A stretch of 64,000 nucleotides of DNA, taken from a plasmid. The stretch is from sequence record NZ_CP096760.1. One strand, given 5' to 3'. A program made the position numbers and the translations under genes. Shown here one piece after another: positions 1 to 64,000 of this stretch. Every line of letters starts with the position of its first letter. Within the stretch, counting starts at the first letter, position 1. Under the pieces are notes generated by a model. It saw only the letters and a list, made by a program, of their open reading frames with translations, ran no database searches and was not told where the DNA came from.

Positions 1-1909
1 CTTAACCCTTTCAGAAGCTTGTTTGGAGCTTGATGATCGCGGTTTATTGTTAATTACAGGCAAGAATGATGACGATACATCAGCAAATTCAAATGGCGCT
101 GGTAAATCATCACTGGTCGACGGTATCTGCTGGGCGTTATACGGTACGACGGCGCGTGATGTTACAGGGGATGACGTTGTAAATGAAACAGCCAAAAAAG
201 ACTGCTGTGTATCTTTACAGATCGAAGATGATGGCAAGCTTTACAACATTACTCGTTATCGCAAAAGCAAAAAATTCAAGAATGCATTAATTGTCTCAAG
301 CGTTGATAAAGCTGGCGTTGAAACCAACCTGACCAAAGGGACCGACAAGGAAACTCAGCTTCTCGTGAATGCCATTGTCGGATGCTCAGCAGACGTATTC
401 ACATCAGCCGTCTATGCAGGGCAAGAACGAATGCCTGACCTTCCATCGATGACAGATAAGACCTTAAAAATGTTAATCGAGGAAGCTGCTGGGATTGAAG
501 TGCTAGAAGCAGCTCATGCCATTGCTCGAAAAAACTTGAACGAAGCCAAGCTTGAGCATAGCGAAGCGCTGCATAAGGTTAGTTTGATTGACGCTCACAT
601 TGCCAATGTTGAGGCATCTCTGCTTACGGTCGAGAAACAGTCTTTAGATTTTGAAATTACCAAAAAAGACCGAGCCAAAGAGCATCTTAAACTTTGCTTA
701 CCGCATCTTGCGACCATTCGTGAATGTGAGGCTCAGCTCGACCTAGAATCCCCTGCCAAAGAAATTGAACAAATCAACGAGCAAATTGAACAGTTAAAGG
801 AAATCCAGAAACAGCACACAGCCAAAAGCCTTGAGCTTCGCAAAATTTACGTGGACTTCAATGCACGCGTCCATTTGGCCAAAGTCGAAAAACAGAACAT
901 CGAAAAGTTAAAAGCTGAAATTGCTAACTCTCAATCACTAGTGGGAACGCCGTGCAATGAATGTGGCAAGCAATATTGTGCAGAAGATTTGCATGACGCC
1001 ATTCAGGCCCGCGAAACACTGGTTAAAAGCAAAATTAAACAAAACAATGAAATCATCCTGAAAGCTAGGGAGATTGATGAACAAAGGAAAAATCTTGAGG
1101 CTGAGATTTCAGAGCTTGAGGATCAGTTAAAGCAGTTACCGACTCTTCAAGCGAAACTGGAAAAACTAAAACAGGATGCACAAGCCCAGTCATTAGCGGA
1201 AGAACGCAAGAAAATCGCAGAAGAGGCTGTGGCGCGCATCAAGGCGGAATCTCGCGAGAAGCTTAATGAAGTCAGTCCATTTGTCGCTCAGTTAAAAGAC
1301 TTGAATGACAAAAAGGTTAAATACCTTAAAGCCAGAGAAGACAAGCAGAAAGCCGCAGATTCAGCACTTGAGAAAGTTGAGCTTGCAAATATGGCGGTGA
1401 ATATTTTCGGTCCTGCTGGTGTACGCGCTCACATTCTCGATACCGTCACTCCATTCCTGAATAGCCGCACATCCGAATACTTGGGCGCATTGTCTGACGG
1501 CAACATTCATGCAACTTGGTCAACGCTATCTGCTACGGCCAAAGGTGAGCTGAAGGAGAAATTCAGCATCACGGTTGCAAATGATTCAGGCGGTTCTTCA
1601 TTCAAGAAATTATCAGGCGGAGAAAAACGTAAGGTTCGTCTGGCTACAGCTCTTGCCCTTCAAGATTTAGTGATGAGCCGTGCAACCAAGCCAATCAATC
1701 TATGGATTGCCGATGAAATTGATTATGCGCTCGATGAAAGTGGATTAGAACGACTTATGGTCGTGCTGGACAGAAAGGCTCGTGAGCGCGGAACAGTGCT
1801 GATCATTTCTCATCAGAGCGGGTTAAAGGACTGGGTAGATTTGGTCATCGAAGTGACCAAGAAAGAAGGTACTTCAACGGTTTCAGGAGACAACCTCAAG
1901 GCAGCATAA
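1..1909 (+). CDS. SbcC/Rad50-like SMC-family recombination ATPase (5' partial; reading frame open to window edge)
   Basis: Walker A GKNDDDTSANSNGAGKSS near N-terminus. Long central coiled coil with CxxC zinc-hook-like CNECGKQYC. ABC signature LSGGEKRKV. Walker B LWIADEID. H-loop ISHQ. Frame has no stop back to position 2. Confidence 0.8.
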   Translation, partial: LTLSEACLELDDRGLLLITGKNDDDTSANSNGAGKSSLVDGICWALYGTTARDVTGDDVVNETAKKDCCVSLQIEDDGKLYNITRYRKSKKFKNALIVSSVDKAGVETNLTKGTDKETQLLVNAIVGCSADVFTSAVYAGQERMPDLPSMTDKTLKMLIEEAAGIEVLEAAHAIARKNLNEAKLEHSEALHKVSLIDAHIANVEASLLTVEKQSLDFEITKKDRAKEHLKLCLPHLATIRECEAQLDLESPAKEIEQINEQIEQLKEIQKQHTAKSLELRKIYVDFNARVHLAKVEKQNIEKLKAEIANSQSLVGTPCNECGKQYCAEDLHDAIQARETLVKSKIKQNNEIILKAREIDEQRKNLEAEISELEDQLKQLPTLQAKLEKLKQDAQAQSLAEERKKIAEEAVARIKAESREKLNEVSPFVAQLKDLNDKKVKYLKAREDKQKAADSALEKVELANMAVNIFGPAGVRAHILDTVTPFLNSRTSEYLGALSDGNIHATWSTLSATAKGELKEKFSITVANDSGGSSFKKLSGGEKRKVRLATALALQDLVMSRATKPINLWIADEIDYALDESGLERLMVVLDRKARERGTVLIISHQSGLKDWVDLVIEVTKKEGTSTVSGDNLKAA

Positions 1910-2001
1910 GGCATAAAGCGCTAGAAGCTACAAATACGTAGTTTTTAGCGCCTTTTCATAGTCAAACGTACATTTGAGTCATTTAATTCAAGAGGCGCAA
2001 C

Positions 2002-2838
2002 ATGACGCAAAAAGATGAGCAATTAGATGCATTCGAGCAAATGCTTGAGAGTGAATTTTCAGATGAAGATTTGCAAATGCTGGAAGATTCCATCGAAGAA
2101 GAAATCAGACAAGACGCTTTGCTGAAGGAGGAAATGGAAGGCGAGATTTTTGTCGTCCTCAACGAGTTTGCTGAACAAGCCGAACATTACATCAAAGAGA
2201 TTTATGACAAGGTAAAAATTACACGCGAAATCGACTCTACGGGCAACAGACACAGTAATTTCATGCATTACATTTCTGATGCCCTATCAGCAGAGACGGA
2301 TCCATATAACCTGATTTTTTCAGTTCCTCGACCGATGATCTTTGACGGTGAGCGCGTCCTTAATTCGCACAGCGCTTATTTCAAAGATCATGTGCCCATG
2401 ACGGCAATAGGCGGGGAAAATATGCTGTTGTGGGATTTACGGGTCAATGCCGACAACAATGCGTTAATCATCAGATTTTTAGCTGAACCAAATGTATATG
2501 CGCCAACAGCTACCGTGCAACTCGATTTAACGGATAGGAACATTACCCATCATTTTTTAGACCCGCTACCGCAAACACAATCAAATAATTCAGCCAACGT
2601 TCAGCGTGCAGTCTTGGAATTCCTAGTCCGGTTCTTTTCCTATCGAGAAACCGAAGATGATTACATCCTAGATTCGGAAGATTACCAGGAACTAATTCTG
2701 CGGAAGATTGATACGGACTCCAATGATCTCGTCAATGCCATCGTGTCAATTAACCTGATCATGGACAAATACGCCGAGATAAAACGCAGAGAGGAATTTA
2801 AAAGAGCGTATGCAAACCGTGGTATTGAATCATGGTAA
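2002..2838 (+). CDS. hypothetical protein with highly acidic N-terminus
   Basis: Long ORF after SbcC-like gene. N-terminal 60 aa rich in D/E. No recognisable motif. Confidence 0.5.
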   Translation: MTQKDEQLDAFEQMLESEFSDEDLQMLEDSIEEEIRQDALLKEEMEGEIFVVLNEFAEQAEHYIKEIYDKVKITREIDSTGNRHSNFMHYISDALSAETDPYNLIFSVPRPMIFDGERVLNSHSAYFKDHVPMTAIGGENMLLWDLRVNADNNALIIRFLAEPNVYAPTATVQLDLTDRNITHHFLDPLPQTQSNNSANVQRAVLEFLVRFFSYRETEDDYILDSEDYQELILRKIDTDSNDLVNAIVSINLIMDKYAEIKRREEFKRAYANRGIESW

Positions 2839-2969
2839 GCCGCAACTTGGGTGACATGGGTAATTCCGTCACTAACGAATATATAAATATCTTTAACCGA
2901 GAATATTTTAATTATTTATTTAATTAATTTATTCGAAAACGTCGGAACATATCAGACTTGGGAGTTTGT

Positions 2970-3572
2970 ATGAAAATTAAAGCCATCGGAATCGATCCAT
3001 CTTTAAGAAACTTCGGATTAGTCGTTGCTGAAATCGACATTTCAAACGATGACTATCCTTTCGAAATTAAGGACATGATGTTGGCCCAAACCGAAAGCAG
3101 CAAGGAAACCAAAAAGACTGTACGTAAGAACTCGGATGATCTAAGACGTGCCAAAATCCTGCATGACGGCATGATGCATATGATCAACAAACATAAGGTG
3201 ACATTTGCTTTCGTAGAGATACCAACTGGATCACAAACCGCAAGAGCCATGTCTTCTTATGGAATTTGCATCGGTATTTTGTCAGCTTGTCCAGTGCCGA
3301 TGATTCAATTAACCCCGTTTGAAGTAAAACTCGCCGGTACGGGCATTAAAACAGCCACCAAGCACGAAATGATTGAAGCTGCCTTTACAGAACATCCAGA
3401 AGCCAAGTGGCTAATGCACAAGCGAAATGGGGAAATGGTATTGAAAGAAAGTAATGAGCATTTGGCTGACGCGACATTTGCGATCAAGGCTGGCATTAAT
3501 ACCGATGAATTTAGATTTTCTGCTGGCATGATGCGGAATGCATTTTTAGCTACTCGTGCAGAAAAAATTTAA
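2970..3572 (+). CDS. RuvC-like Holliday junction resolvase (phage type)
   Basis: N-terminus MKIKAIGIDPSLRNFGLVV resembles RuvC/YqgF fold GIDPG motif. GGGAG SD 6 nt upstream of ATG at 2970. Track ORF starts at 2958. Confidence 0.6.
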   Translation: MKIKAIGIDPSLRNFGLVVAEIDISNDDYPFEIKDMMLAQTESSKETKKTVRKNSDDLRRAKILHDGMMHMINKHKVTFAFVEIPTGSQTARAMSSYGICIGILSACPVPMIQLTPFEVKLAGTGIKTATKHEMIEAAFTEHPEAKWLMHKRNGEMVLKESNEHLADATFAIKAGINTDEFRFSAGMMRNAFLATRAEKI

Positions 3573-3584
3573 ATTTTGCATTTA

Positions 3585-3630
3585 ATTATTAGTAAGCGCT
3601 TACTATAATTGCATGAGTAAGCGCTTATGA
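3585..3630 (+). promoter_or_regulatory. palindromic promoter/operator motif ATTATTAGTAAGCGCTTACTATAAT plus downstream half-site GAGTAAGCGCTTATGA
   Basis: Perfect TATAAT at 3604-3609. Palindrome TAGTAAGCGCTTACTA. 36 nt upstream of ORF 3646. Confidence 0.55.
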
Positions 3631-3645
3631 TCTTTCGAGGTTCAC

Positions 3646-4026
3646 ATGAGCAAAGATTTTTCTAGTTTAGAGGGGATGGCGAGAGCTACGAAGGAAGCAA
3701 TGCAGGGCATAAACTGGAACAAGGTTGCTGAACATGCTCGCCGAATTAATACCGAAATACAGCGTGAACAATTCAAAGACTCATCGCGCGAAGATATTTT
3801 GCTAACTATCAGAAAAGCCGCAGAGAAAGCGAGGATAGAAGCAGAGATCAACAAGGTGGCTGACGCAATGAAGAAGCGTGTAATCAATAAGTTTTATGCA
3901 AATGAATACACTGATCACTCAGACATTGCGAAAAAACCACAAGCAAAGCAAGACACGAATTTAGAACCAAAAGAAGAGAAATCTTCTAAACCAAAAACCC
4001 CACTAAACGGCATCGTTGAGTGGTAA
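3646..4026 (+). CDS. hypothetical protein
   Basis: ORF directly downstream of promoter motif. Lys/Glu-rich. Confidence 0.5.
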   Translation: MSKDFSSLEGMARATKEAMQGINWNKVAEHARRINTEIQREQFKDSSREDILLTIRKAAEKARIEAEINKVADAMKKRVINKFYANEYTDHSDIAKKPQAKQDTNLEPKEEKSSKPKTPLNGIVEW

Positions 4027-4047
4027 TTCACTAACTAAGGAAACGAT

Positions 4048-6420
4048 ATGAACGTAACCAAGCGAAATGGCGCGACAGAACCTTTTTCACCATCAAAAAT
4101 TGAAAAAGCAGTCAACTGGGCTGTAGATGGAACGTCGGTCGAATCGCAAGAAGTGATTGATAAGGCAATTTTACTAATTTATGACGGTATCAAAACCAGT
4201 GACATTCAACAGGCATTAATTAAAGGCGCTGCTAAGTTAGTGTCTGCAACCAAAGCTGATGCATCTTTGGTGTCTGCGCGTTTATTGCTGTTAGATTTAT
4301 ATAAAACCGTATGCGGTGTAAACGGCAAAGTCAGCGGTGGTGGCTTTCAGTATCCTCATATCAAAGATTATTTAGAAAAAGGCGTTTCTTTAAAACTGCT
4401 GGACCCTGAACTTTTAAACTATGACCTTGAGCGCATTAATGCCGCTATCAAGCCTGAGCGGGACTTATCATTCCACTACTTAGGGCTTGATACATTAGCC
4501 GACCGTTACTTTATTCGTGCCAATCGCGATATTCGCCTAGAGAAAGAAACAGGCAATATGTCGGGTAATATTATCGAATTGCCACAGCATTTCTGGATGC
4601 GTGTAGCAATGGGTGTTGCCTTAAAAGAAAAACCTGAAATCCGTACTTCTGTAGCGCTGGCTTATTATGAGCTTTATTCGAAATTAGAATACGTCTCCTC
4701 TACCCCAACCCTATTTAATGCTGGTACGTTACATCCTCAGTTATCAAGCTGTTACCTGAACCAAGTCTCAGACACCATTGCTGCTGATGAAGGTGATAAC
4801 CGCTTTGCTTCTATTTTTGGAGCAATTGAAGAAACGGCGTTACTTTCTAAGTTTGCGGGCGGTATTGGTACAGACTGGACGCCAGTACGCGGTGAAAATG
4901 AATTAATTTTTGGAACCAATGGTATTTCAAGTGGTGTAGTTCCATATATCAAGGTCCAGAACAATACCGCAGTTGCCGTAAACCAAGGCGGTAAACGTAA
5001 GGGTTCGGTTGCCCCATACTTAGAAGCTTGGCATCCAGACTTTATGGCGTTTTGTGAGCTTAAAAGAGAATCTGGTGACGACCGCCGCCGTGCTCATGAC
5101 GTATTCCCTGCCGCTTGGGTTCCTGATCTCTTGATCGAACGCAAAGAAGATCCAAATGCCATGTGGTCTTTCTTCTCGCCTAAACGCTTCCCTGAATTGC
5201 ATGAACTTTACGGCGAAGATTTCGTTAAACGCTATGAAGAACTAGAAGCCGCTGGTGAATATGATTTCCAACTTCCGGCTATTCAGGTATGGCGCCATTT
5301 GTTGACCAATTTATTTGAAACAGGTCATCCTTGGATCACTTACAAAGATGAATGTAACCGCCGTAATCCTCAACAACATGCAGGCGTTATTCATCACAGT
5401 AACTTGTGTACTGAAATTACGTTAAATACATCTAAAGACGAAACAGCGGTATGCAATTTAGGTTCTATTAACCTTTCACAAGTAATGTCAGCTCCAAATC
5501 CTTTAGAAAGATTACGTGAAGTTATCCGCTTGGCTATTCGTAATTTGGATTCTGTAATTGACGTGAATTACTACCCTAGCGACCGCGCATCCAACTCTAA
5601 CTTCAAACACCGCCCTATCGGCTTGGGTGTGATGGGTTATTACGAATGGCTGGTAAAACAAGGTGTGGATTTCGAAAGCGAAGAACACTTAAAGCAAGCT
5701 GACGCATTGTTTGAGGCAATTTCTTACTTTGCTATCGAGGCTTCAGCAGACTTGGCTCAAGAACGCGGTTCATATCCATCATTTGAAGGTTCTAACTGGT
5801 CTAAAGGTATCTTGCCAATCGATAACGCCAAATTGATGGAAGACGGCAAACCATTCTTTGATCAACCTCGTCGATTCGACTGGGAGGCTTTACGTGAAAA
5901 AGTCAAAAAAGGGATGCGTAACTCGAACGTTATGGCGATTGCGCCGACTGCAACGATTTCGAATATTGCAGGAACAACTCAATGCACAGAACCGCCGTTC
6001 TTGCTTGAATACTTCAAGTCTAACCTAGGTGGTACTTACCAAGTCGTCGATCCTGCAATTGCTCATGTCGGTGACAAATATCACTTGCTCAAAGAATCGT
6101 ATTATGTCGACCAACTCTACATCATTAAGGCAGCCGCAGTTCGTCAAAAGTGGATTGACCAGTCTCAATCAACTAACCTCTTTGCAAAACAAGGTACAAC
6201 TGGTCGTGATTTAGATTTGTGGTATACAACAGCTAAAAAACTTGGCTTGAAAACCACTTACTACTTACGCAATCAATCTGATGCAGAGAAGAGCGCTTCA
6301 ATGCGAACCAAAGTTATTGCGGAATTAGCTAACGCAGCTTTAGGCAAACTTTCAGAACCAACTGAAAGCGCACCAAAGATGTGTTCAATTCTCGATCCAG
6401 ATTGTGAAAGCTGCCAGTAA
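4048..6420 (+). CDS. nrdA: ribonucleoside-diphosphate reductase alpha subunit (class Ia, with N-terminal ATP-cone)
   Basis: 790 aa. ATP-cone-like N-terminus (VTKRNGATEPFSPSKIEKAV). NLCTEI active-site region. PTATIS motif. C-terminal Cys pair CESCQ. AAGGAA SD. Confidence 0.9.
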   Translation: MNVTKRNGATEPFSPSKIEKAVNWAVDGTSVESQEVIDKAILLIYDGIKTSDIQQALIKGAAKLVSATKADASLVSARLLLLDLYKTVCGVNGKVSGGGFQYPHIKDYLEKGVSLKLLDPELLNYDLERINAAIKPERDLSFHYLGLDTLADRYFIRANRDIRLEKETGNMSGNIIELPQHFWMRVAMGVALKEKPEIRTSVALAYYELYSKLEYVSSTPTLFNAGTLHPQLSSCYLNQVSDTIAADEGDNRFASIFGAIEETALLSKFAGGIGTDWTPVRGENELIFGTNGISSGVVPYIKVQNNTAVAVNQGGKRKGSVAPYLEAWHPDFMAFCELKRESGDDRRRAHDVFPAAWVPDLLIERKEDPNAMWSFFSPKRFPELHELYGEDFVKRYEELEAAGEYDFQLPAIQVWRHLLTNLFETGHPWITYKDECNRRNPQQHAGVIHHSNLCTEITLNTSKDETAVCNLGSINLSQVMSAPNPLERLREVIRLAIRNLDSVIDVNYYPSDRASNSNFKHRPIGLGVMGYYEWLVKQGVDFESEEHLKQADALFEAISYFAIEASADLAQERGSYPSFEGSNWSKGILPIDNAKLMEDGKPFFDQPRRFDWEALREKVKKGMRNSNVMAIAPTATISNIAGTTQCTEPPFLLEYFKSNLGGTYQVVDPAIAHVGDKYHLLKESYYVDQLYIIKAAAVRQKWIDQSQSTNLFAKQGTTGRDLDLWYTTAKKLGLKTTYYLRNQSDAEKSASMRTKVIAELANAALGKLSEPTESAPKMCSILDPDCESCQ

Positions 6421-6441
6421 AACTTTTTTAATTTAGGCGCA

Positions 6442-6466
6442 AATATTAGTAAGCGCTTACTATAAT
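6442..6466 (+). promoter_or_regulatory. palindromic promoter/operator motif AATATTAGTAAGCGCTTACTATAAT
   Basis: TATAAT at 6461-6466. Immediately followed by perfect hairpin TAGGGATGAA-AAG-TTCATCCCTA (6469-6491) and a T-tract. Confidence 0.55.
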
Positions 6467-6499
6467 TATAGGGATGAAAAGTTCATCCCTATTTTATTT

Positions 6500-7507
6500 G
6501 TGAGTATTAAAGAAATTATGACTTACGCAAATCGTATTAATGACCGACGTCTAATTTTAGGTCCCAAGGATGACCTAATGGCAATTAGCCCGATGAAGCA
6601 TACATGGGCAAAAGGCATTCTCGACCGCATGGAAAATAATACGTGGTTTCCGCATGTCGTAAATATGGCAGATGATGTTGCCAGTTATAACCGCTTAAAT
6701 GCCGCAGATCGTTTCATGTTTGATAAAGCATTAGCTTTCTTGTCAAACCTAGACGGCATTCAATTCAACAACATCAACCAGAATATTGCAAAACACGTAA
6801 CCTCTCCGGAAGTTTCCATGTGTTTGTCACGTCAAGCATGGGAAGAAGCGCTACACGTCAAATCATACGCCACGATCATTGAGACAGTCAGTCTTGATCC
6901 AATGAGCGTTTACATGACATTTGAACGTGATGGGTTATTGGCTCAAAAAAACCAGTTCATTCTCAAACAGTCGCGATTACTCGGTGAAAAATTCTCGGCT
7001 GAAGGTTTTGCCCTTTCATGTGTATCAAACGTCTTGCTTGAAGGTGTTTATTTCTTCTCAGGTTTCCTTTCGTTCTATCTGCTTGCCGATAAGGGTGAAA
7101 TGTTAGGTTCAGCCGACATGATTCGCTATATCCAACGTGATGAAGAAGGAACGCACCTAGATTTGTTCGCACATATGCTAGACACCCTTCGTCACGAAAA
7201 TAAAGACGTCTTTACCCAATCCTTCTGGAATAAAGCTCTTGAAGTGTTCCTGACTTCATCAGAAATGGAAATCAGTTGGGGGAAATACATTACTAAAGGC
7301 GTAACGAATCCTAAAGCTATTGAGGATTACATCAAGCATCTTGCAAACCTCCGTGCTGAACAAATTCAAGCGCCGTTTGTGCCATATCCAGGCGTAAAAA
7401 ATCCATTCCCTTGGGTTGAGCAGTTCTCTAAACCTAATACGTCAGAAAAGAACTTCTTCGAAACCCGCGTCACTGACTACAAAGTTGGCGGTGCTTTGGT
7501 TTGGTAA
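6500..7507 (+). CDS. nrdB: ribonucleoside-diphosphate reductase beta subunit (class I, di-iron)
   Basis: Iron ligand motifs EEALHVKSY, EGVYFFSGF, RDEEGTHLDLF. GTG start at 6500; alternative ATG at 6518. Confidence 0.9.
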   Translation: MSIKEIMTYANRINDRRLILGPKDDLMAISPMKHTWAKGILDRMENNTWFPHVVNMADDVASYNRLNAADRFMFDKALAFLSNLDGIQFNNINQNIAKHVTSPEVSMCLSRQAWEEALHVKSYATIIETVSLDPMSVYMTFERDGLLAQKNQFILKQSRLLGEKFSAEGFALSCVSNVLLEGVYFFSGFLSFYLLADKGEMLGSADMIRYIQRDEEGTHLDLFAHMLDTLRHENKDVFTQSFWNKALEVFLTSSEMEISWGKYITKGVTNPKAIEDYIKHLANLRAEQIQAPFVPYPGVKNPFPWVEQFSKPNTSEKNFFETRVTDYKVGGALVW

Positions 7508-7519
7508 GGAGGAACTAAA

Positions 7520-8431
7520 TTGCAAATTACTAATTTCGACCTCGTACACCTCATTGATAAAGCAATTGAGGAAGGTCAAATCAAAGTAAAAATCTTGGCA
7601 GACAGCATCAATGAATACGGCGATCGCCTTGTCACCTTTGAGCTTATGTATTGGTTACCAATACATGCCGAAATGATGACTCATCGTGTATTCAGCCGTA
7701 ATGCCGCATCTAACCGCGCCATTCCTATTTCAAAGATCATTCAGCAAGTCTGGAACAATCCGGCATATCCAATCTTTTGGGGCAAAAACAAGGCTGGCAT
7801 GCAAGCGAATGAACAGTTTTCAAAACGCAAGATTCGCTTGTGCCGATTTGCATGGAAATGGTCAGGTCGCCTGATGTGCGGTGTTGTATGGTCCTTAATG
7901 AAATTAGGACTGCACAAGCAAACGGCCAACCGCTTATTGATGCCTTGGCAATTTATGCATGTGGTTCTTAGCTCTACGGAAATGGATAACTTTTTCGATC
8001 TCCGTATCCATGAGGACGCACAGTTCGAAATCTTCGCTGTTGCTTATCTCATTGAAAAAGCAATGCGTACTTCAACACCTAAAAAGCTCAAATTTGGTGA
8101 ATGGCACTTGCCATATATCACAGACGAGGAACGGAAGCAGCACAAAATCGAGGTATTAAAAAAGGTATCTGGTGCCCGTTGTTGCCGCGTCTCTTTCATG
8201 AACCATTACGGCAATAAATCAAATGTTGGTGAAGATTTAAAACTTTGCGAACGCTTGGTCGGAGCTGAACCTTTGCATGCTTCACCTTTTGAGCACCAAG
8301 CAACACCTGACAGCTTTGATCACCGCACGGAAAAGTATGCCAACCCAACAATGCACGGAAATCTAAAAGGCTGGTTACAACATCGCAAATTCATTGAAGC
8401 AGAAATCTTCTTATCGAAAAACAAGGAGTAA
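7520..8431 (+). CDS. thyX: flavin-dependent thymidylate synthase ThyX
   Basis: ThyX signature RHRVFSRNAASNRAIP (RHRxxSxxxxSxR). TTG start preceded by AAGGAGG SD. Confidence 0.85.
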   Translation: MQITNFDLVHLIDKAIEEGQIKVKILADSINEYGDRLVTFELMYWLPIHAEMMTHRVFSRNAASNRAIPISKIIQQVWNNPAYPIFWGKNKAGMQANEQFSKRKIRLCRFAWKWSGRLMCGVVWSLMKLGLHKQTANRLLMPWQFMHVVLSSTEMDNFFDLRIHEDAQFEIFAVAYLIEKAMRTSTPKKLKFGEWHLPYITDEERKQHKIEVLKKVSGARCCRVSFMNHYGNKSNVGEDLKLCERLVGAEPLHASPFEHQATPDSFDHRTEKYANPTMHGNLKGWLQHRKFIEAEIFLSKNKE

Positions 8432-8434
8432 GTC

Positions 8435-8719
8435 ATGAATATTTTTGGAATCGGACAAAGTAAAGCTACCGAACATCTTGAAGAAAAAGTTGGCATGGGC
8501 CAAGTCAAGCCTAAAACAGTTCGCCATATCACGGCTGATCTTGAGCAAAAGCTGAGTGAGCTTTTCGATTTAGAAGAGCGCCTGTTAGAGGACAACGATG
8601 TTCAAAATGAATTAATTCGATCCGCTACAACTCGCATTGAAGATAACAATGTCGAAATTGCGCGCGCTATCAAAACACGAAAAGCATTAACGGAAGTCTT
8701 TCAGGAGATGAACGGGTAA
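8435..8719 (+). CDS. hypothetical protein
   Basis: ORF tightly packed after thyX; no motif. Confidence 0.45.
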   Translation: MNIFGIGQSKATEHLEEKVGMGQVKPKTVRHITADLEQKLSELFDLEERLLEDNDVQNELIRSATTRIEDNNVEIARAIKTRKALTEVFQEMNG

Positions 8720-8946
8720 TGAGTAAAACGAAGGTAAATCCTAAGTGGTTCAGACATGAGGCATTACATACATCTTATGTCCTTTTAAGCATGGTGAATG
8801 ACCACCTGACTAGGCATCAGTATTACCTAGAGCGCATCAATCCTGAATTTAATCGCCACATTGATGCCGCAATTGAGCATTTGACCGCAGCTTATCAAGC
8901 CGCAGGTAATGAAGGCCTTGAGGTCAAAAAGAAAATAAAAGTCTAA
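8719..8946 (+). CDS. hypothetical protein
   Basis: ORF start overlaps stop of previous gene. Confidence 0.4.
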   Translation: MSKTKVNPKWFRHEALHTSYVLLSMVNDHLTRHQYYLERINPEFNRHIDAAIEHLTAAYQAAGNEGLEVKKKIKV

Positions 8947-8976
8947 ACCGTCTATGTCATTAACAGGAGATAGCAC

Positions 8977-9234
8977 ATGACTATGACTAACGAACAGATC
9001 GAAATGGAAATTAACAACCTTAAGAGCCAATTGACTCAAAAGGCTGATGTTGCTTCCGTTAATACTCTTGCTAATCGCGTTACAAATGTTGAAAACACTA
9101 ACGCTAGTCAAAGCACCTCAATTTCAACTTTGACAAGCCGCATGAATAATGCAGAAGGAGTGAATGTCACTCAAGGCAATTCAATCAATAGCTTGAATTC
9201 GCGTGTAACTAACTTGGAGAACAAAGTTGGCTGA
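8977..9234 (+). CDS. small coiled-coil protein with tandem NxL(A/T)SRV(T)N(L/V)EN repeats
   Basis: Three internal repeats (NTLANRVTNVEN / STLTSRMNNAEG / NSLNSRVTNLEN) visible in translation. Confidence 0.4.
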   Translation: MTMTNEQIEMEINNLKSQLTQKADVASVNTLANRVTNVENTNASQSTSISTLTSRMNNAEGVNVTQGNSINSLNSRVTNLENKVG

Positions 9235-9592
9235 TCAAATCATTTTTAGCGAAATGGTCACGGCTTTGGTGAAAAAAGGTCAGGACATCCTGAATGATAT
9301 GACACCAGAGCAAGCCGATTTACTTCACATGGGTGTCGGTGTTTCAGGTGAATCTGGTGAACTTCTTGACGCAATCAAGAAACATGCAATTTACGGCAAA
9401 CCGCTAGATCGTGAAAACGTGATTGAAGAACTTGGTGATTTAGAGTTCTACATGGAACGTATTCGCCAAATCATCGGGGTAAGCCGTGAGGAAACGATTG
9501 CGGCGAATATGGCAAAATTGGGTAAGCGCTATAGCAAAGGCACTTATTCAAATGAGCAAGCCCAAGCTCGTGCGGATAAGGTGGAAGCATGA
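9227..9592 (+). CDS. MazG-like nucleoside triphosphate pyrophosphohydrolase
   Basis: GESGELLDAIKKH and EELGDLEFY (EExxE/D metal-binding helices) typical of MazG/HisE fold. Confidence 0.7.
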   Translation: MADQIIFSEMVTALVKKGQDILNDMTPEQADLLHMGVGVSGESGELLDAIKKHAIYGKPLDRENVIEELGDLEFYMERIRQIIGVSREETIAANMAKLGKRYSKGTYSNEQAQARADKVEA

Positions 9593-10260
9593 TTTTTGCA
9601 TTATGTGGCAGTCATAGAACCGGCAAGACTACTTTGGCTCAAGAATTTGCCAGAGTTTCAGGGGCAAAATTTATCCCTATGTCGATTACTAGATTGCAAA
9701 AGGAAATTGGCTTTAATTCAGCTAATCAGAGCTATAGCTTTGATGAGCGAATGAAAGTTCAGGAACACCTCATTGAGCGCCTGAATGACATTTATGAAGC
9801 CAATTACCACATCGATGCAGTAGCGGATCGCTCCCCTATTGATCTTATGGCATATGCGTTGATACATGCTGGACCTGATATTACTGAGGAACAGTCTAAG
9901 CGTCTTATGCGCTATATCGACCGCTGTGCGCAGGTAGCACGAGATCACTGTATCGGCATCTTGCTGGTTCAGCCGGGCATCGAACTTAAAGAGGATGAAA
10001 AATCTGCACCCGCCGCTTTAGGGTTTATTGAACATCTAAATTCGCTTATTTTGGGTCTGATTAATGATGAACGAGTAAACGAAGTACCGATGTTTTATAT
10101 CCCAAGAAATGTGACCAATTTAAAACGTCGAGTTGCCGTATGTTCAGACGCATTGGCCCGTTCAATGTTACGAAATATGGATAATGATCGTGTCTTTAAC
10201 TGGAACAGTTCGGAAAGTGGTTTTAATGCATACTTCACCCCTTCAAGTCTCCCGCAATAA
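9589..10260 (+). CDS. P-loop NTPase, nucleotide/dNMP-kinase-like
   Basis: Walker A CGSHRTGKTTL at N-terminus. Size (223 aa) and context among nucleotide-metabolism genes. Confidence 0.55.
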   Translation: MIFALCGSHRTGKTTLAQEFARVSGAKFIPMSITRLQKEIGFNSANQSYSFDERMKVQEHLIERLNDIYEANYHIDAVADRSPIDLMAYALIHAGPDITEEQSKRLMRYIDRCAQVARDHCIGILLVQPGIELKEDEKSAPAALGFIEHLNSLILGLINDERVNEVPMFYIPRNVTNLKRRVAVCSDALARSMLRNMDNDRVFNWNSSESGFNAYFTPSSLPQ

Positions 10261-10276
10261 TTTTTATTTGGGGCTA

Positions 10277-10316
10277 TATTATTAGTAAGCACTTACTTTA
10301 TTATTGTGCTTATAAT
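10277..10316 (+). promoter_or_regulatory. palindromic motif variant ATATTATTAGTAAGCACTTACTTTATT with downstream TATAAT (10311-10316)
   Basis: Same core TTAGTAAGCACTTACT. Followed by GC hairpin GCCACCTTCGGGTGGC+TTT (10343-10366), terminator-like. Confidence 0.45.
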
Positions 10317-10794
10317 TAATTGAGTTGCCCTACTCAGAGAGAGCCACCTTCGGGTGGCTTTCATTTACTGGATAAATTTCACGAACAGTTTTGTTCCAAA
10401 AGAAAATCATTACTATCTATTTGTAAGTAAAGTTTAAATGAGTTTTTTCTCATGATGAAAGCTTTTGGTTCTGCAATGATTTCTAGTGAAGAAGGCGGAA
10501 TTATTGAGCAAGCTATCAAATGGTTCAAAGAATCAGTTGATGATTTAGAAAATATTATTGGAACGAAAGATTTTGTATTAACAGCTAAAGAGGGATAATG
10601 CGATGAATAGTTGTTTTATTTTTCCATTAAAAATTCATTGGCTAATGCTATTCGATAAATTCCTGACAGGAGCAATGTTAGGACTTGGTTTTATCGTTGC
10701 AATTTGGACAGTAATTAAACTCACTCAAAAACCAAAGAAAGAGCGAAAACCGCATCGTATTTAGACCGCATTAAATGAATTTTTAAGAATCAAG

Positions 10795-10819
10795 ATTATT
10801 AGTAATAGCTTACTATAAT
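10795..10819 (+). promoter_or_regulatory. palindromic promoter motif variant ATTATTAGTAATAGCTTACTATAAT
   Basis: TATAAT at 10814-10819. Followed by AT-loop hairpin TTTCAGG...CCTGAAA (10822-10851). About 95 nt upstream of ORF 10914. Confidence 0.5.
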
Positions 10820-10913
10820 ATATTTCAGGAATATAAATATATATCCCTGAAATATCCTTATTTATCAATGCTATATTTCAAAACGAAAGTTAAATAACTG
10901 CTTATATTTCGGA

Positions 10914-11462
10914 GTGTTAGCTATGATTCCATATATTCTTGGAGTCGATACTGAAACGACAGGGCTAGAAGTAGATAATGGCGACAAGATTATTGAAATC
11001 GCTCTCATTAAATATGACTTGGACGGCGCAAAGCTAGAGGAATTCGTACAGCGAATTGATCCTGAACGAAACATTGATCCAAAAGCTCAAGCGGTGCATG
11101 GCATTTCCTATTCAGACCTTATCGGTTGTCCAAAATTTGTAGATATAGCAGAAGAAGTTGCCTCAATCGTAAATCACGCCTCTTTGTTAGTGGCTCATAA
11201 CTTTGCATTTGATGGCCCTTTTATCGCAACTGAACTGAAACGTGCAGGCATGACGCCTAAGAAAGTTTCTTCTTTCTGCACGATGGAATATGGCCGTTGG
11301 GCAACGTTTGATGGCAAATACCCAAAGTTAGCAGATTTGTGTTTTTCGTTAGGCGTTGAATATGACGCATTAGCAGCACACGCTGCATCGTATGACGTAG
11401 ACGTGATGATGCAGTGCTTCTTTAAGGCAAGAGAGCGAGGTTTCTTTCAGGTGGAAGTATGA
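10914..11462 (+). CDS. DnaQ-like 3'-5' exonuclease (DEDDh family)
   Basis: Exo I motif LGVDTETTGL. Later HNFAFDGPF and YDVD (Exo II/III-like). Confidence 0.75.
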   Translation: MLAMIPYILGVDTETTGLEVDNGDKIIEIALIKYDLDGAKLEEFVQRIDPERNIDPKAQAVHGISYSDLIGCPKFVDIAEEVASIVNHASLLVAHNFAFDGPFIATELKRAGMTPKKVSSFCTMEYGRWATFDGKYPKLADLCFSLGVEYDALAAHAASYDVDVMMQCFFKARERGFFQVEV

Positions 11463-11701
11463 AAGAAAAACTACCTAGATTCATCTATACGGACTTAGGA
11501 AAGGAGAAGTTATGCATCGAATGCAAATCTTACTTCCCCTTGGATGAAGAGTTCTTTTACTGGCAGTGGCACACCAACAAAAACGGTAGATCAAAACGAT
11601 TCACCGCCACATGTAAGGGCTGTTACGACATCAGATATAGACCTTGGCGTCTCGCAAAACGCAAAAAAGCTATTAAATCAAGCTATGAGGAAAGACTATG
11701 A
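11459..11701 (+). CDS. small Cys-rich zinc-finger-like protein
   Basis: CIECKS...CKGCYD (two CxxC pairs). Confidence 0.45.
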   Translation: MKEKLPRFIYTDLGKEKLCIECKSYFPLDEEFFYWQWHTNKNGRSKRFTATCKGCYDIRYRPWRLAKRKKAIKSSYEERL

Positions 11702-12018
11702 ATCGAAAGCAACGTAAACGTAAATTACAGCGAGCAAAGGCTCATCAGGCACAGTCAAAAGGACACCTTGAAAAGGCTCCATTAAGTCTAAAAGATTGCC
11801 AACAAATCATTAAAGAAATGAATACCAAATATGGCTCTAATTCTCAAACCCTTCCTAAAGAGTTTGGAAATGAACGCATTGCTAAGGCTGCTAATTCAGC
11901 AGGTCACTTAGGAAATCGCCTCCCTCTCACTAGGAGACTTACTTGGTATTACGCAGCTTATTTAAGACTTTTAACTTTCTGGAGACTTATTTGTGGCCGT
12001 TCTACATCAGTTAAATAA
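11698..12018 (+). CDS. hypothetical basic protein
   Basis: Lys/Arg-rich N-terminus; overlapping start/stop with neighbours. Confidence 0.4.
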   Translation: MNRKQRKRKLQRAKAHQAQSKGHLEKAPLSLKDCQQIIKEMNTKYGSNSQTLPKEFGNERIAKAANSAGHLGNRLPLTRRLTWYYAAYLRLLTFWRLICGRSTSVK

Positions 12019-12472
12019 TCATCTTTGCTCATTGCGAAGATGGCAGGATATTTTAAAAGGGCTTCTGCTACTTGGATTAGCAGCAGCAGCTTTAGCTTCT
12101 GCATATTCATTCTACAAAGCCTTCTTCGAGTTAAAAGATTACCTCCTCTCTATACTCTATTTTTTTATAGGGTTTGCCAATTTTTGCTATTTCCTGAAAT
12201 ACAGGAAATATAAAGTGAAGATTACATATCGTTTTAATGTTTATTGCGAAGACATGGAAGAATATTTTGAATGTTCTTTTATTGGCGAAAACTTCGAAAA
12301 GTCACTGATAATGGCTTATGAAAAGGAATTGGAGGGAGTGAAGTATTCCTCCTTTGACAATGTGGTCTTAAACATTCTCGTTCAAAAAAATGAAATTCCC
12401 TATAAAGGTGGAGCTGATGCAGTTTTTGTAAGGCGCAAGCTGAATGGTCTAAAACTGTTTAAGATGGATTAA
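11993..12472 (+). CDS. hypothetical membrane protein
   Basis: Two hydrophobic segments (LLLGLAAAALASAYSF, ILYFFIGFANFCYFL). Confidence 0.4.
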   Translation: MAVLHQLNNHLCSLRRWQDILKGLLLLGLAAAALASAYSFYKAFFELKDYLLSILYFFIGFANFCYFLKYRKYKVKITYRFNVYCEDMEEYFECSFIGENFEKSLIMAYEKELEGVKYSSFDNVVLNILVQKNEIPYKGGADAVFVRRKLNGLKLFKMD

Positions 12473-12473
12473 A

Positions 12474-12530
12474 AGGCGTTCAATTGAACGCCTTTATTAA
12501 TGCCCTGATCATACAGGGCTTTTTATGATT
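12474..12530 (+). terminator. tandem rho-independent terminators (perfect palindrome GGCGTTCAATTGAACGCC+TTTATT; GCCCTGATCATACAGGGC+TTTTTA)
   Basis: GC-rich stems followed by T-tracts directly after stop of 11993..12472. Confidence 0.7.
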
Positions 12531-12752
12531 ATGATTGAAGAAACAAAACGAGCTTTGTATTACCAACCAACGTACTTAAGAAAGCTTAAATCAAAAAGAG
12601 GACATTTCTTATGCTTAAATCTAAAGTAATAAGTTGGCAGCCTTAATTTATCAGTTCTTCGGGTAAGTCATGCCGCCTTTGCTTTTTCCAATCAACTTAA
12701 CAATTAGCTGACTAAAATAACTTAACGTTTTGCTAATTAAGAAATGAATTGA

Positions 12753-13535
12753 TTGGATATGAAAATTTTATTGATGAATGACTCAAGTGTGACAACCGTT
12801 AGAAAAACACATGAGGCTTTAAAAGGTAGAAAACTCATTGCAAGTGGCATGTTTTCAGGTGTCTTTGAAAGCGGAAATCCCAATACCGTTCTTAAATTGA
12901 CTGTCTGTCCAGCCACTTATTACATGCTTAACGACGAAGCAATTAAGATTGATGACATTCACTCACCTAAATTAATCAAAAACTATGGCCAAGTTGGTGA
13001 ATACCTGGTTGGCAAGAATGTGAAAGAAACAAACCTCACAAAACCAAATAAAAAATTAGTTCCATTATTTCTGTTTGAAGTAGAGCGCCTTGAGAAGATT
13101 TCAAAAGGTCCTAATCGCAGCCTTGCCTTAAACCTTACATATGAATTGCGCCGCCGTCTTGCAGGGTTAGAGCACGGTATAAGTGTTCGAGGTGCCACAG
13201 CTAAAATTCTCATTGAAATGGCAAATCAGCTTCCTCAACTGAAGGACGTTCCTACCCTTCTACCTTACTTCGAAAAACTAAATAATTTCGTAGGCAGTTA
13301 CGGTGATGCGTTTTATGACATCCATGCGGCAAATCTAATGCAACGTAGTGATGGAACCATTGTTTTTTCAGATCCAGTTGGCTCAATTGATATTTACACT
13401 TCCGGGCATGGCGAATTTAAACCGATCGTTAGCCTTTCGGACGTGAAGTGGACCGACGTCAAAGACCGACACCGTAAAGAGTTCCAAGCGCTTATTAATA
13501 AAATCAAACCCAATCAGAAAGCATTGAATGCCTAA
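12753..13535 (+). CDS. protein-kinase-like (APH/eukaryotic-like kinase fold) protein
   Basis: Glycine-rich loop SGMFSGVF. VLKL (beta3 Lys). Catalytic-loop-like YDIHAANLM (compare HGDLHPGNIL of APH/choline kinases). DGTIVFSDPVG (metal-binding Asp). Confidence 0.5.
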   Translation: MDMKILLMNDSSVTTVRKTHEALKGRKLIASGMFSGVFESGNPNTVLKLTVCPATYYMLNDEAIKIDDIHSPKLIKNYGQVGEYLVGKNVKETNLTKPNKKLVPLFLFEVERLEKISKGPNRSLALNLTYELRRRLAGLEHGISVRGATAKILIEMANQLPQLKDVPTLLPYFEKLNNFVGSYGDAFYDIHAANLMQRSDGTIVFSDPVGSIDIYTSGHGEFKPIVSLSDVKWTDVKDRHRKEFQALINKIKPNQKALNA

Positions 13536-13546
13536 TTTTGATTGCA

Positions 13547-13573
13547 ATAATAAGTAAGCACTTATTTATAATT
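13547..13573 (+). promoter_or_regulatory. palindromic promoter motif variant AATAATAAGTAAGCACTTATTTATAAT
   Basis: TATAAT at 13568-13573, 15 nt before ATG 13589. Lies inside the 5' extension of track ORF 13538. Confidence 0.55.
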
Positions 13574-13588
13574 AATGGGTATTACGTT

Positions 13589-14032
13589 ATGATTATTGCT
13601 GAAAGTATTTTTAGCCGTATTGGCAATCTGCGCAAAGTTATGTCAGACCATCAAATCGCCTGCCTTCTATCAGGAACCAAAGGTGTTGAGAGTGAGCATT
13701 ACAAAGACTTGATTATCAAAGTCGATGACATCGTAGCCAAATGCCCTCTTACCTATCAAACAGACGGCCAAGGCGACAACGCAATATGCCAAATGCATTA
13801 CTTCAAGGGAGATAGCGACGTTTACATCGTTGAATTAGACGTTGCTGGTCCACCTCATACTCAAGCATATGGAGTAATCAGACTTAATGGCGGTTATCCG
13901 GAGCTTGGATATATCGATTTAGATGAATTGATCAAATATGGGTTTGAGCTTGATTTGTATTACGCCCAACAGACAGTTGGCGAAGTTATGAGAAAACTTA
14001 CCTATGAGCAAACACGACGATACCGTAAATGA
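13589..14032 (+). CDS. hypothetical protein (start revised to ATG downstream of promoter motif)
   Basis: ORF 13538..14032 in track. The first 17 codons overlap the promoter motif, so ATG at 13589 (MIIAESIF) preferred. Confidence 0.5.
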   Translation: MIIAESIFSRIGNLRKVMSDHQIACLLSGTKGVESEHYKDLIIKVDDIVAKCPLTYQTDGQGDNAICQMHYFKGDSDVYIVELDVAGPPHTQAYGVIRLNGGYPELGYIDLDELIKYGFELDLYYAQQTVGEVMRKLTYEQTRRYRK

Positions 14033-14044
14033 AGGAGAAAAATA

Positions 14045-14557
14045 ATGGCGCGTTACTTTGACATGTTTAGCAAAGAGATTTCTAAGGAAGAATATGAAAA
14101 GTTACGTGCCCATTTTGAGGAAGTTTTTAGAAAGCATGCCGAAAACGAACCAGACACTTTGCCGCTAAACATGTTTTCGGTGCGCGAATTTCAAAATGAA
14201 AACCTATGTGTGCAATTAATATGGCTCGGCGAAATCAGCGACAAGATAGTTTCCAGCCACTACAAGTCACAATATCCTATCTTTAAAATTGCGATCTTAA
14301 ATAAACGGAATGATGACCGATGGTATGAAGAACCTTTATCCAAGACGCACAACCGGCGGTCATCAGCCGATGCGGAATACGAAGACATCCTCTTGAAATA
14401 CTCCAAATGTTATTACGATGAAGAAGGTAACTTTACCTATAGTGAGGACAATCTTTCCAAGTGCATTCATGAACAAATTACGGTCGAGGGACTAATAGAA
14501 GAAAATCTCCCGTCAATTACCTTCAAACCGAAGACCAATTTCGATTCAGTGTGGTAA
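14045..14557 (+). CDS. hypothetical protein
   Basis: Long ORF with GGAGAAAAATAATG RBS context; no motif. Confidence 0.5.
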   Translation: MARYFDMFSKEISKEEYEKLRAHFEEVFRKHAENEPDTLPLNMFSVREFQNENLCVQLIWLGEISDKIVSSHYKSQYPIFKIAILNKRNDDRWYEEPLSKTHNRRSSADAEYEDILLKYSKCYYDEEGNFTYSEDNLSKCIHEQITVEGLIEENLPSITFKPKTNFDSVW

Positions 14558-14689
14558 CACACTGAATCTTATTATTTTACTTTACCTACAACATCGCCAT
14601 CATTTCGCTTCTTATCCACACGGCGCTCAATAAACTACATACAGCAGCAAGAAAACTGCAATAACTTCAACTAATAAAGGTATGTAAGT

Positions 14690-15553
14690 ATGAACGCAAA
14701 AGCTACTAATCAAGTAAAAGATGATGAATTACTTATATCTAATCTTTTTGATCAACTTGATATTGATGAATCAGAACTCGACATGGCTTTAGAGCCAACA
14801 GCCGAATCTGCTGCTGTTCAAGATGAAAAGCTAATCGATGAAGAGTTGCATGATGTTGAGTTATTAGACGACTTAAATAACACTGAACTTGAAACACTCA
14901 TTAATGATGAAGAATTAGATTTAAGCCTTGAAGCAGAAGAAGTTGAAAATTCTGTTGTTTCAGATAAGAAAGTTACAGAGCCTGAGAAGTTAAAAACTGA
15001 GAATGTAACTGAAAAACAAGTACCTAAATCTACACAGCAACGTGTAACGCACTACAACTCTAAGAAGTCGGAAGTTTTACTAGACCGTCTAGGCGGTAGT
15101 GCAGACATGATTCTTCTTGAAGCGAGTGATATTGATTTACCAAATGACAAGCTTAAAGAAAAACAAGAAAACCTGTTACGTATCCTGAACAACCAACCGA
15201 CGGTAATTGGTACACGAGGTAATGTTGAGACAGTTCAAAAGAAAGTAGCTGAGAAGGTCATTATCTTGTTCACCTATTTCAAGAACGGTGGAAACTTAAA
15301 TAAGGTCATGAGAATCGCATTTGAGACGATTATTACAGATGGTTATATTACAACTGGTAAAGGTGGCAATCTATATAACAACCTGTTGAATGCACATTAC
15401 TCAGAAGGTACAGCGCGAGCGCAGGCGGGACAGATGCTCCAAATGTTCCCCCTATTGAAAATTGCAACAAAAGAAGGAAATAAGCTAATTCCAAATGAGC
15501 AGTCGCTAATTTTAGCCAAGATGAAAGCTGATCTCTTTCCAAGTGAAAAGTAA
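14690..15553 (+). CDS. hypothetical protein with extremely acidic N-terminal half
   Basis: About 110 aa of D/E/L-rich sequence, then a mixed C-terminal domain. Terminator hairpin GGGAGTGTCAAACTCCC+TTTATTTTTG at 15568-15598. Confidence 0.5.
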   Translation: MNAKATNQVKDDELLISNLFDQLDIDESELDMALEPTAESAAVQDEKLIDEELHDVELLDDLNNTELETLINDEELDLSLEAEEVENSVVSDKKVTEPEKLKTENVTEKQVPKSTQQRVTHYNSKKSEVLLDRLGGSADMILLEASDIDLPNDKLKEKQENLLRILNNQPTVIGTRGNVETVQKKVAEKVIILFTYFKNGGNLNKVMRIAFETIITDGYITTGKGGNLYNNLLNAHYSEGTARAQAGQMLQMFPLLKIATKEGNKLIPNEQSLILAKMKADLFPSEK

Positions 15554-15729
15554 TAGAAAAAAGCGGTAAAAAGGGAGTGTCAAACTCCCTTTATTTTTGC
15601 CTATGTCAAAAACACTATTTTCCTGCTTCTAATTTGCGCGCTAATTACGTTAAAAAAATTTTTATAAAGAAACACTCACGCTGAAAATAAAATTAAATCT
15701 AGCGCTTTACAACGCAAAATAGCACTTCT

Positions 15730-15754
15730 TATATATAAGCGCTTACTTATAAAT
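15730..15754 (+). promoter_or_regulatory. palindromic motif variant TATATATAAGCGCTTACTTATAAAT
   Basis: Same AAGCGCTTACT core with TATAAA -10-like; upstream of IS insertion. Confidence 0.45.
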
Positions 15755-15798
15755 ATTGTTATACTCTTTTAAAAATATAAAACAGTAGATAGAATCCA

Positions 15799-15824
15799 TA
15801 TTATTAGTTATCGCTTACTATATA
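15799..15824 (+). promoter_or_regulatory. palindromic motif variant ATTATTAGTTATCGCTTACTATATAT
   Basis: 38 bp upstream of IS5-family left end. Likely promoter orphaned by insertion. Confidence 0.45.
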
Positions 15825-15861
15825 TTTCCAGATAATTACATTTACTATTCACTCAACACTG

Positions 15862-16901
15862 GCTTTGTTGCACAAACCTAGCCTATAAGGTTTATTCAGT
15901 CCTATATTTCAAAATGAATAAACCTACTCCTAAAACTTATCGTACAACCAACTGGTCTTCCTATAATCGCGCTCTCATTAATCGGGGTAACATTTCCATT
16001 TGGTTTGATCCAAACACTCAGTGGTATGCACAACCACAAGACAAGCAAGGTCGAAATCAAACTTACTCCGATAAGGCTATTCAATGCTGTTTAATGATCA
16101 AATCTTTATTTAGACTCTCTTTACGCATGGTCACAGGTTTTGTTCAAAGTCTGATTAAACTTTGTGGATTAAATTGGACCGCACCAGATTACAGTACGCT
16201 TTGTCGAAGACAAAAACATATTAATATTGCGATTAGCTATCAAAAAAGTAGTGATGGGCTACATCTACTCGTCGACTCAACTGGCTTAAAGTTTCTAGGT
16301 GAAGGCGAGTGGAAACGTAAGAAACATGAACCTGAATATCGTTGCCAATGGCGTAAGCTTCATATTGGCATCGATGCTGAAACCTTGCAAATACGTGCAG
16401 TACAGCTTACTATAAATAATGTGAGCGATTCGCAAGTACTCGGTGATTTACTTGATCAAATCCCGTTGAATGAGCAGATTGATTCGGTCTATACCGATGG
16501 TGCTTATGACACGAAGCACTGCAGACAAGTCATTCTAGATCGAGATGCACATGCGGTCATTCCGCCAAGAAAAAATGCAAAACCATGGAAAGATCAGAAA
16601 TTGAGATCTTTAGAGCGGAATGAGTTACTGAAAACAGTTAAACGTTTAGGAAGAACGCTTTGGAAAAAATGGGCAGGCTATCATCGTCGAAGTTTAGTTG
16701 AAACCAAGATGCATTGCATCAAACTATTGGGGGATAAACTCAGTGCGAGAAACTTTCAGAGCCAAGTGAATGAGATTCATGCTCGTGTGGCAGTATTAAA
16801 TAAATTTACAGAATTAGGTCGTCCTCATACCCAAGTTGTCACTTGAATTCTGTTCAAATGAGCAGAGTGTTGTCTTTTAAATCTTTGTGCAACAAAGCCG
16901 C
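15862..16901 (+). mobile_element. IS5-family insertion sequence (intact copy), about 1040 bp with 16-21-bp terminal inverted repeats GGCTTTGTTGCACAAA
   Basis: IRL GGCTTTGTTGCACAAACCTA at 15862. IRR reverse-complement GGCTTTGTTGCACAAAGATTT ending 16901. Single DDE transposase ORF. Confidence 0.8.
15914..16846 (+). CDS. IS5-family (IS903/IS427-like) DDE transposase
   Basis: N-terminus YRTTNWSSYNRALINRGNISIWFD typical of IS5 family. DDE region DSTGLKF...YTDGAYD...E. Confidence 0.85.
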   Translation: MNKPTPKTYRTTNWSSYNRALINRGNISIWFDPNTQWYAQPQDKQGRNQTYSDKAIQCCLMIKSLFRLSLRMVTGFVQSLIKLCGLNWTAPDYSTLCRRQKHINIAISYQKSSDGLHLLVDSTGLKFLGEGEWKRKKHEPEYRCQWRKLHIGIDAETLQIRAVQLTINNVSDSQVLGDLLDQIPLNEQIDSVYTDGAYDTKHCRQVILDRDAHAVIPPRKNAKPWKDQKLRSLERNELLKTVKRLGRTLWKKWAGYHRRSLVETKMHCIKLLGDKLSARNFQSQVNEIHARVAVLNKFTELGRPHTQVVT

Positions 16902-17244
16902 TAACGACTAAAGTTTCACCGGCTTTAGGCTGACCAATGTCTAACAACCCCATATAAGCAGTAAATCCTGGCATTCCCAAAATATCCAATGCCCAAGATG
17001 GATGTTCAGGTTGCATACCTAAGCTTTGACATACAGTCCCATTAGAAATTGCGTAGCCCTGCCAGCCATTTCCTGAAAGAACCCACTCGCCTTCTTTGAA
17101 TTTTGGGTTTTTAGAGGCCACTACTTGACTGACTCTTCCACCGACCATCACTTCGCCAATTTCAACCGGTGCTGCATATGAGGGAGCATCACTCATGCGA
17201 CCACACATATAAGGATCGAGTGACAAGTAAATGGTCTTTAACAA
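16902..17244 (-). pseudogene. N-terminal fragment of NADPH-dependent curcumin/quinone reductase (MDR family, CurA/YncB-like) truncated by IS5 insertion
   Basis: LSLDPYMCGRM and following MDR N-domain. ORF 16825..17244 reads from the gene into the IS right end, so the C-terminal ~220 aa are missing. Confidence 0.6.
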
Positions 17245-17503
17245 TATCTCGCCTTATTTAAGTTCATTGAGTTCAACTTGCTCAATACGAAAATCGCTGT
17301 GTTTTGGCTCACCGAGTGGCCGTTTAGCTAAAACGATGCGTTGGTTAATAACTGTTTCCACTCGCATAACTCCATGTTTTGTATAAAAGTATTTCTATTG
17401 ATAATTGAGACTGTTGATTAAAACGTCTTTACATCAATTGTAGATGAGTTATAATAAAAAAAATACGACTGGTCTATTTTTTACAATAGAGTAAATAATT
17501 AAT

Positions 17504-18112
17504 ATGAAGCCTAATCCTATTAAAAAGTCTGAAGCGAAGCGCTTACACATTCTTAACACTAGTTCAGACCTGATTTTGCATAAAGGTTTTACCGGTGTAG
17601 GATTACAGGAAATTTTACAGAACTGTGAGATCCCCAAAGGCTCGTTTTATCATTACTTCCAATCCAAGGAAGCTTTCGGATGTGAATTGGTACAGCATTA
17701 TGTAGACAATTACCAAGTCCGTTTAAATGATGTATGGCGTAGTGATAAATCCCCTTATCAAAAGCTAATTGAGTATTTTAATTTATGGATAGAAGATCCT
17801 GTAACACAGTGTGGTTGGGCGGATAGCTGTTTAATTGTGAAACTTGCCGCAGAAGTTGCCGATCTATCTGAAGATATGCGCTCGATTATGTCCGCTGGCG
17901 TCGATGATGTAATCGAACGTATTGCTGGTTTAATTGATTTGGGAAAACAGGATCAGTCTATCCAGGCAGATACTGAGGCCTCGACGTTGGCACAAGTACT
18001 TTACCAAATGTGGTTAGGTGCAGCATTACTGAGTAAATTGCAAAAAGATAAAACACCATTACATCAAGCTCTGAGAGCAACTAAATTTCTATTAAAAAGT
18101 GAAGATTCATAA
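17504..18112 (+). CDS. TetR/AcrR-family transcriptional regulator
   Basis: N-terminal HTH LHKGFTGVGLQEILQNCEIPKGSFYHYFQSKEA. Confidence 0.8.
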   Translation: MKPNPIKKSEAKRLHILNTSSDLILHKGFTGVGLQEILQNCEIPKGSFYHYFQSKEAFGCELVQHYVDNYQVRLNDVWRSDKSPYQKLIEYFNLWIEDPVTQCGWADSCLIVKLAAEVADLSEDMRSIMSAGVDDVIERIAGLIDLGKQDQSIQADTEASTLAQVLYQMWLGAALLSKLQKDKTPLHQALRATKFLLKSEDS

Positions 18113-18216
18113 AAATTAGATTAAATATCAATTACATAATTAATGACAGCAGCCCAATGATTACTTATTAATGTGTTGCTATTAGATCAATTTACAATCC
18201 ATGAGTATAGCGCACA

Positions 18217-18447
18217 ATGAATTCTCCTTCTAAAGCCCTCATGTCTCGTATTTTAGTCGGATATTTAGGCTTATATCCCACACTATTACTGGTACTTACT
18301 TTATTAAAGCCAATTACTCAGCATCAAAGTTTCCCGATGATGGTGTTGATTGAAGTCATAGTATTAGTGCCAGTAACGCAACTGATTTCTTTCCCACTGG
18401 CAGGTTGGCTCATTACACAGCTAAAAAATTTTAAGAATTTGTTTTAA
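18217..18447 (+). CDS. small hydrophobic membrane protein
   Basis: Two predicted TM helices in 76 aa. Confidence 0.4.
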   Translation: MNSPSKALMSRILVGYLGLYPTLLLVLTLLKPITQHQSFPMMVLIEVIVLVPVTQLISFPLAGWLITQLKNFKNLF

Positions 18448-18530
18448 GAAGAATTTATGCTGGCAACAGCAATCCTAAGTCCTTATTTTGCCAACCACAA
18501 CGGTTGGCAAAATAACTCACTTAGTCAATA

Positions 18531-19658
18531 CTAATCTGCGTAAGCTGGATAATCAATATAGCCTTTTTCTGTCCCACCATACATAGTGCTTGCATCTACT
18601 GGATTCAATGGCCAGCCATTGGCGATGCGATCGGGTAAATCTGGATTCGCAATAAATGGGCGTCCAAATGCAATTAAATCGGCCAGTCCTGCCTCTAAAA
18701 TTCGAGTCCCTCTTTCTGCCGTATATCGACCTGCATAAATAATCCGACCACTGAAAGTGTCTCTGACATCTCTACGAAAATCATGAGGAAGTTCTGGTGC
18801 ATTATCCCAATCAGCTTCTGCAATCGATAAATAGGCAATCCCAACTTCTTCAAGTATTTTTATGGCTTCAATATAAGTCACATGTGGATCATCTTCAACC
18901 AACCCTATGTAAACACGATCTTCCTCTGTACTTTCAAATAGCGGGGCAAAACGCACTCCTAAACGATCTGCACCAACCACCTCAGCAACTGCCTCTACTA
19001 CTTCACGTAAAAAACGCAAACGATTGTTTAGTGATCCACCATATTCATCTTCACGGTGGTTACTATGTGCAGAGATAAATTGATTCACCAAATAACCATT
19101 TGCACAATGAATTTCAACTCCATCAAAACCAGCAGCCAAGGCATTGCGTGCTGCTTGAGCATAGAGTTGCACTAATTCTTTAACTTCTGCATTGCTTAAA
19201 GCACGTGGCATTGAAGGATCAGCCAAGGTCCCAGCATTAGGCCCGGTCTCAATAAACACTTTAACATTACTATCAGCCCTAATAGCCGAGGGTGCGACCG
19301 GTGATGCATGATTAGGTTGCAAAGATGTATGTGAAACACGCCCAACATGCCAAAGTTGTGCAAAAATAATGCCTCCTTTAGCATGCACTGCTTCAGTCAC
19401 TTTACGCCATCCAGCAATCTGTTCAGGGCTGTAAATACCGGGAGTCCAAGCATAGCCTTGACCACGTGGCTCGATTTGCGTACCTTCGGTGACCATAAAT
19501 CCTGCCCCGGCACGCTGTTGATAATAGGTTGCCATCAGTTCATTTGGAATATTCCCTGGCTGAGTACTGCGCGACCGCGTTAATGGTGGCAATACAATAC
19601 GGTTTCGCAAAACATAAGGGCCTAAGCTTAAGTTTTGAAAAAGTATGCTGTCTTTCAT
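18531..19658 (-). CDS. Old Yellow Enzyme family NADH:flavin oxidoreductase / alkene (N-ethylmaleimide) reductase
   Basis: OYE motifs PPLTRSRS, HCANGYLVNQF, GVRFAPL. 375 aa. Confidence 0.85.
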   Translation of the reverse strand: MKDSILFQNLSLGPYVLRNRIVLPPLTRSRSTQPGNIPNELMATYYQQRAGAGFMVTEGTQIEPRGQGYAWTPGIYSPEQIAGWRKVTEAVHAKGGIIFAQLWHVGRVSHTSLQPNHASPVAPSAIRADSNVKVFIETGPNAGTLADPSMPRALSNAEVKELVQLYAQAARNALAAGFDGVEIHCANGYLVNQFISAHSNHREDEYGGSLNNRLRFLREVVEAVAEVVGADRLGVRFAPLFESTEEDRVYIGLVEDDPHVTYIEAIKILEEVGIAYLSIAEADWDNAPELPHDFRRDVRDTFSGRIIYAGRYTAERGTRILEAGLADLIAFGRPFIANPDLPDRIANGWPLNPVDASTMYGGTEKGYIDYPAYAD

Positions 19659-19858
19659 TTCATTGTATCCAAGTAATCATGACTTAATTGATCTAAATTA
19701 AAAAATACCCTTCCTTCCTGTATATAGAAAAATAAAGGAAAGAAAGCTATTAACTCAGACCCTCCACCATTAAGTGAGGGTTATTTTGCTTATTGCACCC
19801 GTTGCTCAGAGTCAGAAGTTATTCACTGCTAAGCACCACAACAGACGCTAGCTACTCT

Positions 19859-20536
19859 TTATTTCAACAATTGAAGTAATGCTGTAGCAGTTGCAGCAGA
19901 AGAGGCTGGATTTTGTCCAGTAACCAGCAAGCCATCTACTTGAACATGTACTTGCCAATCATCTACTTTAGAATAATGACCACCATTTTCTTTAAGCATG
20001 TCTTCGACTAAAAATGGTACAATTTCAGTCAAGCCTACAGCAGCCTCCTCAGTATTGCTAAAACCAGTGACTAATTTACCGCTGACTAAAGGCGCTCCAT
20101 TACTCGCTTTCACATGACGAAGAACACCTGGGGCATGACACACTGCTGCAACAGGTTTGCCAGACTGAATCGCCTGTTCAATCAGAGAAATTGAAATCGG
20201 ATCTTCTGCTAAATCCCACAATGGACCATGCCCGCCTGGATAAAACACCGCATCATAATCAGCTACAGAAATTTCGCTAAGTTTATGCGTCTGTGCCAAT
20301 GCTTGCATTGCAGTTGGATCAGCTTCAAAACGATGAGTGGCTTCAGTTTGCGCATCGGCTAAATTACTTTTAGGATCTAGTGGTGGCTGCCCACCTTGAG
20401 GCGACGCCAGCGTAACTTCAGCACCAGAGTCAATAAAGATGTAATACGGTGCAGCAAGTTCTTCTAGCCAGAAACCTGTTTTCTTACCAGTATTGCCAAG
20501 TTGAACATGTGAGGTTAAAACGACTAAAATTTTCAT
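19859..20536 (-). CDS. DJ-1/PfpI-family (type 1 glutamine amidotransferase-like) protein
   Basis: AAVCHAPGVL nucleophile-elbow Cys. MKILVV start with GGAG SD at 20536; track ORF extends to 20572. Confidence 0.75.
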   Translation of the reverse strand: MKILVVLTSHVQLGNTGKKTGFWLEELAAPYYIFIDSGAEVTLASPQGGQPPLDPKSNLADAQTEATHRFEADPTAMQALAQTHKLSEISVADYDAVFYPGGHGPLWDLAEDPISISLIEQAIQSGKPVAAVCHAPGVLRHVKASNGAPLVSGKLVTGFSNTEEAAVGLTEIVPFLVEDMLKENGGHYSKVDDWQVHVQVDGLLVTGQNPASSAATATALLQLLK

Positions 20537-20620
20537 GTTATTTCTCCGATAATTTTCATGATTGAGGAGCATTGTTGCATGATCACTTGCTGTGTGGCGT
20601 GAGCATGCCAGATAGCTTAT

Positions 20621-21778
20621 TTAGATGCTCGTCGCAAGAATTTGGCGACTGATCTCTAATGAAACATTTTTGTGTTCGCCTAGCCGTGTCAGATTGTGTG
20701 ATTTAAGTTGCGTAATGATGATCTCAATATCTGTCTCCCCCAGTCCATAATCGCTAAGACGAGTCGGCAATCCAAGTTGCTCAAAGAAGGCTCGAGTACG
20801 AGCAATAGCCGTATCAATACGTTGTTCTTCATCACCTTCGACAATCTGCCAGACACGAGCTGCATACTGTAGTAATTTTTCTCGCTTCTCTTGACGACGC
20901 ACTTGTAGATTGGCCGGCAACACAATGGCCAAGGTACGAGCATGATCAATACCATGTAAAGCCGTGAGCTCATGTCCAATCAAATGGGTTGACCAATCTT
21001 GTGGTACACCAGCTCCAATCAGCCCATTCAGTGCCATGCTAGCAGACCACATCAAATTCGCACGCGTGTCATAATCTGCTGAATCTTCCAAGATTTTCGG
21101 TCCAATCTCAATCAGAGTTTGCAATAGACCTTCGGCAAAACGATCTTGTACTTGTGCATTCACAGGGTAAGTTAAGTACTGTTCAATGACATGAACAAAT
21201 GCATCCACCACGCCATTAGCCAACTGGCGCGTCGGCAAGCTAAAGCTTTTATTCGGATCTAGTACGGAAAATTGCGGAAAAACATAGGGACTGCTAAATG
21301 ACAATTTGGCTTGGGTCGATTTTCTGGTTACTACACCACCGCTATTCATTTCTGAACCAGTTGCCGGAAGGGTGAGTACACTCGCAAAAGGCAAAGCTTG
21401 AGTAATTTTAGTACCATGGGTTTCTAAAATCTCCCATGTATCCCCTGTATAATTGACTGCTGCTGCAATAAATTTAGTACCATCAATTACCGATCCACCA
21501 CCGACAGCCATCAAGAAATCAATCTTTTGTTCTCGAATCAGCTCTACAGCTTTCATGAGGGTTTCATAACTCGGATTCGGCTCAATTCCGCCAAATTCAT
21601 GAATTTCTCTTGCACCTAATGCTTCACGCACTTCAGCTAAAGTACCATTCTTACGTGCACTTTCACCACCAAATAACATTAACACTTTTGCTTCTGTAGG
21701 CACATAGTCATTGATTTCAGCTATTGTATCGCCACCAAAAATAATGCGGGTCGGATTATAAAAGTTAAAATTCAGCAT
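20621..21778 (-). CDS. iron-containing (group III) alcohol dehydrogenase, YqhD/butanol-dehydrogenase-like
   Basis: GGGSVIDGTK NAD(P)-binding motif and His-rich metal site; 385 aa. Confidence 0.85.
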   Translation of the reverse strand: MLNFNFYNPTRIIFGGDTIAEINDYVPTEAKVLMLFGGESARKNGTLAEVREALGAREIHEFGGIEPNPSYETLMKAVELIREQKIDFLMAVGGGSVIDGTKFIAAAVNYTGDTWEILETHGTKITQALPFASVLTLPATGSEMNSGGVVTRKSTQAKLSFSSPYVFPQFSVLDPNKSFSLPTRQLANGVVDAFVHVIEQYLTYPVNAQVQDRFAEGLLQTLIEIGPKILEDSADYDTRANLMWSASMALNGLIGAGVPQDWSTHLIGHELTALHGIDHARTLAIVLPANLQVRRQEKREKLLQYAARVWQIVEGDEEQRIDTAIARTRAFFEQLGLPTRLSDYGLGETDIEIIITQLKSHNLTRLGEHKNVSLEISRQILATSI

Positions 21779-22374
21779 ATTTTTATCCTAGGATGATCAG
21801 CTAATTGATTTGAAAAGCCACCGTTATTCATCAAATAAACTTTAAAAAATTGGACAATACTGTGGCTTTTGCCTACACCATGTGCTAACTATACATAAAA
21901 ATAGACCAGTCGTCTATTTTTTTAAAAAAATTATTTCAGCTTGCCAACTTGAGTGATGCTTAAACAAATTCAGGCTTGTTCTATACCACTTTTATTATTG
22001 ATGTATTTTCACGAGCGATTGTTGGATGGAAGATATCAACACGTATGACTATTGACATGGTCGTGAACGCATTGGCTGAAACAGTGAATGGCTCATAGAA
22101 AATAGCAATGATTAAATATTTTAAAAGCAGATTGGCAAGGTTTAGCAGATGTACAAATGCAGCGCTAAATTAGATAGATTGGTTCAATATAAGGCATGTG
22201 GATTCATTCGTTTATTTACCCTGTTTTGGATATTGACCCATGTAAACGATGAGATTAAGCCAATAAATAAAGTAGCCCAACTTGAATAAAAAGCCTCTGA
22301 CAAACATCATAGGGTTGAAGTGCTGCCTTACATTCAAAATTTCAGACAGCACCCTCATACATTTAAGCATAGGT

Positions 22375-22677
22375 TTAAGCTGGTAGTTTACTCGCCAAAA
22401 CATCTACTTTTTCAATAGATGGTGGCTCTGAAAATAGCTCTTCGGCCTGAGCCATCAACGCAGCTGCAACCTTGCCAGATAAATGCGCTTGGCGACCCGC
22501 CTCATCAGGAAATGCATCAAAAATACCAAATGTTGTAGGACCAAGACGAAGGCCAAACCACGCAACTGTCGCAGGTTCTTCCATTACAATAGGTAAACCG
22601 GCTTTAAGAAAAGCTTCCACTTCGTCTTCTTTACCCGGTTTAGCTTCAAGACGGACATATAAAGCTGTTTTAAGCAT
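22375..22677 (-). CDS. ABM-domain (antibiotic biosynthesis monooxygenase-like) protein, putative quinol monooxygenase
   Basis: 100-aa ferredoxin-like ABM pattern (LKTALYVRLEAKPGKEDEVEAFLK...). Confidence 0.65.
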   Translation of the reverse strand: MLKTALYVRLEAKPGKEDEVEAFLKAGLPIVMEEPATVAWFGLRLGPTTFGIFDAFPDEAGRQAHLSGKVAAALMAQAEELFSEPPSIEKVDVLASKLPA

Positions 22678-23000
22678 GACTAAAACTCCATAATTGATTA
22701 GAATTCAAACTGAATCTGACATTGCTAATGTATGCATGTCAGAAAGTTTTGTTGTATAAAAGTTAAAAAAATTTCCCATAGCTGAGCCAAAATTTAGATT
22801 TTTATTTCGACATAATGCTATGAATTTATTCAAGTTAATATCATTAACATTTGAATCAAAAATCAAGATATGAGATGATTAAATTCAATCTTAGTTATAT
22901 AAGGATCAATTGACTCTACCTTAGATTTATAAGCTGACCTCTTCATCTGGAGATTATATTGCTCAAGAAGCATTCAAGAACAACATGTATATCCTCATAT

Positions 23001-23846
23001 CTATGAAAGTTTTTTTGCTAGGAATTTGCTGTGAAACTCTATATGTTTCTCTATAAAGCTCGCAATGAAGTAATAGCTATGGTCATACCCTTCTCTTAGG
23101 TTAAGTGTAAGAGGATATTCTTGTTCCAAACAAATATCACTAAGCAGCTTAGGTCTTAACTGTTCTTCAAGAAAATCATCAGCTGTTCCCTGATCGACTA
23201 AAATAGGTAAATGAACTTCCGCGTTTTTGATTAATTCAATCGCATCATAGCTTTTCCATAAAGTTTCGTTTTCACCTAGGTAGTGTGTGAAAGCCTTTTT
23301 CCCCCAAGGTACTTGGCTAGGTGCAACAATTGGTGCAAAAGCAGAAATACTTTTATACAGCTCAGGGTTTTTTAACCCAATGACTAATGCACCATGACCA
23401 CCCATGCTATGCCCCATAATGCTTTGGACTTGGTTGGTCGGAAAATTCAGGTCAATCAGATTTCTGAGCTCTTCCACAATATAATCATACATTTTGAAAT
23501 GCTGTGACCAGGGTGCTTGTGTTGCATTCACATAGAATCCTGCACCTTGGCCTAAATCATAATCTGCATGATCTGGTACATCTTCTCCACGTGGGCTGGT
23601 ATCTGGTGCAACAATAATGACTTTATGTTCAGCCGCATACTTTTGTGCTCCGGCTTTAGTAATAAAGTTCTGTTCGTTGCAAGTCAGCCCTGATAACCAA
23701 TATAAAACTGGCAACCGCTCATCTTTGTCATGAGGTGGCAGATATATTGAGAATTTCATTGAACAGTTTAATGCTGTTGACTGATGGCAATACACTTCTT
23801 GCGATCCACCAAAAGAAGCATGTTTCTCAATTATTTCCATAATCAA
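23001..23846 (-). CDS. frmB: S-formylglutathione hydrolase (esterase D family)
   Basis: GHSMGGHGAL nucleophile elbow. YLSGLTC and DQG/DHSY motifs. Directly downstream of frmA. Confidence 0.85.
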   Translation of the reverse strand: MIMEIIEKHASFGGSQEVYCHQSTALNCSMKFSIYLPPHDKDERLPVLYWLSGLTCNEQNFITKAGAQKYAAEHKVIIVAPDTSPRGEDVPDHADYDLGQGAGFYVNATQAPWSQHFKMYDYIVEELRNLIDLNFPTNQVQSIMGHSMGGHGALVIGLKNPELYKSISAFAPIVAPSQVPWGKKAFTHYLGENETLWKSYDAIELIKNAEVHLPILVDQGTADDFLEEQLRPKLLSDICLEQEYPLTLNLREGYDHSYYFIASFIEKHIEFHSKFLAKKLS

Positions 23847-24068
23847 TTACCTATGTTGAGCAAGACTTCATGAGAAATCGAGTAAACAAAGAGTCTGTCA
23901 TTCTCCACAGAGAATAGTGATTAAGATTTAAAATGTAGGCAGGTTTGTTGAACCTATACACGATGCCTACACAGATAGATGGGTTTTACAGATAATGTGC
24001 CGTTTTAGAGGATTCCATGCATGTCATTCATGATGCACATGCATGGAAAACTATAAGGTCTGACGGAA

Positions 24069-25202
<1,134 letters not shown>

Positions 25203-25478
25203 CTATTTTAAATATGATTTTAGAATCTTGGCGATTTCAGCCAATTCTTCTTTTCGTTGTTGTTCTGTGGTTTCACCTGATACTAAAGTGTCCTTTAAAT
25301 GAACCTCTAACATCTCATTCATTAGACCATTAATAGCACCACGCACAGAGCATATTTGTTGCAGAATCGCACCACATTCCACATTGTCTTCTAGCGCTTT
25401 TTCAATCGCTTGTGTCTGACCTTTGATCTTTCTGACGCGTAGAAGAATCTTTTTTTTGTCTTCAACCTGATTAGGCAT
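25203..25478 (-). CDS. frmR: FrmR-type formaldehyde-responsive repressor (CsoR/RcnR family)
   Basis: 91 aa, RVRKIKGQTQAIEKALE and HLKDT helix-bundle signature. Heads frmRAB operon. Confidence 0.8.
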   Translation of the reverse strand: MPNQVEDKKKILLRVRKIKGQTQAIEKALEDNVECGAILQQICSVRGAINGLMNEMLEVHLKDTLVSGETTEQQRKEELAEIAKILKSYLK

Positions 25479-25668
25479 CAGACCTCCTTATTTGCTAGCA
25501 TTGATACTATAGTACCCCATAGTATAAGAAAAGCAATATTTTTTATAAATCGAAAATCAAAAAGACCTTTAGCGAAAATTTTCTATCCCTGTTTTTAGTT
25601 TTTTTAAATTAACATCGTAGAGCTGATGATGTGTGCTGAAATAACAGAACACTTTCACTTAGGATATT

Positions 25669-26538
25669 CTAGGCAACCAACTTATAAAAGTCCTCTGCCA
25701 TTTGATTTGGTGTCTTAAAATCCAGTCCTTTCTGAATTCTCTGCTGATTATAAAATAGCTCTATGTATTTTGTAATATCTGCTTTGGCTTCTTCCCTCGT
25801 TTTATAATTGCGATGATGCACCAATTCGTTCTTTAATATTCCCCAGAAACTTTCAATTGGAGCATTATCATAACAGTCTCCTTTCTTACTCATCGAACCA
25901 TGAAATCCATATTTTTCAATCATGTTACGATATTCATGACTGCAATATTGACTGCCTCTGTCTGAGTGAACAATTAATCCTTGTGGTGGTTTGCGATTCC
26001 TAATTGCCATATTCAGTGCATTGCAGACAAGTTGGGCTGTCATACGTTCACTTAAGCTATAACCAACCACTTGTTTGGTACAAAGGTCTTTTAAAGCCGC
26101 TAGATACAGCCATCCTTCAGCTGTCCATATGTATGTAATGTCACTTACCCACGCAATGTTGGGAGTAGTCGCTGTAAAGTTTTGCTCTAACAAATTGTTG
26201 TAAACAGAACGACTGTGATCGCTATTTGTTGTCCTTTTAAAACGTTTATGACGTTTACAATACAGTTGATTTAGCCTTTTTATACAACGGACTGCATACG
26301 CGCTAATTTGAGTGCCTTGTGACTGTAAGTACTTCGTTAAGCGAATATGACCATAACTTTCTTTAGTTTCTTGATGGGCTATTTTGACAAAGATTGTCTG
26401 TTGGTTTCTTTGAATAGCTCGTTTACTTAAGCCTTGCTTTACCCAATCATAAAACCTTGATATTGAAACTTTAAGCAGTCTAGCCATCATCGTTGTTGGG
26501 TAGGTGTTTTTGTACTCTTTCATGTAAGCGTACCTCAC
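25669..26538 (-). CDS. IS3-family transposase OrfB (DDE integrase core)
   Basis: DDE core WVSDITYI...HSDRGSQY...E. Overlaps orfA in -1 frame. Confidence 0.8.
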   Translation of the reverse strand: MRYAYMKEYKNTYPTTMMARLLKVSISRFYDWVKQGLSKRAIQRNQQTIFVKIAHQETKESYGHIRLTKYLQSQGTQISAYAVRCIKRLNQLYCKRHKRFKRTTNSDHSRSVYNNLLEQNFTATTPNIAWVSDITYIWTAEGWLYLAALKDLCTKQVVGYSLSERMTAQLVCNALNMAIRNRKPPQGLIVHSDRGSQYCSHEYRNMIEKYGFHGSMSKKGDCYDNAPIESFWGILKNELVHHRNYKTREEAKADITKYIELFYNQQRIQKGLDFKTPNQMAEDFYKLVA

Positions 26539-26833
26539 TGATTTTCCTTGGCAAAGTACGCTGCTGCTTTTTTAGAAACTCTTTCTCCATTTCGGCAGTT
26601 TTGAGTTGTTGTTTGAGCTTTTTATTTTCTTCGAGCAGAGCAACGAGGTCAGGTGAATATTGTTGTGTTCCCTCTAATGTTCCTGCTTTTGCTTTATTAT
26701 ACCAATTCGACAGCGTTTGCATGGAAACACCAAGTTGTCGTGCTGTTTCCGAGACATTTCCTTGATTTAACTCAATAGCCTTGATTGCTTCAGCTTTAAA
26801 TTCTGCCGTATAAATCTTTTGTTTTTTGCTCAT
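26480..26833 (-). CDS. IS3-family transposase OrfA (HTH)
   Basis: YTAEFKAEAIKAIELNQGNVSETARQLGVSMQTLSNW typical IS3 OrfA. Confidence 0.8.
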   Translation of the reverse strand: MSKKQKIYTAEFKAEAIKAIELNQGNVSETARQLGVSMQTLSNWYNKAKAGTLEGTQQYSPDLVALLEENKKLKQQLKTAEMEKEFLKKQQRTLPRKISEVRLHERVQKHLPNNDDG

Positions 26834-26907
26834 GGTAAACTCCTGATGAGTATGTTTAGCTTACCAAGTTAAAGTCTCCGTTTTTGTCAGCACACATCAC
26901 ATTCAGA

Positions 26908-27387
26908 AGGTTACTTATAATTAAAATGGATTTCTCCATACATACTGATCATACAGTCACGCTTGAATTATTAAAAACCTACCTTCGAATGTTCATCAAA
27001 AAACTTCATGCACCGAATGATAAAGTTCCACCCATTGTCGGTTTTGTTTGGAAATTAGAATACTCAGTATTAAAAAGTTACCACTATCATTTCCTATTTT
27101 TCATGGATGCGAATACTTTTACAGAAGATAAAAACTTTGCCTATAAACTTGGTGAATTATGGCAAAAAATAACCTTAAAAAAAGGAATCTATCAAAGCTT
27201 CAATCATGAAGAGCAAGTACGTAAAAATCTTGCTATTGGTATACTCACTCATGATGATCAAGAAAAAATTGACTCTCTAAATAAGATGATTTATCACATA
27301 ACCAAAACAGAGCAGTTCATTCTTGAAAGAAGCCAAATTAATCAACGAACATTTGGCTACAGCACCCGCAAGTATGCAACAAGGTAA
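26908..27387 (+). pseudogene. C-terminal remnant of YagK/YfjJ (inovirus Gp2-like) family protein, N-terminus removed by IS3 insertion
   Basis: Motif VGFVWKLEYSVLKSYHYHFLFFMD matches family hallmark GY.WKLE..G.HYH. Reading frame continues out of IS end. Confidence 0.5.
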
Positions 27388-27634
27388 GTTGAATACTTTA
27401 TAAAGATTTAGCTAGATGTTTCTTTAATTCTGTTCTTTTCTATTCATTCGACACATAAGGTCACGAATTACGTAAACCCTATATAAGTTTATTTTTTAAA
27501 CAGTTGAATACCTTATTTCATACATTAATTTACAGCGTGCCGTTTCATCCTAAGGCTCTAATACAAGTGTTTTTTAATTCTTGGCAGCCTTGCTAGGAGT
27601 CTGTTTAATGTTGAACTAGAAAGAGGAAATCCGC

Positions 27635-28798
27635 ATGCGTGCTCTTACCTATCATGGTGCTAGGGATGTACGAGTTGAATCTGTTCCAGATCCAGTGATT
27701 CAGGAACCAGATGACGTTATTTTAAGGGTGACAGCCACCGCCATCTGTGGCTCAGATCTGCATTTATACCGGGGAAAAATCCCGGCCACTGAAGACGGTG
27801 ATATTTTCGGCCATGAATTTATGGGAATTGTAGAAGAAGTCGGCCCAGAAGTAACCGAAGTCAAAAAAGGTGATCGGGTAATTATTCCCTTTGTGATTGC
27901 ATGCGGTCACTGTTTTTTCTGTGAACATGAACTCATGGCTGCCTGTGAAAATACCAATACCGGCCGTGGTGCAATTCTCAATAAAAAACAGATCCCACCA
28001 GGGGCAGCTTTATTTGGCTTTAGCCATTTGTATGGTGGTATACCGGGTGGTCAAGCTGAATATGTGCGGATCCCCAAGGGCAATGTCGGACCATTTAAAG
28101 TGCCAGGCTCCCTGCCTGATGAAAAAGTATTATTCCTGACCGATATTCTACCAACCGCCTGGCAAGCAGTAAACAATGCCCAAGTTGGTCGAGGTTCCAG
28201 TGTGGCGATTTATGGTGCTGGCCCAGTCGGTCTGCTGGCTGCTGCCTGTGCGCGGATGCTCGGTGCCGAGCAGATTTTTATGGTCGATCACCATCCTTAT
28301 CGTCTGCGTTTCGCACATCAAACCTATGGAGTGATTCCGGTCAATTTTGATGAAGTCGATGCCGCTGAATTTATCATTCAAAATACCACGGGTTATCGTG
28401 GAGTCGATGCCGTCATTGATGCGGTCGGTTTTGAAGCCAAAGGCAGCATGCTGGAAACCGTAATGACTAACCTGAAATTAGAAGGTTCGAGTGGTTCAGC
28501 GTTAAGACAATGTATTGCAGCGGTCCGCCGCGGCGGTGTGGTGAGTGTACCTGGAGTTTATGCCGGTCCAATTCATGGCTTCCTGTTTGGTGATGCCTTT
28601 GACAAAGGTTTAACCTTTAAAATGGGACAAACTCATGTGCATAATTACTTGCCGCAGTTGCTAGAACATATTGAAAATGGAGATCTGTCTCCAGATCTGA
28701 TCATTACCCATCGCATGAAACTGGAAGATGCTGCGGAAGGTTACCGTATTTTTGATAAAAAAGAAGAAGACTGTCGTAAAGTGATTCTGACGCCATAA
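27635..28798 (+). CDS. fdhA: glutathione-independent zinc formaldehyde dehydrogenase (MDR family)
   Basis: MRALTYHG N-terminus. CGSDLH zinc motif. [10 protein letters not shown] structural-zinc Cys cluster. GAGPVGL Rossmann motif. 387 aa. Confidence 0.85.
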
Positions 28799-28811
28799 AT
28801 ATGATTAAATG

Positions 28812-28841
28812 AAAGCGCCGTCAGGCGCTTTTTTATTTTTT
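28812..28841 (+). terminator. rho-independent terminator AGCGCCGTCAGGCGCT+TTTTTATTTTTT
   Basis: Hairpin plus T-tract 14 nt after fdhA stop. Confidence 0.7.
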
Positions 28842-28870
28842 ATCATCATTTTATCAATCCTCTTTTTCTT

Positions 28871-29928
28871 GTTTTTAAGGGCTTTGTTGCACAAAGATTT
28901 GAAATGCAAAGCGCCCCTAATTGAGCCAAATTTAAGGCGTAACTTGGGTAAGTGGTCGACCTAATTCCGTAAATCTGTTAAGGACTGCTACACGTGCATG
29001 GATCTCATTCACTTGGCTATCAAAACTCCTTGCACTGAGTTTATCCCCTAATAATTTAATGCAGTTCATCTTAGTTTCAACCAAACTTCGCCGATGATAG
29101 CCTGACCATTTTTTCCATAGTGTCCTGCCTAAACGCTTAACTGTTCGAAGTAATTCATTTCGCTCTAGCGAGCTACTCTTTGTATCTTTCCATGGTTTCG
29201 CATTTTTTCTAGGTGGAATCACCGCATGCGCTTGCCGATCTGCAATGACCTGACGGCATTGCTTGGTGTCATAAGCTCCATCGGTATAAACAGAGTCAAT
29301 CCTCTCATCTTGTGGAATCTGATTAAGTAAATCACCAAGCACCTGTGAATTACTGACATTATTGGTTGTAAGCTGAACTGCTCGTATTTGTAGGGTTTTA
29401 GAATCTATGCCAATATGAAGTTTACGCCATTGGCGACGATATTCAGGTCCATGTTTCTTGCGTTTCCATTCGCTCTCACCTAGAAACTTCATGCCTGTAG
29501 AGTCCATGAGTAGATGCAGCCCATCGCTACTTTTTTGGTAGCTGATTACAATATCAATATGCTTTTGTCTTCTACAAAGCGTGGTGTACGAATATCACTG
29601 ATATTCGGGGCTGCTCATCCGCAAAGTTTAATCAGACTTTGCAAAAAGCCAGTAACCATACGTAAAGTCAGACGGAATAAGGATTTAATCATTAAGCAGC
29701 ATTCGATGGCTGCGTCGGAGTATGTTTGATTTCGCCCTTGTTTGCCTTTTGATGGAGCATACCATTGCGTAGCAGGATCAAACCAAATGGCAATATTTCT
29801 GCGACTCATGAGTGCTCGGTTATATGCTGGCCAATTGGTTGTGCGGTAGATTTTCTGTGTAGGCTTCTTCATTTGAAAATTATATCGCTGAAAAAGCCGT
29901 TACAGATAGGTTTGTGCAACAAAGCCCA
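28871..29928 (-). mobile_element. second, diverged IS5-family copy in inverted orientation (transposase disrupted)
   Basis: Same terminal IRs GGCTTTGTTGCACAAAGATTT (28871) and GGCTTTGTTGCACAAACCTA (rc at 29928). Transposase split into 85-aa and 191-aa ORFs by a ~108-bp disrupted segment. Confidence 0.75.
28932..29872 (-). pseudogene. IS5-family transposase, frameshifted/disrupted (about 75-80% aa identity to 15914..16846 by eye)
   Basis: N-terminal part 29615..29872 (YRTTNWPAYNRALMSRRNIAIWFD) and C-terminal part 28932..29507 are in different frames, separated by non-coding-looking sequence. Confidence 0.7.
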
Positions 29929-30108
29929 TCGAGTGCTAAATTGCTTGCATTACTTGCAATGGCATCTGCCAAACGCCCTCTTCAATATAATTATACTCCC
30001 ATATTACAAGCTTTATATCTATCTAGTTATCTACATTTCTATATTCCTATATTACTACATAACAATATTGAAAGTTACTTATAAAACAATATAATATCCT
30101 AACTATAT

Positions 30109-30184
30109 TGCGTAGTAGCTCAGTAGGTAGAGCAGCGGACTGTTAATCCGTTGGTCACTGGTTCGAACCCAGTCTACGCAGCCA
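30109..30184 (+). tRNA. tRNA-Asn (anticodon GTT)
   Basis: Cloverleaf folded by hand. Acceptor TGCGTAG/CTACGCA. D-arm GCTC-AGTAGGTA-GAGC. Anticodon stem GCGGA/TCCGT with loop CTGTTAA. T-arm ACTGG-TTCGAAC-CCAGT. Discriminator G and encoded CCA. Confidence 0.85.
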
Positions 30185-30194
30185 ATCTCCTTAT

Positions 30195-30467
30195 ATGCTC
30201 CTCTTGTACTCAGGGACCGAAATGTCATACGCCGACAGAACACCGATGGCAAAATTCTTTGATGCGCTGGCTTATGAAAAGAATGAAGTAAAAGTTACGC
30301 ACACAAAGGATAAAAAGGGCGTCCATGAGTCGATTCATGTGAAGTTAAGTAGTGGTTTTGCAAAATTTGAAAAGAACAATCAAAAATATGAATTTGTCTT
30401 TAATCATCAACACCAAGAAATTAATGAAGATTGCTTTACTTCCGTAAAAGAAAAGTTAGTTAAATAA
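30195..30467 (+). CDS. hypothetical protein
   Basis: ORF 10 nt after tRNA; Lys-rich. Confidence 0.4.
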   Translation: MLLLYSGTEMSYADRTPMAKFFDALAYEKNEVKVTHTKDKKGVHESIHVKLSSGFAKFEKNNQKYEFVFNHQHQEINEDCFTSVKEKLVK

Positions 30468-30700
30468 TTAACAATATTAATGGCTTATAATCTATGTAGA
30501 TTTCTATCTATATTTCTATATTTCTACATAAATTTGTAATTGTTGATGCAAATTCACCGTTTGCACGTTTTTAAAATAGAAACGGCTATTTTGCATTTTG
30601 AAACGATTGCATTGCTTTTCGAGTAGTAAGCGTTTATATTCTCAATAGTAAAGTATTTTTATACATTTCTATTTATCACAGGCAGAATAGGTGCAGCGAA

Positions 30701-31027
30701 ATGTTCACAAGAACGGTTCAAACCCTTAAAAATAGCACAGATCTTGTTCAAAGATTTGCTATGCCTGAAATTCATGAAGATTTTGAATTACGCCGTCTTT
30801 CTAATAAAGACCGCTATAAACACTACATTCTTATCTTCAAGAATGTAATCAACCAAAAGAAAGATTGGGAAGATGTAAAGGTCGTTGCTGAGATTCAGGA
30901 ACGCAACCATAATCTTCGATTCAATATTAAGATTTCTAAACAGTATCCAGAACTTGCAGATTATGAAAAGCTTTTAGAAGCTAAAATTAATGCTATCATT
31001 AACAATAGCTCATTAGTAATTTCATAA
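30701..31027 (+). CDS. hypothetical protein
   Basis: ORF with plausible RBS; no motif. Confidence 0.45.
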   Translation: MFTRTVQTLKNSTDLVQRFAMPEIHEDFELRRLSNKDRYKHYILIFKNVINQKKDWEDVKVVAEIQERNHNLRFNIKISKQYPELADYEKLLEAKINAIINNSSLVIS

Positions 31028-31042
31028 GAAACAAGGATAACT

Positions 31043-31765
31043 GTGTCTCCTAGTCTTTTAACTCAAGATAATTATCAAAAACTTCTTGATCCGCTACCCC
31101 TAGACTTTGACTATGAAAAACCTATTGAAACTAGGTTTTTCTTTAATCAAGTATCTGATTCTATTTTTAAGTTTGTAGAACTTAAAGGCAATCCTGGCTG
31201 CGATTATAGTGGCTGCATTGAGGTGCATTATTGCCATTATAATGAAATGGCGAAAGGTGCCATGCTAGCGATAGCTGAAGACCATTGTGATCCTTATGAA
31301 GTTGCAGCCGAGGTATTTAAAGCCGGCTTGGACTACGATTATGAAAAACTAATAGGTCGATATACTTATAAGGATTTCACATTTCAGGATCATGAAGAGA
31401 CCAAATTTGGCAAACAGATCAGAGGGGCATATATTGAAAAAGAATTTCAACAATTTAAAATTGCCACTTTCATTTATCAATTTCTGGCGAATAAATATTC
31501 ACATTTAATAAGCGACAACCAACAAACCTATCAGGGACACAATTTATGGGTTTTAAGTGTTCTTAAATGGGGGAAGGTAAAAGCTTATGATTGTATTGAG
31601 CAAAAATTTATCAGTTCCTTCCATCCTATAGACGAGTCGAAAGGTTTCAAGCCGTGGTCAATTCCTTATAACTTTCCTGAGGAAAATGAAAAGTTTTTAA
31701 TCATGGATTTTTGCGTGCGAACAGATGTTCCTCTTGCCAACGTAGTGTTAATCGCTCATGGTTAG
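31043..31765 (+). CDS. hypothetical protein
   Basis: 240-aa ORF ending at bidirectional terminator. Confidence 0.5.
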   Translation: MSPSLLTQDNYQKLLDPLPLDFDYEKPIETRFFFNQVSDSIFKFVELKGNPGCDYSGCIEVHYCHYNEMAKGAMLAIAEDHCDPYEVAAEVFKAGLDYDYEKLIGRYTYKDFTFQDHEETKFGKQIRGAYIEKEFQQFKIATFIYQFLANKYSHLISDNQQTYQGHNLWVLSVLKWGKVKAYDCIEQKFISSFHPIDESKGFKPWSIPYNFPEENEKFLIMDFCVRTDVPLANVVLIAHG

Positions 31766-31789
31766 AAATTTGATGAAGTTGCTTAAAAT

Positions 31790-31818
31790 AAAGCTCGCTT
31801 ATTGCGAGCTTTTTTGTT
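31790..31818. terminator. bidirectional rho-independent terminator AGCTCGCTTATTGCGAGCT+TTTTTG
   Basis: Between convergent genes 31043..31765(+) and 31841..32089(-). Confidence 0.7.
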
Positions 31819-31840
31819 TGGATGGCTTGATAACCGATTT

Positions 31841-32089
31841 CTAAAACTGCTGATCCAAGTAATCGGCGTATTCCACAGATTTTCTACTTTTCTCTTTAAG
31901 AAGCAAAATAATCTCATTTCTTATGCCTGCAGGAATTGGGCGCTCTCTTGTTATCCATTGTCTAACTCTGCGTGGATCCACATCAATAGCGCGAGCCAAT
32001 TCGCTTTGCCAATGCGTGCCGTAGAGTATTTCACCCGCCTGTCTTAATTCTTCCGGCGTCATGCGAGGCGTATCTTGATCAATCTCCAT
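31841..32089 (-). CDS. small HTH DNA-binding protein (Cro/CI-like or antitoxin-like)
   Basis: LARAIDVDPRRVRQWITRERPIP helix-turn-helix pattern. Confidence 0.6.
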   Translation of the reverse strand: MEIDQDTPRMTPEELRQAGEILYGTHWQSELARAIDVDPRRVRQWITRERPIPAGIRNEIILLLKEKSRKSVEYADYLDQQF

Positions 32090-32147
32090 GATTGCCTTCC
32101 CAGCTTAATTAAGCCATCATATTATCCTATCTATTGATAGGTTCAAG

Positions 32148-32489
32148 TTACAATTGATCAATCAAACATTTGTAGCGATCAATATTTTCCTCGGAATTCT
32201 CAAGCTCTTCCGTCAAGAAAAACCACACCTCGTTGAATATATTCAATTTCTTTTGAACACCGGCTTTTATCATATGTGTAGCCATGCCAATGACAAGAAA
32301 AATTGCTACCCCTATCCAAAATGGCGGGAAAAACAAACAAAGGAACCCGATAATCAAGCAGCCATTTGAAATGTACTTAGTGTTTCTAAAGTTCTTTGTT
32401 TCTACCGAAATGTTTTCTTTTACCTCCGATAGGACGTTATTAAATTCTTCTTCGCCGACAAGTTGTTTAATGTGATCTTTAAGCGTCAT
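32148..32489 (-). CDS. small membrane protein (2 TM)
   Basis: Central hydrophobic hairpin IIGFLCLFFPPFWIGVAIFLVIGMATHMI. Confidence 0.45.
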   Translation of the reverse strand: MTLKDHIKQLVGEEEFNNVLSEVKENISVETKNFRNTKYISNGCLIIGFLCLFFPPFWIGVAIFLVIGMATHMIKAGVQKKLNIFNEVWFFLTEELENSEENIDRYKCLIDQL

Positions 32490-32596
32490 CTTTTCAGGTT
32501 AAAGATCACATGTTTGAGCGCACTCTACAACGAAACATTAAAAACCTGAATCTTATATATCATGATACTGGCTCCTGTTAGGAGCCAAAAACTCAC

Positions 32597-32815
32597 TTAA
32601 GATAGCCAGGTATGCCATACCCCCATTGCAATCATAGTTGCTCCGGTAAAACCGACAATACAATACCAAGCCTGCTTAATCTGCGCGATTACCATTTCCT
32701 GAATATACATGCTATTGGATAGTTGGGTTACCGACGAGCCTTCTAAATCTCTGCCTAAACTTATACCACGGTAGACCGATAACGCTACAAGTGCCATACC
32801 AATCAAGATCAACAT
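32597..32815 (-). CDS. small membrane protein (2 TM)
   Basis: 72 aa, two hydrophobic helices. Confidence 0.45.
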   Translation of the reverse strand: MLILIGMALVALSVYRGISLGRDLEGSSVTQLSNSMYIQEMVIAQIKQAWYCIVGFTGATMIAMGVWHTWLS

Positions 32816-32878
32816 AAGTCACCTCATATGTTCAATGTGATTAGTAGCGATAAATCAAAAAAAGACGTAGTTATAATT

Positions 32879-33259
32879 TTATGAAAGGGAACTAACGAGA
32901 TTTTGAACATTTTTCGCCATCTTCTTAATATCCTCATCAGCCCGATTTACTTTAAATTCTAGTCGCTCAAGCGTAGTGGTAAGGCTTAAATATTTTTCTC
33001 GTTCTTCATCGGTTAAGATAGAAATAAAGGCGTCCTCTGGAGACATTGTAGTAAGTCTCGTTTGGTGCATATCCAAGTTTGCTCGTGCCTCAGATGCCTT
33101 CGCGGAAAGCTGGCGTAATCTAGCAGCCTTATTTCTTTCATTCTGCAACGCCGTAAATTTTGACATGAGTGAAAGAATCAGCAAAGCACCTAAAACAATA
33201 ATTACAGCAAGCATGTAATAGACACTCCCTAATGACATATGCCCATTATAGTAACCCAA
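32879..33259 (-). CDS. N-terminally membrane-anchored coiled-coil protein
   Basis: TM helix YYMLAVIIVLGALLILSL followed by a charged helical region. Confidence 0.45.
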   Translation of the reverse strand: MGYYNGHMSLGSVYYMLAVIIVLGALLILSLMSKFTALQNERNKAARLRQLSAKASEARANLDMHQTRLTTMSPEDAFISILTDEEREKYLSLTTTLERLEFKVNRADEDIKKMAKNVQNLVSSLS

Positions 33260-33779
33260 AACAGCTTAAAAACAGGCAAAATATGTTAAAAATCAGGCTA
33301 ATCCGCGATAATTTGAATAGTGGTATATAAAATAATATAAACTACAACTTAGTTAATTGATTTTTAAGGCATTTTTATAGACTTTATCCTCGGCATTTTC
33401 CTTCAGGCAATTAAAGCTGATTTTGGTGTGAATTAATCGTTTTTATAACTCTACTCTATTTCGCGTTTTTAGAGCGTTTTAAGCAATTTTAAGCATAAGA
33501 TATAAAGAGAGTCGTCTAAAGATGAAAAATGCGAAATACGCGAAACGGTGAAGAAATACGATAGCTTTTATGCCGGTTTGAAAGATACATGAGAAGAATC
33601 TCTAAAAACCCAAGTGAACCGCGCCTACATTTCCGAGAATAAGAAATATAAGAATGTTCTAAGAAAGTATATTTATATAATCGAAAACTCTCGGAATACC
33701 CAAGTACACCCAAGTCTCGGTAAACGTAGAGATAGAGATACGCGGCTAAAGAAAATCCTCAAACATATAAGAAGTGATA

Positions 33780-34460
33780 GAAATAAACATCAATATAGGC
33801 AAACACTTATGCACCAATACTTATAGAAATGTAGAAACCTAGATAGATAGAAATATCGAGGAAATATACAAGCAATCTATCTATATAGAAATGTAGAAAA
33901 CTAGCAATACACAAAGCCAATCATATAGAGATAAAGAACAAGTAAAACTGTGTAGTAATGTAGAAATCTATATAGATAGATAACAATAGAACTATACGGA
34001 TAGACATAGGTAAGCGTAGATAGAGATAGAACAGGTATAAGGAAAATAGCTCAATATTTATCTATATAGATATGTAGATAGATAAACAGGTATAAGGAGA
34101 GAGATAGAGGATATTAAGCACTTAATAGAGAGATAAGACGGTAAAACAAAGGCGAACGGAGTGAGCCAAAGAATTGTGTGTTTCAATCAATCGTCTTCCT
34201 AGCCATTCCTTTGACCAACAGAAAATATAAAAATCAAAACTTCGGGCGACATTCTTATTTTTATAACCAAGCACACCACGGCGCACATAGGTAAGCCGGT
34301 CAGCTTCACTTCCAGATTAGCCCATACCACTATTATACCTGCACCTCTCTATCTAGGGTTGAGGCAATGCACCAATCGCCACACATCGCCATCAACCAAT
34401 AGGTATGCCTAGGCACTTATGTAGAAATATAGAAATCTATCTACACAGCTATATAAATGG
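33780..34460. repeat. non-coding iteron-like repeat field (TATAGAAATGTAGAAA x3 at about 61-70 bp spacing; TAGATAGATA; ACAGGTATAAGGA x2; GTAGAAATATAGAAATCTATCTA)
   Basis: No ORF over 70 aa across about 1.3 kb (33260-34540). Repeat copies at 33823, 33884, 33955, 34031, 34086, 34421. Related copies at 29990-30060 and 30491-30535. Confidence 0.55.
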
Positions 34461-34540
34461 ATTTTTAGTTTTCTAGCTTTGTTTCCTGCTCTATCTCTAT
34501 ACACTGTTATGCATCTAAGTACACATAGAGTTTTACAGTC

Positions 34541-34747
34541 ATGCCTATAAAACAAAACGAGCTAATGAGCGAGATGGTTAATGCAATCACTACACGCCTT
34601 AACGACCTCTATATTCAGTATTACAACGACTTTTTAAGCGTTGAGGCATTTGCACGTTATCACGGTCTATCTATAGAGGATATGCAAAAGCTGATTGATT
34701 TGGGCAGACATGTGAATCACAACAGTCTTTGGAAAGAGGATAAGTAA
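34541..34747 (+). CDS. hypothetical small protein
   Basis: 68-aa ORF inside repeat-bounded module. Confidence 0.35.
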   Translation: MPIKQNELMSEMVNAITTRLNDLYIQYYNDFLSVEAFARYHGLSIEDMQKLIDLGRHVNHNSLWKEDK

Positions 34748-34914
34748 TCATGTTATTTATTCATCCTGAATTACGCGCTAATGATTGAAGTTAGCGGTAT
34801 TGGTATTCGAAAATTTAAAGTTATTCCATTGCCAGCGTAAAGTTGGCTTTTTGACGCTGTACCACGGCATACCAAGGCAAAAATAGGACAAACATGGCAT
34901 GCCTAGGGGTTTAC

Positions 34915-35320
34915 AATCTAGTGAGCGCTTACTATACTTCTGCCAAATGGGTTTTGGGTTGAGATTTTCTCCCCGACGCGATTTGCTTGATGGGGGTCGT
35001 GGCTTATACCGTGTCAGTGGTTTGCACTGTAAAGAAAAGTTCCTTTTCTTGTGGTGGAAATTGGCTAGGTTAGGTTACGTCTCCCCAAACTCTCTCCAAG
35101 ATTTTCTAGGCAAAATTCTATGGGGGGGTTTGGGGGGGCGTTCCTTAACGTTAGTGGTTTCCGCTGTAAGAAAAGGGCATACCAAAATATAGAATATGGA
35201 ATTTGAAAAATTAAAAACATTTCCTTAGAATTCCAAATCTATCGAATTAACATAACTTACAACAACTCTGCGTCTGAAAAACTCCTTTGCCCGACGTCCC
35301 TCTAGGTCGGGCTTTTTTTA
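34915..35320 (+). ncRNA. candidate non-coding RNA (promoter-motif variant to intrinsic terminator, no convincing ORF)
   Basis: Motif variant AATCTAGTGAGCGCTTACTATAC at 34915-34940. GC-rich structured body with internal repeat GT(C/T)AGTGGTTT(G/C)C(A/G)CTGTAA(A)GAAAAG at about 35020 and 35150. Runs of G. Strong terminator GCCCGACGTCCCTCTAGGTCGGGC+T7 at 35288-35320. The only ORF (34899..35192) has low-complexity G/L/R composition. Confidence 0.3.
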
Positions 35321-35479
35321 TGCTGGATCTTCAAAAATTCGCGGCGCGCATATTGAAAATTAAATTTCCCCACCTAAATACATGAATTAGTGAAATGCAA
35401 ACTTACATTAACTAAATTTTGTTACACCTATTTCTTCTTGCTAATATTTTCTTCAACTAAATAAACAAGGAGTTTAATA

Positions 35480-35905
35480 ATGCTAGTTAAGCGGAAAATG
35501 CTGAAAATTCGTCGCCTTGCAAGTAAAGGTAAATTAGCTCAATGGGGCTTTATATCAGCGAACCAAGCGCAAAAGATTGGGCTAGACAACGGTTTTGTCG
35601 TGATTCTTTCATTATTGCAGGGCAAACAGGTAGAACCGAAATTTACCCGCTATAAACTCAGTGATGATATCGGCAGCGAATATGGGATTGAAACGGATGC
35701 CGACCTTTCATCCATAGATCAAAGCATCATTGATGCCATTGGTGTAGCGGTCGGTGATATTTATGATGCTGCGGTAAATTATGATGAGAAAACCGCCTAT
35801 GAAGATGAGCGGGAAGATTTCGAGCGTACCAATCTCATGTTTATAGATATTGAGACTGGTCATGCCTATGACTCAAATCTTAATGAAGCGGTAGGATGGG
35901 CATAG
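35480..35905 (+). CDS. hypothetical acidic protein
   Basis: 141 aa; good RBS AAGGAG at 35468. Confidence 0.45.
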   Translation: MLVKRKMLKIRRLASKGKLAQWGFISANQAQKIGLDNGFVVILSLLQGKQVEPKFTRYKLSDDIGSEYGIETDADLSSIDQSIIDAIGVAVGDIYDAAVNYDEKTAYEDEREDFERTNLMFIDIETGHAYDSNLNEAVGWA

Positions 35906-36196
35906 GCTCATCCTAATATTCCAAAACAGCCCACCAAAAAAAATCAAAACTTTGGCCGACATCCTATTTTTATAACCAAGCGCCACGCATCTATATAACC
36001 AAAGAGCGCCTAGCAGCTCCTTGGAATGCCACCTTCTTATCTTTAACAACCAAGGCAGACCTAGGACTCTAATCACTACCGGGTGCGCGCCCGAACCTCA
36101 AGAAAAACCGCCAGCAAACAACCCAATGCATGCCTAGAGAATGTCTGTATAAAGCATATAGATGAAACGCGCACGCACGCGAATAGCGGAGTTTAT

Positions 36197-36309
36197 TTAT
36201 TAGTGCAAGTTTTTTATTAATGAAAATATCGATTAAATTTTATTTGCACTAAATAACTTTCAATCAATAAAAAACTTGCACTAAATTTTTATTTGCACTA
36301 ATATTTAAT
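36197..36309 (+). promoter_or_regulatory. operator-like array of 9-bp TTGCACTAA sites (3 direct + 1 inverted)
   Basis: TTAGTGCAA at 36200-36208. TTGCACTAA at 36244-36252, 36276-36284, 36293-36301. AT-rich, immediately upstream of ORF 36346. Confidence 0.45.
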
Positions 36310-36345
36310 CAAGCAATAAAGCTTACTAACAAAAGGTCAAAAATC

Positions 36346-37146
36346 ATGAATGCACAAGTTAAAAACACAGAAATTCTAAACATCTTTGCAGACGTTAATT
36401 TTTCAGCTCATGAAGCACGTAATGCAATAGTTATAGATCAAGAGACAATAAAAGCGTATGCAAGACAGCAGAAAGTAACGAGCAAAGCAGTAGCAGTACA
36501 GCTTGATATAGCAAACGCGATCATAAACCGTATGAATAACAAGCTTGAGACAGAACAAAAAATATCAAGCACGTTATTCAGTGACTTAAAAGAAGCATGT
36601 TCACGCTCTATGCTTAATAAAATAGACACGCTTCAAAAAGCTAAGTTTGATTTATCAGATCTAGCAACAATCATCGCTCACACTGATAAATCACACATTG
36701 ACTTTGTACAAGTGAAAGTCATTAGAAAAATCTTTCAAGCGATTACAGCTATCGCTGAAAACGACAGACGCAAGCTAGACGGTTACACAATGTCAATCTT
36801 GCTAAACTTATTACAGTACGGTTCACTTACGGTTAATGAATGTCGTTTATGCTGCACTACTGAAATACGCGCACAGTCGCATGAAAAGAAAGTAAGACAG
36901 TATTACTTATCAGCGCACAGCACAGCATCATCACAAGCGTCTAGCTCACGTATGACACTGAGAGCGCTTAATATCTGTAACGTTGTGAAGTCTGTAAAAG
37001 ACAGTGAAATAACGTTTAATGAAAATTCTCAGTTTATTGAAGCAGTATTGTCATTCTTACAAATGAAAGAGAATACACAACAAGAATTAGAGCGCGTACA
37101 GCATGACATTAAGAAAGAGTTAAGCGAAAAACAAGCAAGCGCATAA
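36346..37146 (+). CDS. hypothetical protein (possible regulator/replication-associated; function not recognisable)
   Basis: 266-aa ORF downstream of operator-like array and iteron field. Confidence 0.5.
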   Translation: MNAQVKNTEILNIFADVNFSAHEARNAIVIDQETIKAYARQQKVTSKAVAVQLDIANAIINRMNNKLETEQKISSTLFSDLKEACSRSMLNKIDTLQKAKFDLSDLATIIAHTDKSHIDFVQVKVIRKIFQAITAIAENDRRKLDGYTMSILLNLLQYGSLTVNECRLCCTTEIRAQSHEKKVRQYYLSAHSTASSQASSSRMTLRALNICNVVKSVKDSEITFNENSQFIEAVLSFLQMKENTQQELERVQHDIKKELSEKQASA

Positions 37147-37160
37147 TTTAGTAATCAGCG

Positions 37161-37184
37161 ATATTAGTAAGCACTTACTAATAT
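37161..37184 (+). promoter_or_regulatory. palindromic motif ATATTAGTAAGCACTTACTAATAT
   Basis: 15 nt after stop of 36346..37146. A related 34-bp palindrome with 15-bp perfect arms, AAAGAAATATAGTAA-GTGA-TTACTATATTTCTTT, lies at 37291-37324. Confidence 0.45.
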
Positions 37185-37539
37185 CACTCTAATAGAGAGT
37201 AAGAACATGATTAGCAACGAACATAAACTATTAATCGCTGTGTTAATTATGAGACAAGATAACAAGCGTAATAAGTGAACATGCAAAGATAAAGAAATAT
37301 AGTAAGTGATTACTATATTTCTTTATATATTAATATCGAAGTCCTAGAAAAAATGCGAATGTGTCGGGTGCATAGCCTGTGTCAATCGCGACCATTTTCC
37401 AAACACCCTTTCACCACCAGGCCTATATAACAAATACTTTACCCTTGCGCCGCTTAAATCCATACACTTATCCTTGTCCCAGTACGCCATGTCCATTATT
37501 CTTTTCAGGACGACTTTCTAATAATATTTAAGGATCAAT

Positions 37540-38109
37540 ATGAAAAGATTTTTTTTGGCTACTTTGATTTTAGTTTGTTCAAATGCAATGGCAGAAGGGG
37601 AGGGCCCGTTCGCCGAGTACACCGTGAAACCGAGCGAATCATTAAATGATATAGCCAAGCGTAACGGGACCACGTGGGCAAAGCTGGCAGAAGACAATGA
37701 TCTCCCTGATCCACCAACTGTTTATGTTGGGCAAAAGCTGGCAATCATGAAAAAGATGAATAAGGACGAATATCTGGCTGCGATTGCAAAGACCCGACCA
37801 ACGTGCTCAAGCAAAGAAGAATGTGACAAGAAAATGGAAGCTGCTCATTTGTGGGTGAGTAAATACGCTGATTACAAGATCAGAAGTTCAAATAACGTAT
37901 TAATCGAAACATACGCTCCGCGCGAGTTCACTGGTGAGATCATCGTAAAGGTTTCTAAGGAGCCTTATGGGAAGGGAACCTATGCGATCGTGGCCAACAT
38001 GTCATGCAATAATCCGAATATGACTAAGCCTTATGACTCGATGACCAGTTGCAAGAGAAACGTTTATAAGGAAATTATTAAGTTCAACGATTTCGTTAGT
38101 TCTTATTAG
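37540..38109 (+). CDS. secreted LysM-domain protein
   Basis: Signal peptide MKRFFLATLILVCSNAMA. LysM YTVKPSESLNDIAKRNGTTWAKLAEDNDLPDPPTVYVGQKLAI. Confidence 0.6.
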   Translation: MKRFFLATLILVCSNAMAEGEGPFAEYTVKPSESLNDIAKRNGTTWAKLAEDNDLPDPPTVYVGQKLAIMKKMNKDEYLAAIAKTRPTCSSKEECDKKMEAAHLWVSKYADYKIRSSNNVLIETYAPREFTGEIIVKVSKEPYGKGTYAIVANMSCNNPNMTKPYDSMTSCKRNVYKEIIKFNDFVSSY

Positions 38110-38143
38110 CTTTAAGCTATTTGACCAAGTATAGAGGGAAAAG

Positions 38144-38422
38144 ATGGCTTCAAAGGATGATTTAAATTATGTTGCTTACCACATTATCGAAATTCTGGAA
38201 GAACAGGGTTTAGATAATTCTTATATTAACGAAAAAATAGATCGTCTTTACGAATTCGGCGAAAATAAAGCCGCTACATTGCTTTGGGCTTCAAACCAGC
38301 TCGATAGTAGAAATTTTAGATTACTTTTGGGCAAACTTAATTTAACTCCCGATCAAGTAAAGATATTTTGTCGCGTATTGAACAAGCTGAAAAAATATTT
38401 GGGCTACAATTTATTGAGCTAA
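38144..38422 (+). CDS. hypothetical protein
   Basis: 92-aa ORF with RBS GAGGGAAAAG. Confidence 0.4.
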   Translation: MASKDDLNYVAYHIIEILEEQGLDNSYINEKIDRLYEFGENKAATLLWASNQLDSRNFRLLLGKLNLTPDQVKIFCRVLNKLKKYLGYNLLS

Positions 38423-38485
38423 GCTTTTTAATTACCTATGATATTCCGAATAAATTAATGCCCCATATATCACTTGGGGCATTTC

Positions 38486-38791
38486 TTACTGCACTTGGCC
38501 AGATTTAATTAACTCTAGCGCTTTTTTCTTCAATTCCTTCCTACGCTCTTTTTCAGCAATCTTTTCTTCGCGAATGGCTTCAATATGCACACCGAAAAGC
38601 TGATCAGACAGATTGCCACTTTCAAGCAAACGTGCAAAAGCGTCAACAATCTCGCCTTGAGTGAGTTTATGCTGTTTTGCCATATTTTCTAAGGTCTGGA
38701 TTGTCTCTGGACGCAAAGTGATGGATGTTCGAACTAAACCTTTTTCTTTATAAAATTTGGAAGAGTTAGTAGCTGCCATTATTTGCTCCAA
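38486..38791 (-). CDS. ribbon-helix-helix (Arc/CopG/ParG-like) DNA-binding protein
   Basis: Beta-strand RTSITLRPE followed by two helices (TIQTLENMAKQHKLTQGEIVDAFARL). Confidence 0.5.
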   Translation of the reverse strand: MEQIMAATNSSKFYKEKGLVRTSITLRPETIQTLENMAKQHKLTQGEIVDAFARLLESGNLSDQLFGVHIEAIREEKIAEKERRKELKKKALELIKSGQVQ

Positions 38792-38904
38792 TTAAAATTT
38801 GATGAAAATTAAAACTTGCATATTATAGTTATTATTGCATTGATCACGCTGAAATACCACAAAATAAAACGGGCTTGCCCAAAACATTGAACAAGCCCAG
38901 AACA

Positions 38905-40614
38905 CTATGCAGCTTTTTTGAAACCGAGCTTTTCAAACTCGAAATTCGCAACGATATTCTCGCCAAAGCCGGGTGTTTCTCTGATGATCTGTAAACGCTG
39001 TCTAGCGTGAGATTTGAGCGTTGAATTGTGCTGGTCTGTGAAATCAACAATAAACGCAACGTTTGGACCGAATTTCTTAGCACGTAACCCGCGCCCAATA
39101 CGCTGGCGTAAGGCAACTTCCGCTTTCCCACCACCGGCAAGAATAATCAACCCGACAGCAGGGACATCCACACCCACATCAAGAATTGTTGTTCCAATCA
39201 GTACATCAATATCCTTATTGGCAAGTTCGGTGAGCGCAGATTTACGTTCTCCCTGATCATCTTCACCGCGAATATATCTCGCTCTGATACCTATATCGTC
39301 AAACAGCTTCAATAGGGTGTCGCCATGCGAGGTATGCTGGACGAGAACCATCGCCGTCATGCCATATTCACGGGCTTTGAGAATTTCCATACAGATGGCA
39401 TTGTTCCGCTCTTCGTTTTGCACGATTCCCAAGCGATAGGCAGCTTGCCAAGGGGTAATAGAGTGTAATTTGGCTGGCTTTTTCTTCAATTCGACGATTT
39501 TGAAGTAAGGCTTAGCAAGGATTCCGCGATCAATCAGCATTTTTTCCGTAACCTTGATGGCAATCGGTCCGGAACAAGCCATCAAACGCATATTTGACTC
39601 TTGGCTTTCACGCATGAACGGCGTTCCGGTCAATGCCAAGCGGTAATAGGCGTTTTTACAGTGGCGCATGATCTCGTAATACGAATTTCCACCTGCCTCA
39701 TGTGCTTCTTCGAGAATTACGAACTCAAAAAGCTCCAAAAGCTTGATGGTTTGCTGTCTTACGAGTGATTTTTCCTTGAATTTTGCTTCTGCCTTAGCTT
39801 GCATCGCTGGCGCCTTGTCCTGAAGCTCCTTTTCATGTTGCAGTGCAAGGTTATGAAGCACTTTTTTGATTTCGGACTCGACTTTACCGACCTTAATTAG
39901 CTGTTTTTTAGTGTCCGAAATCTCTTTTTCGTGTTTTTTGACTACGTTGTCATAAAGGATCTGAAATTCCTTCTCTAAAGTCGTCTCTTCCAGCTTGGCG
40001 GCGAGGGTTTGAACCATTCCGACCGTCATTTTCTTGATGGAGAGCTGACCTTTTTCATTCACCTGTCCAAAACTGCCATCACCAATGACCGAACATGCAA
40101 CGCCATTTGCTTCGAATGCATCTTTCATCTGATACATCAGAATCGAACGGGTTGTTAAAAACAAGGTAGGGCGGTTAATTCGGGCCTGACACAACATGGC
40201 AATGCGTGATTTACCGCCACCAGTAGCGACTTGAGCGATAATCTGGCCATGACGTACAAGACGATCCATAACTTCCGGCTGGTAATCGTAACGAGGGTCA
40301 TATCCGTAACTATCTACCACTGGTCGGGCAGGTCCAAGTGGAGCGGGGAGGGGTTTTCGTGCGAGTTTTACTTCAAAACCTGCCTTCTTGAGTCGATCCG
40401 TAACATGGACTACAAATCCTGCTGGAAAAGAGCACTTGGCAAAGTCAAAAAATGACGATCTGCCATCCCAACGGTGCTGTCTAAACGCTAGAGTTTCTTC
40501 GGCGCCATCCACCAAATAACTAAGCGCCGACTGTACTTCAAGTTTCGCCTCAACAGGAGGCTTGTGTAGGATGGCATTTACGGCGTCATAAGCGATTGTT
40601 ACAACTTTTCCCAT
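38905..40614 (-). CDS. superfamily-2 DEAD/DEAH-box DNA helicase
   Basis: Motif I AQVATGGGKS. Motif II LEEAHE. Motif VI QRIGRGLR. 569 aa. Confidence 0.8.
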   Translation of the reverse strand: MGKVVTIAYDAVNAILHKPPVEAKLEVQSALSYLVDGAEETLAFRQHRWDGRSSFFDFAKCSFPAGFVVHVTDRLKKAGFEVKLARKPLPAPLGPARPVVDSYGYDPRYDYQPEVMDRLVRHGQIIAQVATGGGKSRIAMLCQARINRPTLFLTTRSILMYQMKDAFEANGVACSVIGDGSFGQVNEKGQLSIKKMTVGMVQTLAAKLEETTLEKEFQILYDNVVKKHEKEISDTKKQLIKVGKVESEIKKVLHNLALQHEKELQDKAPAMQAKAEAKFKEKSLVRQQTIKLLELFEFVILEEAHEAGGNSYYEIMRHCKNAYYRLALTGTPFMRESQESNMRLMACSGPIAIKVTEKMLIDRGILAKPYFKIVELKKKPAKLHSITPWQAAYRLGIVQNEERNNAICMEILKAREYGMTAMVLVQHTSHGDTLLKLFDDIGIRARYIRGEDDQGERKSALTELANKDIDVLIGTTILDVGVDVPAVGLIILAGGGKAEVALRQRIGRGLRAKKFGPNVAFIVDFTDQHNSTLKSHARQRLQIIRETPGFGENIVANFEFEKLGFKKAA

Positions 40615-40650
40615 TTCAATACCTTTTGCATTTGCTTAATATTTGGCTTA

Positions 40651-40677
40651 AATTATAAGTAAGCACTTACTAATATT
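40651..40677 (+). promoter_or_regulatory. palindromic promoter motif AATTATAAGTAAGCACTTACTAATATT
   Basis: In divergent intergenic region between helicase (-) and ParB-like gene (+). TAATAT -10-like, 16 nt before ATG 40693. Confidence 0.5.
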
Positions 40678-40692
40678 TCAAAGTAGTTTCCT

Positions 40693-41331
40693 ATGTCAGT
40701 TGAATATTTAGAAATCGACCCAGGAGAGCTTTGGCCTAATCCTTGGAATTCAAACGTCGTATCACCTGAAAACGAGCGAAAAATCGAAGAAGGTATTAAA
40801 CGTCACGGTATGTTTAAGCCAATTATCGTTCGTACCCTTCTTGATGGCCGCTTACAGATCATTGGCGGTCAGCACCGAGCAATGATTGCTAAACGTCTTG
40901 GTCTACTCACTGTGCCGGTAATGAACCTTGGGCGCATTGACGAAGCCAGAGCAAAAGAGATCGGTCTAATCGACAACGGTCGTTATGGCGAAGATGACAT
41001 CGTTAAGCTCAACGAAATTCTTCATGATCTTGGCGGTATCGATGAATTGATCGATGTAATGCCTTGGTCAAGTGAAGAAATCGACATCTTCTCTAGCACT
41101 AATATAGCGCTGGACGCTCTAAGCGATCTCGATTCGCCATCAGAGGAAGTTGAATTACCCAAGACAACCAAAGTTCAAACTCACCAAATCATGCGTTTCA
41201 AGGTTCCGATCGAGGACGTAGACGCAATTACCAAACTCATCGAGAAGACCATTAAGGCACAGGGCTTTACCGAATCCGACAGCTTGACGAATGCAGGGGA
41301 TGCCTTGGTTTATCTCTTGGGAAGCAAGTAA
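40693..41331 (+). CDS. ParB N-terminal (ParB/Srx fold) domain protein
   Basis: IIGGQHRAMIAKRLGL (GxxR catalytic/CTP-binding-like motif). Confidence 0.7.
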   Translation: MSVEYLEIDPGELWPNPWNSNVVSPENERKIEEGIKRHGMFKPIIVRTLLDGRLQIIGGQHRAMIAKRLGLLTVPVMNLGRIDEARAKEIGLIDNGRYGEDDIVKLNEILHDLGGIDELIDVMPWSSEEIDIFSSTNIALDALSDLDSPSEEVELPKTTKVQTHQIMRFKVPIEDVDAITKLIEKTIKAQGFTESDSLTNAGDALVYLLGSK

Positions 41332-41347
41332 TGAAACCATATGAAGG

Positions 41348-41962
41348 ATGGGATGGCTAATGACCGATTTATCTCAAAAAGGGCAGGTTCGAATGTACCG
41401 ACGGGGTGGCCAATACCCTGTAGACCTTGAAGCAATCCAGTTTAATGGAAACAACGGCTCCGAAATTGAACTCTGGCTTGGGGTTCACTGCTCAACCCAA
41501 ATGAAAACAGTAGCCAGAGTAGGGGGAAATACTGATGAAGACTTTTCCCTTGTCATTCCCGGCATTGGTACAGCCGAGGCAGGTGATTACATCGCTAAAA
41601 ACCTAGATGGAACGGTGGTCATCCTCAAGCCAGACTATTTCGAGAGCGAGTTTCAGGAAGTTATCACTTTCAACACGCCTGAACAGGAACATGAAGGGGC
41701 GGTTCCCGAAGTAGATGACGGCGCCTTGAAGTTTTTGAAGAAGTTCTGCAATGGATACCGCATCGTTTCAACATGCGACCTAACAGAATTGCAGATTGCA
41801 GAAGCCAACGTAGAAGGTCGTCTCTATATCGAACCTGAAGGTGGCTTCGGATGGGTAGCGCTCCCTTGGGAATTAACTACCGTCAGGGATCGGCAACGCG
41901 AAAAGTTCTACCAGATCAACAAGCAGTTGATTGAGCAAACCGATACGCGGGTGGCCGAATGA
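41348..41962 (+). CDS. hypothetical protein
   Basis: 204-aa ORF between the two ParB-like genes. Confidence 0.45.
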   Translation: MGWLMTDLSQKGQVRMYRRGGQYPVDLEAIQFNGNNGSEIELWLGVHCSTQMKTVARVGGNTDEDFSLVIPGIGTAEAGDYIAKNLDGTVVILKPDYFESEFQEVITFNTPEQEHEGAVPEVDDGALKFLKKFCNGYRIVSTCDLTELQIAEANVEGRLYIEPEGGFGWVALPWELTTVRDRQREKFYQINKQLIEQTDTRVAE

Positions 41963-42609
41963 GCGAACTAAAAATCCAAATGTGGATTGTTGACGATGTA
42001 AAGCCTTACGAACTCAACGCCAAAATCCACAGTGAAGAACAAGTCGCCAAGATTGCCGAGTCGATTGCCCGCTTCGGTTGGGATCAACCCATTGTGGTAG
42101 ATAAAAATGGCGTAATCATCAAGGGGCATGGTCGCCGTCTTGCAGCCATCAAGTTAGGTTTAATCGAAGTACCTGTTCTGGTCCGCGATGACTTGAATGA
42201 AGAACAGGTGAAAGCTGCACGCTTGGCCGATAACCGAGTTGCCATTGGTGACATTGATGCCGACCTGCTCAAGCTGGAGCTGCAATCCATCAACATCGAG
42301 TTCCTTGAGGACATCTTCGACAGCAAGGAGCTGGAGTTCATGCAAGCCGACCTCTCCGAAATGAACGTCGATGTGATTGTTGATGATCTGGACAGCGCGG
42401 TAGCCGAGCAACAGCGCCATACGGCAAATGCAGTATCGGAATCGAACGAAAAACCTATCCGAATCGACAAGGTTTTAGGGTTCAGCGAAGTATCGGGCAA
42501 AGAATCACGTTCCATTCACTACTTTATGGCCATTGCAGAAGATGCAACTGGACTAGAAGGGAAGGACGCTTTCGTAACGTATATCAGCAAATTGGTGGAG
42601 AGCGCTTAA
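41959..42609 (+). CDS. second ParB N-terminal domain protein (paralog)
   Basis: IKGHGRRLAAIKLGL motif; acidic C-terminus. Confidence 0.7.
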   Translation: MSELKIQMWIVDDVKPYELNAKIHSEEQVAKIAESIARFGWDQPIVVDKNGVIIKGHGRRLAAIKLGLIEVPVLVRDDLNEEQVKAARLADNRVAIGDIDADLLKLELQSINIEFLEDIFDSKELEFMQADLSEMNVDVIVDDLDSAVAEQQRHTANAVSESNEKPIRIDKVLGFSEVSGKESRSIHYFMAIAEDATGLEGKDAFVTYISKLVESA

Positions 42610-43265
42610 TGGCTGTTTATAACATCGATGTCCGATACAAAACGTCAGTTGAGCGTACCGAACGTGTACTGGAAATTGCCGAGTCGTTCGGGTTGGGCTT
42701 AGATGCGAAGGAATTTGTGGTTTTCGATAACACGCCAATTGAAATCGAGCAGGGAGACATCGTTTACATCACTGGTCAGTCTGGTGGCGGTAAATCGACC
42801 CTGCTACGGAAGCTGGCGGAACAAATGGAACAAAGCGGCTTAAAAGTCGCTGACCTGAATGCCATTGAGCATGATGACCGTCCAATCGTCGACCAGATTG
42901 GCGAAACACTAAAAGACGCTCTGGATGTACTCACCATTGCCGGCATCACTGATGCCTATATCTGGCTAAACAAGTTTGATGCCCTCTCGGACGGCCAACG
43001 TTATCGCTTCAAACTGGCAAAACTGATTGAGAGCAAGGCGGACGTCTGGATTGCAGATGAATTTCTTGCCGTTCTTGATCGAACTGTTGCCAAAGTTGTT
43101 GCGTACAACATTCAGAAAATTGCCCGAAAACTCGGAACAACCGTACTGGTTGCCACAACGCATGACGACATGGTTGAAGACCTCAACCCAAGCCTCTTCA
43201 TTGATAAGCGATACCGCGAAAAAGTGGTAATCACCAAAGCACCTGAAGGATTTAAACAAGTATGA
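42609..43265 (+). CDS. soluble ABC-type ATPase
   Basis: Walker A GQSGGGKST. Signature-like LSDGQRYR. Walker B VWIADEF. H-loop ATTHD. No TMD. Confidence 0.65.
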   Translation: MAVYNIDVRYKTSVERTERVLEIAESFGLGLDAKEFVVFDNTPIEIEQGDIVYITGQSGGGKSTLLRKLAEQMEQSGLKVADLNAIEHDDRPIVDQIGETLKDALDVLTIAGITDAYIWLNKFDALSDGQRYRFKLAKLIESKADVWIADEFLAVLDRTVAKVVAYNIQKIARKLGTTVLVATTHDDMVEDLNPSLFIDKRYREKVVITKAPEGFKQV

Positions 43266-43684
43266 CTAATCGATCAAAAAAAGTTGTAACTAAAGACACT
43301 GTAGATGCTCATGAATTCGCGTCAGAAGCATCCGAAACTGTTGCAGAGCAAATCGTTCAAGCAGAAGTTGTGGAGCGTTCTGAGAGCGAACCAGCGCAAA
43401 CCAAGCGCACATTAACCCTATATTCTTCAACCGTCTGCTCACCTTGCAAGACCATCAAGCCGATTCTGGAAAAACAAATGCTAGGTCGCGCAACCGAATA
43501 CCATGTGCTGACCATTGATCCAAACAATATCGAACCTGAAATCAAACAGCAGTTTGAAGAAGCGGGCGTAACGCAAGTGCCTACCCTGATCTGCAAGGAA
43601 GATGGCAAAGAGGTAGGTCGTTTATCGGGATACAGTGGTGTTCGACCGCTACTCGATGTCTTGAAAGCTTGGGAAGTGATTTAA
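43262..43684 (+). CDS. thioredoxin-fold protein
   Basis: CSPC (CxxC) active-site motif in YSSTVCSPCKTIKP; 140 aa. Confidence 0.6.
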   Translation: MTNRSKKVVTKDTVDAHEFASEASETVAEQIVQAEVVERSESEPAQTKRTLTLYSSTVCSPCKTIKPILEKQMLGRATEYHVLTIDPNNIEPEIKQQFEEAGVTQVPTLICKEDGKEVGRLSGYSGVRPLLDVLKAWEVI

Positions 43685-43707
43685 CAAAGGGCGTTTAACG
43701 CCCTTAC

Positions 43708-44676
43708 TTGATTGAGAAAGGTATGGAAAAGGTTTTACTCGATACACCAGATATTCTCGTTACTCGTAAATCACCTAAGCAAAACCACAACCTGTCATTG
43801 CTCAAGGACATCATTGTGGAGCCGGGTGACAAGAGTGACTGGGACCTTCTGCACGAATTGCACTACAAGGCAGAAACGCTGCCGATCGGTTCAAGGTTCT
43901 GGAAAGTAACCCTGCATGGCAAGACCATTGGTGTCGGGATTCTGGCTGTTCCCAAAATGTTGCTTTCGGGTCGTAATGACTTGTTCAAATATCTACGTCC
44001 AAACGTCAACGGCAAGGATACCCGCCTGATCAATAAAAGTCGGGCTGAATGGCTAAACGAAAATGTCTGCACCAATAGCCGACTTGTACTGGACACCATC
44101 TACCGTGGTTGCGGGATTGCGTATCGTGCCCAAAATTTAATGATGCGCATGGTGGATAGAAAACATACCGAGTTCCAAAGCTCGATGTCGAAATTCAATC
44201 CATTCGCGGAAAGGGCAGGCATCAAGTTCACCCCGCCTAAGCAGGCGACCAATTATCAACGCGGTGTGGACTTCTTTGTGAAATGGTTTGAAACCAAGCA
44301 TCCGACAGATGTTGTGGGGATTCTGGAGGAGCTGAGCTCCAAACCCGAACCTATCAAAAAGAAGATCATCGCTGAAATGCGGAAGTTCTATTACCAATAC
44401 AGCTCTTTGGAAAAATCCGGCAATAACCGGCTGAATGGTTTTAGCCGTGTAGAGAGCATGCCTGTCGAAAAGCTGCTAAAGAACATTCAACAACTGGTTT
44501 TTGCGTCTCCGTTATATGGGGTCTATACCAATCCTGACTTGATCTACAAAGCCAAACATCCTGAGCACGAGATTCCCAAACGGGTATCAATTTTGGCATT
44601 TGACTGTCAGAAACCAGACGAACCCCTAAATGTTGAACTCATTAAATCAAGAGGGCTTTTATTCGAATGCAATTAG
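43708..44676 (+). CDS. hypothetical protein with possible N-terminal GNAT-like acetyltransferase domain
   Basis: RGCGIAYRAQNLM resembles GNAT motif A (R/QxxGxG/A); weak. Confidence 0.4.
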   Translation: MIEKGMEKVLLDTPDILVTRKSPKQNHNLSLLKDIIVEPGDKSDWDLLHELHYKAETLPIGSRFWKVTLHGKTIGVGILAVPKMLLSGRNDLFKYLRPNVNGKDTRLINKSRAEWLNENVCTNSRLVLDTIYRGCGIAYRAQNLMMRMVDRKHTEFQSSMSKFNPFAERAGIKFTPPKQATNYQRGVDFFVKWFETKHPTDVVGILEELSSKPEPIKKKIIAEMRKFYYQYSSLEKSGNNRLNGFSRVESMPVEKLLKNIQQLVFASPLYGVYTNPDLIYKAKHPEHEIPKRVSILAFDCQKPDEPLNVELIKSRGLLFECN

Positions 44677-44990
44677 GTCTAACCCCAAAACAGATCGAAT
44701 TACTGACAAAGATTCGCGATAAAAATCCAGACGGTTCTTTGCTCTCAATCGAACAGCTTCATGACGCCGTGAGTTACACCTGCACCCGACAAGCCATTAC
44801 ATGCAGCCTAAATTTTCTGATTAAAAGAGGCCTGATTGAGAAGAGCGGGCAAAACGTGGTGAGAAACGGGCGTAGATTTACGGTCGTCAGCATCAAGCCA
44901 TTGGGCGAGGAAATACTAAACGCCTATGTACCTTCGCTACGGCAGGTACTTGTAGAAAATGAGGATGAGGAAATTGAAAAAATCTTCTAA
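44667..44990 (+). CDS. winged-helix DNA-binding protein (MarR/ArsR-like)
   Basis: CTRQAITCSLNFLIKRGLIEKSG recognition-helix/wing pattern; weak. Confidence 0.4.
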   Translation: MQLGLTPKQIELLTKIRDKNPDGSLLSIEQLHDAVSYTCTRQAITCSLNFLIKRGLIEKSGQNVVRNGRRFTVVSIKPLGEEILNAYVPSLRQVLVENEDEEIEKIF

Positions 44991-45453
44991 GGTAAAAAGC
45001 GTTAAGAAAACCTCGCCAAGTTGGTTCCGCACTCCGTACAATCGCTTATGGTATGTTTTGGTCCAAGACCCAAAACAATTCTTGGCTATGGAAGATGAAA
45101 GCCATCATGCGCTTTACGAGATTGCTAAAGAGCATTTTCAGTCCCATTTTAAAGCCATCACTTTCTATGCCGCCAACAATTCGGGCGAGTTGATTGCCGC
45201 GATCTATTATCCGAGGATGTTTGACGCTGACGAAAATGAGGTACTAACCGTGCTTTGCCATGAGTGTGTTCACATATGGCAGGAATTCGCGGAAAGCCTA
45301 CATGAACACGAGCCTTCGCGTGAATTTGAGGCTTATACCATTGATGAGATTTTTGGAAACGTCCTGACTGAATACCGCAAGTTAGTGGAAATCAATAAAG
45401 CCCATACCGAGAGTAAAGCCATTAAACATAAAAAACAGCCCGACCTTGTTTAA
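44959..45453 (+). CDS. SprT-like zinc metallopeptidase-domain protein
   Basis: HExxH motif in VLCHECVHIWQEF, reminiscent of SprT/Wss1. Confidence 0.4.
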   Translation: MRMRKLKKSSKVKSVKKTSPSWFRTPYNRLWYVLVQDPKQFLAMEDESHHALYEIAKEHFQSHFKAITFYAANNSGELIAAIYYPRMFDADENEVLTVLCHECVHIWQEFAESLHEHEPSREFEAYTIDEIFGNVLTEYRKLVEINKAHTESKAIKHKKQPDLV

Positions 45454-45499
45454 TTCCGACATTTGGGTAATTTGGGTTTTCCGCAACTCTTCGAATAAT

Positions 45500-45525
45500 A
45501 TATTATTAATAAGTGCTTACTTTAT
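45500..45525 (+). promoter_or_regulatory. palindromic motif variant TATTATTAATAAGTGCTTACTTTATT embedded in about 110-bp imperfect palindrome (45461-45570)
   Basis: Flanking arms ACATTTGGGTAATTTGGGTTTTCCGCAACTCTTCGAATA / TATTCGGAAAACTGCGGAACTCCCAAATGT are inverted repeats. Confidence 0.45.
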
Positions 45526-45564
45526 TGTATTATTAATATATTCGGAAAACTGCGGAACTCCCAA

Positions 45565-45966
45565 ATGTCCCAAGTACAGGAAATCTTTCTTATCGGCGAA
45601 GATTTTGAGCCAGGCATCGTCGGAAATTCTGAAATTGATATTTTATTGGGCCATGACACGGCGATCTGTGGAGAGTTCGCAATCAGGAAGGAAGATGGCT
45701 ATACACACTGTCCGGACTATTGCGAGGATAAGAATATAACTTTCAGGGAGTTATACAAATTAAACTTACATCCACTCATCCTTCCAGCCAGCCATGAATC
45801 CTCCAAAAGACGCTCTAAAAAAGCTTTAGAGAAAGCCGAACAGCTTCAAGACAAGTTTGTTGCAGTCTTTATTCTTGGCTCTGAATTTTACGTAACCAGA
45901 CCATTTGAAAGTGAAAATACAGCACTAGCTTGCGTGCTTTGGTATGCGCTTGCTTATTACTCTTAA
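45565..45966 (+). CDS. hypothetical protein
   Basis: 133-aa ORF after palindrome. Confidence 0.4.
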   Translation: MSQVQEIFLIGEDFEPGIVGNSEIDILLGHDTAICGEFAIRKEDGYTHCPDYCEDKNITFRELYKLNLHPLILPASHESSKRRSKKALEKAEQLQDKFVAVFILGSEFYVTRPFESENTALACVLWYALAYYS

Positions 45967-45971
45967 ATAAA

Positions 45972-45996
45972 ATTATTAATAAGCGCTTATTATTTA
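45972..45996 (+). promoter_or_regulatory. palindromic motif variant AATTATTAATAAGCGCTTATTATTT
   Basis: 5 nt after stop of 45565..45966. Followed by GC hairpin+T8 at about 46068-46107. Confidence 0.4.
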
Positions 45997-46118
45997 CTTT
46001 TGGTTTTATTTTGCTTATCCTAGAGGCCATCGGACATGTTTGAAATGGTGCGTGTCTGACTTTTTAGAGGGCGCATATCATTTAGTAGCTGGTACGCGCC
46101 TTTTTTTTAGGTGATTGC

Positions 46119-46724
46119 ATGACTGAAGAAACAGCCAACAAACGCAGATACCCTTCAGCAAGTGCTTGGGCAGAAGCAGAGGCGTTATGGGCTTCTGGTG
46201 ATGTGACCCTAGAGGACTTAGCCAAGAAAGTCGGGGTAAGCGCAACTTCCGTTTCCCTTCACATGAAGAAGCGGAAAATCACGAAAGGGGAGAAGGCCAA
46301 GGAACATTCCGAGCGTATCTCCAAACAGGTCGCCGAAGATATTTTGTCAGAAGGGACCGTACATAGCCAAAGAATTAAGGAAACCAAAGAAGAACATTAC
46401 AAGATGGCGACGGGTCTAGCTCGCCTGACTTGGAATGAAATTGTCACTGCCAAGGCAAAGGGCGGTGCTTATGCGGCGATTCAACAAAATTTAAAAGCAC
46501 TAGAAATCGCTTCGAATGTTTTGGCAAAGATCCGCCAAGAACGGTACGCCGTTTTAGGTTTGGATAAGCCTGATGCTGTAGATGCTACTCAACTTCCGGA
46601 ATTGGTAATTGAAGAATTGACGGCCGATCAGGTTCAACAATTGAAAGAGCGTGATTTCAACAATGGTAATTACGACTTTGAAGATGAGGACATGTTAGAG
46701 CCATCAAATGATTCAGGGGAATGA
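46119..46724 (+). CDS. terminase small subunit (putative)
   Basis: HTH-like LEDLAKKVGVSATSVSLHMKKRK; position immediately upstream of TerL. Confidence 0.55.
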   Translation: MTEETANKRRYPSASAWAEAEALWASGDVTLEDLAKKVGVSATSVSLHMKKRKITKGEKAKEHSERISKQVAEDILSEGTVHSQRIKETKEEHYKMATGLARLTWNEIVTAKAKGGAYAAIQQNLKALEIASNVLAKIRQERYAVLGLDKPDAVDATQLPELVIEELTADQVQQLKERDFNNGNYDFEDEDMLEPSNDSGE

Positions 46725-46733
46725 TGGTTTTAG

Positions 46734-47978
46734 ATGGCAGATAAGGTTCGGCTTTCATTGCATCCAAAGCAAATGGAAGTCTATCTTTCAAATGCTCGAT
46801 TTCGCGTAGTGGTTGCTGGTCGCCGATGGGGTAAGACCAGCCTTTCGCGTACTCTGATTATCAGTAAAAGTAGAAAGCCAAGACAAAGAATCTGGTACGT
46901 AGCGCCAACTTACCGAATGGCAAAACAAATCATGTGGAAGGATTTGATTGAAGCCATTCCTAGGAAGTGGGTAGTTAAGATTAACCATTCAAGTCTATCT
47001 ATTGAACTTGTTAATGGCACCCTGATTGAACTTAAAGGCGCTGATGACCCAGACTCTTTGCGTGGTGTGGGTATCGATTTCTTGGTATTGGACGAATTCC
47101 AAGACATTAGCGAAGAGGCATGGACACAATGTTTGCGTCCTACCCTTGCCTCTACAGGTGGTCATGCCATCTTTATCGGCACACCTAAAGCATATAACCA
47201 GTTATATACCGTCTATATGCAGGGACAAGACCCGAAAAAGGTCAAAGCTGGCCAATGGCAGTCATGGCAGTTCCCAACCATTACATCTCCATTTATTCCT
47301 GAATCGGAAATTGAAGCGGCTAGAGCCGATATGGATGAGAAATCATTCAAGCAGGAATTTTTGGCTTCCTTCGAAACCATGTCTGGACGTGTTTATTACC
47401 CGTTTGATCGTAAGGAACATGTCGGGAAATATCCTTTTGATCCAAAACTGCCAATCTGGATCGGCATGGACTTTAACATCGACCCAATGAGTACCGTCAT
47501 CATGCAGCCGCAACCAAATGGCGAAGTTTGGGTGGTTGATGAGATTGTCCAGTTTGGCTCTAACACGGAAGAGATTTGTGAAGAGATTGAACGGAAATAC
47601 TGGCGGTATATGAAACAGATTGTCATTTTCCCCGATCCTGCTGGCGGTCAACGCCAACATGCTCGTGGTGAGTCCGACTTGGACATCATGCGCGAGAAGG
47701 GATTTAAGAAAATTCTTTACAGAAGAAAGCACCCTGCAATTGCCGACAGGGTAAATGCAGTTAACCGCATGTTGAGAACTGCGGATGGAACAGTTGCATT
47801 AAGGGTTGATGAAAAATGTAAGCATTTGATCAATTCATTTGAACAGACCATCTACAAACCAGGTGGACGTGATGTTGATAAATCAGGTGGTGTAGAACAC
47901 AGTGCCGACGCCATTGGATATGCAATCGAACACCAATTCCCACTTCGTAAGATTGAAATTAAAGGCGTTTCAATTTAA
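46734..47978 (+). CDS. terminase large subunit
   Basis: ATPase Walker A VVAGRRWGKT and LVLDEF. C-terminal nuclease region with conserved Asp residues. 414 aa. Confidence 0.85.
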   Translation: MADKVRLSLHPKQMEVYLSNARFRVVVAGRRWGKTSLSRTLIISKSRKPRQRIWYVAPTYRMAKQIMWKDLIEAIPRKWVVKINHSSLSIELVNGTLIELKGADDPDSLRGVGIDFLVLDEFQDISEEAWTQCLRPTLASTGGHAIFIGTPKAYNQLYTVYMQGQDPKKVKAGQWQSWQFPTITSPFIPESEIEAARADMDEKSFKQEFLASFETMSGRVYYPFDRKEHVGKYPFDPKLPIWIGMDFNIDPMSTVIMQPQPNGEVWVVDEIVQFGSNTEEICEEIERKYWRYMKQIVIFPDPAGGQRQHARGESDLDIMREKGFKKILYRRKHPAIADRVNAVNRMLRTADGTVALRVDEKCKHLINSFEQTIYKPGGRDVDKSGGVEHSADAIGYAIEHQFPLRKIEIKGVSI

Positions 47979-47982
47979 CCTA

Positions 47983-48010
47983 TATTATTAGTAAGCGCTT
48001 ACTAATATTT
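47983..48010 (+). promoter_or_regulatory. palindromic motif ATATTATTAGTAAGCGCTTACTAATATT (26-bp perfect palindrome)
   Basis: Between TerL stop and portal ATG 48024. Confidence 0.55.
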
Positions 48011-48023
48011 TGAAGGCGATAAG

Positions 48024-49694
48024 ATGACAACCGAACTATCCTCATACGACCGACATGCAATAAGTTCGACCGCTTCCTCAGAAGAAGCGAATGACCCTCT
48101 TGTACGTTTAGTATCACGTCGTCATCCACTATATGAAGCCATGTCCAAACACTGGATGTTTATGGATGACACCTATAGCGGTGGCAGAGAATGGTTTAAT
48201 CATCATATCTTCAAATACATCAAAGAGGGTGATGCCGAATTCAAGGATCGTATCTCACGCGCTTATCGTTTCAACCATACCCGCGAAGTTGTAGATTTAA
48301 TTAATAAATATTTATTCAAGCAGGAAATCACCCGCAATAAGGTAGATGCTCCTGCCGACGTGGTGAAGTTTTGGAAAAACTGCACCAAGAGCGGCTTGAC
48401 GATTAATGATTTCGTTCGCCAGATCAGTAAGAAAACCTCAATTTACGGTCGTATTGGGGTAGTTATTGATATGGATGCGGTACCAGAAGATCAAAGACCC
48501 TTAAACAAACGGGAAGAAAAGGAAGCTGGGCTATCTGCTTACGCCTACATCATCACTCCGCTTCAAATGCTGGATTATTCGTTTGATGATCACGGCAAAT
48601 TAAACTGGATGCTGATTCATGAAGTGGTTCGCGATGATGAGGATCCACTAAATTCAACAGGCAAGGCGATTCACCGCTTCCGCTTATGGACGAAAACGGA
48701 ATGGAAACTGTTCGAAAAGCAGAATGATGATCAGAACGGCAAGATTACGATTAAAGAGATTGATCGAGGTAGCAATACCATTGGTGAAGTCCCAATCATT
48801 CTGGCTGACAACATCATTTCAGACGAAGAATATTCTGCACCATCCCTGATCGATGACATCGCCTATCTGGACAGGGCGGTTGCCAATTATCTATCAAACC
48901 TTGACGCCATCATTCAGGACCAAACCTTCAGCCAGTTAGCCATGCCAGTACAAGGCATGCTGCCGGGCGATGAAAGCGAGAAAAAGCTCATTGAAATGGG
49001 CACCAAACGTCTCTTTACCTATGATGGGTCTGATGGCGCAAAACCTTACTACCTATCGCCTGATGTAAAGCAGGCTGACCTGATCATTCAAGTGGTCACC
49101 AAAATCATTAACGAAATCTATCACACCGTTGGGTTGGCCGGCGAAAGAACCAAACAGGATAACGCCGTAGGTATCGACAATAGTTCTGGTGTAGCTAAAG
49201 CCTATGACTTTGAACGGGTAAACGCATTGTTAGCAGCGAAGGCAGATAGCCTTGAAGCGATTGAAAACAAAATCGTTGATCTGGTTTGCAAACGTCATGG
49301 GGTCAAATTGAAGGAAGACAGCACTCCTTTAGTTTCATATCCAGATAACTTCGATACACGCGGCTTATACGACGAATTTGATATTGCTGCACGCCTGATG
49401 CTGATTGATGCACCAGAAACCATTCGCAGACATCAAATGGAGTCCATTGTTGAAAAGCTCTTTCCTCAATTAAGCAAGGCGTTGAAAGACGAAATGCTAC
49501 GCGACCTAAAGAACTGGCCGACAGACCCTTTGGAAGAGTTGACCAACAGAACTACCGATACGACGGGAGAGGGGAATCTAAAGCGTAACATTACACGCTC
49601 CTCTTCCGGCACACCAACCAAACCATCGTCCAATAGCTCAACAAAGGCGAACAAAAAAACTCGCCAAGGGCAAGTGACAGAATCAACAAGCTAA
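48024..49694 (+). CDS. portal protein (putative)
   Basis: 556-aa ORF directly after TerL; size/position typical. Confidence 0.65.
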   Translation: MTTELSSYDRHAISSTASSEEANDPLVRLVSRRHPLYEAMSKHWMFMDDTYSGGREWFNHHIFKYIKEGDAEFKDRISRAYRFNHTREVVDLINKYLFKQEITRNKVDAPADVVKFWKNCTKSGLTINDFVRQISKKTSIYGRIGVVIDMDAVPEDQRPLNKREEKEAGLSAYAYIITPLQMLDYSFDDHGKLNWMLIHEVVRDDEDPLNSTGKAIHRFRLWTKTEWKLFEKQNDDQNGKITIKEIDRGSNTIGEVPIILADNIISDEEYSAPSLIDDIAYLDRAVANYLSNLDAIIQDQTFSQLAMPVQGMLPGDESEKKLIEMGTKRLFTYDGSDGAKPYYLSPDVKQADLIIQVVTKIINEIYHTVGLAGERTKQDNAVGIDNSSGVAKAYDFERVNALLAAKADSLEAIENKIVDLVCKRHGVKLKEDSTPLVSYPDNFDTRGLYDEFDIAARLMLIDAPETIRRHQMESIVEKLFPQLSKALKDEMLRDLKNWPTDPLEELTNRTTDTTGEGNLKRNITRSSSGTPTKPSSNSSTKANKKTRQGQVTESTS

Positions 49695-49737
49695 GAGAAC
49701 AGCGAGATTTTAGCTAAGAGAACAGCGGAGACACATT

Positions 49738-50616
49738 ATGCCTTTATGGATGCAATTACTTATTAACGGCGGCGTTTTACGAAACCCAGCAGACGGCGAG
49801 GGAAATGACCTCGGCGGTGGCGGTGAGGGCGGCGGTAACAATGACGATGTTACTGACGATGACGATCAGGGCAAAGAGGCTGATTCGGAAAAAGATAAAG
49901 ATGATGCCGATGAGCAAAAAGACAAACAGCCTAATGGTGGTAAAAACAAGCTTACCGACAAAGAAGCTGAATTAATCAAGGAAGTAATGAAACGCAAGGA
50001 TCGTGAAAAGAAGCTTCTTCAAGAATTTGACGAATTCAAACGCCAGTTTGCAGACATTGATCCAGAATTGGCACGTAAGGCAATTGCCGCTCAAAAAGAA
50101 AAAGAAACTCGTGAGCTGGAAGAAAAAGGGGAATACGAGCGCGTTAAGCAAAGTATGGCCCAACAGCATCAGGCAGAAGTTAATCGTCTGCAACAACAAA
50201 TTAAAGACTTACAACAACAGTTGGGAAGCAAGGATAGCCAGATCAATGAATTAACTATCGGCTCTAACTTCTCACGTTCCGCATACATTGCAGAGGAATT
50301 GACCTTAACCCCAAATAAGGCGCGTGCTTTATATGGCGCACACTTTGAAATCGAAAATGGAGAAGTGATTGGCTATGACAAACCTCGCGGCGCTGCAAAT
50401 CGTACTGCATTGGTTGACAGTTATGGCAATCCGTTATCTTTCGACAAAGCGATGCAAAAAATCATCGAAGCAGATCCAGAGCGAGACACCTTGATCCGCT
50501 CTAAAGTTAATCCTGGAGCTGGCTCAAAAACCAAGCAAGAAAATAAAGGTTTGCAGAAAGAGCAACCTAAGACTTCCTTGGAAAAAATCATGGCTGGCTT
50601 AAGGGGTGAAAGTTAA
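49738..50616 (+). CDS. scaffolding protein (putative)
   Basis: Gly/Asp-rich N-terminus, long charged coiled-coil (QQQIKDLQQQL); between portal and capsid genes. Confidence 0.5.
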   Translation: MPLWMQLLINGGVLRNPADGEGNDLGGGGEGGGNNDDVTDDDDQGKEADSEKDKDDADEQKDKQPNGGKNKLTDKEAELIKEVMKRKDREKKLLQEFDEFKRQFADIDPELARKAIAAQKEKETRELEEKGEYERVKQSMAQQHQAEVNRLQQQIKDLQQQLGSKDSQINELTIGSNFSRSAYIAEELTLTPNKARALYGAHFEIENGEVIGYDKPRGAANRTALVDSYGNPLSFDKAMQKIIEADPERDTLIRSKVNPGAGSKTKQENKGLQKEQPKTSLEKIMAGLRGES

Positions 50617-50630
50617 TATTTTCACTAAAA

Positions 50631-50656
50631 ATTATTAGTAAGCGCTTATTGATAAT
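50631..50656 (+). promoter_or_regulatory. palindromic motif ATTATTAGTAAGCGCTTATTGATAAT
   Basis: 15 nt after scaffold stop. Confidence 0.45.
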
Positions 50657-50751
50657 CAAATAGGCGTTTGCTAATATTTGACCAGTAACCATCGGCGCTA
50701 GAGAGAGTTAGTTCGTCCGAAGAAAGCTAATCAGTAAATGGAGCATTATTA

Positions 50752-51654
50752 ATGCCTTTATTGCGCGAAGAAGCGGAAAAACTCTCGAACAACCAACTTG
50801 TTCAAGGCGTTGTTGAAGAAATCATTGACCGCGATGACCTTTTTGCCATTTTGCCTTTTACACAAGTAAATGGTAAGGCATATGTTTACAACCGTGAAAA
50901 AACCCTTGGTGGTGCCAACTGGCTTGATCCTAATGAAGTGATCGAAGAAGAAGGCTCAACATTCGACGAAGTGACAGCGCATTTACGCATCTTAGCTGGT
51001 GACGTTGATGTTGATAAATTCTTAGACTCTACAATGGGTGATACGAACGCTCAAAAGGCGATTCAAATCAAGCAAAAGGCCAAAGGTGTTGCTCGCGAAT
51101 TCCACCGTACTTTGGCTCGTGGTGATTCGAAAACTAACGCGAAAGAGTTTGACGGCTTTGACAAGCTTGTAACCTCTACTCAAATCGTTGACGCTGGTGC
51201 TGACGGCAATCCATTAACTCTTACCATGTTGGACGAATTGTGTGACGCTGTGCCGAATGGCGCAGACGTGATCGTAATGCGTCGTGGTACGATCCGTGCC
51301 TACCGTGCATTGCTTCGTGCAACCTATGGTACTGATGCCGTAATGCAACAGTTATCTAACTTTGGTCGCCCAATGCTTACTCACAACGGTATTCCTATCA
51401 TCATGAATGATTGGATTGCCGGCGATGAAGTGAAAGGCACGAACTCAAAAACCACTTCGATTTATGCTGTACGCTTAAATGAAGTTGACGGTTTACACGG
51501 CCTTTATGGTGGTGGAAATGCAGGTATCGTTGTTGAAGACATCGGTACAGTGCAAAACAAAGATGCTACTCGTACACGTATCAAGTGGTACTGTGGTTTA
51601 GCTCTTAAATCCACTCGCTCAATTGCAGCAATTCGTGGCGTGACTAATATTTAA
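50752..51654 (+). CDS. major capsid protein (putative, HK97-fold)
   Basis: 300-aa ORF following scaffold, strong terminator immediately after; no explicit motif. Confidence 0.6.
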   Translation: MPLLREEAEKLSNNQLVQGVVEEIIDRDDLFAILPFTQVNGKAYVYNREKTLGGANWLDPNEVIEEEGSTFDEVTAHLRILAGDVDVDKFLDSTMGDTNAQKAIQIKQKAKGVAREFHRTLARGDSKTNAKEFDGFDKLVTSTQIVDAGADGNPLTLTMLDELCDAVPNGADVIVMRRGTIRAYRALLRATYGTDAVMQQLSNFGRPMLTHNGIPIIMNDWIAGDEVKGTNSKTTSIYAVRLNEVDGLHGLYGGGNAGIVVEDIGTVQNKDATRTRIKWYCGLALKSTRSIAAIRGVTNI

Positions 51655-51655
51655 C

Positions 51656-51713
51656 TATAAATATTAGTTAGCACTTATTGATAAAAAAGAGACTAGAAAT
51701 AGTCTCTTTTTTA
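51656..51713 (+). terminator. motif copy (CTATAAATATTAGTTAGCACTTATTGATAA) fused to strong rho-independent terminator AAGAGACTAGAAATAGTCTCTT+TTTTATT
   Basis: Hairpin at 51687-51708 with T-tract; directly after capsid stop. Confidence 0.7.
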
Positions 51714-51792
51714 TTGAAAGCATTATTTATATTGATTGTTTAAATATTAGTTATAACTTATTATTTAACTAAAATGGCAGGTTGGATTAAGC

Positions 51793-52287
51793 ATGAAATT
51801 AAAATTAACCGGAGCTGGATTCGAAAATTATACAGGTCAAATGGGCGTGGTATTTTTTGAAAATGGCTTATCGAAATATGACGTGATGCCTAATGATGCA
51901 ATTCGCATTGCAAGTACCATTGGCGCAGTATGGGAAAACGGCGATCCCGCGAATTTAGGTGCAATTCATACACAGAACCTTATGACTCCCGCACCTGATA
52001 TTCGCCAACAGTCGGGACTTGAATTGCTGCACTCGATTACTGGTCATGCTCACTTAAATGCAGATCAGGTTCAGCAGCATTCCGATCAGGTTGCCAGTTT
52101 AACGACTGGGGTAGAAAAGCAGGAAAGTACAGCCAAGAAAGCGGAACCTAAATACACTCAGGAAGCTTTGGAAAAGATTGCTGATGAAAGTGGCATTGCG
52201 GGATTACGCGAGATTGCAGCCGAATTTAATGTCAAAGGCAATTCAATTGCCACATTAATCAAAGCCATCATGAATGCACAGGAATAA
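51793..52287 (+). CDS. hypothetical structural-module protein
   Basis: 164-aa ORF after capsid gene. Confidence 0.4.
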   Translation: MKLKLTGAGFENYTGQMGVVFFENGLSKYDVMPNDAIRIASTIGAVWENGDPANLGAIHTQNLMTPAPDIRQQSGLELLHSITGHAHLNADQVQQHSDQVASLTTGVEKQESTAKKAEPKYTQEALEKIADESGIAGLREIAAEFNVKGNSIATLIKAIMNAQE

Positions 52288-52293
52288 TACCTG

Positions 52294-53064
52294 ATGAATT
52301 ACTACCTTGCCGGAACGTCAGTATCTCTTCCTATCAACTTTGTCGATGACGACGGAAATCCCCTTGAAGTGACCCAAGGAAGCTACCGTATTGTCGATCA
52401 AAACGGTGTAGAGATTAAGCCAAAGGCCGAATTCGATGTCACCCAAACCAAGGTAACTGTAGAGGCTGAATATAACCAGATTCCCGCTCTCAACCCTATG
52501 GAAATCAAGGTTGAGGACATGGACTCAATTGAGATCGATCATTTGCGTATTCTCCAATTTGATCTAATCAATCGGGATGGGAATACCTATGCGTTTGACG
52601 TCAGCTACCTCATTTCACCAAGAGAACGGTTGATTGTAGGTTTAAACAGTTTTCAGACATTAAATCAGGCAAAGCTGACAGCATTGACGATGCCGGAAAC
52701 GGAAGTTTTCCTCACAGAAGGCGAAGTTCGTAAGGTAGCGGCTTTGATTGAGGCGAGACAGCGGATTTGCACGCTCAATATTCCAAGTGTCAATTTACGA
52801 GCCACGACACCATCCGCCTACCAGAAGCTATCAGAGCAATTTAAGGCTGCCTTGAGAAAGGCGCAAGTTGCGGAAGCGAATGCAATTCTTGGCGGTGGTG
52901 ATCCCATCGAATTAGCTCTTGCACAGGGCCTTAAATCCAAAACCATTGGCGAAACCCATGAGAGCTATATCGGTGGGCGACAACTCAGGTTAGCGGTTAG
53001 CAAGGCAACTCTAAGATATTTGAGTGGCTTTGTATCGACAAGCAAGGTTATTGCGAGGGTTTAA
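52294..53064 (+). CDS. hypothetical structural-module protein
   Basis: 256-aa ORF. Confidence 0.4.
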   Translation: MNYYLAGTSVSLPINFVDDDGNPLEVTQGSYRIVDQNGVEIKPKAEFDVTQTKVTVEAEYNQIPALNPMEIKVEDMDSIEIDHLRILQFDLINRDGNTYAFDVSYLISPRERLIVGLNSFQTLNQAKLTALTMPETEVFLTEGEVRKVAALIEARQRICTLNIPSVNLRATTPSAYQKLSEQFKAALRKAQVAEANAILGGGDPIELALAQGLKSKTIGETHESYIGGRQLRLAVSKATLRYLSGFVSTSKVIARV

Positions 53065-53065
53065 A

Positions 53066-53761
53066 ATGGACGAACAAAAGCGCTATTTGTTGGATTATTT
53101 CTCAATGAGATTCACGAGTCTCATGGATAATTATGTTATGGCAATAAATGGCGCTTTTTTCACTACAAGGCGCGCAGGCTATACGCCTTCGCAGTATCAG
53201 ATTGAAAACGCCAAGAATTTTGTGGCTAACGCACATTATTTATTCCTTGAAGCTGCTGGCAACACTCTTGAGCAGATTGCATCAAATTTGGACGCTCAAG
53301 AGGTGGCTTACAACATGTTCGAACTTGAACATGTCAAAAATCAACTTGTATCTATTTCCATTGATATGTTGCGCCAAGCGAACCGCGCAATTTCTACAGG
53401 AATCCAAAACAAGGCGATTGAACTGCTTGGAAAGAATAATGCTCACGGCGCAATGGGCTTGTTAGTACAAAAGAAAATGGCTGAACTGGAAATTACCGCA
53501 ACAGATAGTGCAGGGCGTAAATGGAGAGAGCCATCTAGTCTTGTAAAAACCATCGTTCGGGATTTCATTTATCAATCACTTGTAGATCACCAGATTAAGG
53601 CATTGCATGAATCTGGCATTGACCTGATTGCTGTACCTGACATTGATAAGCCTGTGTCCATTCAAGGGCAGGCAGGTTATGTGGCTTTAAAAGACGTAAG
53701 ACATCACTTCCATCCGAATGGATATGACTTACCTGTAGGCTACACAGATGTTCACACCTAA
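53066..53761 (+). CDS. hypothetical structural-module protein (start revised to ATG right after upstream stop)
   Basis: Track ORF 53024..53761 overlaps upstream gene by 40 nt. MDEQKRY at 53066 gives tight non-overlapping coupling. Confidence 0.4.
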   Translation: MDEQKRYLLDYFSMRFTSLMDNYVMAINGAFFTTRRAGYTPSQYQIENAKNFVANAHYLFLEAAGNTLEQIASNLDAQEVAYNMFELEHVKNQLVSISIDMLRQANRAISTGIQNKAIELLGKNNAHGAMGLLVQKKMAELEITATDSAGRKWREPSSLVKTIVRDFIYQSLVDHQIKALHESGIDLIAVPDIDKPVSIQGQAGYVALKDVRHHFHPNGYDLPVGYTDVHT

Positions 53762-54098
53762 TCAGTTCTGCTTCGTTCGGGCAAGGAATGGCTATGATCA
53801 CTTCGGTTTAGCCAAATTTGGGCTAAGACGAAAGGAACGTTGCGCCATCGTCAAGATGATTCAGCAAAGCAACAAGACCTCAGTTCGTGCGGACTCGTCT
53901 GCTTCGCGCGGCAACGCAAGGGAAGTGGTTGCAGATCTGGTCATTTTGCTTGAACCCAAAACCACGGCAACCATTGACTCAATCATTGAGTTTGGTGGGG
54001 ACATGTATGTGGTGAAATCAGTCCATAAACGGTTTGATATTCGCGGCAAGCATGATCACACCGAAGCGGCATGTACCTACTGGAGTGATAACGAATGA
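53748..54098 (+). CDS. putative head-tail connector protein
   Basis: 116-aa ORF, overlapping starts/stops typical of connector genes. Confidence 0.4.
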   Translation: MFTPNQFCFVRARNGYDHFGLAKFGLRRKERCAIVKMIQQSNKTSVRADSSASRGNAREVVADLVILLEPKTTATIDSIIEFGGDMYVVKSVHKRFDIRGKHDHTEAACTYWSDNE

Positions 54099-54481
54099 AT
54101 CCACTAATTCCTATCGCTCAAATGCTCAATGATGCAGGGGTCGCCACTTTAGGGCAAAACCTGTTTATCAACATGATGCCAATTTCCGTAACAAACGGAA
54201 TCCTGCTAAGGAATCCAATCAACGGAACCAAAATTGATCATGAGTTAAAGGGTCATTACAACACCGAATTCAAGGTCATTGTAAGGACCACCAATTATGA
54301 GACGGGTTATAAATTGATGAAGAAGGTATTCAAGCTTCTTACACTGGATAACCATTTTGTTGAAGGTATGCACATTAAACAATGTTATCCGGACAATGAG
54401 CCAATCGAATATCCGATCTCAGAAGGGAACACTCTCGAACTGGCATCAGACTTCAAGATTGCCTTTAGCGAGATTACCTAA
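54095..54481 (+). CDS. putative head-tail connector/tail completion protein
   Basis: 128-aa ORF; context. Confidence 0.4.
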   Translation: MNPLIPIAQMLNDAGVATLGQNLFINMMPISVTNGILLRNPINGTKIDHELKGHYNTEFKVIVRTTNYETGYKLMKKVFKLLTLDNHFVEGMHIKQCYPDNEPIEYPISEGNTLELASDFKIAFSEIT

Positions 54482-54978
54482 TGGCCCGAAAGAACCTTCA
54501 GACCACAGGACTCAATGAGCTTCGCAAGAAACTCACCAAGTTAAGTGAAATGCCAAATGTTCTGGATTCCGAGCTAGGCAGTATTGCCAAACAGATGCGC
54601 GATACTGCCAAGGCTATGGCACCCATTGAATATGGTGGATTACGCGAATCGATCAAATATCGTCGGGTCGGTTATGAACGTAACAAGCTAGGACAGTTCT
54701 TTAAGGGAGGCTTGGGTCAGCATACCGTTTACGTTAATTTGAATCAGCCGAGTCGCGGAGCAACGGTTGCAAAGTATTTCTTCTTTGTACACGAGCACAT
54801 GAGCGTCGGTCGTACTGGAGGAGAGTTCCAGCCTTCCGAATATTCCGTGATGAATAGCGCACTACTTGGCGAAGTTGCGGGCGGTCGATTCATGGAACGG
54901 GCCAGAGTCAAATACGAAGTGCAAATTACCAAACTTTTGCAGCACAGAGCGGACGAGTTTATTAAAACTTTGTTCTAG
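54481..54978 (+). CDS. HK97 gp10-like head-tail joining protein
   Basis: N-terminal pattern LNELRKKLTKLSE...AKAMAPIEYGGLRESI resembles HK97 gp10 family. Confidence 0.5.
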   Translation: MARKNLQTTGLNELRKKLTKLSEMPNVLDSELGSIAKQMRDTAKAMAPIEYGGLRESIKYRRVGYERNKLGQFFKGGLGQHTVYVNLNQPSRGATVAKYFFFVHEHMSVGRTGGEFQPSEYSVMNSALLGEVAGGRFMERARVKYEVQITKLLQHRADEFIKTLF

Positions 54979-55022
54979 TGAAAGTGTTTAAATTCCAAAC
55001 ATTATGGTATTCTTGGCAATGC

Positions 55023-55048
55023 AATTATTAGTAAGCGCTTATTAATAG
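55023..55048 (+). promoter_or_regulatory. palindromic motif ATTATTAGTAAGCGCTTATTAATAGT
   Basis: 15 nt before ATG 55063 of major tail gene. Confidence 0.5.
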
Positions 55049-55062
55049 TATTGGAGTAATGT

Positions 55063-55608
55063 ATGGCTAACAACGATACCTCAAACGTTAAGCTTGGTGT
55101 ATGTAAAGTCTTCTTTGGCGGTGTTGATCTTGGCTTCACCAAAGGTGGCGTTGAAGTGACGGTAGAAACTGAAACCCACGAAGTTCAAGTAGACCAATAC
55201 GGTAATACCCCAATTTCTGAATATGTAATGGGTCGTACCATTACCGTAGCCGTTCCTTTGGCTGAAACCACGTTAGATAACCTTGTTGCCACTATGCCGG
55301 GTGCAAAACTGGTAACAGATTCAACAGCCGGAACTTCAAAAGCCATTGTACCTACAGGCGTTGGCGTGAACTTGCTTGATTTCGCTGACGAGTTGGTATT
55401 GGTTCCTAAAGGCGTAAACGGCTCATTGAACTACAACGATGCAGTACGCGTTCCTAAAGCGGCAACTCCGGGTGCCATGACCTTTGCTTATAAGCTTGAT
55501 GAAGAACGAATCTTCAACTGTAACTTCAAAGGCTACCCAGTCATTGAAGGCAATGATGAAGTGCTTTATCAGGTCGGCACAGTTACACCACCAGCAGCTA
55601 AAGCTTAA
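55063..55608 (+). CDS. major tail (tube) protein (putative)
   Basis: 181-aa ORF with own promoter motif and strong terminator; position before G/GT chaperones and tape measure. Confidence 0.55.
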   Translation: MANNDTSNVKLGVCKVFFGGVDLGFTKGGVEVTVETETHEVQVDQYGNTPISEYVMGRTITVAVPLAETTLDNLVATMPGAKLVTDSTAGTSKAIVPTGVGVNLLDFADELVLVPKGVNGSLNYNDAVRVPKAATPGAMTFAYKLDEERIFNCNFKGYPVIEGNDEVLYQVGTVTPPAAKA

Positions 55609-55616
55609 TTTTCTCA

Positions 55617-55680
55617 CAATATATTAGTAAGCACTTACTAATATATTTATGCAGCCTCATACCCGTGAGGCTGCTTTATA
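55617..55680 (+). terminator. motif copy (ATATTAGTAAGCACTTACTAATAT) followed by terminator GCAGCCTCATACCCGTGAGGCTGC+TTTATA
   Basis: Hairpin 55651-55674. Confidence 0.7.
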
Positions 55681-55702
55681 AGATTTTTCAGGAAGTTCGC
55701 TT

Positions 55703-56056
55703 ATGAAATTACTCAACCTAGATCCATTAGTTAAATCAGTAGAAAAACGTGTAGTCGTCGTAAATGGAAAAAATCACGAAATCCGCACATTGAATGTGGA
55801 GCAGTTTCTCCAAATCGTCGATGAGTCCAAGTCGATTGTGGAACGCGCAGAAAAGGGCGAATTCACATTGGCAGATGAAGTTCGCTTAACGAGAAAAGTC
55901 GTCGGCTTGGCTATTCCAACCATGACGGAAGAAGAAATCAACAAGCTTGACGTAAGCCAGATTCAAGCCATTGCTGAATTTGCAAAAGGCAACGACGTCG
56001 AAGGGGTAGAGGAAGTCTCATCCGAAGAGACTCAGGAAGACCCAGAGGGAAAGTAG
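55703..56056 (+). CDS. tail assembly chaperone (lambda gpG-like)
   Basis: 117 aa, acidic C-terminus. Ends with slippery heptamer GGGAAAG (56047-56053) before stop. Confidence 0.6.
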   Translation: MKLLNLDPLVKSVEKRVVVVNGKNHEIRTLNVEQFLQIVDESKSIVERAEKGEFTLADEVRLTRKVVGLAIPTMTEEEINKLDVSQIQAIAEFAKGNDVEGVEEVSSEETQEDPEGK

Positions 56057-56409
56057 AAGTATTGGCAATCGATTTTGGCTTCATCTTTTGCCAAATCATG
56101 CACTTCTATTCAATGAGCTATGAATGCGTATTGAAACTACCAATACGCATTTTCTGGCTTCTTAGCAAAAACATTCAACGCATTCAGGCCAGAAACGACT
56201 TACGCCATCTAAACGTTTCTACAGCAGCCACGTTTGGTGCGGCAGCGTTCATGAGCGGTAACAGTAAATCTACCTTGACCAAAGACGTTACCGACCAATT
56301 ACTCGCGGAACGGGGGGATGTCGTAAAAGTTAAATCAAATCCATTAGAAGCCAAATTGGACAGAGACGGTCTTGAAATGCTGCGAAGACTTAGCGCACCG
56401 AGGCAGTAA
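56047..56409 (+). CDS. tail assembly chaperone -1 frameshift extension (lambda gpGT-like; T segment)
   Basis: ORF 56062..56409 is in the -1 frame relative to 55703..56056. Slip at G-GGA-AAG gives ...PEG-KVEVLAIDFGF... fusion, the same heptamer as the lambda G/GT site. Confidence 0.55.
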   Translation, partial: GKVEVLAIDFGFIFCQIMHFYSMSYECVLKLPIRIFWLLSKNIQRIQARNDLRHLNVSTAATFGAAAFMSGNSKSTLTKDVTDQLLAERGDVVKVKSNPLEAKLDRDGLEMLRRLSAPRQ

Positions 56410-56411
56410 AT

Positions 56412-59400
56412 ATGGCTGGCGAAATTAACAATACGCTCAAACTTGATGTCAATCAATTTGACCAAGCTATTCAAAAGGCATCAGATCGCCTAGATAAGCT
56501 AGACAGCAATCTGGGGAAAACCAACGCTTCCGTCGAAAGCTTGGAGAAGATTCTTAGTGGTTTGGGCGGAGATATTCGCCAGCTCTCTTCCTCATTCAAA
56601 ACGCTTGATGACAATCTGGCAGCTTCCTTGAAAATGTTAAGTGGGGTTCAGAAAAATACTGACTCACTTTCACGCTCATTGGATAGCGTAGACAAATCGG
56701 CATCAAAAACTGCCAAAACCACAGCGCAAGCAGCCAAAAGTATTGAAAATTTGGCTGACTTTACGCAAGCCTACGAGAAAAAGCTCAAAAATTTAAACCC
56801 ACTTTTGAATAGAGTTTCAAAGGGTCAGCAGATTCTTGAGGCACACGCAAAAGCGACTGGTGACGAACTAGAGAAGCAATCAAAACGAACACTTGCGAAT
56901 AACGCTAGAGCTTTACAGGCTGAGATTAAGAATAACGAGAAGCTGCTCGCTGAACGCCGTGAAATGGCTTATAAGGCCGCACAGATTCAGAAACGTGCGG
57001 AAGTTAATTTAGCAGTACAGCAAAAACTTTATAACGGCACATTCTTCGGCAAGAACAAGAATTCCACTTCTGAAAAAGCAGTGGAAATGCGCGCAAATAT
57101 TGAATTGTGGCGTAAAGAGGCAGATGCGGCCAAGCTTGTTAAGGAGCAAATCAAGTCTGTCATTCGTGATATTGAATATCAAAATGGCGAGCTGCAAAAA
57201 GGTGTAAACCTGCTCAATCAGCAGATTGAACGCACCCGCGCACTTAAAAACCAGCAATCTGTAGAACAAGCCAAATCCCGTCAGGAACAAAAGAGCCTAG
57301 ACACAGCACGTAAACGCCAAGAGCTTGAAAAGAGAACCGAGGCTTGGTGGAAAGAAGCGCTCTTTAACCGTGAACGAAGAGAGGAAGAGGCTGAGCGCAG
57401 ACGCATTGAAAAACGACGTCAATTAGAGCAGGAGTATTCAAACTGGTTTAATCGCGAACTCGACAAACGCGAACGCCGAGAAGCCGATGCACGCCTAAAA
57501 CAGCGCCCTCTAATTCGAAACATCGATGAAGAACGCCAAGCTCAGACACGAACTGCGGATGCTCGTCGTAAGCTGGAACTTGATTATACGGGTTGGTGGA
57601 CAAGAACGCTCAATAACCGAGATCAAGCTGCTCAACGCGCTGCCGAGCAGGCGGAACGTGACGCTCATCGCGTGAGAATGCAGCAGCTTAATGAAGAGCG
57701 TAAGGCTCAAGAGCTATTGCATCGAGAGCAAATGTCTGTTGCCAAAGACCTTGCCGCAATGTACGCAAGTATCAAGATCAATCAAGGTCTAGGCGGCGCT
57801 GTACACAAAAATATGGAATTAGAGCAATCTAAATTCCGTCTATCATTGTGGAATCTTCCAAAAGAAGAACAAGAACGATTCCTTCAAAAATCCAGAGATT
57901 TAACCAAGACTGAGAAATATCTCACCAATACAGAAGCCATTGATGCCCGTCTTGACGCTATGGCTGCAATGGGTGGCAACCACGAAAAGACCATTGATGC
58001 CACATTAGCAACTGCTACCCGTGTGGCTCACATCTTACGTGCAACGGGTAATGAAACAGGTTCAAACAGCGACCTAGTGAAAAACTTGTACGGATTCGCC
58101 GAATCCCGCCAAGTCATGAACAATGTCGATGAAATTAACAAATCATTCGAGACGCTGTTAAAAATCTCCAATATTTCAAACGGCAAAATCAAAATTGCCG
58201 ACGTTGAAACCATTGCGCGTAACATGGGCGGTATGCGAGCTGACGTCTCAGCCGATGGCTGGTTAAAAATCGCAGCGCTTGGTGAGCAGTTCAAGACCGC
58301 TGGTGGTGGTAACGGTGGTGGCGGGGGTATCGCAACCGTAGGTACGATGCTCAAGATGATGGGTTTATACGGTTCGGGTAAGACAATTACCAATCGTGCC
58401 GTAACCGATCTGATGGGCGCCGATATCCTCAACGAATTCAAGGACGGCGATGCTGAGAAGGCGTTCAGAGAAAACGCTAAAAATATCAAAGAATTTACCA
58501 AAATGATGAAGAACGCGGGCTTCAAGGACTTGAAGTCGATGGGCGAAGATCCGGTTAAGTTCTTCTCATCTTTACGCGGTCAGATTCTTGATTACATGAT
58601 GCGTGAAGATAACTTCACCCGCTTCTTTGGTGAAGGGACCAAGCGTTGGACCTACAACCAGAAAGGTCAGATGATCAACAGCGAAGGCAAAGTTGTTGAT
58701 CCGAATGAACAAAACAAAATTGAGCGCACGGGCTTTACTCGTTGGGCTTCTGGCATGGGCTGGTCAAATAAAACCGTAGACGGTTTGACCACCATGTTAG
58801 ATAAACGCTTCATTGACCGCGCAAATGAAGTGGCAGAAAGCGCTAAACGTTCAGCAGAAAGTCAGCAGGCCCTAAAAGAAGCTCAAGACACATTAAAGGG
58901 TAGCACAGACAACCTAATGGCTTCATTGGGACGTTTGGCTGAATCATTTGCTCCGCTTCTACCTTTTTTAACGGGCTTCGTTAATGGTCTAACCAAAGCG
59001 GTAGACGGCATTGCAAACTTGATGAATTTGCATCCCGCAATTGCCATTGTGACAGGTCTTGGAGCTGGTTTTGGCGCCCTAACCTTAGCGACAAGTTTAT
59101 TTTTTGGGAAATTAAGCCTAGTTAGTCGCCTAGTTACAACACTCCTTCCTGCATTGGGTGGCTTGGGTAAGACTGCTCAAACCTCTTCCGGTCAATTGGC
59201 TACCGCAACAAGCACTGCAAATAACTTAGGGCAGGCGGTATCAAAAATGGGCGATGGCACAAAAAATGTTGTGCCTAAAGTTTCCAATATGAGTACACGC
59301 GTCCTTGGCATTTTGGGCGGCATGTTACGCTGGGCAGGCTGGGTCGGGTTAGGACTTCTTGTAGGTCAAATGTTCATTTCTTGGCTTGATAGCGTCAACA

Positions 59401-62000
59401 AGAATGAAACCCCGTTAAGATCATCCTTCCAACGGTTAGTGCAAGGCTTACGGGATGACCTGATCGCAGGGTTAAAAGGTCTACATACCATCTGGAACAA
59501 TGCTTTAATCCAGTTAGGCATTGATACAGAAAACGCACGCCGTAATCTCCGTGATTTGGCAAACTACAAAGGCGAAGTTTTAAAAATCCCAGTTAAAGGT
59601 GTAACGGCTGAAGAGGGCGGTGGCTTTACCTCAACACCTGCAACCCGTGAACTTGGCAAGAAAATCACCAAATTGCTTGAGAAGCGGGAGCTTGTACAAA
59701 AGGGGAAAGGCTTCTTAACGAATGCGCTTGACGGTGGCAAACAGCAATTAAAAGAAATTGACGATATGCTTGCCGGGTACAGACGCGGCATGAAATTAGG
59801 CGGGCTGGTTTATATCGAGAAAGGCCCATACGCTGGACAAGTCGTTCTTAAAAAGGACATTGAAAAGAACGCCAAGCTTCTCAAAAATAAGCAGAAGCAA
59901 GCTGCTGCCGCTAAAACTTCGTCTGCAACCTCTACAGGAAGTGTATTACCTACACCGTCAAATCTTGCCGATTATTCTGCACCGGCAATTGGTTCTGGTG
60001 GAGGCTCAACGCCTAAAGAGAAAACTGGACGAGGTTACGATCGCCAATGGAACAACCTATATCGTGCTGATGTTGAGAAAGCCTTGTTGGGCGCTCAAGA
60101 CCGCGAGACTGATATTAGTGAAATTCTCGGTCAGCCTGTTGACTACCTCAAGAGAGCGAAGAACGACTTTATCGAGCGTTGGATGAGCGGAAAATGGGAT
60201 GACAATAATGACCCACGCTCACGTCCATTCACGAAGGGTACATACAATCCTGATACAGGTTGGACTAAGGATCAAATTGACTGGGACGGCATGTACAAAG
60301 GTCAACATGTCAATGAGTTCCTTAACGCCCAAATGAAGAAGTTGATGGCCGATGACTACAAGGCATCAATTCAGTTTGCCGCTGAAAGATCGGCTTCAAC
60401 AGATGAGGACTTTAAGAACGTCCTTGATCAATTTGTCGAGAATGACACCAAGAAATCTGATGCCTTAATGGCTTTAGAACGTCAGTTCGCCCGTTATGAA
60501 GTGCGTAATCCAATGGCACTTCAAGCAGGCGGTTATAACGACTTCAAGGACTTTGCGCTTAACCATCAGGTGGCCAAGGACACTTTATCCAAAGCTTATG
60601 AGTCTAAAAACATCAATAAACAACTCTCCATTGACCTAATGGATAGTGAAGTTGATCGACGTCAATCTTCTGCCGACTATGCGTATGATGAAGTTGCCAA
60701 GGAGATCAATGAGCAGCGTAAGGCGCTAGAAAAGCGGATTCAGATTACCAAAACCATGATGGAAAACGATGAGGCTGCCAAGAAGGAATATGCAGAACTC
60801 ATCAAAGCCAAAGAGCTGGCTGAAGAGGAATTCACCAAGCGCTTAATGCTTGAAAATGAAAAGCGTGTTCGCGCCTCTGAATCCGCAACACAGCAGATGC
60901 TACGCCAATACCGTGATCTGAAAGTCGGTATTGAAAGCATTAACCAGAAGTGGACAGAAAGTGCTATCGACTCAGTTGCCGACCTCATTACAGGACGGAT
61001 GAGTTTCAAGGACTTCGACTGGCGTCAAATTGGATCTGATATTTTTGCCGATTATGCAAAAGTCTTTGTAAAAGATTCAGCAAGTAAGCTAATTACCAAC
61101 GTAATGGGTAACCAATCCATTTTTGATCTTGGTAAATCCTTATTGAGCGGTAAAGCTGCTGGCGGAATGGGCTGGGCATCAGACTTGCTAAATAGATGGC
61201 GCGGTTTAGGTCCTTATGCTCCGGCTGTTGACCCAAATACAGGCGAATCTACAAGTGCTGCGGTCAATACTGAAATTACTGACACTATACCGCTATTTGA
61301 CAAACTACGCGCTACCTTAAATCCACTGACTCAAGGATTAAGTTCATTATGGGAAAATGTCAGCAGCGCATCACAGGGTCTTTGGACTTTTGCGTCAGAT
61401 GCTATCAGCAAGGCAATTAATGCTTTGTTCCAATGGGCAACAAGCCTGTTAGCATCAAGCACAGCTTCCAGCGGCTCATCGGGCGGTAACTGGTTAGGTA
61501 CATTGTTCCAAGTCGGAATGGCCGCTTATGGAGCTTACAGCGGTGCAGGAGCAGGTATTGGAGACATTAGTAGCGGTGCTTCATATCAAGTCGGCGGTGG
61601 CTTCAACAGCGCTGTAGGTTGGAGTGGTACATCACAGTTCGCCAAGGGTGGAATTTTTACCAACTCTATCGTGAATGAACCTACACCGTTTATGTTTGCC
61701 AAGGGTGGAAGTTTTGCAAACGGTCTGATGGGAGAAGCAGGGCCAGAAGCAATCATGCCGCTTACTCGCGATTCATCGGGCAGACTCGGTGTTTCCATGT
61801 TGGGAGCGGGTGACGCTTCAAACGACATGCAAAATCACGTTCAAATCCAAATCACCGTAAACAACGATGGAAGCTCTTCTACAAGCGCATCTGGCGGTGA
61901 TGCTCAAGAATATAAACAAATGGCGAAGCAGGTCGAAGCCATTGTCATGAGCACCTTGGACAAACAAAGCAGACCGGGAGGAAGATTATATAAGAAATAA
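56412..62000 (+). CDS. tail tape measure protein
   Basis: 1862 aa. Long coiled-coil N-terminal third. Central hydrophobic segments (IAIVTGLGAGFGALTLATSLFFG). Gly-rich C-terminus. Position after G/GT. Confidence 0.85.
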   Translation: MAGEINNTLKLDVNQFDQAIQKASDRLDKLDSNLGKTNASVESLEKILSGLGGDIRQLSSSFKTLDDNLAASLKMLSGVQKNTDSLSRSLDSVDKSASKTAKTTAQAAKSIENLADFTQAYEKKLKNLNPLLNRVSKGQQILEAHAKATGDELEKQSKRTLANNARALQAEIKNNEKLLAERREMAYKAAQIQKRAEVNLAVQQKLYNGTFFGKNKNSTSEKAVEMRANIELWRKEADAAKLVKEQIKSVIRDIEYQNGELQKGVNLLNQQIERTRALKNQQSVEQAKSRQEQKSLDTARKRQELEKRTEAWWKEALFNRERREEEAERRRIEKRRQLEQEYSNWFNRELDKRERREADARLKQRPLIRNIDEERQAQTRTADARRKLELDYTGWWTRTLNNRDQAAQRAAEQAERDAHRVRMQQLNEERKAQELLHREQMSVAKDLAAMYASIKINQGLGGAVHKNMELEQSKFRLSLWNLPKEEQERFLQKSRDLTKTEKYLTNTEAIDARLDAMAAMGGNHEKTIDATLATATRVAHILRATGNETGSNSDLVKNLYGFAESRQVMNNVDEINKSFETLLKISNISNGKIKIADVETIARNMGGMRADVSADGWLKIAALGEQFKTAGGGNGGGGGIATVGTMLKMMGLYGSGKTITNRAVTDLMGADILNEFKDGDAEKAFRENAKNIKEFTKMMKNAGFKDLKSMGEDPVKFFSSLRGQILDYMMREDNFTRFFGEGTKRWTYNQKGQMINSEGKVVDPNEQNKIERTGFTRWASGMGWSNKTVDGLTTMLDKRFIDRANEVAESAKRSAESQQALKEAQDTLKGSTDNLMASLGRLAESFAPLLPFLTGFVNGLTKAVDGIANLMNLHPAIAIVTGLGAGFGALTLATSLFFGKLSLVSRLVTTLLPALGGLGKTAQTSSGQLATATSTANNLGQAVSKMGDGTKNVVPKVSNMSTRVLGILGGMLRWAGWVGLGLLVGQMFISWLDSVNKNETPLRSSFQRLVQGLRDDLIAGLKGLHTIWNNALIQLGIDTENARRNLRDLANYKGEVLKIPVKGVTAEEGGGFTSTPATRELGKKITKLLEKRELVQKGKGFLTNALDGGKQQLKEIDDMLAGYRRGMKLGGLVYIEKGPYAGQVVLKKDIEKNAKLLKNKQKQAAAAKTSSATSTGSVLPTPSNLADYSAPAIGSGGGSTPKEKTGRGYDRQWNNLYRADVEKALLGAQDRETDISEILGQPVDYLKRAKNDFIERWMSGKWDDNNDPRSRPFTKGTYNPDTGWTKDQIDWDGMYKGQHVNEFLNAQMKKLMADDYKASIQFAAERSASTDEDFKNVLDQFVENDTKKSDALMALERQFARYEVRNPMALQAGGYNDFKDFALNHQVAKDTLSKAYESKNINKQLSIDLMDSEVDRRQSSADYAYDEVAKEINEQRKALEKRIQITKTMMENDEAAKKEYAELIKAKELAEEEFTKRLMLENEKRVRASESATQQMLRQYRDLKVGIESINQKWTESAIDSVADLITGRMSFKDFDWRQIGSDIFADYAKVFVKDSASKLITNVMGNQSIFDLGKSLLSGKAAGGMGWASDLLNRWRGLGPYAPAVDPNTGESTSAAVNTEITDTIPLFDKLRATLNPLTQGLSSLWENVSSASQGLWTFASDAISKAINALFQWATSLLASSTASSGSSGGNWLGTLFQVGMAAYGAYSGAGAGIGDISSGASYQVGGGFNSAVGWSGTSQFAKGGIFTNSIVNEPTPFMFAKGGSFANGLMGEAGPEAIMPLTRDSSGRLGVSMLGAGDASNDMQNHVQIQITVNNDGSSSTSASGGDAQEYKQMAKQVEAIVMSTLDKQSRPGGRLYKK

Positions 62001-62014
62001 TATAATTACCCCTT

Positions 62015-62043
62015 TAATATTAGTAAGCGCTTACTTATAATTA
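62015..62043 (+). promoter_or_regulatory. palindromic motif AATATTAGTAAGCGCTTACTTATAATTAG
   Basis: TATAAT at 62035-62040, between tape measure stop and gpM-like start 62073. Confidence 0.5.
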
Positions 62044-62072
62044 GGTGGGCGCTTAATTTCATTCTGAGTCTT

Positions 62073-62399
62073 ATGGAATTTATTTGGAAGCCCGATTTGG
62101 GCGCTGAAAAGTCGAAAAAACCTTCCGTCTCTACGGTCAAGTTTAATGATGGCTACGAAGCCCGTATTCCAAATTCTATTAACCCAAGTTTGCGGGTATG
62201 GAACTGCACCTTTACCAACAACCTGCAAACGGCAAATGAAATTGACGAGTTTCTTAACAAAGCCAATGGCACAACCGCGTTTGATTGGATTGACCCACAA
62301 GGCAAAAAGGGCAAGTTCGTCTGCCGCGAATGGAAGATGAATCAAATCAAATTTGGTGTTTTTCAGATTACCGCAGTGCTTGAAGAGGTTTATGAATAA
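62073..62399 (+). CDS. minor tail protein (lambda gpM-like)
   Basis: 108 aa (lambda M 109 aa), position after tape measure. Confidence 0.5.
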   Translation: MEFIWKPDLGAEKSKKPSVSTVKFNDGYEARIPNSINPSLRVWNCTFTNNLQTANEIDEFLNKANGTTAFDWIDPQGKKGKFVCREWKMNQIKFGVFQITAVLEEVYE

Positions 62400-63094
62400 T
62401 GGGCGAGAAAATCGCTGTAGCTGAAATTCAATCGTTGTCACCAACAGCAGAAGTTGAACTGTTTGTTATTGATACAACTAAATTTGGGGGCGATGTTATT
62501 CGTTTTTGTTCTGGCGTAAATGCGTTTCACCAACCGATCTACTGGCAGGGAGAACGCTATGACCCTTTGCCTATTGAAGCAAGTGACTTTGATGTAAGCA
62601 GTCAGGGCACTTTGCCTACGCCTAAGCTAATTCTGGCAAACGTAAGTGGCTTATTTTCGTCACTTGCGGCGGAGCTGGACAACCTTATTGGATGCAAGGT
62701 TATCCGTAAACGTACATTTGGCCGCTTCCTTGACGAAGTGAACTTTCCTAATGGAAATCCCGAAGCCGACCCAACGCAACATTTGCCAGATCAAATTTGG
62801 TTTATTGATCGAAAGGTTAATGAAAGCCGCGTTTCAATTGAATGGGAATTGGCATCAGCCTTTGATTTCCAAGGCGTTCAACTACCTTTCGGTCAGGTGA
62901 CCAAGAATGCATGTCGCTGGCAGTACCGTTCGCCAGACTGCGGTTGGACAGGCGGTTATTTCACAAAGGATGACAAGCCGACAGATGACCCGAATCTTGA
63001 TGCCTGCGGGAAACGGGTTAGCTCTTGTACTTGCCGATTTGGTGAAAATGCCGTTCTTCCATACGGCGCATTCCCAGGGGTGCAGCGCGTATGA
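62399..63094 (+). CDS. minor tail protein (lambda gpL-like, with C-terminal Cys cluster)
   Basis: 231 aa (lambda L 232 aa). C-terminal CRWQYRSPDCGW...CGKRVSSCTCRFGE Cys-rich motif as in gpL Fe-S site. Confidence 0.65.
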   Translation: MGEKIAVAEIQSLSPTAEVELFVIDTTKFGGDVIRFCSGVNAFHQPIYWQGERYDPLPIEASDFDVSSQGTLPTPKLILANVSGLFSSLAAELDNLIGCKVIRKRTFGRFLDEVNFPNGNPEADPTQHLPDQIWFIDRKVNESRVSIEWELASAFDFQGVQLPFGQVTKNACRWQYRSPDCGWTGGYFTKDDKPTDDPNLDACGKRVSSCTCRFGENAVLPYGAFPGVQRV

Positions 63095-63840
63095 TCGACA
63101 CACGCCTACTTAATGAAATTAAACAACATGCGATGGATTGTTATCCAAATGAAGCTTGTGGCTTTATTGTTGTCAATAAATATAAGTTAGCGCTTACTAT
63201 AAAATGTCGTAACGATTCGCCGTTCCCGAAAACTCAGTTTCTTATTAATCCCGATGAGTATCTTCGCGCAGAACAGGAAGGTGAAATTGTTGGTGTATGG
63301 CATACGCATACCAATGGCAATCCGAAGCCAACCGAATCTGATTTGGCCGGCTGTGAAGTGACAGGCTTGCCTTGGTACATGCTAATGGTCGAGAAGAAAG
63401 GGGACGAATTCCACTTTAACGATCTCGTAGAGTTTTCACCAACCGGATATGAAGCCCCATACGAAGGTCGTCCATATGTATATGGCTCTTTCGATTGCTG
63501 GACGCTTTGCCGCGACTTTTACCTACGTGAGTTTGGTATCGAACTTCGTGACTACCCGCGTGTAGAGAAGTTCTGGACCAATGAAGAAACCAATTACTTC
63601 ATCAATAAGTACGAAGAAGTAGGGCTTGTCGATGTGACAAATCAGCCCCTTCAGTACGGCGACATTCTCTTCATTCAAACCGACGGAAGTGGCAACCCGA
63701 ACCACGCAGCCATTTATGTCGGTACAGAAAAAATCCTTCATCACTGCGAGGGTCGTTTATCTCGCTACGACGCCTATGTCTACGGCTCCTACTGGCTTAA
63801 GCACACTGTTAAGCAAATGAGGCACAAAAGTAAATGTTAG
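63091..63840 (+). CDS. tail assembly protein (lambda gpK-like: JAB/MPN + NlpC/P60 domains)
   Basis: JAMM-like VWHTHTNGNPKPTESDLAG. NlpC/P60-like GSFDCWTLCRDFY with downstream His (NHAAIYVG...HHCEG). Confidence 0.75.
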   Translation: MIDTRLLNEIKQHAMDCYPNEACGFIVVNKYKLALTIKCRNDSPFPKTQFLINPDEYLRAEQEGEIVGVWHTHTNGNPKPTESDLAGCEVTGLPWYMLMVEKKGDEFHFNDLVEFSPTGYEAPYEGRPYVYGSFDCWTLCRDFYLREFGIELRDYPRVEKFWTNEETNYFINKYEEVGLVDVTNQPLQYGDILFIQTDGSGNPNHAAIYVGTEKILHHCEGRLSRYDAYVYGSYWLKHTVKQMRHKSKC

Positions 63841-64000
63841 TCGATGTTTATTTGCATGGAGAACTTGGAAAGAAATTTGGCAAAAAGTGGAGCGTTGCCG
63901 CGCGAGGTCCAAGTCACGCTTTAAGACTTATCAACGCAAATACCTCTGGTTCATTGGTCAACTGGTTGCGTGAAAAAGCAGCCAAATTCGCTCATTACCG
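63837..64000 (+). CDS. tail assembly protein (lambda gpI-like, ubiquitin-like N-terminus), 3' partial
   Basis: MLVDVYLHGELGKKFGKKWSVAARGPSHALRLINANTSG; overlaps gpK-like stop (ATGTTAG); runs off window end. Confidence 0.5.

Follow-up and report, generated by a model that had tools for sequence, protein, structure and literature searches.

Parallels for a repressor acting at many sites are the C1 operators of phage P1, the gp71 'stoperators' of mycobacteriophage L5 and KorA/KorB of plasmid RK2. Repressors, rather than activators, classically bind a dyad that lies over the -10 element and the spacer. The sites of ParB, Noc and KorB are palindromes of 13-16 bp, and those of Noc and KorB are dispersed. 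In P1, 11 late promoters consist of a -10 element and an inverted repeat of 9 bp to which Lpa binds (PMC10695390; P1 record).

The window analysed here, 64,000 nucleotides of record NZ_CP096760.1, belongs to an Acinetobacter baumannii phage-plasmid of ~110 kb from the SSU5 supergroup. The original prediction spoke of an Acinetobacter phage; the element is a phage-plasmid of this supergroup and not a classical, simple phage. Whole-plasmid copy counts were made in the complete, close relative pB84_2. Further relatives checked were other Acinetobacter lineages, Salmonella phage SSU5, Yersinia pMT1 and a Methylobacterium plasmid of 68% GC. A palindrome recurring between the lytic genes of the window is most likely a DNA site for a single dimeric regulator, encoded by the element, that controls the majority of phage transcription units.

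Copies of the palindrome and their placement

The palindrome, with the consensus TTAGTAAGC(G/A)CTTACTAA, is 18-26 bp long and found at ~22 places in the window. The motif is real: a window search with TTAGTAAGCRCTTACTAA (≤3 mismatches) gave 34 strand matches at 19 places, while shuffled sequences averaged 0.05, with 2 at most. Three weaker copies, at 15732, 37299 and 51747, came from a scan with a position weight matrix (PWM). Every copy predicted earlier was recovered, including the degenerate second copy at 3615-3631; the earlier coordinates mark the start of an extended motif of 25-26 bp, 3-8 nt 5' of the 18-bp core. The sites are as follows, with the strand where one is assigned.

3589-3606, plus: palindrome TTAGTAAGCGCTTACTAT with TATAAT at 3604-3609, upstream of the ORF at 3646-4026; the pAR56 ortholog (14300) keeps TATACT at the same register
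3615-3631: degenerate second copy GAGTAAGCGCTTATGAT
6446-6463, plus: palindrome at the nrdA/nrdB junction; TATAAT spans 6461-6466 and a hairpin with a T-run (~6468-6495, -14.1 kcal/mol) begins 1-2 nt later; pAR56 has the matching order palindrome, terminator, nrdB
10282-10299, plus: palindrome TTAGTAAGCACTTACTTT, with a terminator-like hairpin ~45 nt downstream
10799-10816, plus: palindrome and TATAAT ahead of the 3'-5' exonuclease gene (10914-11462), with a 16-bp hairpin next after the TATAAT; site 103251 in pB84_2
13551-13568, plus: palindrome TAAGTAAGCACTTATTTA, then TATAAT, with an ATG 20 nt on; site 106003 in pB84_2
15732-15749, plus: weaker palindrome (PWM 21 bits), first of two copies that closely precede the IS5 insertion
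15804-15821, plus: palindrome TTAGTTATCGCTTACTAT, second of the pair and last copy before the cargo
34918-34935, plus: variant CTAGTGAGCGCTTACTAT, first copy after the cargo
37164-37181, plus: palindrome TTAGTAAGCACTTACTAA, then TAATAT
37299-37316: weak copy ATAGTAAGTGATTACTAT
40656-40673: palindrome in the 78-bp divergent helicase/ParB1 region
45506-45523: palindrome forming the apex of an inverted repeat (45470-45560, ~90 bp, conserved) that precedes the p133-TerS-TerL genes
45976-45993, plus: palindrome TTAATAAGCGCTTATTAT, upstream of a TerS-like gene (46119-46724)
47988-48005: best copy, a perfect 22-bp palindrome at 47986-48007, between TerL (stop 9 nt before it) and the portal gene (ATG 18 nt after it)
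50635-50652, plus: palindrome upstream of the major capsid gene
51664-51681, plus: palindrome 9 nt past the capsid stop, with an intrinsic terminator (51683-51712) directly after
51747-51764, plus: degenerate copy past the post-capsid terminator, 28 nt before the next gene (51793)
55028-55045, plus: palindrome with the ATG of the major tail gene (55063) 17 nt on and the Shine-Dalgarno sequence GGAG in the interval
55624-55641, plus: palindrome, then TAATAT; a 10-bp GC-rich hairpin begins exactly at the predicted transcription start; site 30752 in pB84_2
62020-62037: palindrome between the tape-measure gene and a gpM-like tail gene (62073), with a plus-strand TATAAT after it
63183-63200, plus: degenerate copy within a C40 peptidase tail gene

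Placement is intergenic and specific to the element. The comparison with coding sequence bears out the intergenic location, as 27 of the ~31 copies in pB84_2 are intergenic against 11% of the backbone (binomial p = 2.5e-22). A copy is present in 23 of the 54 intergenic gaps of at least 40 nt. None of the ~31 pB84_2 copies lies in IS or cargo DNA, and the cargo of the window is free of copies as predicted, with none found within 15822-34917 (the IS5/cargo stretch) by pattern search or PWM scan. In 596 Gb of species-representative genomes the exact 17-mer has 55 hits, all single and at about chance level by our own arithmetic, consistent with an element-specific motif. It is common to early-type and late genes, as had been proposed. 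Two earlier measurements need correction: in the 'perfect 26-bp palindrome' (47984-48009) the perfect part spans 22 bp and 24/26 positions match, and the distance from the palindrome to the next start codon is 12-126 nt, not 15-60 nt. Searches of the accessible literature turned up no account of this motif.

Copies begin 3-25 nt past stop codons, some lie just before Shine-Dalgarno sequences and several adjoin other hairpins. This would suit a hairpin acting in the transcript, between cistrons, to direct processing, stability or (as an operator) translation, a reading that we consider extremely improbable. RNA-type covariation is absent: one-sided changes number 208 and compensatory ones 16, the latter at chance frequency (8 vs 9.2 and 8 vs 7.9, within genome). 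G-U-type changes are not preferred over A-C-type changes, the stems are identical among copies, and palindromy runs through the would-be loop or centre. At the helicase promoter, the conserved -10 puts the start downstream of the dyad, which is thus not in that mRNA.

Conservation of the half-site across relatives

Lineage-specific versions of the half-site AAGT(A/C)A(G/C) occupy the same junctions in syntenic relatives. In the comparison with other genomes, suggested earlier, L040 has the palindrome of the window, and the other lineages listed here carry variants.

Window and L040: TTAGTAAGCGCTTACTAA
L041 and L050: AAGTAAGTACTTACTT
L042, L051 and pAR56: AAGTCAG..CTGACTT
L052, L053 and Methylobacterium: AAGTCAC..GTGACTT
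SSU5 and pMT1: ATA(A/G)GTAAGTACTTAC(T/C)TAT

The TerL/portal junction holds a lineage-specific palindrome in L040-L043, SSU5, pMT1 and Methylobacterium. The order capsid, palindrome, terminator is kept in all Acinetobacter lineages, SSU5, pMT1 and Methylobacterium. The half-site pattern marks a deeply conserved, slowly co-evolving protein-DNA pair, and the dyad co-evolving across lineages implies the single dimeric, element-encoded regulator originally proposed. Since the half-site is kept from Alpha- to Gammaproteobacteria, a conserved factor is needed. We found no support for reading the palindrome as a host-factor site.

Differing half-site alleles occur within one host species, like immunity specificities, which speaks against an activator. 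A global repressor or roadblock operator is the strongest alternative, possible but less probable than an activator. A dimer made in the plasmid-prophage state would occlude the -10/-35 elements of lytic promoters and stop read-through at intercistronic copies; candidates are the Cro/C1-type HTH protein (HTH_3), whose gene adjoins that of the integrase outside the window, or an autoregulated p107. It fits this explanation that co-circulating A. baumannii lineages carry different alleles, that L040 shares both the motif of the window and the HTH recognition helix, and that in pAR56 the HTH_3 gene has degenerate copies of the palindrome in front of it (106640, 106712 and 107029). However, HTH_3 is hypervariable: two A. 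baumannii lineages share 98.6% identity in their integrases but 29% in this protein. It was also not found in SSU5, while the half-site is conserved across bacterial classes. Nor are the HTH_3 columns that track motif type concentrated in its HTH. In SSU5, the CI-like gene has a separate operator family on its flanks, which means that the GTAAG family does not serve as immunity operator in that element.

Promoter geometry and expression

A -10-like hexamer had been reported on the 3' side of each copy. It is a true -10 at several junctions, but in part it is the A/T-rich outer arm of the palindrome: over all copies, the right flank scores 4.4 bits as a -10 and the mirrored left flank 4.05 (Wilcoxon p = 0.36), so that overall the right flank is no more -10-like, a point against an activator. 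The flanks do differ in form, with ATTATTAG on the left at 17/32 sites and its mirror on the right at 1/32 (counted manually). The adjoining -10 stands where its register stays fixed while the dyad changes, at the helicase and SSB promoters. The helicase-side TATAAT/TATACT is kept in L040, L041, L042, pAR56, SSU5 and pMT1 despite the differing dyad. Upstream of SSB, a site outside the window that was read in pB84_2 and relatives, TATAAT or TATACT is found in six lineages. In pAR56, palindromy is broken at six sites to give (C)TATACT.

At the helicase site (minus strand; helicase ATG at 40614, plus-strand ParB1 ATG at 40693), the palindrome fills the 18-nt spacer between TTGAAA (40681-40676) and TATAAT (40657-40652). 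This promoter has 11/12 consensus matches and is the top sigma-70-like site in 40-60 kb; being near consensus, it should not need activation. Canonical sigma-70-like sites in 40-60 kb number 19 vs 31 in shuffles, and 3/10 motif sites there score as canonical promoters. At the capsid site, the right flank provides the -35 TTGATA (50649-50654) of a conserved promoter with the extended -10 TGcTAATAT (50672-50677), which places the dyad centre near -41.

The claim of a promoter class has support at junctions where a conserved -10 abuts the dyad, but not every copy can be a promoter. In pB84_2, 5/27 intergenic copies end 12-20 nt before an ATG, and in three of them (23115, 30156 and 87393) a Shine-Dalgarno sequence occupies the gap. 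A copy this near an ATG, or one that immediately precedes a terminator, cannot be an ordinary promoter. Such non-uniform geometry (helicase spacer, capsid at ~-41, 12-20 nt from ATG, pre-terminator) counts against an activator, and the variable dyad position, together with its overlap with the -10 and spacer, suits repressor operators. Most sites, however, have no -35, leaving the target of a repressor in doubt.

Expression was compared with RNA-seq of the E. coli relative Cyrano, a different supergroup member for which the sites compared are those of SSU5 (PMC9928086, supplementary file 2). Transcript levels in Cyrano step up at genes 4, 5, 12 and 21, positions that match motif sites of SSU5. 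The helicase operon of SSU5, a close relative of Cyrano, begins at a palindrome-overlapped promoter. In Cyrano lysogens the helicase operon is expressed (46-114 vs a background of 9.8) while the conserved candidate binders are silent, which argues against a repressor. The p107 ortholog CYRAN_123 is at background in the lysogen (7.8 vs a median of 9.8) and above its neighbours under inducing conditions (PMC9928086).

Candidate binding proteins and proposed regulation

Two candidate DNA binders are encoded in the window.

44667-44990, plus: p107, a small winged-helix protein, best candidate palindrome binder
40693-41331, plus: ParB1, second candidate, with a ParB_N domain

The p107 gene, named earlier as a possible binder, is the best candidate on conservation and on its AF2 model. 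Its ortholog is found at the same place in every relative examined. The model (pLDDT 68.5, moderate confidence) predicts three helices and then a beta-hairpin wing; fold matches to MarR, PadR and RTP-like proteins are weak and not significant. Over seven lineages from Alpha- to Gammaproteobacteria only Y37, T40, Q42, S47, L51 and R66 are invariant, all in the predicted recognition helix and wing. Neither p107 nor ParB1 has a residue that follows the A/C half-site allele, and p107 does not resemble Lpa in sequence.

All through the supergroup ParB1 is conserved; its gene comes first after the 40656 copy, and the protein matches ParB and Noc structures. Its strongly conserved C-terminal beta-alpha-alpha segment (HQIMRFKV...NAGDAL) could read DNA. 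The palindromes might then be ParB1 loading or binding sites, like dispersed parS, Noc binding sites (NBS) or KorB OB sites, with a clamp-like protein on ~30 palindromes silencing, organising or marking the phage genome. We regard this as improbable: no ParB-type HTH can be recognised beyond the N-domain, Cyrano lysogens do not express the gene, and it would be left unexplained why the sites are so tightly linked to gene starts and to the conserved -10.

A phage sigma factor had also been suggested as the reader. The half-sites would then be -35-like and -10-like elements of the element's own sigma-like factor. A divergent ECF-like protein is encoded in pB84_2 and pAR56, outside the window (Sigma70_r2 E = 0.003 and TIGR02937 E = 1.4e-4, both below cut-off), and its two orthologs are 27% identical, as might be expected of a factor co-evolving with its promoters. 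There is nonetheless very little to commend this idea, as dyads are not read by a monomeric sigma factor, the half-site spacing is 10 bp and not 16-18 bp, the gene is absent from motif-bearing SSU5, and no second repeated motif was found.

We return to a homodimeric, phage-plasmid-encoded regulator that would bind the palindrome at the DNA level and mark the start of most lytic units. We infer that this factor is most likely the conserved winged-helix protein of 90-107 aa encoded at 44667-44990, and that its binding activates transcription. A class of -10-only promoters dependent on such an activator, as P1 late promoters are on Lpa, is our preferred though tentative reading, with the case for it close to evenly balanced. 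In promoter-type copies the dyad would replace the -35 and spacer (~-28 to -10, centre ~-18.5 to -19.5) and directly abut the -10 hexamer (TATAAT, TAATAT or TATACT). With no usable -35, host RNA polymerase would need the bound dimer for initiation. Copies without leader room or before terminators are probably secondary, and may be weak promoters of short-leader transcripts or simply extra binding sites. If the factor is made only after induction, lytic genes would be silent in the plasmid state and then turned on together. The P1 late promoters operate on this principle with Lpa, and provide a precedent for the proposed mechanism.

A dispersed palindrome in an SSU5-type phage-plasmid

Numerous near-identical palindromes are scattered over the window. 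A search with TTAGTAAGCRCTTACTAA, allowing up to 3 mismatches, returned 34 strand matches at 19 places, compared to a mean of 0.05 in dinucleotide-preserving shuffles. Scanning with a weight matrix derived from these sites yielded three weaker copies in addition (15732, 37299 and 51747). At that threshold, the window after base shuffling gave 0–3 matches. All coordinates listed in the original prediction were recovered, including the degenerate second copy at 3615-3631, and the motif is indeed missing from the cargo, with no copy between 15822 and 34917 (IS5 element and cargo). The palindrome at 47988, predicted to be perfect over 26 bp, is perfect over 22 bp only. The conserved unit comprises about 26 bp, ATTATTAGTAAGC followed by GCTTACTAATAAT. 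Positions 1–7 hardly vary and mirror each other across the centre, indicating a dyad rather than an asymmetric site.

At the DNA level, nothing in the phage records and phage collection searched resembles the window, except through an IS element, and 50 Acinetobacter plasmids of ~110 kb match it at 95–100%. One of these, pB84_2 (NZ_CP139838.1, 117 kb), was analysed whole. Its genes for structural proteins are of siphovirus type, and a large number of others serve replication and nucleotide metabolism. It also encodes a plasmid replication initiator, ParA, a Cro/C1-type HTH protein and a resolvase-like integrase. The element is a phage-plasmid (plasmid-prophage) of the SSU5 supergroup, to which the Salmonella phage SSU5 belongs. 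A tblastn search with the portal protein found 889 plasmids, including those of Klebsiella, E. coli, Salmonella, Yersinia pestis and Methylobacterium.

The whole of pB84_2 contains ~31 motif copies, all in the phage backbone. Consistent with the predicted phage specificity, the motif is in excess between genes and at chance level only in unrelated host genomes. The share of the backbone that lies between genes is 11%, against 27 of the 31 copies (p = 2.5e-22), and 23 of the 54 intergenic gaps of at least 40 nt contain one. In most cases the motif starts 3–25 nt after the upstream stop codon, and it ends 12–126 nt before the next start codon. The genes downstream include nrdB, exonuclease, SbcD, primase, SSB and the CobT/MoxR-like genes, so the motif is not restricted to late operons. 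In a GTDB scan of 596 Gb of species-representative genomes, the exact 17-mer has 55 single occurrences, against ~70 expected by chance according to our own arithmetic, and is thus not a host-genome motif. An exact-match scan of IMG/VR gave near-identical relatives and single chance matches only, and a scan with the SSU5-type 16-mer was uninformative. Exact-match scans being insufficient, divergent relatives were found through protein homologs.

The cargo region borders on a pair of motif copies, and has the following features in the window:
15732 and 15804: motif pair, with the IS5 element and cargo inserted directly 3' of it
15914-16846: IS5-family insertion
17000-30000: cargo, ~14 kb, with TetR, alkene reductase, alcohol dehydrogenase and formaldehyde-detoxification genes
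30109-30181 (+): tRNA gene at the edge of the cargo region (Rfam RF00005, 73 bits)
The insertion has severed the original downstream transcription unit from the motif pair.

Lineage versions and the nature of the site

Syntenic loci of diverged relatives (L040–L043, L050–L053) were gathered through portal and MoxR homologs and compared together with the complete pAR56, a plasmid of a second A. baumannii lineage, phage SSU5, the Y. pestis plasmid pMT1 and one Methylobacterium plasmid. The junctions compared lie between the helicase gene and the gene of ParB1 (a ParB_N protein), upstream of TerS, between TerL and portal, upstream of the capsid gene, after the capsid gene, and upstream of the major tail gene, SSB and CobT. 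At most of them, each lineage has its own version of the palindrome.

Versions of the palindrome by lineage
Window, L040: TTAGTAAGCGCTTACTAA
L041, L050: ATAAGTAAGTACTTACTTAT
L042, L051: AAGTCAG..(C/T)TGACTT
pAR56, ~33 copies: ATCAGTCA(G/C)TACTGACTGAT
L052, L053, Methylobacterium (68% GC): AAGTCAC..GTGACTT
SSU5 (~25 copies), pMT1: ATA(A/G)GTAAGTACTTAC(T/C)TAT

A single half-site, AAGT(A/C)A(G/C), underlies all versions. The half-site centres are ~10 bp, or one helical turn, apart, which is the spacing required by a dimer that reads two successive major grooves. The presence of the motif at the same junctions from Alpha- to Gammaproteobacteria indicates that it is ancient, strongly constrained and slowly drifting. 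Such slow drift is to be expected if about 30 sites and one protein are obliged to change together. Since different alleles of the motif occur within one host species, a host factor is excluded.

Some lineages also carry inteins or homing-endonuclease insertions in their helicase, RecA and DnaE genes (Hom_end, Intein_splicing, LAGLIDADG, Hint and NUMOD4/HNH matches), and pAR56 encodes an Hfq-like protein. The insertions are located at:
L042 216-2987
pB84_2 83597-85795
L050 19395-21269
L053 5233-8894

An inverted repeat could act as DNA or as an RNA hairpin. Among the copies of pB84_2 and the window, 123 changes are one-sided and 8 compensatory, against 9.2 expected under permutation; the pAR56 copies have 85 one-sided and 8 compensatory changes, against 7.9 expected. 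Wobble pairs are not preferred, wobble-compatible changes numbering 14 against 13 A-C changes in pB84_2 and the window and 6 against 18 in pAR56. The palindromy continues through the centre (GCGC, GTAC), for which there is no reason in an RNA loop, and at the helicase promoter the conserved -10 element puts the start downstream of the dyad. No Rfam family was found at the motif sites, the tRNA at 30109-30181 being the sole match. The lack of covariation, the palindromic centre, the position of the helicase start and the absence of an Rfam match together lead us to regard the motif as a double-stranded DNA site for a dimeric protein. A terminator reading of the palindrome was rejected, as the stems are A/U-rich and a T-run is not consistent. 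A T-rich element upstream of the dyad was also dropped, being partly explained by stop codons and coding sequence, e.g. the TerL C-terminus.

Predicted promoter architecture and candidate binding proteins

At some junctions the dyad itself differs but a -10 hexamer is conserved, in a single register that begins with the 7th base to the right of the dyad centre. The hexamers upstream of SSB are TATAAT (pB84_2, L050, L051, L053) or TATACT (pAR56, L052); those on the helicase side, on the minus strand, are TATAAT (window, L040, L041, L042, SSU5, pMT1) or TATACT (pAR56). In pAR56, six copies lose the palindromy of the outer right arm, forming (C)TATACT. A strong hexamer at +7 from the centre is present in about one third of the copies. 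Taking all copies together, the right flank does not exceed the mirrored left flank in its likeness to a -10 (p = 0.36 and 0.53).

Most sites lack a -35 element. Between 40 and 60 kb of the window, canonical -35/-10 pairs are depleted (19, versus 31 in shuffles), and 3 of the 10 motif sites there coincide with one. Canonical sigma-70 promoters (-35, -10, spacer of 16–18 nt) are found at the helicase and capsid genes and, weakly, at 45506. The helicase promoter of the window, TTGAAA-18-TATAAT, has 11 of 12 matches, with the dyad in the spacer; with a sequence so near consensus, it should not need help. At the capsid gene, the flanking TTGATA serves as the -35 of TTGATA-17-TGcTAATAT, a conserved promoter of the extended -10 type, which places the dyad near -41.

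Geometry varies further at other copies. The copy after the capsid gene has a terminator directly 3' in every lineage. Several copies are followed by a hairpin that begins 0–6 nt before the predicted start; it is possible that these are hairpins of the transcript 5' end, yet the start would then fall inside the stem at most sites. In pB84_2, 5 of the 27 intergenic copies end 12–20 nt from the ATG, and an SD sequence fills the gap at 3 of them; SSU5 sites 2040 and 57755 are likewise close to the ATG with an SD sequence in the gap. This variable geometry, and the copies that are unable to be promoters, are better accounted for by a global repressor or a roadblock acting at the palindrome. This is the main rival of the reading favoured below, and rather less likely than it; the lack of -35 elements fits poorly with such a protein. 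A dual role in activation and repression is possible.

Two further structures in the window lie close to motif copies:
45470-45560: long inverted repeat of ~90 bp upstream of the p133-TerS-TerL genes, with motif copy 45506-45523 at its apex
50649-50751: capsid promoter and leader, the leader being ~70–85 nt long with the 14-mer CTAGAGAGAGTTAG invariant in five lineages
The arms of the long repeat read TTGGG / TTCCGCA / CGAATA ... TATTCG / TGCGGAA / CCCAA. Three other lineages conserve it, and 10 of the 28 pairs show compensatory changes; possible readings are a packaging signal, a cruciform and a large terminator. In the capsid leader, a search for conserved secondary structure was negative.

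Published RNA-seq of Cyrano, a relative in E. coli, bears on expression at the motif. Expression steps up at genes 4, 5 (capsid), 12 (tail) and 21, and drops after the capsid gene and gene 16 (PMC9928086, supplement). With site positions taken from SSU5, these steps and drops coincide with motif sites and palindrome-plus-terminator sites. In Cyrano lysogens the operon of the UvsW-like helicase (CYRAN_118, CYRAN_117) is expressed at 46–114 against a background of 9.8, or 5–12x, and the ParB operon, which diverges from it, is silent (PMC9928086, supplementary file 2). In SSU5, a close relative of Cyrano, the helicase operon starts at a promoter overlapped by the palindrome, and its expression in lysogens is difficult to reconcile with a repressor or roadblock at that site.

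The conserved candidate binders are encoded in an operon that starts at the motif copy at 40656 (window coordinates):
40693-41331 (+): ParB1, ParB_N protein
44667-44990 (+): p107, predicted small winged-helix protein
We regard p107 as the stronger candidate. An AF2 single-sequence model (pLDDT 68.5) has three helices followed by a beta-hairpin wing, which predicts a winged helix. The protein has weak MarR- and PadR-like matches, and Foldseek hits of the model to PadR, MarR, RTP and TubR (E > 0.03, TM ~0.3) are suggestive only. Seven orthologs, from Acinetobacter to Methylobacterium, are 24–54% identical. Their invariant residues Y37, T40, Q42, S47, L51 and R66 map to the wing and to the recognition helix or its immediate neighbourhood, a pattern that fits a protein with a frozen DNA target. 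The Cyrano ortholog, annotated as 'DNA binding domain containing', is at background in lysogens and exceeds its neighbours under inducing conditions (PMC9928086). ParB1 has a clear ParB_N domain and a conserved C-terminal beta-alpha-alpha segment, and no ParB-type HTH is evident after ParB_N. In neither ParB1 nor p107 is any alignment column perfectly associated with the A/C allele of the half-site, a comparison of 6 lineages with little power.

HTH_3, the Cro/C1-type protein whose gene neighbours that of the integrase outside the window, corresponds in position to the repressor expressed in Cyrano lysogens. It is hypervariable: between pB84_2 and pAR56 it is 29% identical, the neighbouring integrases 98.6%. 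A word-based search returned 3 homologs only, and a profile search did not detect it in SSU5. In a comparison of 6 lineages, again with little power, 32 columns are associated with motif type, spread over the whole protein and not concentrated in the HTH. A hypervariable repressor matches poorly with a deeply conserved site, which is a further point against the repressor reading.

A divergent, ECF-like sigma protein was rejected as reader of the motif: it is lineage-restricted, its sigma-family matches are weak and below the cut-off, and such a protein is unsuited to a dyad. It gave no PDB match, and a search of SSU5 did not find it. The gene lies outside the window, after the CobT/MoxR-like genes (pB84_2 74628-75293, equivalent to L038:29628-30293), and shares 27% identity with the pAR56 counterpart.

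SSU5 contains a second dispersed palindrome, AGAAAACAANTTGTTTAA, in 21 copies (e.g. 92174, 93718, 94530). Its copies are located 9–10 nt downstream of GATAAT hexamers and flank the CI-like gene SSU5_116. This family is probably the immunity operator of the early promoters in SSU5, and its position around the CI-like gene implies that the GTAAG family described here is not. A search for repeated motifs found no second palindrome of this type in the Acinetobacter plasmids.

We tentatively favour positive control at the motif, with a confidence slightly short of even. Promoters of one class would have a -10 only; in place of the missing -35, they would rely on a factor, most likely p107, that is made during lytic growth and binds as a dimer roughly from -28 to -10. 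In a bolder version, which we hold to be rather doubtful, the palindrome and p107 would form a master switch common to the whole SSU5 supergroup. A single dimer would take the part of -35 recognition at virtually all middle and late promoters, being functionally convergent with Lpa, the late-promoter activator of P1, or a very distant relative of it, and the half-site (AAGTAAG/AAGTCAG/AAGTCAC) would define cross-talk groups among co-resident elements. If true, this would apply to hundreds of plasmids, including Y. pestis pMT1, resistance-carrying enterobacterial SSU5-like plasmids and alphaproteobacterial members.

SSU5-supergroup phage-plasmids are common in Acinetobacter, Klebsiella, E. coli, Salmonella and Yersinia, many with resistance genes, and to our knowledge almost nothing is known about the control of their lytic programme. 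One conserved cis-element at ~30 transcription-unit boundaries, together with a short list of candidates, makes this control directly testable. The motif also provides a sequence signature to recognise and type these elements, as well as predicted promoter/operator positions for annotation, and its half-site alleles offer a possible explanation for which related elements coexist with or induce one another.

Comparison with known systems

Dispersed conserved operator or promoter repeats are already known in phages, such as the C1 and Lpa sites of P1, the L5 stoperators and the phiC31 CIRs. The motif strings have no match in the searchable full-text literature, the titles and abstracts listed in searches on promoters, repressors or operators of Acinetobacter and SSU5 phage-plasmids contain nothing on the regulon, and the palindrome is not mentioned in the searched paper on an SSU5 relative. 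The regulon is apparently a new, undescribed case with unusually deep conservation, its factor being at the candidate stage.

In the P1 C1 operators and the gp71 'stoperators' of mycobacteriophage L5, one prophage regulator acts at 17 to ~30 scattered sites, largely in short intergenic spaces, and the C1 operators are visible in the P1 record. The motif resembles them in its many conserved copies between lytic genes, and a study of Cluster A immunity reportedly found that the motif there drifts slowly between related phages. Those sites, however, are asymmetric (13 and 17 bp), with orientation dependence in L5, whereas the motif has dyad symmetry. In P1 and L5 the immunity repressor binds them. 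The immunity-type HTH of the present element is not conserved along with the motif, and its conserved candidate binders are silent in the Cyrano lysogen. The CIRs (conserved inverted repeats) of the Streptomyces phage phiC31 were reportedly described by Ingham et al. in 1994 and Wilson et al. in 1995 as a highly conserved 17-bp inverted repeat with many intergenic copies. They are said to lie near phage-specific promoters and terminators and to be bound by the phage repressor. They belong to another phage group, differ in sequence and are confined to the early region, and their binder is known, while the motif has candidate binders only.

KorA and KorB of RK2/IncP plasmids are a small dimeric HTH and a ParB-family protein encoded in one autoregulated operon, with sites of 12–13 bp palindromes at 7–12 dispersed backbone promoters. 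The likeness lies in the genes for a ParB-like and a small winged-helix protein that share an operon starting at a motif copy. RK2, however, is a conjugative plasmid and not a phage, KorA and KorB are repressors with defined positions, and homology is limited to the ParB N-domain. The middle promoters of T4 are also many and dispersed, with a good -10 and a box for the phage factor MotA in place of the -35. This box is asymmetric, has its centre at -30 and is recognised by a monomer acting with AsiA; no homologs were found here.

The late promoters of P1, like the motif-bearing element a phage-plasmid, are an analogous precedent for the proposed positive control. P1 has ~11 dispersed late promoters, in which a -10 is combined with a 9-bp inverted repeat that Lpa binds in place of the -35 (PMC10695390). 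In the P1 record (L167), the '-22 boxes' AAGTTACTT and ATGTGACTT are located at 2522-2530 and 6476-6484, 4–9 nt upstream of the -10, and their letters resemble the promoter-proximal half-site of the motif, (C/G)T(T/G)ACTT. The lpa gene is directly upstream of pacA in that record; likewise, p107 is upstream of TerS/TerL. The proteins p107 (107 aa) and Lpa (150 aa) have no sequence similarity (BLASTP E = 3.4), and none of the families matched by the scanned subset of ORFs carries a late-promoter-activator annotation. The dyad of the motif is larger, 18–26 bp against 9 bp; its centre lies near -19 instead of -22, and it touches or overlaps the -10. With ~30 copies, it also precedes replication and nucleotide-metabolism genes in addition to late genes, and activation is a proposal here, unlike in P1. 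If the factor is an activator, the motif would represent a second case of late-gene control in the style of P1 Lpa, in a different phage-plasmid lineage.

What the first reader, a model, noticed from the sequence alone, without database searches (positions are those of the whole stretch)
15862..29928. About 14-kb composite-transposon-like insertion (two inverted IS5-family copies) carrying an aldehyde/electrophile detoxification island inside the phage
Two IS5-family elements share the same terminal repeats (GGCTTTGTTGCACAAA...). They are in inverted orientation (15862-16901 intact, 28871-29928 with broken transposase) and bracket non-phage cargo:
- truncated curA-like reductase
- TetR
- OYE ene-reductase
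- DJ-1/PfpI
- Fe-ADH
- ABM
- frmR-frmA-frmB (glutathione-dependent formaldehyde detox)
- fdhA (glutathione-independent formaldehyde dehydrogenase)
- a nested IS3

The cargo lacks the phage promoter motif entirely. The insertion sits between phage promoter motifs (15730, 15799) and the tRNA-Asn they probably served.

A phage or phage-plasmid carrying two independent formaldehyde detox routes plus reactive-electrophile reductases would be a transducible stress-resistance module (possibly disinfectant or aldehyde biocide tolerance).
Basis: partly seen in the sequence, partly recalled or inferred. Interest (0 to 1): 0.62.

Follow-up and report, generated by a model that had tools for sequence, protein, structure and literature searches.

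The report
IS-flanked aldehyde-detox island in phage-plasmid hotspot
A known block of aldehyde and formaldehyde detoxification genes from Acinetobacter plasmids sits between two related insertion sequences at a spot in a phage-plasmid where relatives carry other cargo, and it most likely arrived by recombination at resident insertion sequences, not as a jumping composite transposon.

Summary
Window 15861-29926 (14,066 bp) is bounded by two inverted IS5-family elements. IS-left (15861-16899) is intact. IS-right (28880-29926) has a broken transposase. The cargo is a truncated curA, a TetR, OYE, DJ-1, Fe-ADH, ABM, frmR-frmA-fghA, a nested IS3 and a Zn-ADH.

- The two IS are different species (78% nt identity).
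- No pair of IS ends carries the 9-bp target duplication that this IS group makes elsewhere.
- Both outer junctions already exist in relatives with different cargo (17 and 24 plasmid records). That cargo includes type I R-M systems, a mer operon, a giant adhesin and another redox island.
- The cargo is the published "ADH segment" of GR13 Acinetobacter plasmids (98.8% over 8.66 kb).
- IS-right is chimeric: its inner end matches the GR13 copies and its outer end matches the resident copies.

The best reading is cargo exchange at an IS-anchored hotspot of AB-group phage-plasmids, through IS homology or cointegration followed by an IS-mediated deletion.

The "fdhA" fails the curated model (188 vs 637 bits), so two independent formaldehyde routes are not shown. 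The tRNA-Asn has its own promoter.

The sequence is already public at 99-100% identity. Interest is low to moderate.

The parts
15861..16899 (+). IS-left: an intact IS5-family (IS903-group, ISAha2-like) insertion sequence of 1039 bp. The transposase ORF is 15914-16846.
   Evidence: Inverted-repeat tips seen. Pfam PF13737 + PF01609. 96% identical over 922 bp to an element RefSeq calls 'ISAha2 family' in pAR3651_1. Its left junction CACTCAACACT|GGCTTTG is shared by 17 plasmid records.
16900..17360 (-). Truncated curA-like NADPH-dependent reductase remnant (N-terminal part only), cut by IS-left.
   Evidence: PF16884. NF058644 CurA model positions 34-148 only. The gene is full length (1020 bp) in pDETAB13, CP133718 and p3ABAYE.
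17461..17477 (.). Putative TetR (CurR-like) operator half-palindrome in the curA'-tetR divergent intergenic region. It pairs with the site at 21901-21917.
   Evidence: Inverted repeat I6. Motif ATAGACCAGTCGTCTAT gives 3 matches (2 sites; the palindromic site matches on both strands) against 0.11 matches expected. The regulatory role is inferred.
17504..18112 (+). TetR/AcrR-family regulator (CurR-like).
   Evidence: PF00440 + PF16925. NF058643 scores 196.9 bits, below the 300 cut-off.
18531..19658 (-). Old Yellow Enzyme / N-ethylmaleimide-reductase-like alkene reductase.
   Evidence: PF00724, E = 1.5e-85. NF007899 NemA subfamily scores 400.5 against a cut-off of 403.
19859..20572 (-). DJ-1/PfpI-family protein (possible glyoxalase III or deglycase).
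   Evidence: PF01965. Only weak NCBIfam hits.
20621..21778 (-). Iron-containing alcohol dehydrogenase, YqhD-like aldehyde reductase.
   Evidence: PF00465 + PF25137. NF011717 scores 611 against a cut-off of 645.
21901..21917 (.). Perfect palindrome ATAGAC-CAGTC-GTCTAT upstream of the Fe-ADH operon. This is the second putative TetR operator.
22375..22677 (-). 100-aa ABM-like protein.
   Evidence: No Pfam or NCBIfam hit. RefSeq WP_000920558.1 is annotated as 'antibiotic biosynthesis monooxygenase'.
23001..23846 (-). fghA/frmB, S-formylglutathione hydrolase.
   Evidence: TIGR02821 scores 415.7 bits, above the 281.7 cut-off. PF00756.
24069..25181 (-). frmA/adhC, S-(hydroxymethyl)glutathione dehydrogenase (class III ADH).
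   Evidence: TIGR02818 scores 727.1 bits, above the 543.95 cut-off.
25203..25478 (-). FrmR/RcnR-family repressor next to frmA.
   Evidence: PF02583. NF008464 FrmR scores 104.5, below the 133 cut-off.
25627..26899 (-). Nested IS3-family element (orfA 26480-26833, orfB 25669-26538). It has no target duplication. It sits in the interval 25550-27397, which in GR13 plasmids is occupied instead by about 4.6 kb of different sequence.
   Evidence: 34-nt inverted repeats I5. PF01527 and PF00665. Flanks read. Only 80-83% identical to any other plasmid IS, all of the ISAba21 family. Homology to GR13 plasmids breaks at 25549 and resumes at 27398.
26884..27387 (+). YagK/YfjJ-C-like ('inovirus Gp2-type') ORF fragment.
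   Evidence: PF11726, E = 6e-6. RefSeq annotation.
27635..28798 (+). Zinc-dependent alcohol dehydrogenase, distantly FDH-like. It is not a confirmed fdhA.
   Evidence: TIGR02819 scores 187.6 against a cut-off of 636.95. Best solved match is 4cpd (generic ADH); FDH 1kol scores 148.6 bits. The 27398-28879 module occurs in 52 plasmid records, and in all listed rows the match ends at the IS-right boundary.
28880..29926 (-). IS-right: an IS5-family (IS903-group, IS17-like ends) element of 1047 bp with a disrupted transposase. It is chimeric. The inner end matches copies next to the Zn-ADH in GR13 plasmids. The outer ~85 bp matches copies resident at this junction in other phage-plasmids.
   Evidence: Mismatch profile. 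The outer junction AAAGCC|CATCGAGTGC is found in 24 plasmid records. The inner junction cttgtttttaag|GGCTTTG is identical in L005, L009 and L010.
30068..30184 (+). tRNA-Asn (30109-30184) with its own sigma-70-like promoter (30068-30095), immediately right of the hotspot.
   Evidence: ARAGORN. TTGAAA-16-TATAAT, 11 of 12 positions.

Best explanation
**What it is.** The segment is an IS-bounded accessory island. It is a shortened version of the 'ADH segment' that circulates on GR13-type Acinetobacter plasmids. It occupies a conserved variable locus of an AB-group (pABTJ2/ZW85p2-like) Acinetobacter phage-plasmid, between a 287-aa phage ORF and the tRNA-Asn.

**The locus.** IS5-family ends are fixed to the backbone on both sides of this locus, and the DNA between them differs from plasmid to plasmid.

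**How it most likely arrived (inferred):**
1. A resident IS at the right junction recombined with the related IS that lies next to the Zn-ADH gene on a GR13-type plasmid. That produced a cointegrate or a replacement.
2. The resident ISAha2-like IS at the left junction then made an adjacent deletion into curA. That removed the rest of the donor and left no target duplication.

**What it probably does (inferred from family membership, not tested).**
- frmA and fghA, under the adjacent FrmR/RcnR-family repressor, oxidise formaldehyde via glutathione.
- A TetR regulator with two matching palindromic sites probably controls the YqhD-like aldehyde reductase, the DJ-1 protein and the NemA-like ene-reductase.
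- Together these would raise tolerance to formaldehyde and reactive electrophiles.
For: - **Known plasmid.** The window is 99.1% identical over 21 kb to A. baumannii plasmid NZ_CP038645.1. The backbone carries phage genes.
- **Known cargo.** Window 16896-25549 is 98.8% identical to pDETAB13, where Moran et al. named the ADH segment (PMC9455709).
- **No target duplication.** None of the four IS ends pair, while control copies of the same IS group have 9-bp duplications.
- **Old left junction.** It is shared by 17 records: 3 with the full IS, 13 with a 165-bp MITE-like derivative, and 1 interrupted by ISAba22.
- **Old right junction.** It is shared by 24 records whose backbone flanks are as low as 90.6% identical.
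- **Alternative cargo at the same locus:**
  - type I R-M systems
  - R-M plus a mer operon between two IS5 elements
  - R-M plus a giant ESPR adhesin
  - R-M plus a TetR/OsmC/OYE/DsbA island
  - Tat genes
  - nothing
- **Donor signature.** The IS-right inner junction is identical to that in GR13 plasmids.
- **Chimeric IS-right.**
  - Innermost 75 columns: 1 mismatch to the GR13 copies against 13-24 to most resident copies.
  - Outermost ~85 columns: 2 mismatches to every resident copy against 7-12 to the GR13 copies.
- **Fusions exist.** CP069498 carries two replicons. CP133718 carries a 37-kb GR13-like block.
- **Possible precursor layout.** A GR13 plasmid has an ISAha2 copy, in the same orientation, about 9.3 kb (locus coordinates) from curA.
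- **Function.** NCBIfam calls and the operator-like palindromes.
Against: - The order of events is inferred. No intermediate with the donor fused at this exact locus was found.
- The resident IS of plas2_LRB resembles IS-right along its whole length although it carries different cargo. The crossover point therefore cannot be fixed.
- p3ABAYE, a GR13 plasmid, has the same outer-end sequence.
- The only 'empty' site (CP133718) looks like a deletion, not a pristine target.
- pDETAB4 has no IS at the left junction. This points to additional inversions that I did not resolve.
- No expression or phenotype data exist for this island.
- A. baumannii already has native adhC genes (cited in PMC13436141). 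The added benefit is therefore uncertain.
Confidence: 0.62

Rival explanations
1. It is a genuine composite (compound) transposon. The IS-left transposase acted on the two outer inverted repeats and inserted the 14-kb unit into the phage-plasmid. The target duplication was later lost.
For: Two related IS903-group elements lie in inverted orientation with identical 16-nt outer tips. IS-left has an intact transposase. Analogous IS5-bracketed modules exist at the same locus, such as the mer operon in p2LMG994.
Against: There is no 9-bp duplication at the outer ends, although this IS group leaves one. The same outer junctions occur in 17 and 24 records with other cargo, which would require repeated insertion at the identical nucleotide. 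The unit is found nowhere else. The two IS are only 78% identical, and one has a broken transposase.
Confidence: 0.12
2. The island is the ancestral content of this locus. An early phage-plasmid acquired it once, and the R-M, mer, adhesin and other cargos in relatives are later replacements.
For: IS-left is full length only in the island-bearing lineage, whereas most relatives have a deleted MITE-like derivative of it. This could mean the island lineage keeps an older state of the left IS.
Against: The island at this locus is confined to 3-4 nearly identical records at 98.5-100% identity. The junctions span backbones that differ by up to about 9%. The curA truncation junction is unique to the lineage. 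The island is about 99% identical to GR13 copies, which suggests recent acquisition.
Confidence: 0.1
3. Assembly artefact: the island was mis-joined into the phage-plasmid through repeated IS copies.
For: IS-bounded regions are classic mis-assembly sites.
Against: The same structure and all four junctions are present in two complete circular plasmid records from independent isolates (CP038645, CP139838). The left part is present in a third, incomplete record (CP033864).
Confidence: 0.02

Closest known systems
'ADH segment' of GR13 Acinetobacter plasmids (Moran et al. 2022, PMC9455709; pDETAB13, p3ABAYE)
   Same: The same genes in the same order: TetR, OYE, amidotransferase-like DJ-1, Fe-ADH, ABM, fghA, class III ADH and frmR. 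Identity is 98.8% over 8.66 kb to pDETAB13 and 96.4% to p3ABAYE. It is IS-flanked there too.
   Different: Here curA is truncated by an ISAha2-like IS. The GST, PPC and integrase genes to the left are absent. The frmR-to-Zn-ADH spacer is replaced by an IS3 element plus a YagK-like fragment. The host replicon is a phage-plasmid, not a GR13 plasmid.
AB-group phage-plasmids (Pfeifer et al. 2021, PMC7969092; pABTJ2, ZW85p2, pAbNCIMB8209_134)
   Same: The backbone is collinear with the fetched stretches of ZW85p2, pDETAB4, plas2_LRB and CP038645.1 (98-99% where compared at window 9.5-14 kb; about 88-99% across 12-33 kb). A glutathione-dependent formaldehyde pathway on a plasmid of this family was already noted for pAbNCIMB8209_134 (PMC7392541).
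   Different: In this lineage the island sits at the tRNA-Asn-proximal hotspot. In CP133718 it lies about 16 kb upstream (other records: CP027182 and CP133708 about 19 kb by coordinates), within a larger GR13-derived block in CP133718.
Compound transposons of the IS903 group (for example Tn903, from general knowledge)
   Same: Two inverted IS903-group elements bracket cargo, and their terminal repeats are the same.
   Different: There is no 9-bp target duplication. The flanking IS are non-identical (78%). One transposase is defective. There is no second insertion site. It is better called a pseudo-compound or IS-bounded segment.
Mobile formaldehyde-resistance elements Tn6901/Tn6399/Tn7489 and plasmid pAsaXII (bioRxiv 10.1101/2022.09.12.507718)
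   Same: A mobile frmR-frmA-frmB cluster on a plasmid. Aldehyde biocides are the proposed selection.
   Different: Those are described there as transposons with no relation to IS5-flanked segments, occur in Enterobacteriaceae or Aeromonas, and include gloA. This island instead adds OYE, YqhD-like and DJ-1 genes under a TetR regulator.

Membership tests
Composite (compound) transposon | Two copies of the same or a cross-recognised IS flank the cargo, with matching outer terminal repeats. | tested here: met
   The outer tips GGCTTTGTTGCACAAA are identical. Overall the IS are only 78% identical.
Composite (compound) transposon | A target-site duplication (9 bp for this IS group) flanks the whole unit. 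| tested here: not met
   CTCAACACT on the left against CATCGAGTG on the right. Control copies in L009 and L010 show perfect 9-bp duplications. No partner duplication was found in 19 loci.
Composite (compound) transposon | The same unit is found at different sites or in different replicons. | tested here: not met
   The full unit is present only in CP038645 and CP139838, with part of it in CP033864, always at the same site.
Composite (compound) transposon | Relatives show a precise empty site. | tested here: not met
   CP133718 joins ACTATTCACTC|TGCAATGG and lacks 34 bp that are present on both sides in the window. The other relatives carry IS ends at the same junctions.
Composite (compound) transposon | At least one functional transposase. 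| tested here: inconclusive
   The IS-left ORF is intact with DDE domains, but its activity was not tested. The IS-right ORF is broken.
IS5 family, IS903 group | DDE_Tnp_1 transposase, length of about 1.04 kb, terminal inverted repeats of about 16-18 bp, and 9-bp duplications. | tested here: met
   PF13737 + PF01609. Lengths of 1039 and 1047 bp with the inverted repeats. 9-bp duplications are seen for sibling copies. RefSeq labels relatives as the ISAha2, IS17 and ISAba13 families. ISfinder naming was not possible.
Glutathione-dependent formaldehyde detoxification (frmRAB / adhC-fghA) | S-(hydroxymethyl)glutathione dehydrogenase above the curated cut-off. | tested here: met
   TIGR02818 scores 727.1 against 543.95.
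Glutathione-dependent formaldehyde detoxification (frmRAB / adhC-fghA) | S-formylglutathione hydrolase above the curated cut-off. | tested here: met
   TIGR02821 scores 415.7 against 281.7.
Glutathione-dependent formaldehyde detoxification (frmRAB / adhC-fghA) | A formaldehyde-sensing FrmR repressor. | tested here: inconclusive
   NF008464 scores 104.5 against a cut-off of 133. It is in the FrmR/RcnR family and lies next to frmA. The ligand was not tested.
Glutathione-dependent formaldehyde detoxification (frmRAB / adhC-fghA) | It confers formaldehyde tolerance. | not testable with these tools
   This needs an MIC comparison.
Glutathione-independent formaldehyde dehydrogenase (FdhA, TIGR02819) | A score above the equivalog cut-off. 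| tested here: not met
   187.6 bits against 636.95. P. putida FDH 1kol scores only 148.6 bits, below the generic ADH 4cpd at 221.9.
AB-group phage-plasmid | Phage head, tail and packaging genes together with plasmid maintenance genes on one replicon. | tested here: met
   TerL, portal, major head and tape measure. ParB and RepM are annotated in collinear relatives. All relatives are typed rep_cluster_718.
AB-group phage-plasmid | It produces infectious or transducing particles. | not testable with these tools
   No phage of this group is known (PMC7969092). The backbone has no match in 50,697 phage records.
pdif (XerC/D) module | Flanking 28-bp pdif sites. | tested here: not met
   No match to TTCGYATAA-N6-TTATGTTAA with up to 3 mismatches anywhere in the window.

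The most novel reading that the evidence does not exclude
The tRNA-Asn-proximal locus of AB-group phage-plasmids may work as an IS-anchored cassette-exchange site. IS5-family ends fixed to the backbone would serve as portable homology, letting these elements repeatedly swap in plasmid-borne cargo: R-M systems, mer, adhesins, and redox or aldehyde stress islands. If the elements form particles, that cargo could then move by infection. This would be a recombination-based analogue of integron or pdif cassette systems, hosted on a phage.
Probability: 0.3. Interest if true: 0.55.

Novelty: new member of a known kind. Interest (0 to 1): 0.3.

Why it matters
Phage-plasmids can move genes both as plasmids and, potentially, as phages. 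This case shows that an Acinetobacter phage-plasmid family takes up ready-made accessory blocks from GR13 plasmids at a recurrent IS-marked locus. Here the block is an aldehyde and electrophile detoxification island.

If the island confers tolerance to aldehyde disinfectants, and if the element is infectious, that would be a route for spreading biocide tolerance in a hospital pathogen.

The cargo, the host family and the sequence itself are already public. The added value is the corrected mechanism (recombination at resident IS, not composite transposition) and the recognition of the hotspot.

Tried and rejected
- **Target duplications.** I looked for them in every pairing of the four IS ends and found none.
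- **Relocated duplication partner.** I searched all fetched loci for one (GCAACAAAGCC+CTCAACACT; CATCGAGTG+GGCTTTGTTGC) and found none.
- **pdif/Xer module boundaries.** None in the window.
- **Related phage genomes.** Megablast of 40-62 kb against 50,697 phage records gave no match. The 12-33 kb query hit only IS, adhC and tRNA fragments, mostly in 'Acinetobacter phage MD-2021a' contigs.
- **First look for a crossover in IS-right**. It was ambiguous because p3ABAYE shares the outer end. A second comparison that included the IS copies resident at the right junction gave the clearer chimeric pattern.
- **CP133718 as a true empty site.** Rejected. It lacks 34 bp that flank the hotspot in all other relatives, and elsewhere it has lost part of the phage backbone.
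- **Full inversion and deletion history linking ZW85p2, pZHOU-1 and pDETAB4**. I could not resolve it.
- **Not run.** Large protein-database, structure-prediction and RNA tools, because family assignments were already clear.

Full report
**1. What is there**

The window is part of an Acinetobacter baumannii phage-plasmid. Region 12000-33000 is 99.1% identical over its full length to plasmid NZ_CP038645.1 (116 kb). The window is not that record, because the two differ upstream of 10757.

The backbone encodes a terminase large subunit, portal, major head protein, an 1862-aa tape measure, ribonucleotide reductase, an SbcC-like nuclease and a helicase. Collinear relatives are ZW85p2, pDETAB4, pZHOU-1 and pAbNCIMB8209_134, all typed rep_cluster_718. 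This is the pABTJ2-like 'AB group' of phage-plasmids (PMC7969092; PMC7392541).

**2. Checking the observation**

IS-left spans 15861-16899 and IS-right spans 28880-29926. They are inverted and have identical 16-nt tips.
- IS-left has an intact 310-aa DDE transposase.
- The IS-right transposase is split by a small indel that its ortholog in pDETAB13 lacks.
- The two are different IS species of one group: 77-81% DNA identity and 79-86% protein identity.
- IS-left is 96% identical to an element RefSeq labels 'ISAha2 family'.
- The outer end of IS-right resembles 'IS17 family' elements.

The cargo list is confirmed, with two corrections.
- The 387-aa 'fdhA' scores 187.6 bits against a cut-off of 636.95 for glutathione-independent formaldehyde dehydrogenase. 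Its best solved relative is a generic ADH. It is a Zn-ADH of unknown specificity.
- FrmR falls below its equivalog cut-off (104.5 against 133), although it lies next to frmA.

frmA and fghA pass their cut-offs clearly. The backbone motif CGCTTACT occurs 17 times against 1.6 expected and is absent from the cargo. It is often part of the palindrome AGTAAGCGCTTACT.

**3. The cargo is a known module**

Window 16896-25549 is 98.8% identical to pDETAB13, 98.9% to CP133718 and 96.4% to p3ABAYE. Moran et al. named this the 'ADH segment' of GR13 plasmids and found variants in 30 of 43 of them (PMC9455709).

In those plasmids curA is full length. The block is preceded by integrase, PPC and GST genes and is followed by the Zn-ADH, an IS5-family element and uvrA.

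The window version differs in three ways.
- IS-left truncates it within curA.
- Different sequence (an IS3-family element that lacks a target duplication, plus a YagK-like fragment) occupies the frmR-to-Zn-ADH spacer.
- Its Zn-ADH module is more diverged, at 94-98%.

**4. Test of the composite-transposon idea**

This IS group makes 9-bp duplications. Two sibling copies show perfect ones: TATCAGAGA and CTTTTCTTT.

In the window the four flanks are CTCAACACT | IS-left | GCTAACGAC and GTTTTTAAG | IS-right | CATCGAGTG. No pairing matches. No displaced partner was found either.

The full unit occurs only in CP038645 and CP139838, plus the incomplete CP033864, always at this site.

**5. The locus is a hotspot with fixed IS ends**

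*Left junction.* The backbone|IS-left junction is present in 17 plasmid records. Three have the full IS. Thirteen have a 165-bp MITE-like derivative made of 76 bp from the left end and 89 bp from the right end. One has the IS end interrupted by ISAba22.

*Right junction.* The IS-end|CATCGAGTGC junction is present in 24 records. Their backbone flanks go down to 90.6% identity, so the junction is old.

*States of the locus in relatives:*

| Plasmid | Content between the junctions |
|---|---|
| ZW85p2 | type I R-M, an IS5-family element, a 216-aa ORF |
| pZHOU-1 | MITE-like element plus the 216-aa ORF |
| pDETAB4 | inverted R-M with Abi plus a hybrid MITE; no IS at the left junction |
| p2LMG994 | R-M, then a mer operon between two inverted IS5-family elements |
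| pAb4294, pDETAB1 | R-M, OmpA and a giant ESPR adhesin |
| plas2_LRB | R-M plus a TetR/OsmC/thioredoxin/OYE/DsbA/LeuE island |
| pAbNCIMB8209_134 | ISAba22, Tat genes and others |
| CP133718 | nothing; a deletion-like join |

The outer junctions therefore predate the island. Only the inner content varies.

**6. How the island most likely got there (inferred)**

The IS-right inner junction (cttgtttttaag|GGCTTTG) is the one seen in GR13 plasmids. Its outer junction is the one seen in phage-plasmids.

A column-by-column comparison shows that IS-right is chimeric.

| Part of IS-right | Mismatches to GR13 copies next to the Zn-ADH | Mismatches to copies resident at the right junction |
|---|---|---|
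| Innermost 75 columns | 1 | 13-24 (plas2_LRB: 2) |
| Outermost ~85 columns | 7-12 | 2 |

This is the expected product of homologous recombination between a donor IS and a resident IS.

IS-left keeps the old left junction, but its inner end abuts a unique breakpoint in curA with no duplication. That is the signature of an IS-mediated adjacent deletion. The alternative is recombination with an unsampled ISAha2 insertion in curA.

Fusions between GR13 plasmids and this phage-plasmid family exist. CP069498 carries both replicons. CP133718 carries a 37-kb GR13-like block bounded by ISAba26 and ISAba13. One GR13 plasmid has an ISAha2 copy, in the matching orientation, about 9.3 kb (locus coordinates) from curA.

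I rate this two-step model at about 0.6. A composite transposition with a lost duplication gets about 0.12, an ancestral island about 0.1, and an assembly artefact about 0.02.

**7. Function (inferred from family membership)**

frmA and fghA provide glutathione-dependent oxidation of formaldehyde. The adjacent FrmR/RcnR-family repressor probably makes them inducible.

A CurR-like TetR regulator has two matching sites. One lies at 17461-17477 in the curA'-tetR intergenic region. The other, a perfect palindrome at 21901-21917, lies upstream of the Fe-ADH, DJ-1 and OYE genes. This suggests a second, electrophile-responsive unit.

Plasmid-borne frm clusters confer formaldehyde resistance in other bacteria (cited). 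A. baumannii also has native adhC genes (cited), so the benefit here may be one of dosage or regulation. No phenotype was tested.

**8.

The tRNA-Asn has its own TTGAAA-16-TATAAT promoter at 30068-30095, downstream of the island. Most relatives also carry insertions at this locus. The island therefore does not orphan the tRNA.

Transducibility is hypothetical. No phage of the AB group is known, and the backbone matches nothing in the phage collection.

**9. Novelty and verdict**

The sequence is public. The cargo is a named segment, the host family is described, and a formaldehyde pathway on such a plasmid has already been noted.

I found no paper describing the IS-anchored hotspot or this placement of the ADH segment. 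That part is a modest new observation.

Overall this is a new member of a known kind, an IS-bounded accessory island acquired by recombination. Interest is about 0.3.

Noticed in passing
window 3591-3604, 6448-6461, 47990-48003, 62022-62035 and single copies at 15740, 15812, 30625, 34926, 50637, 55030, 61759, 63191: The backbone motif CGCTTACT occurs 17 times against 1.6 expected. It is often part of the 14-bp palindrome AGTAAGCGCTTACT in intergenic regions. That looks more like the operator of a phage-plasmid regulator than a plain promoter. It is absent from the island.
   Followed up: partly
window 10756/10757: This is a second variable junction. Upstream of this point CP038645.1 carries an NmrA-family gene plus a 240-bp IS5-family end fragment. 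ZW85p2 and pDETAB4 carry tet(B)/tetR and sul2 there. The window and plas2_LRB have contiguous backbone.
   Followed up: partly
window 17461-17477 and 21901-21917: A palindromic motif (ATAGAC-CAGTC-GTCTAT) occurs at two sites in the window, against 0.11 matches expected. One copy is in the curA'-tetR intergenic region. The other is about 120 bp upstream of the Fe-ADH gene. These are probably operators of the island's TetR regulator.
   Followed up: partly
window 25627-26899: An IS3-family element with 34-nt inverted repeats is only 80-83% identical to any other plasmid IS (ISAba21 family). It is found identically only in the two sister plasmids. It is probably an unnamed IS, and it lacks a target duplication.
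   Followed up: partly
window 21976-22098: A short ORF resembling an IS3-type integrase-core fragment (…DVFSRAIVGWKIS…) lies in the Fe-ADH-to-ABM spacer. It is an old IS remnant that GR13 copies of the ADH segment share.
   Followed up: no
window 30068-30095: A near-consensus sigma-70 promoter (TTGAAA-16-TATAAT, 11 of 12) lies 13 nt upstream of the tRNA-Asn.
   Followed up: yes
L007 (pAbNCIMB8209_134) 3653-16082: A heat-resistance island (clpK, hdeD-GI, yfdX2, trx-GI, Hsp20) lies between two inverted ISAba13-family copies, just upstream of the hotspot's left flank. It too has no matching 9-bp flanks.
   Followed up: partly
L011 (p2LMG994) 8258-15041; L012/L015; L016 15001-22159: Other cargos at the same hotspot are bounded on the right by the same IS junction. 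They are a complete mer operon, a 3,500-4,660-aa ESPR autotransporter adhesin with OmpA, and a TetR/OsmC/CMD/SDR/thioredoxin/OYE/DsbA/LeuE redox-stress island.
   Followed up: partly
L009 (NZ_CP069498.1) and L005/L018/L019 (NZ_CP133718.1): These records fuse GR13-plasmid DNA with the phage-plasmid backbone. One is typed with both replicons. The other has a 37-kb GR13-like block replacing the phage DNA-metabolism genes, so it is probably a defective phage-plasmid.
   Followed up: partly
phage collection hits H1-H8: Records named 'Acinetobacter phage MD-2021a' (CAKLQF/CAKLQH contigs, up to 144 kb) carry adhC, frmR, ggt and IS elements. They look like bacterial genome contigs filed as phage.
   Followed up: no
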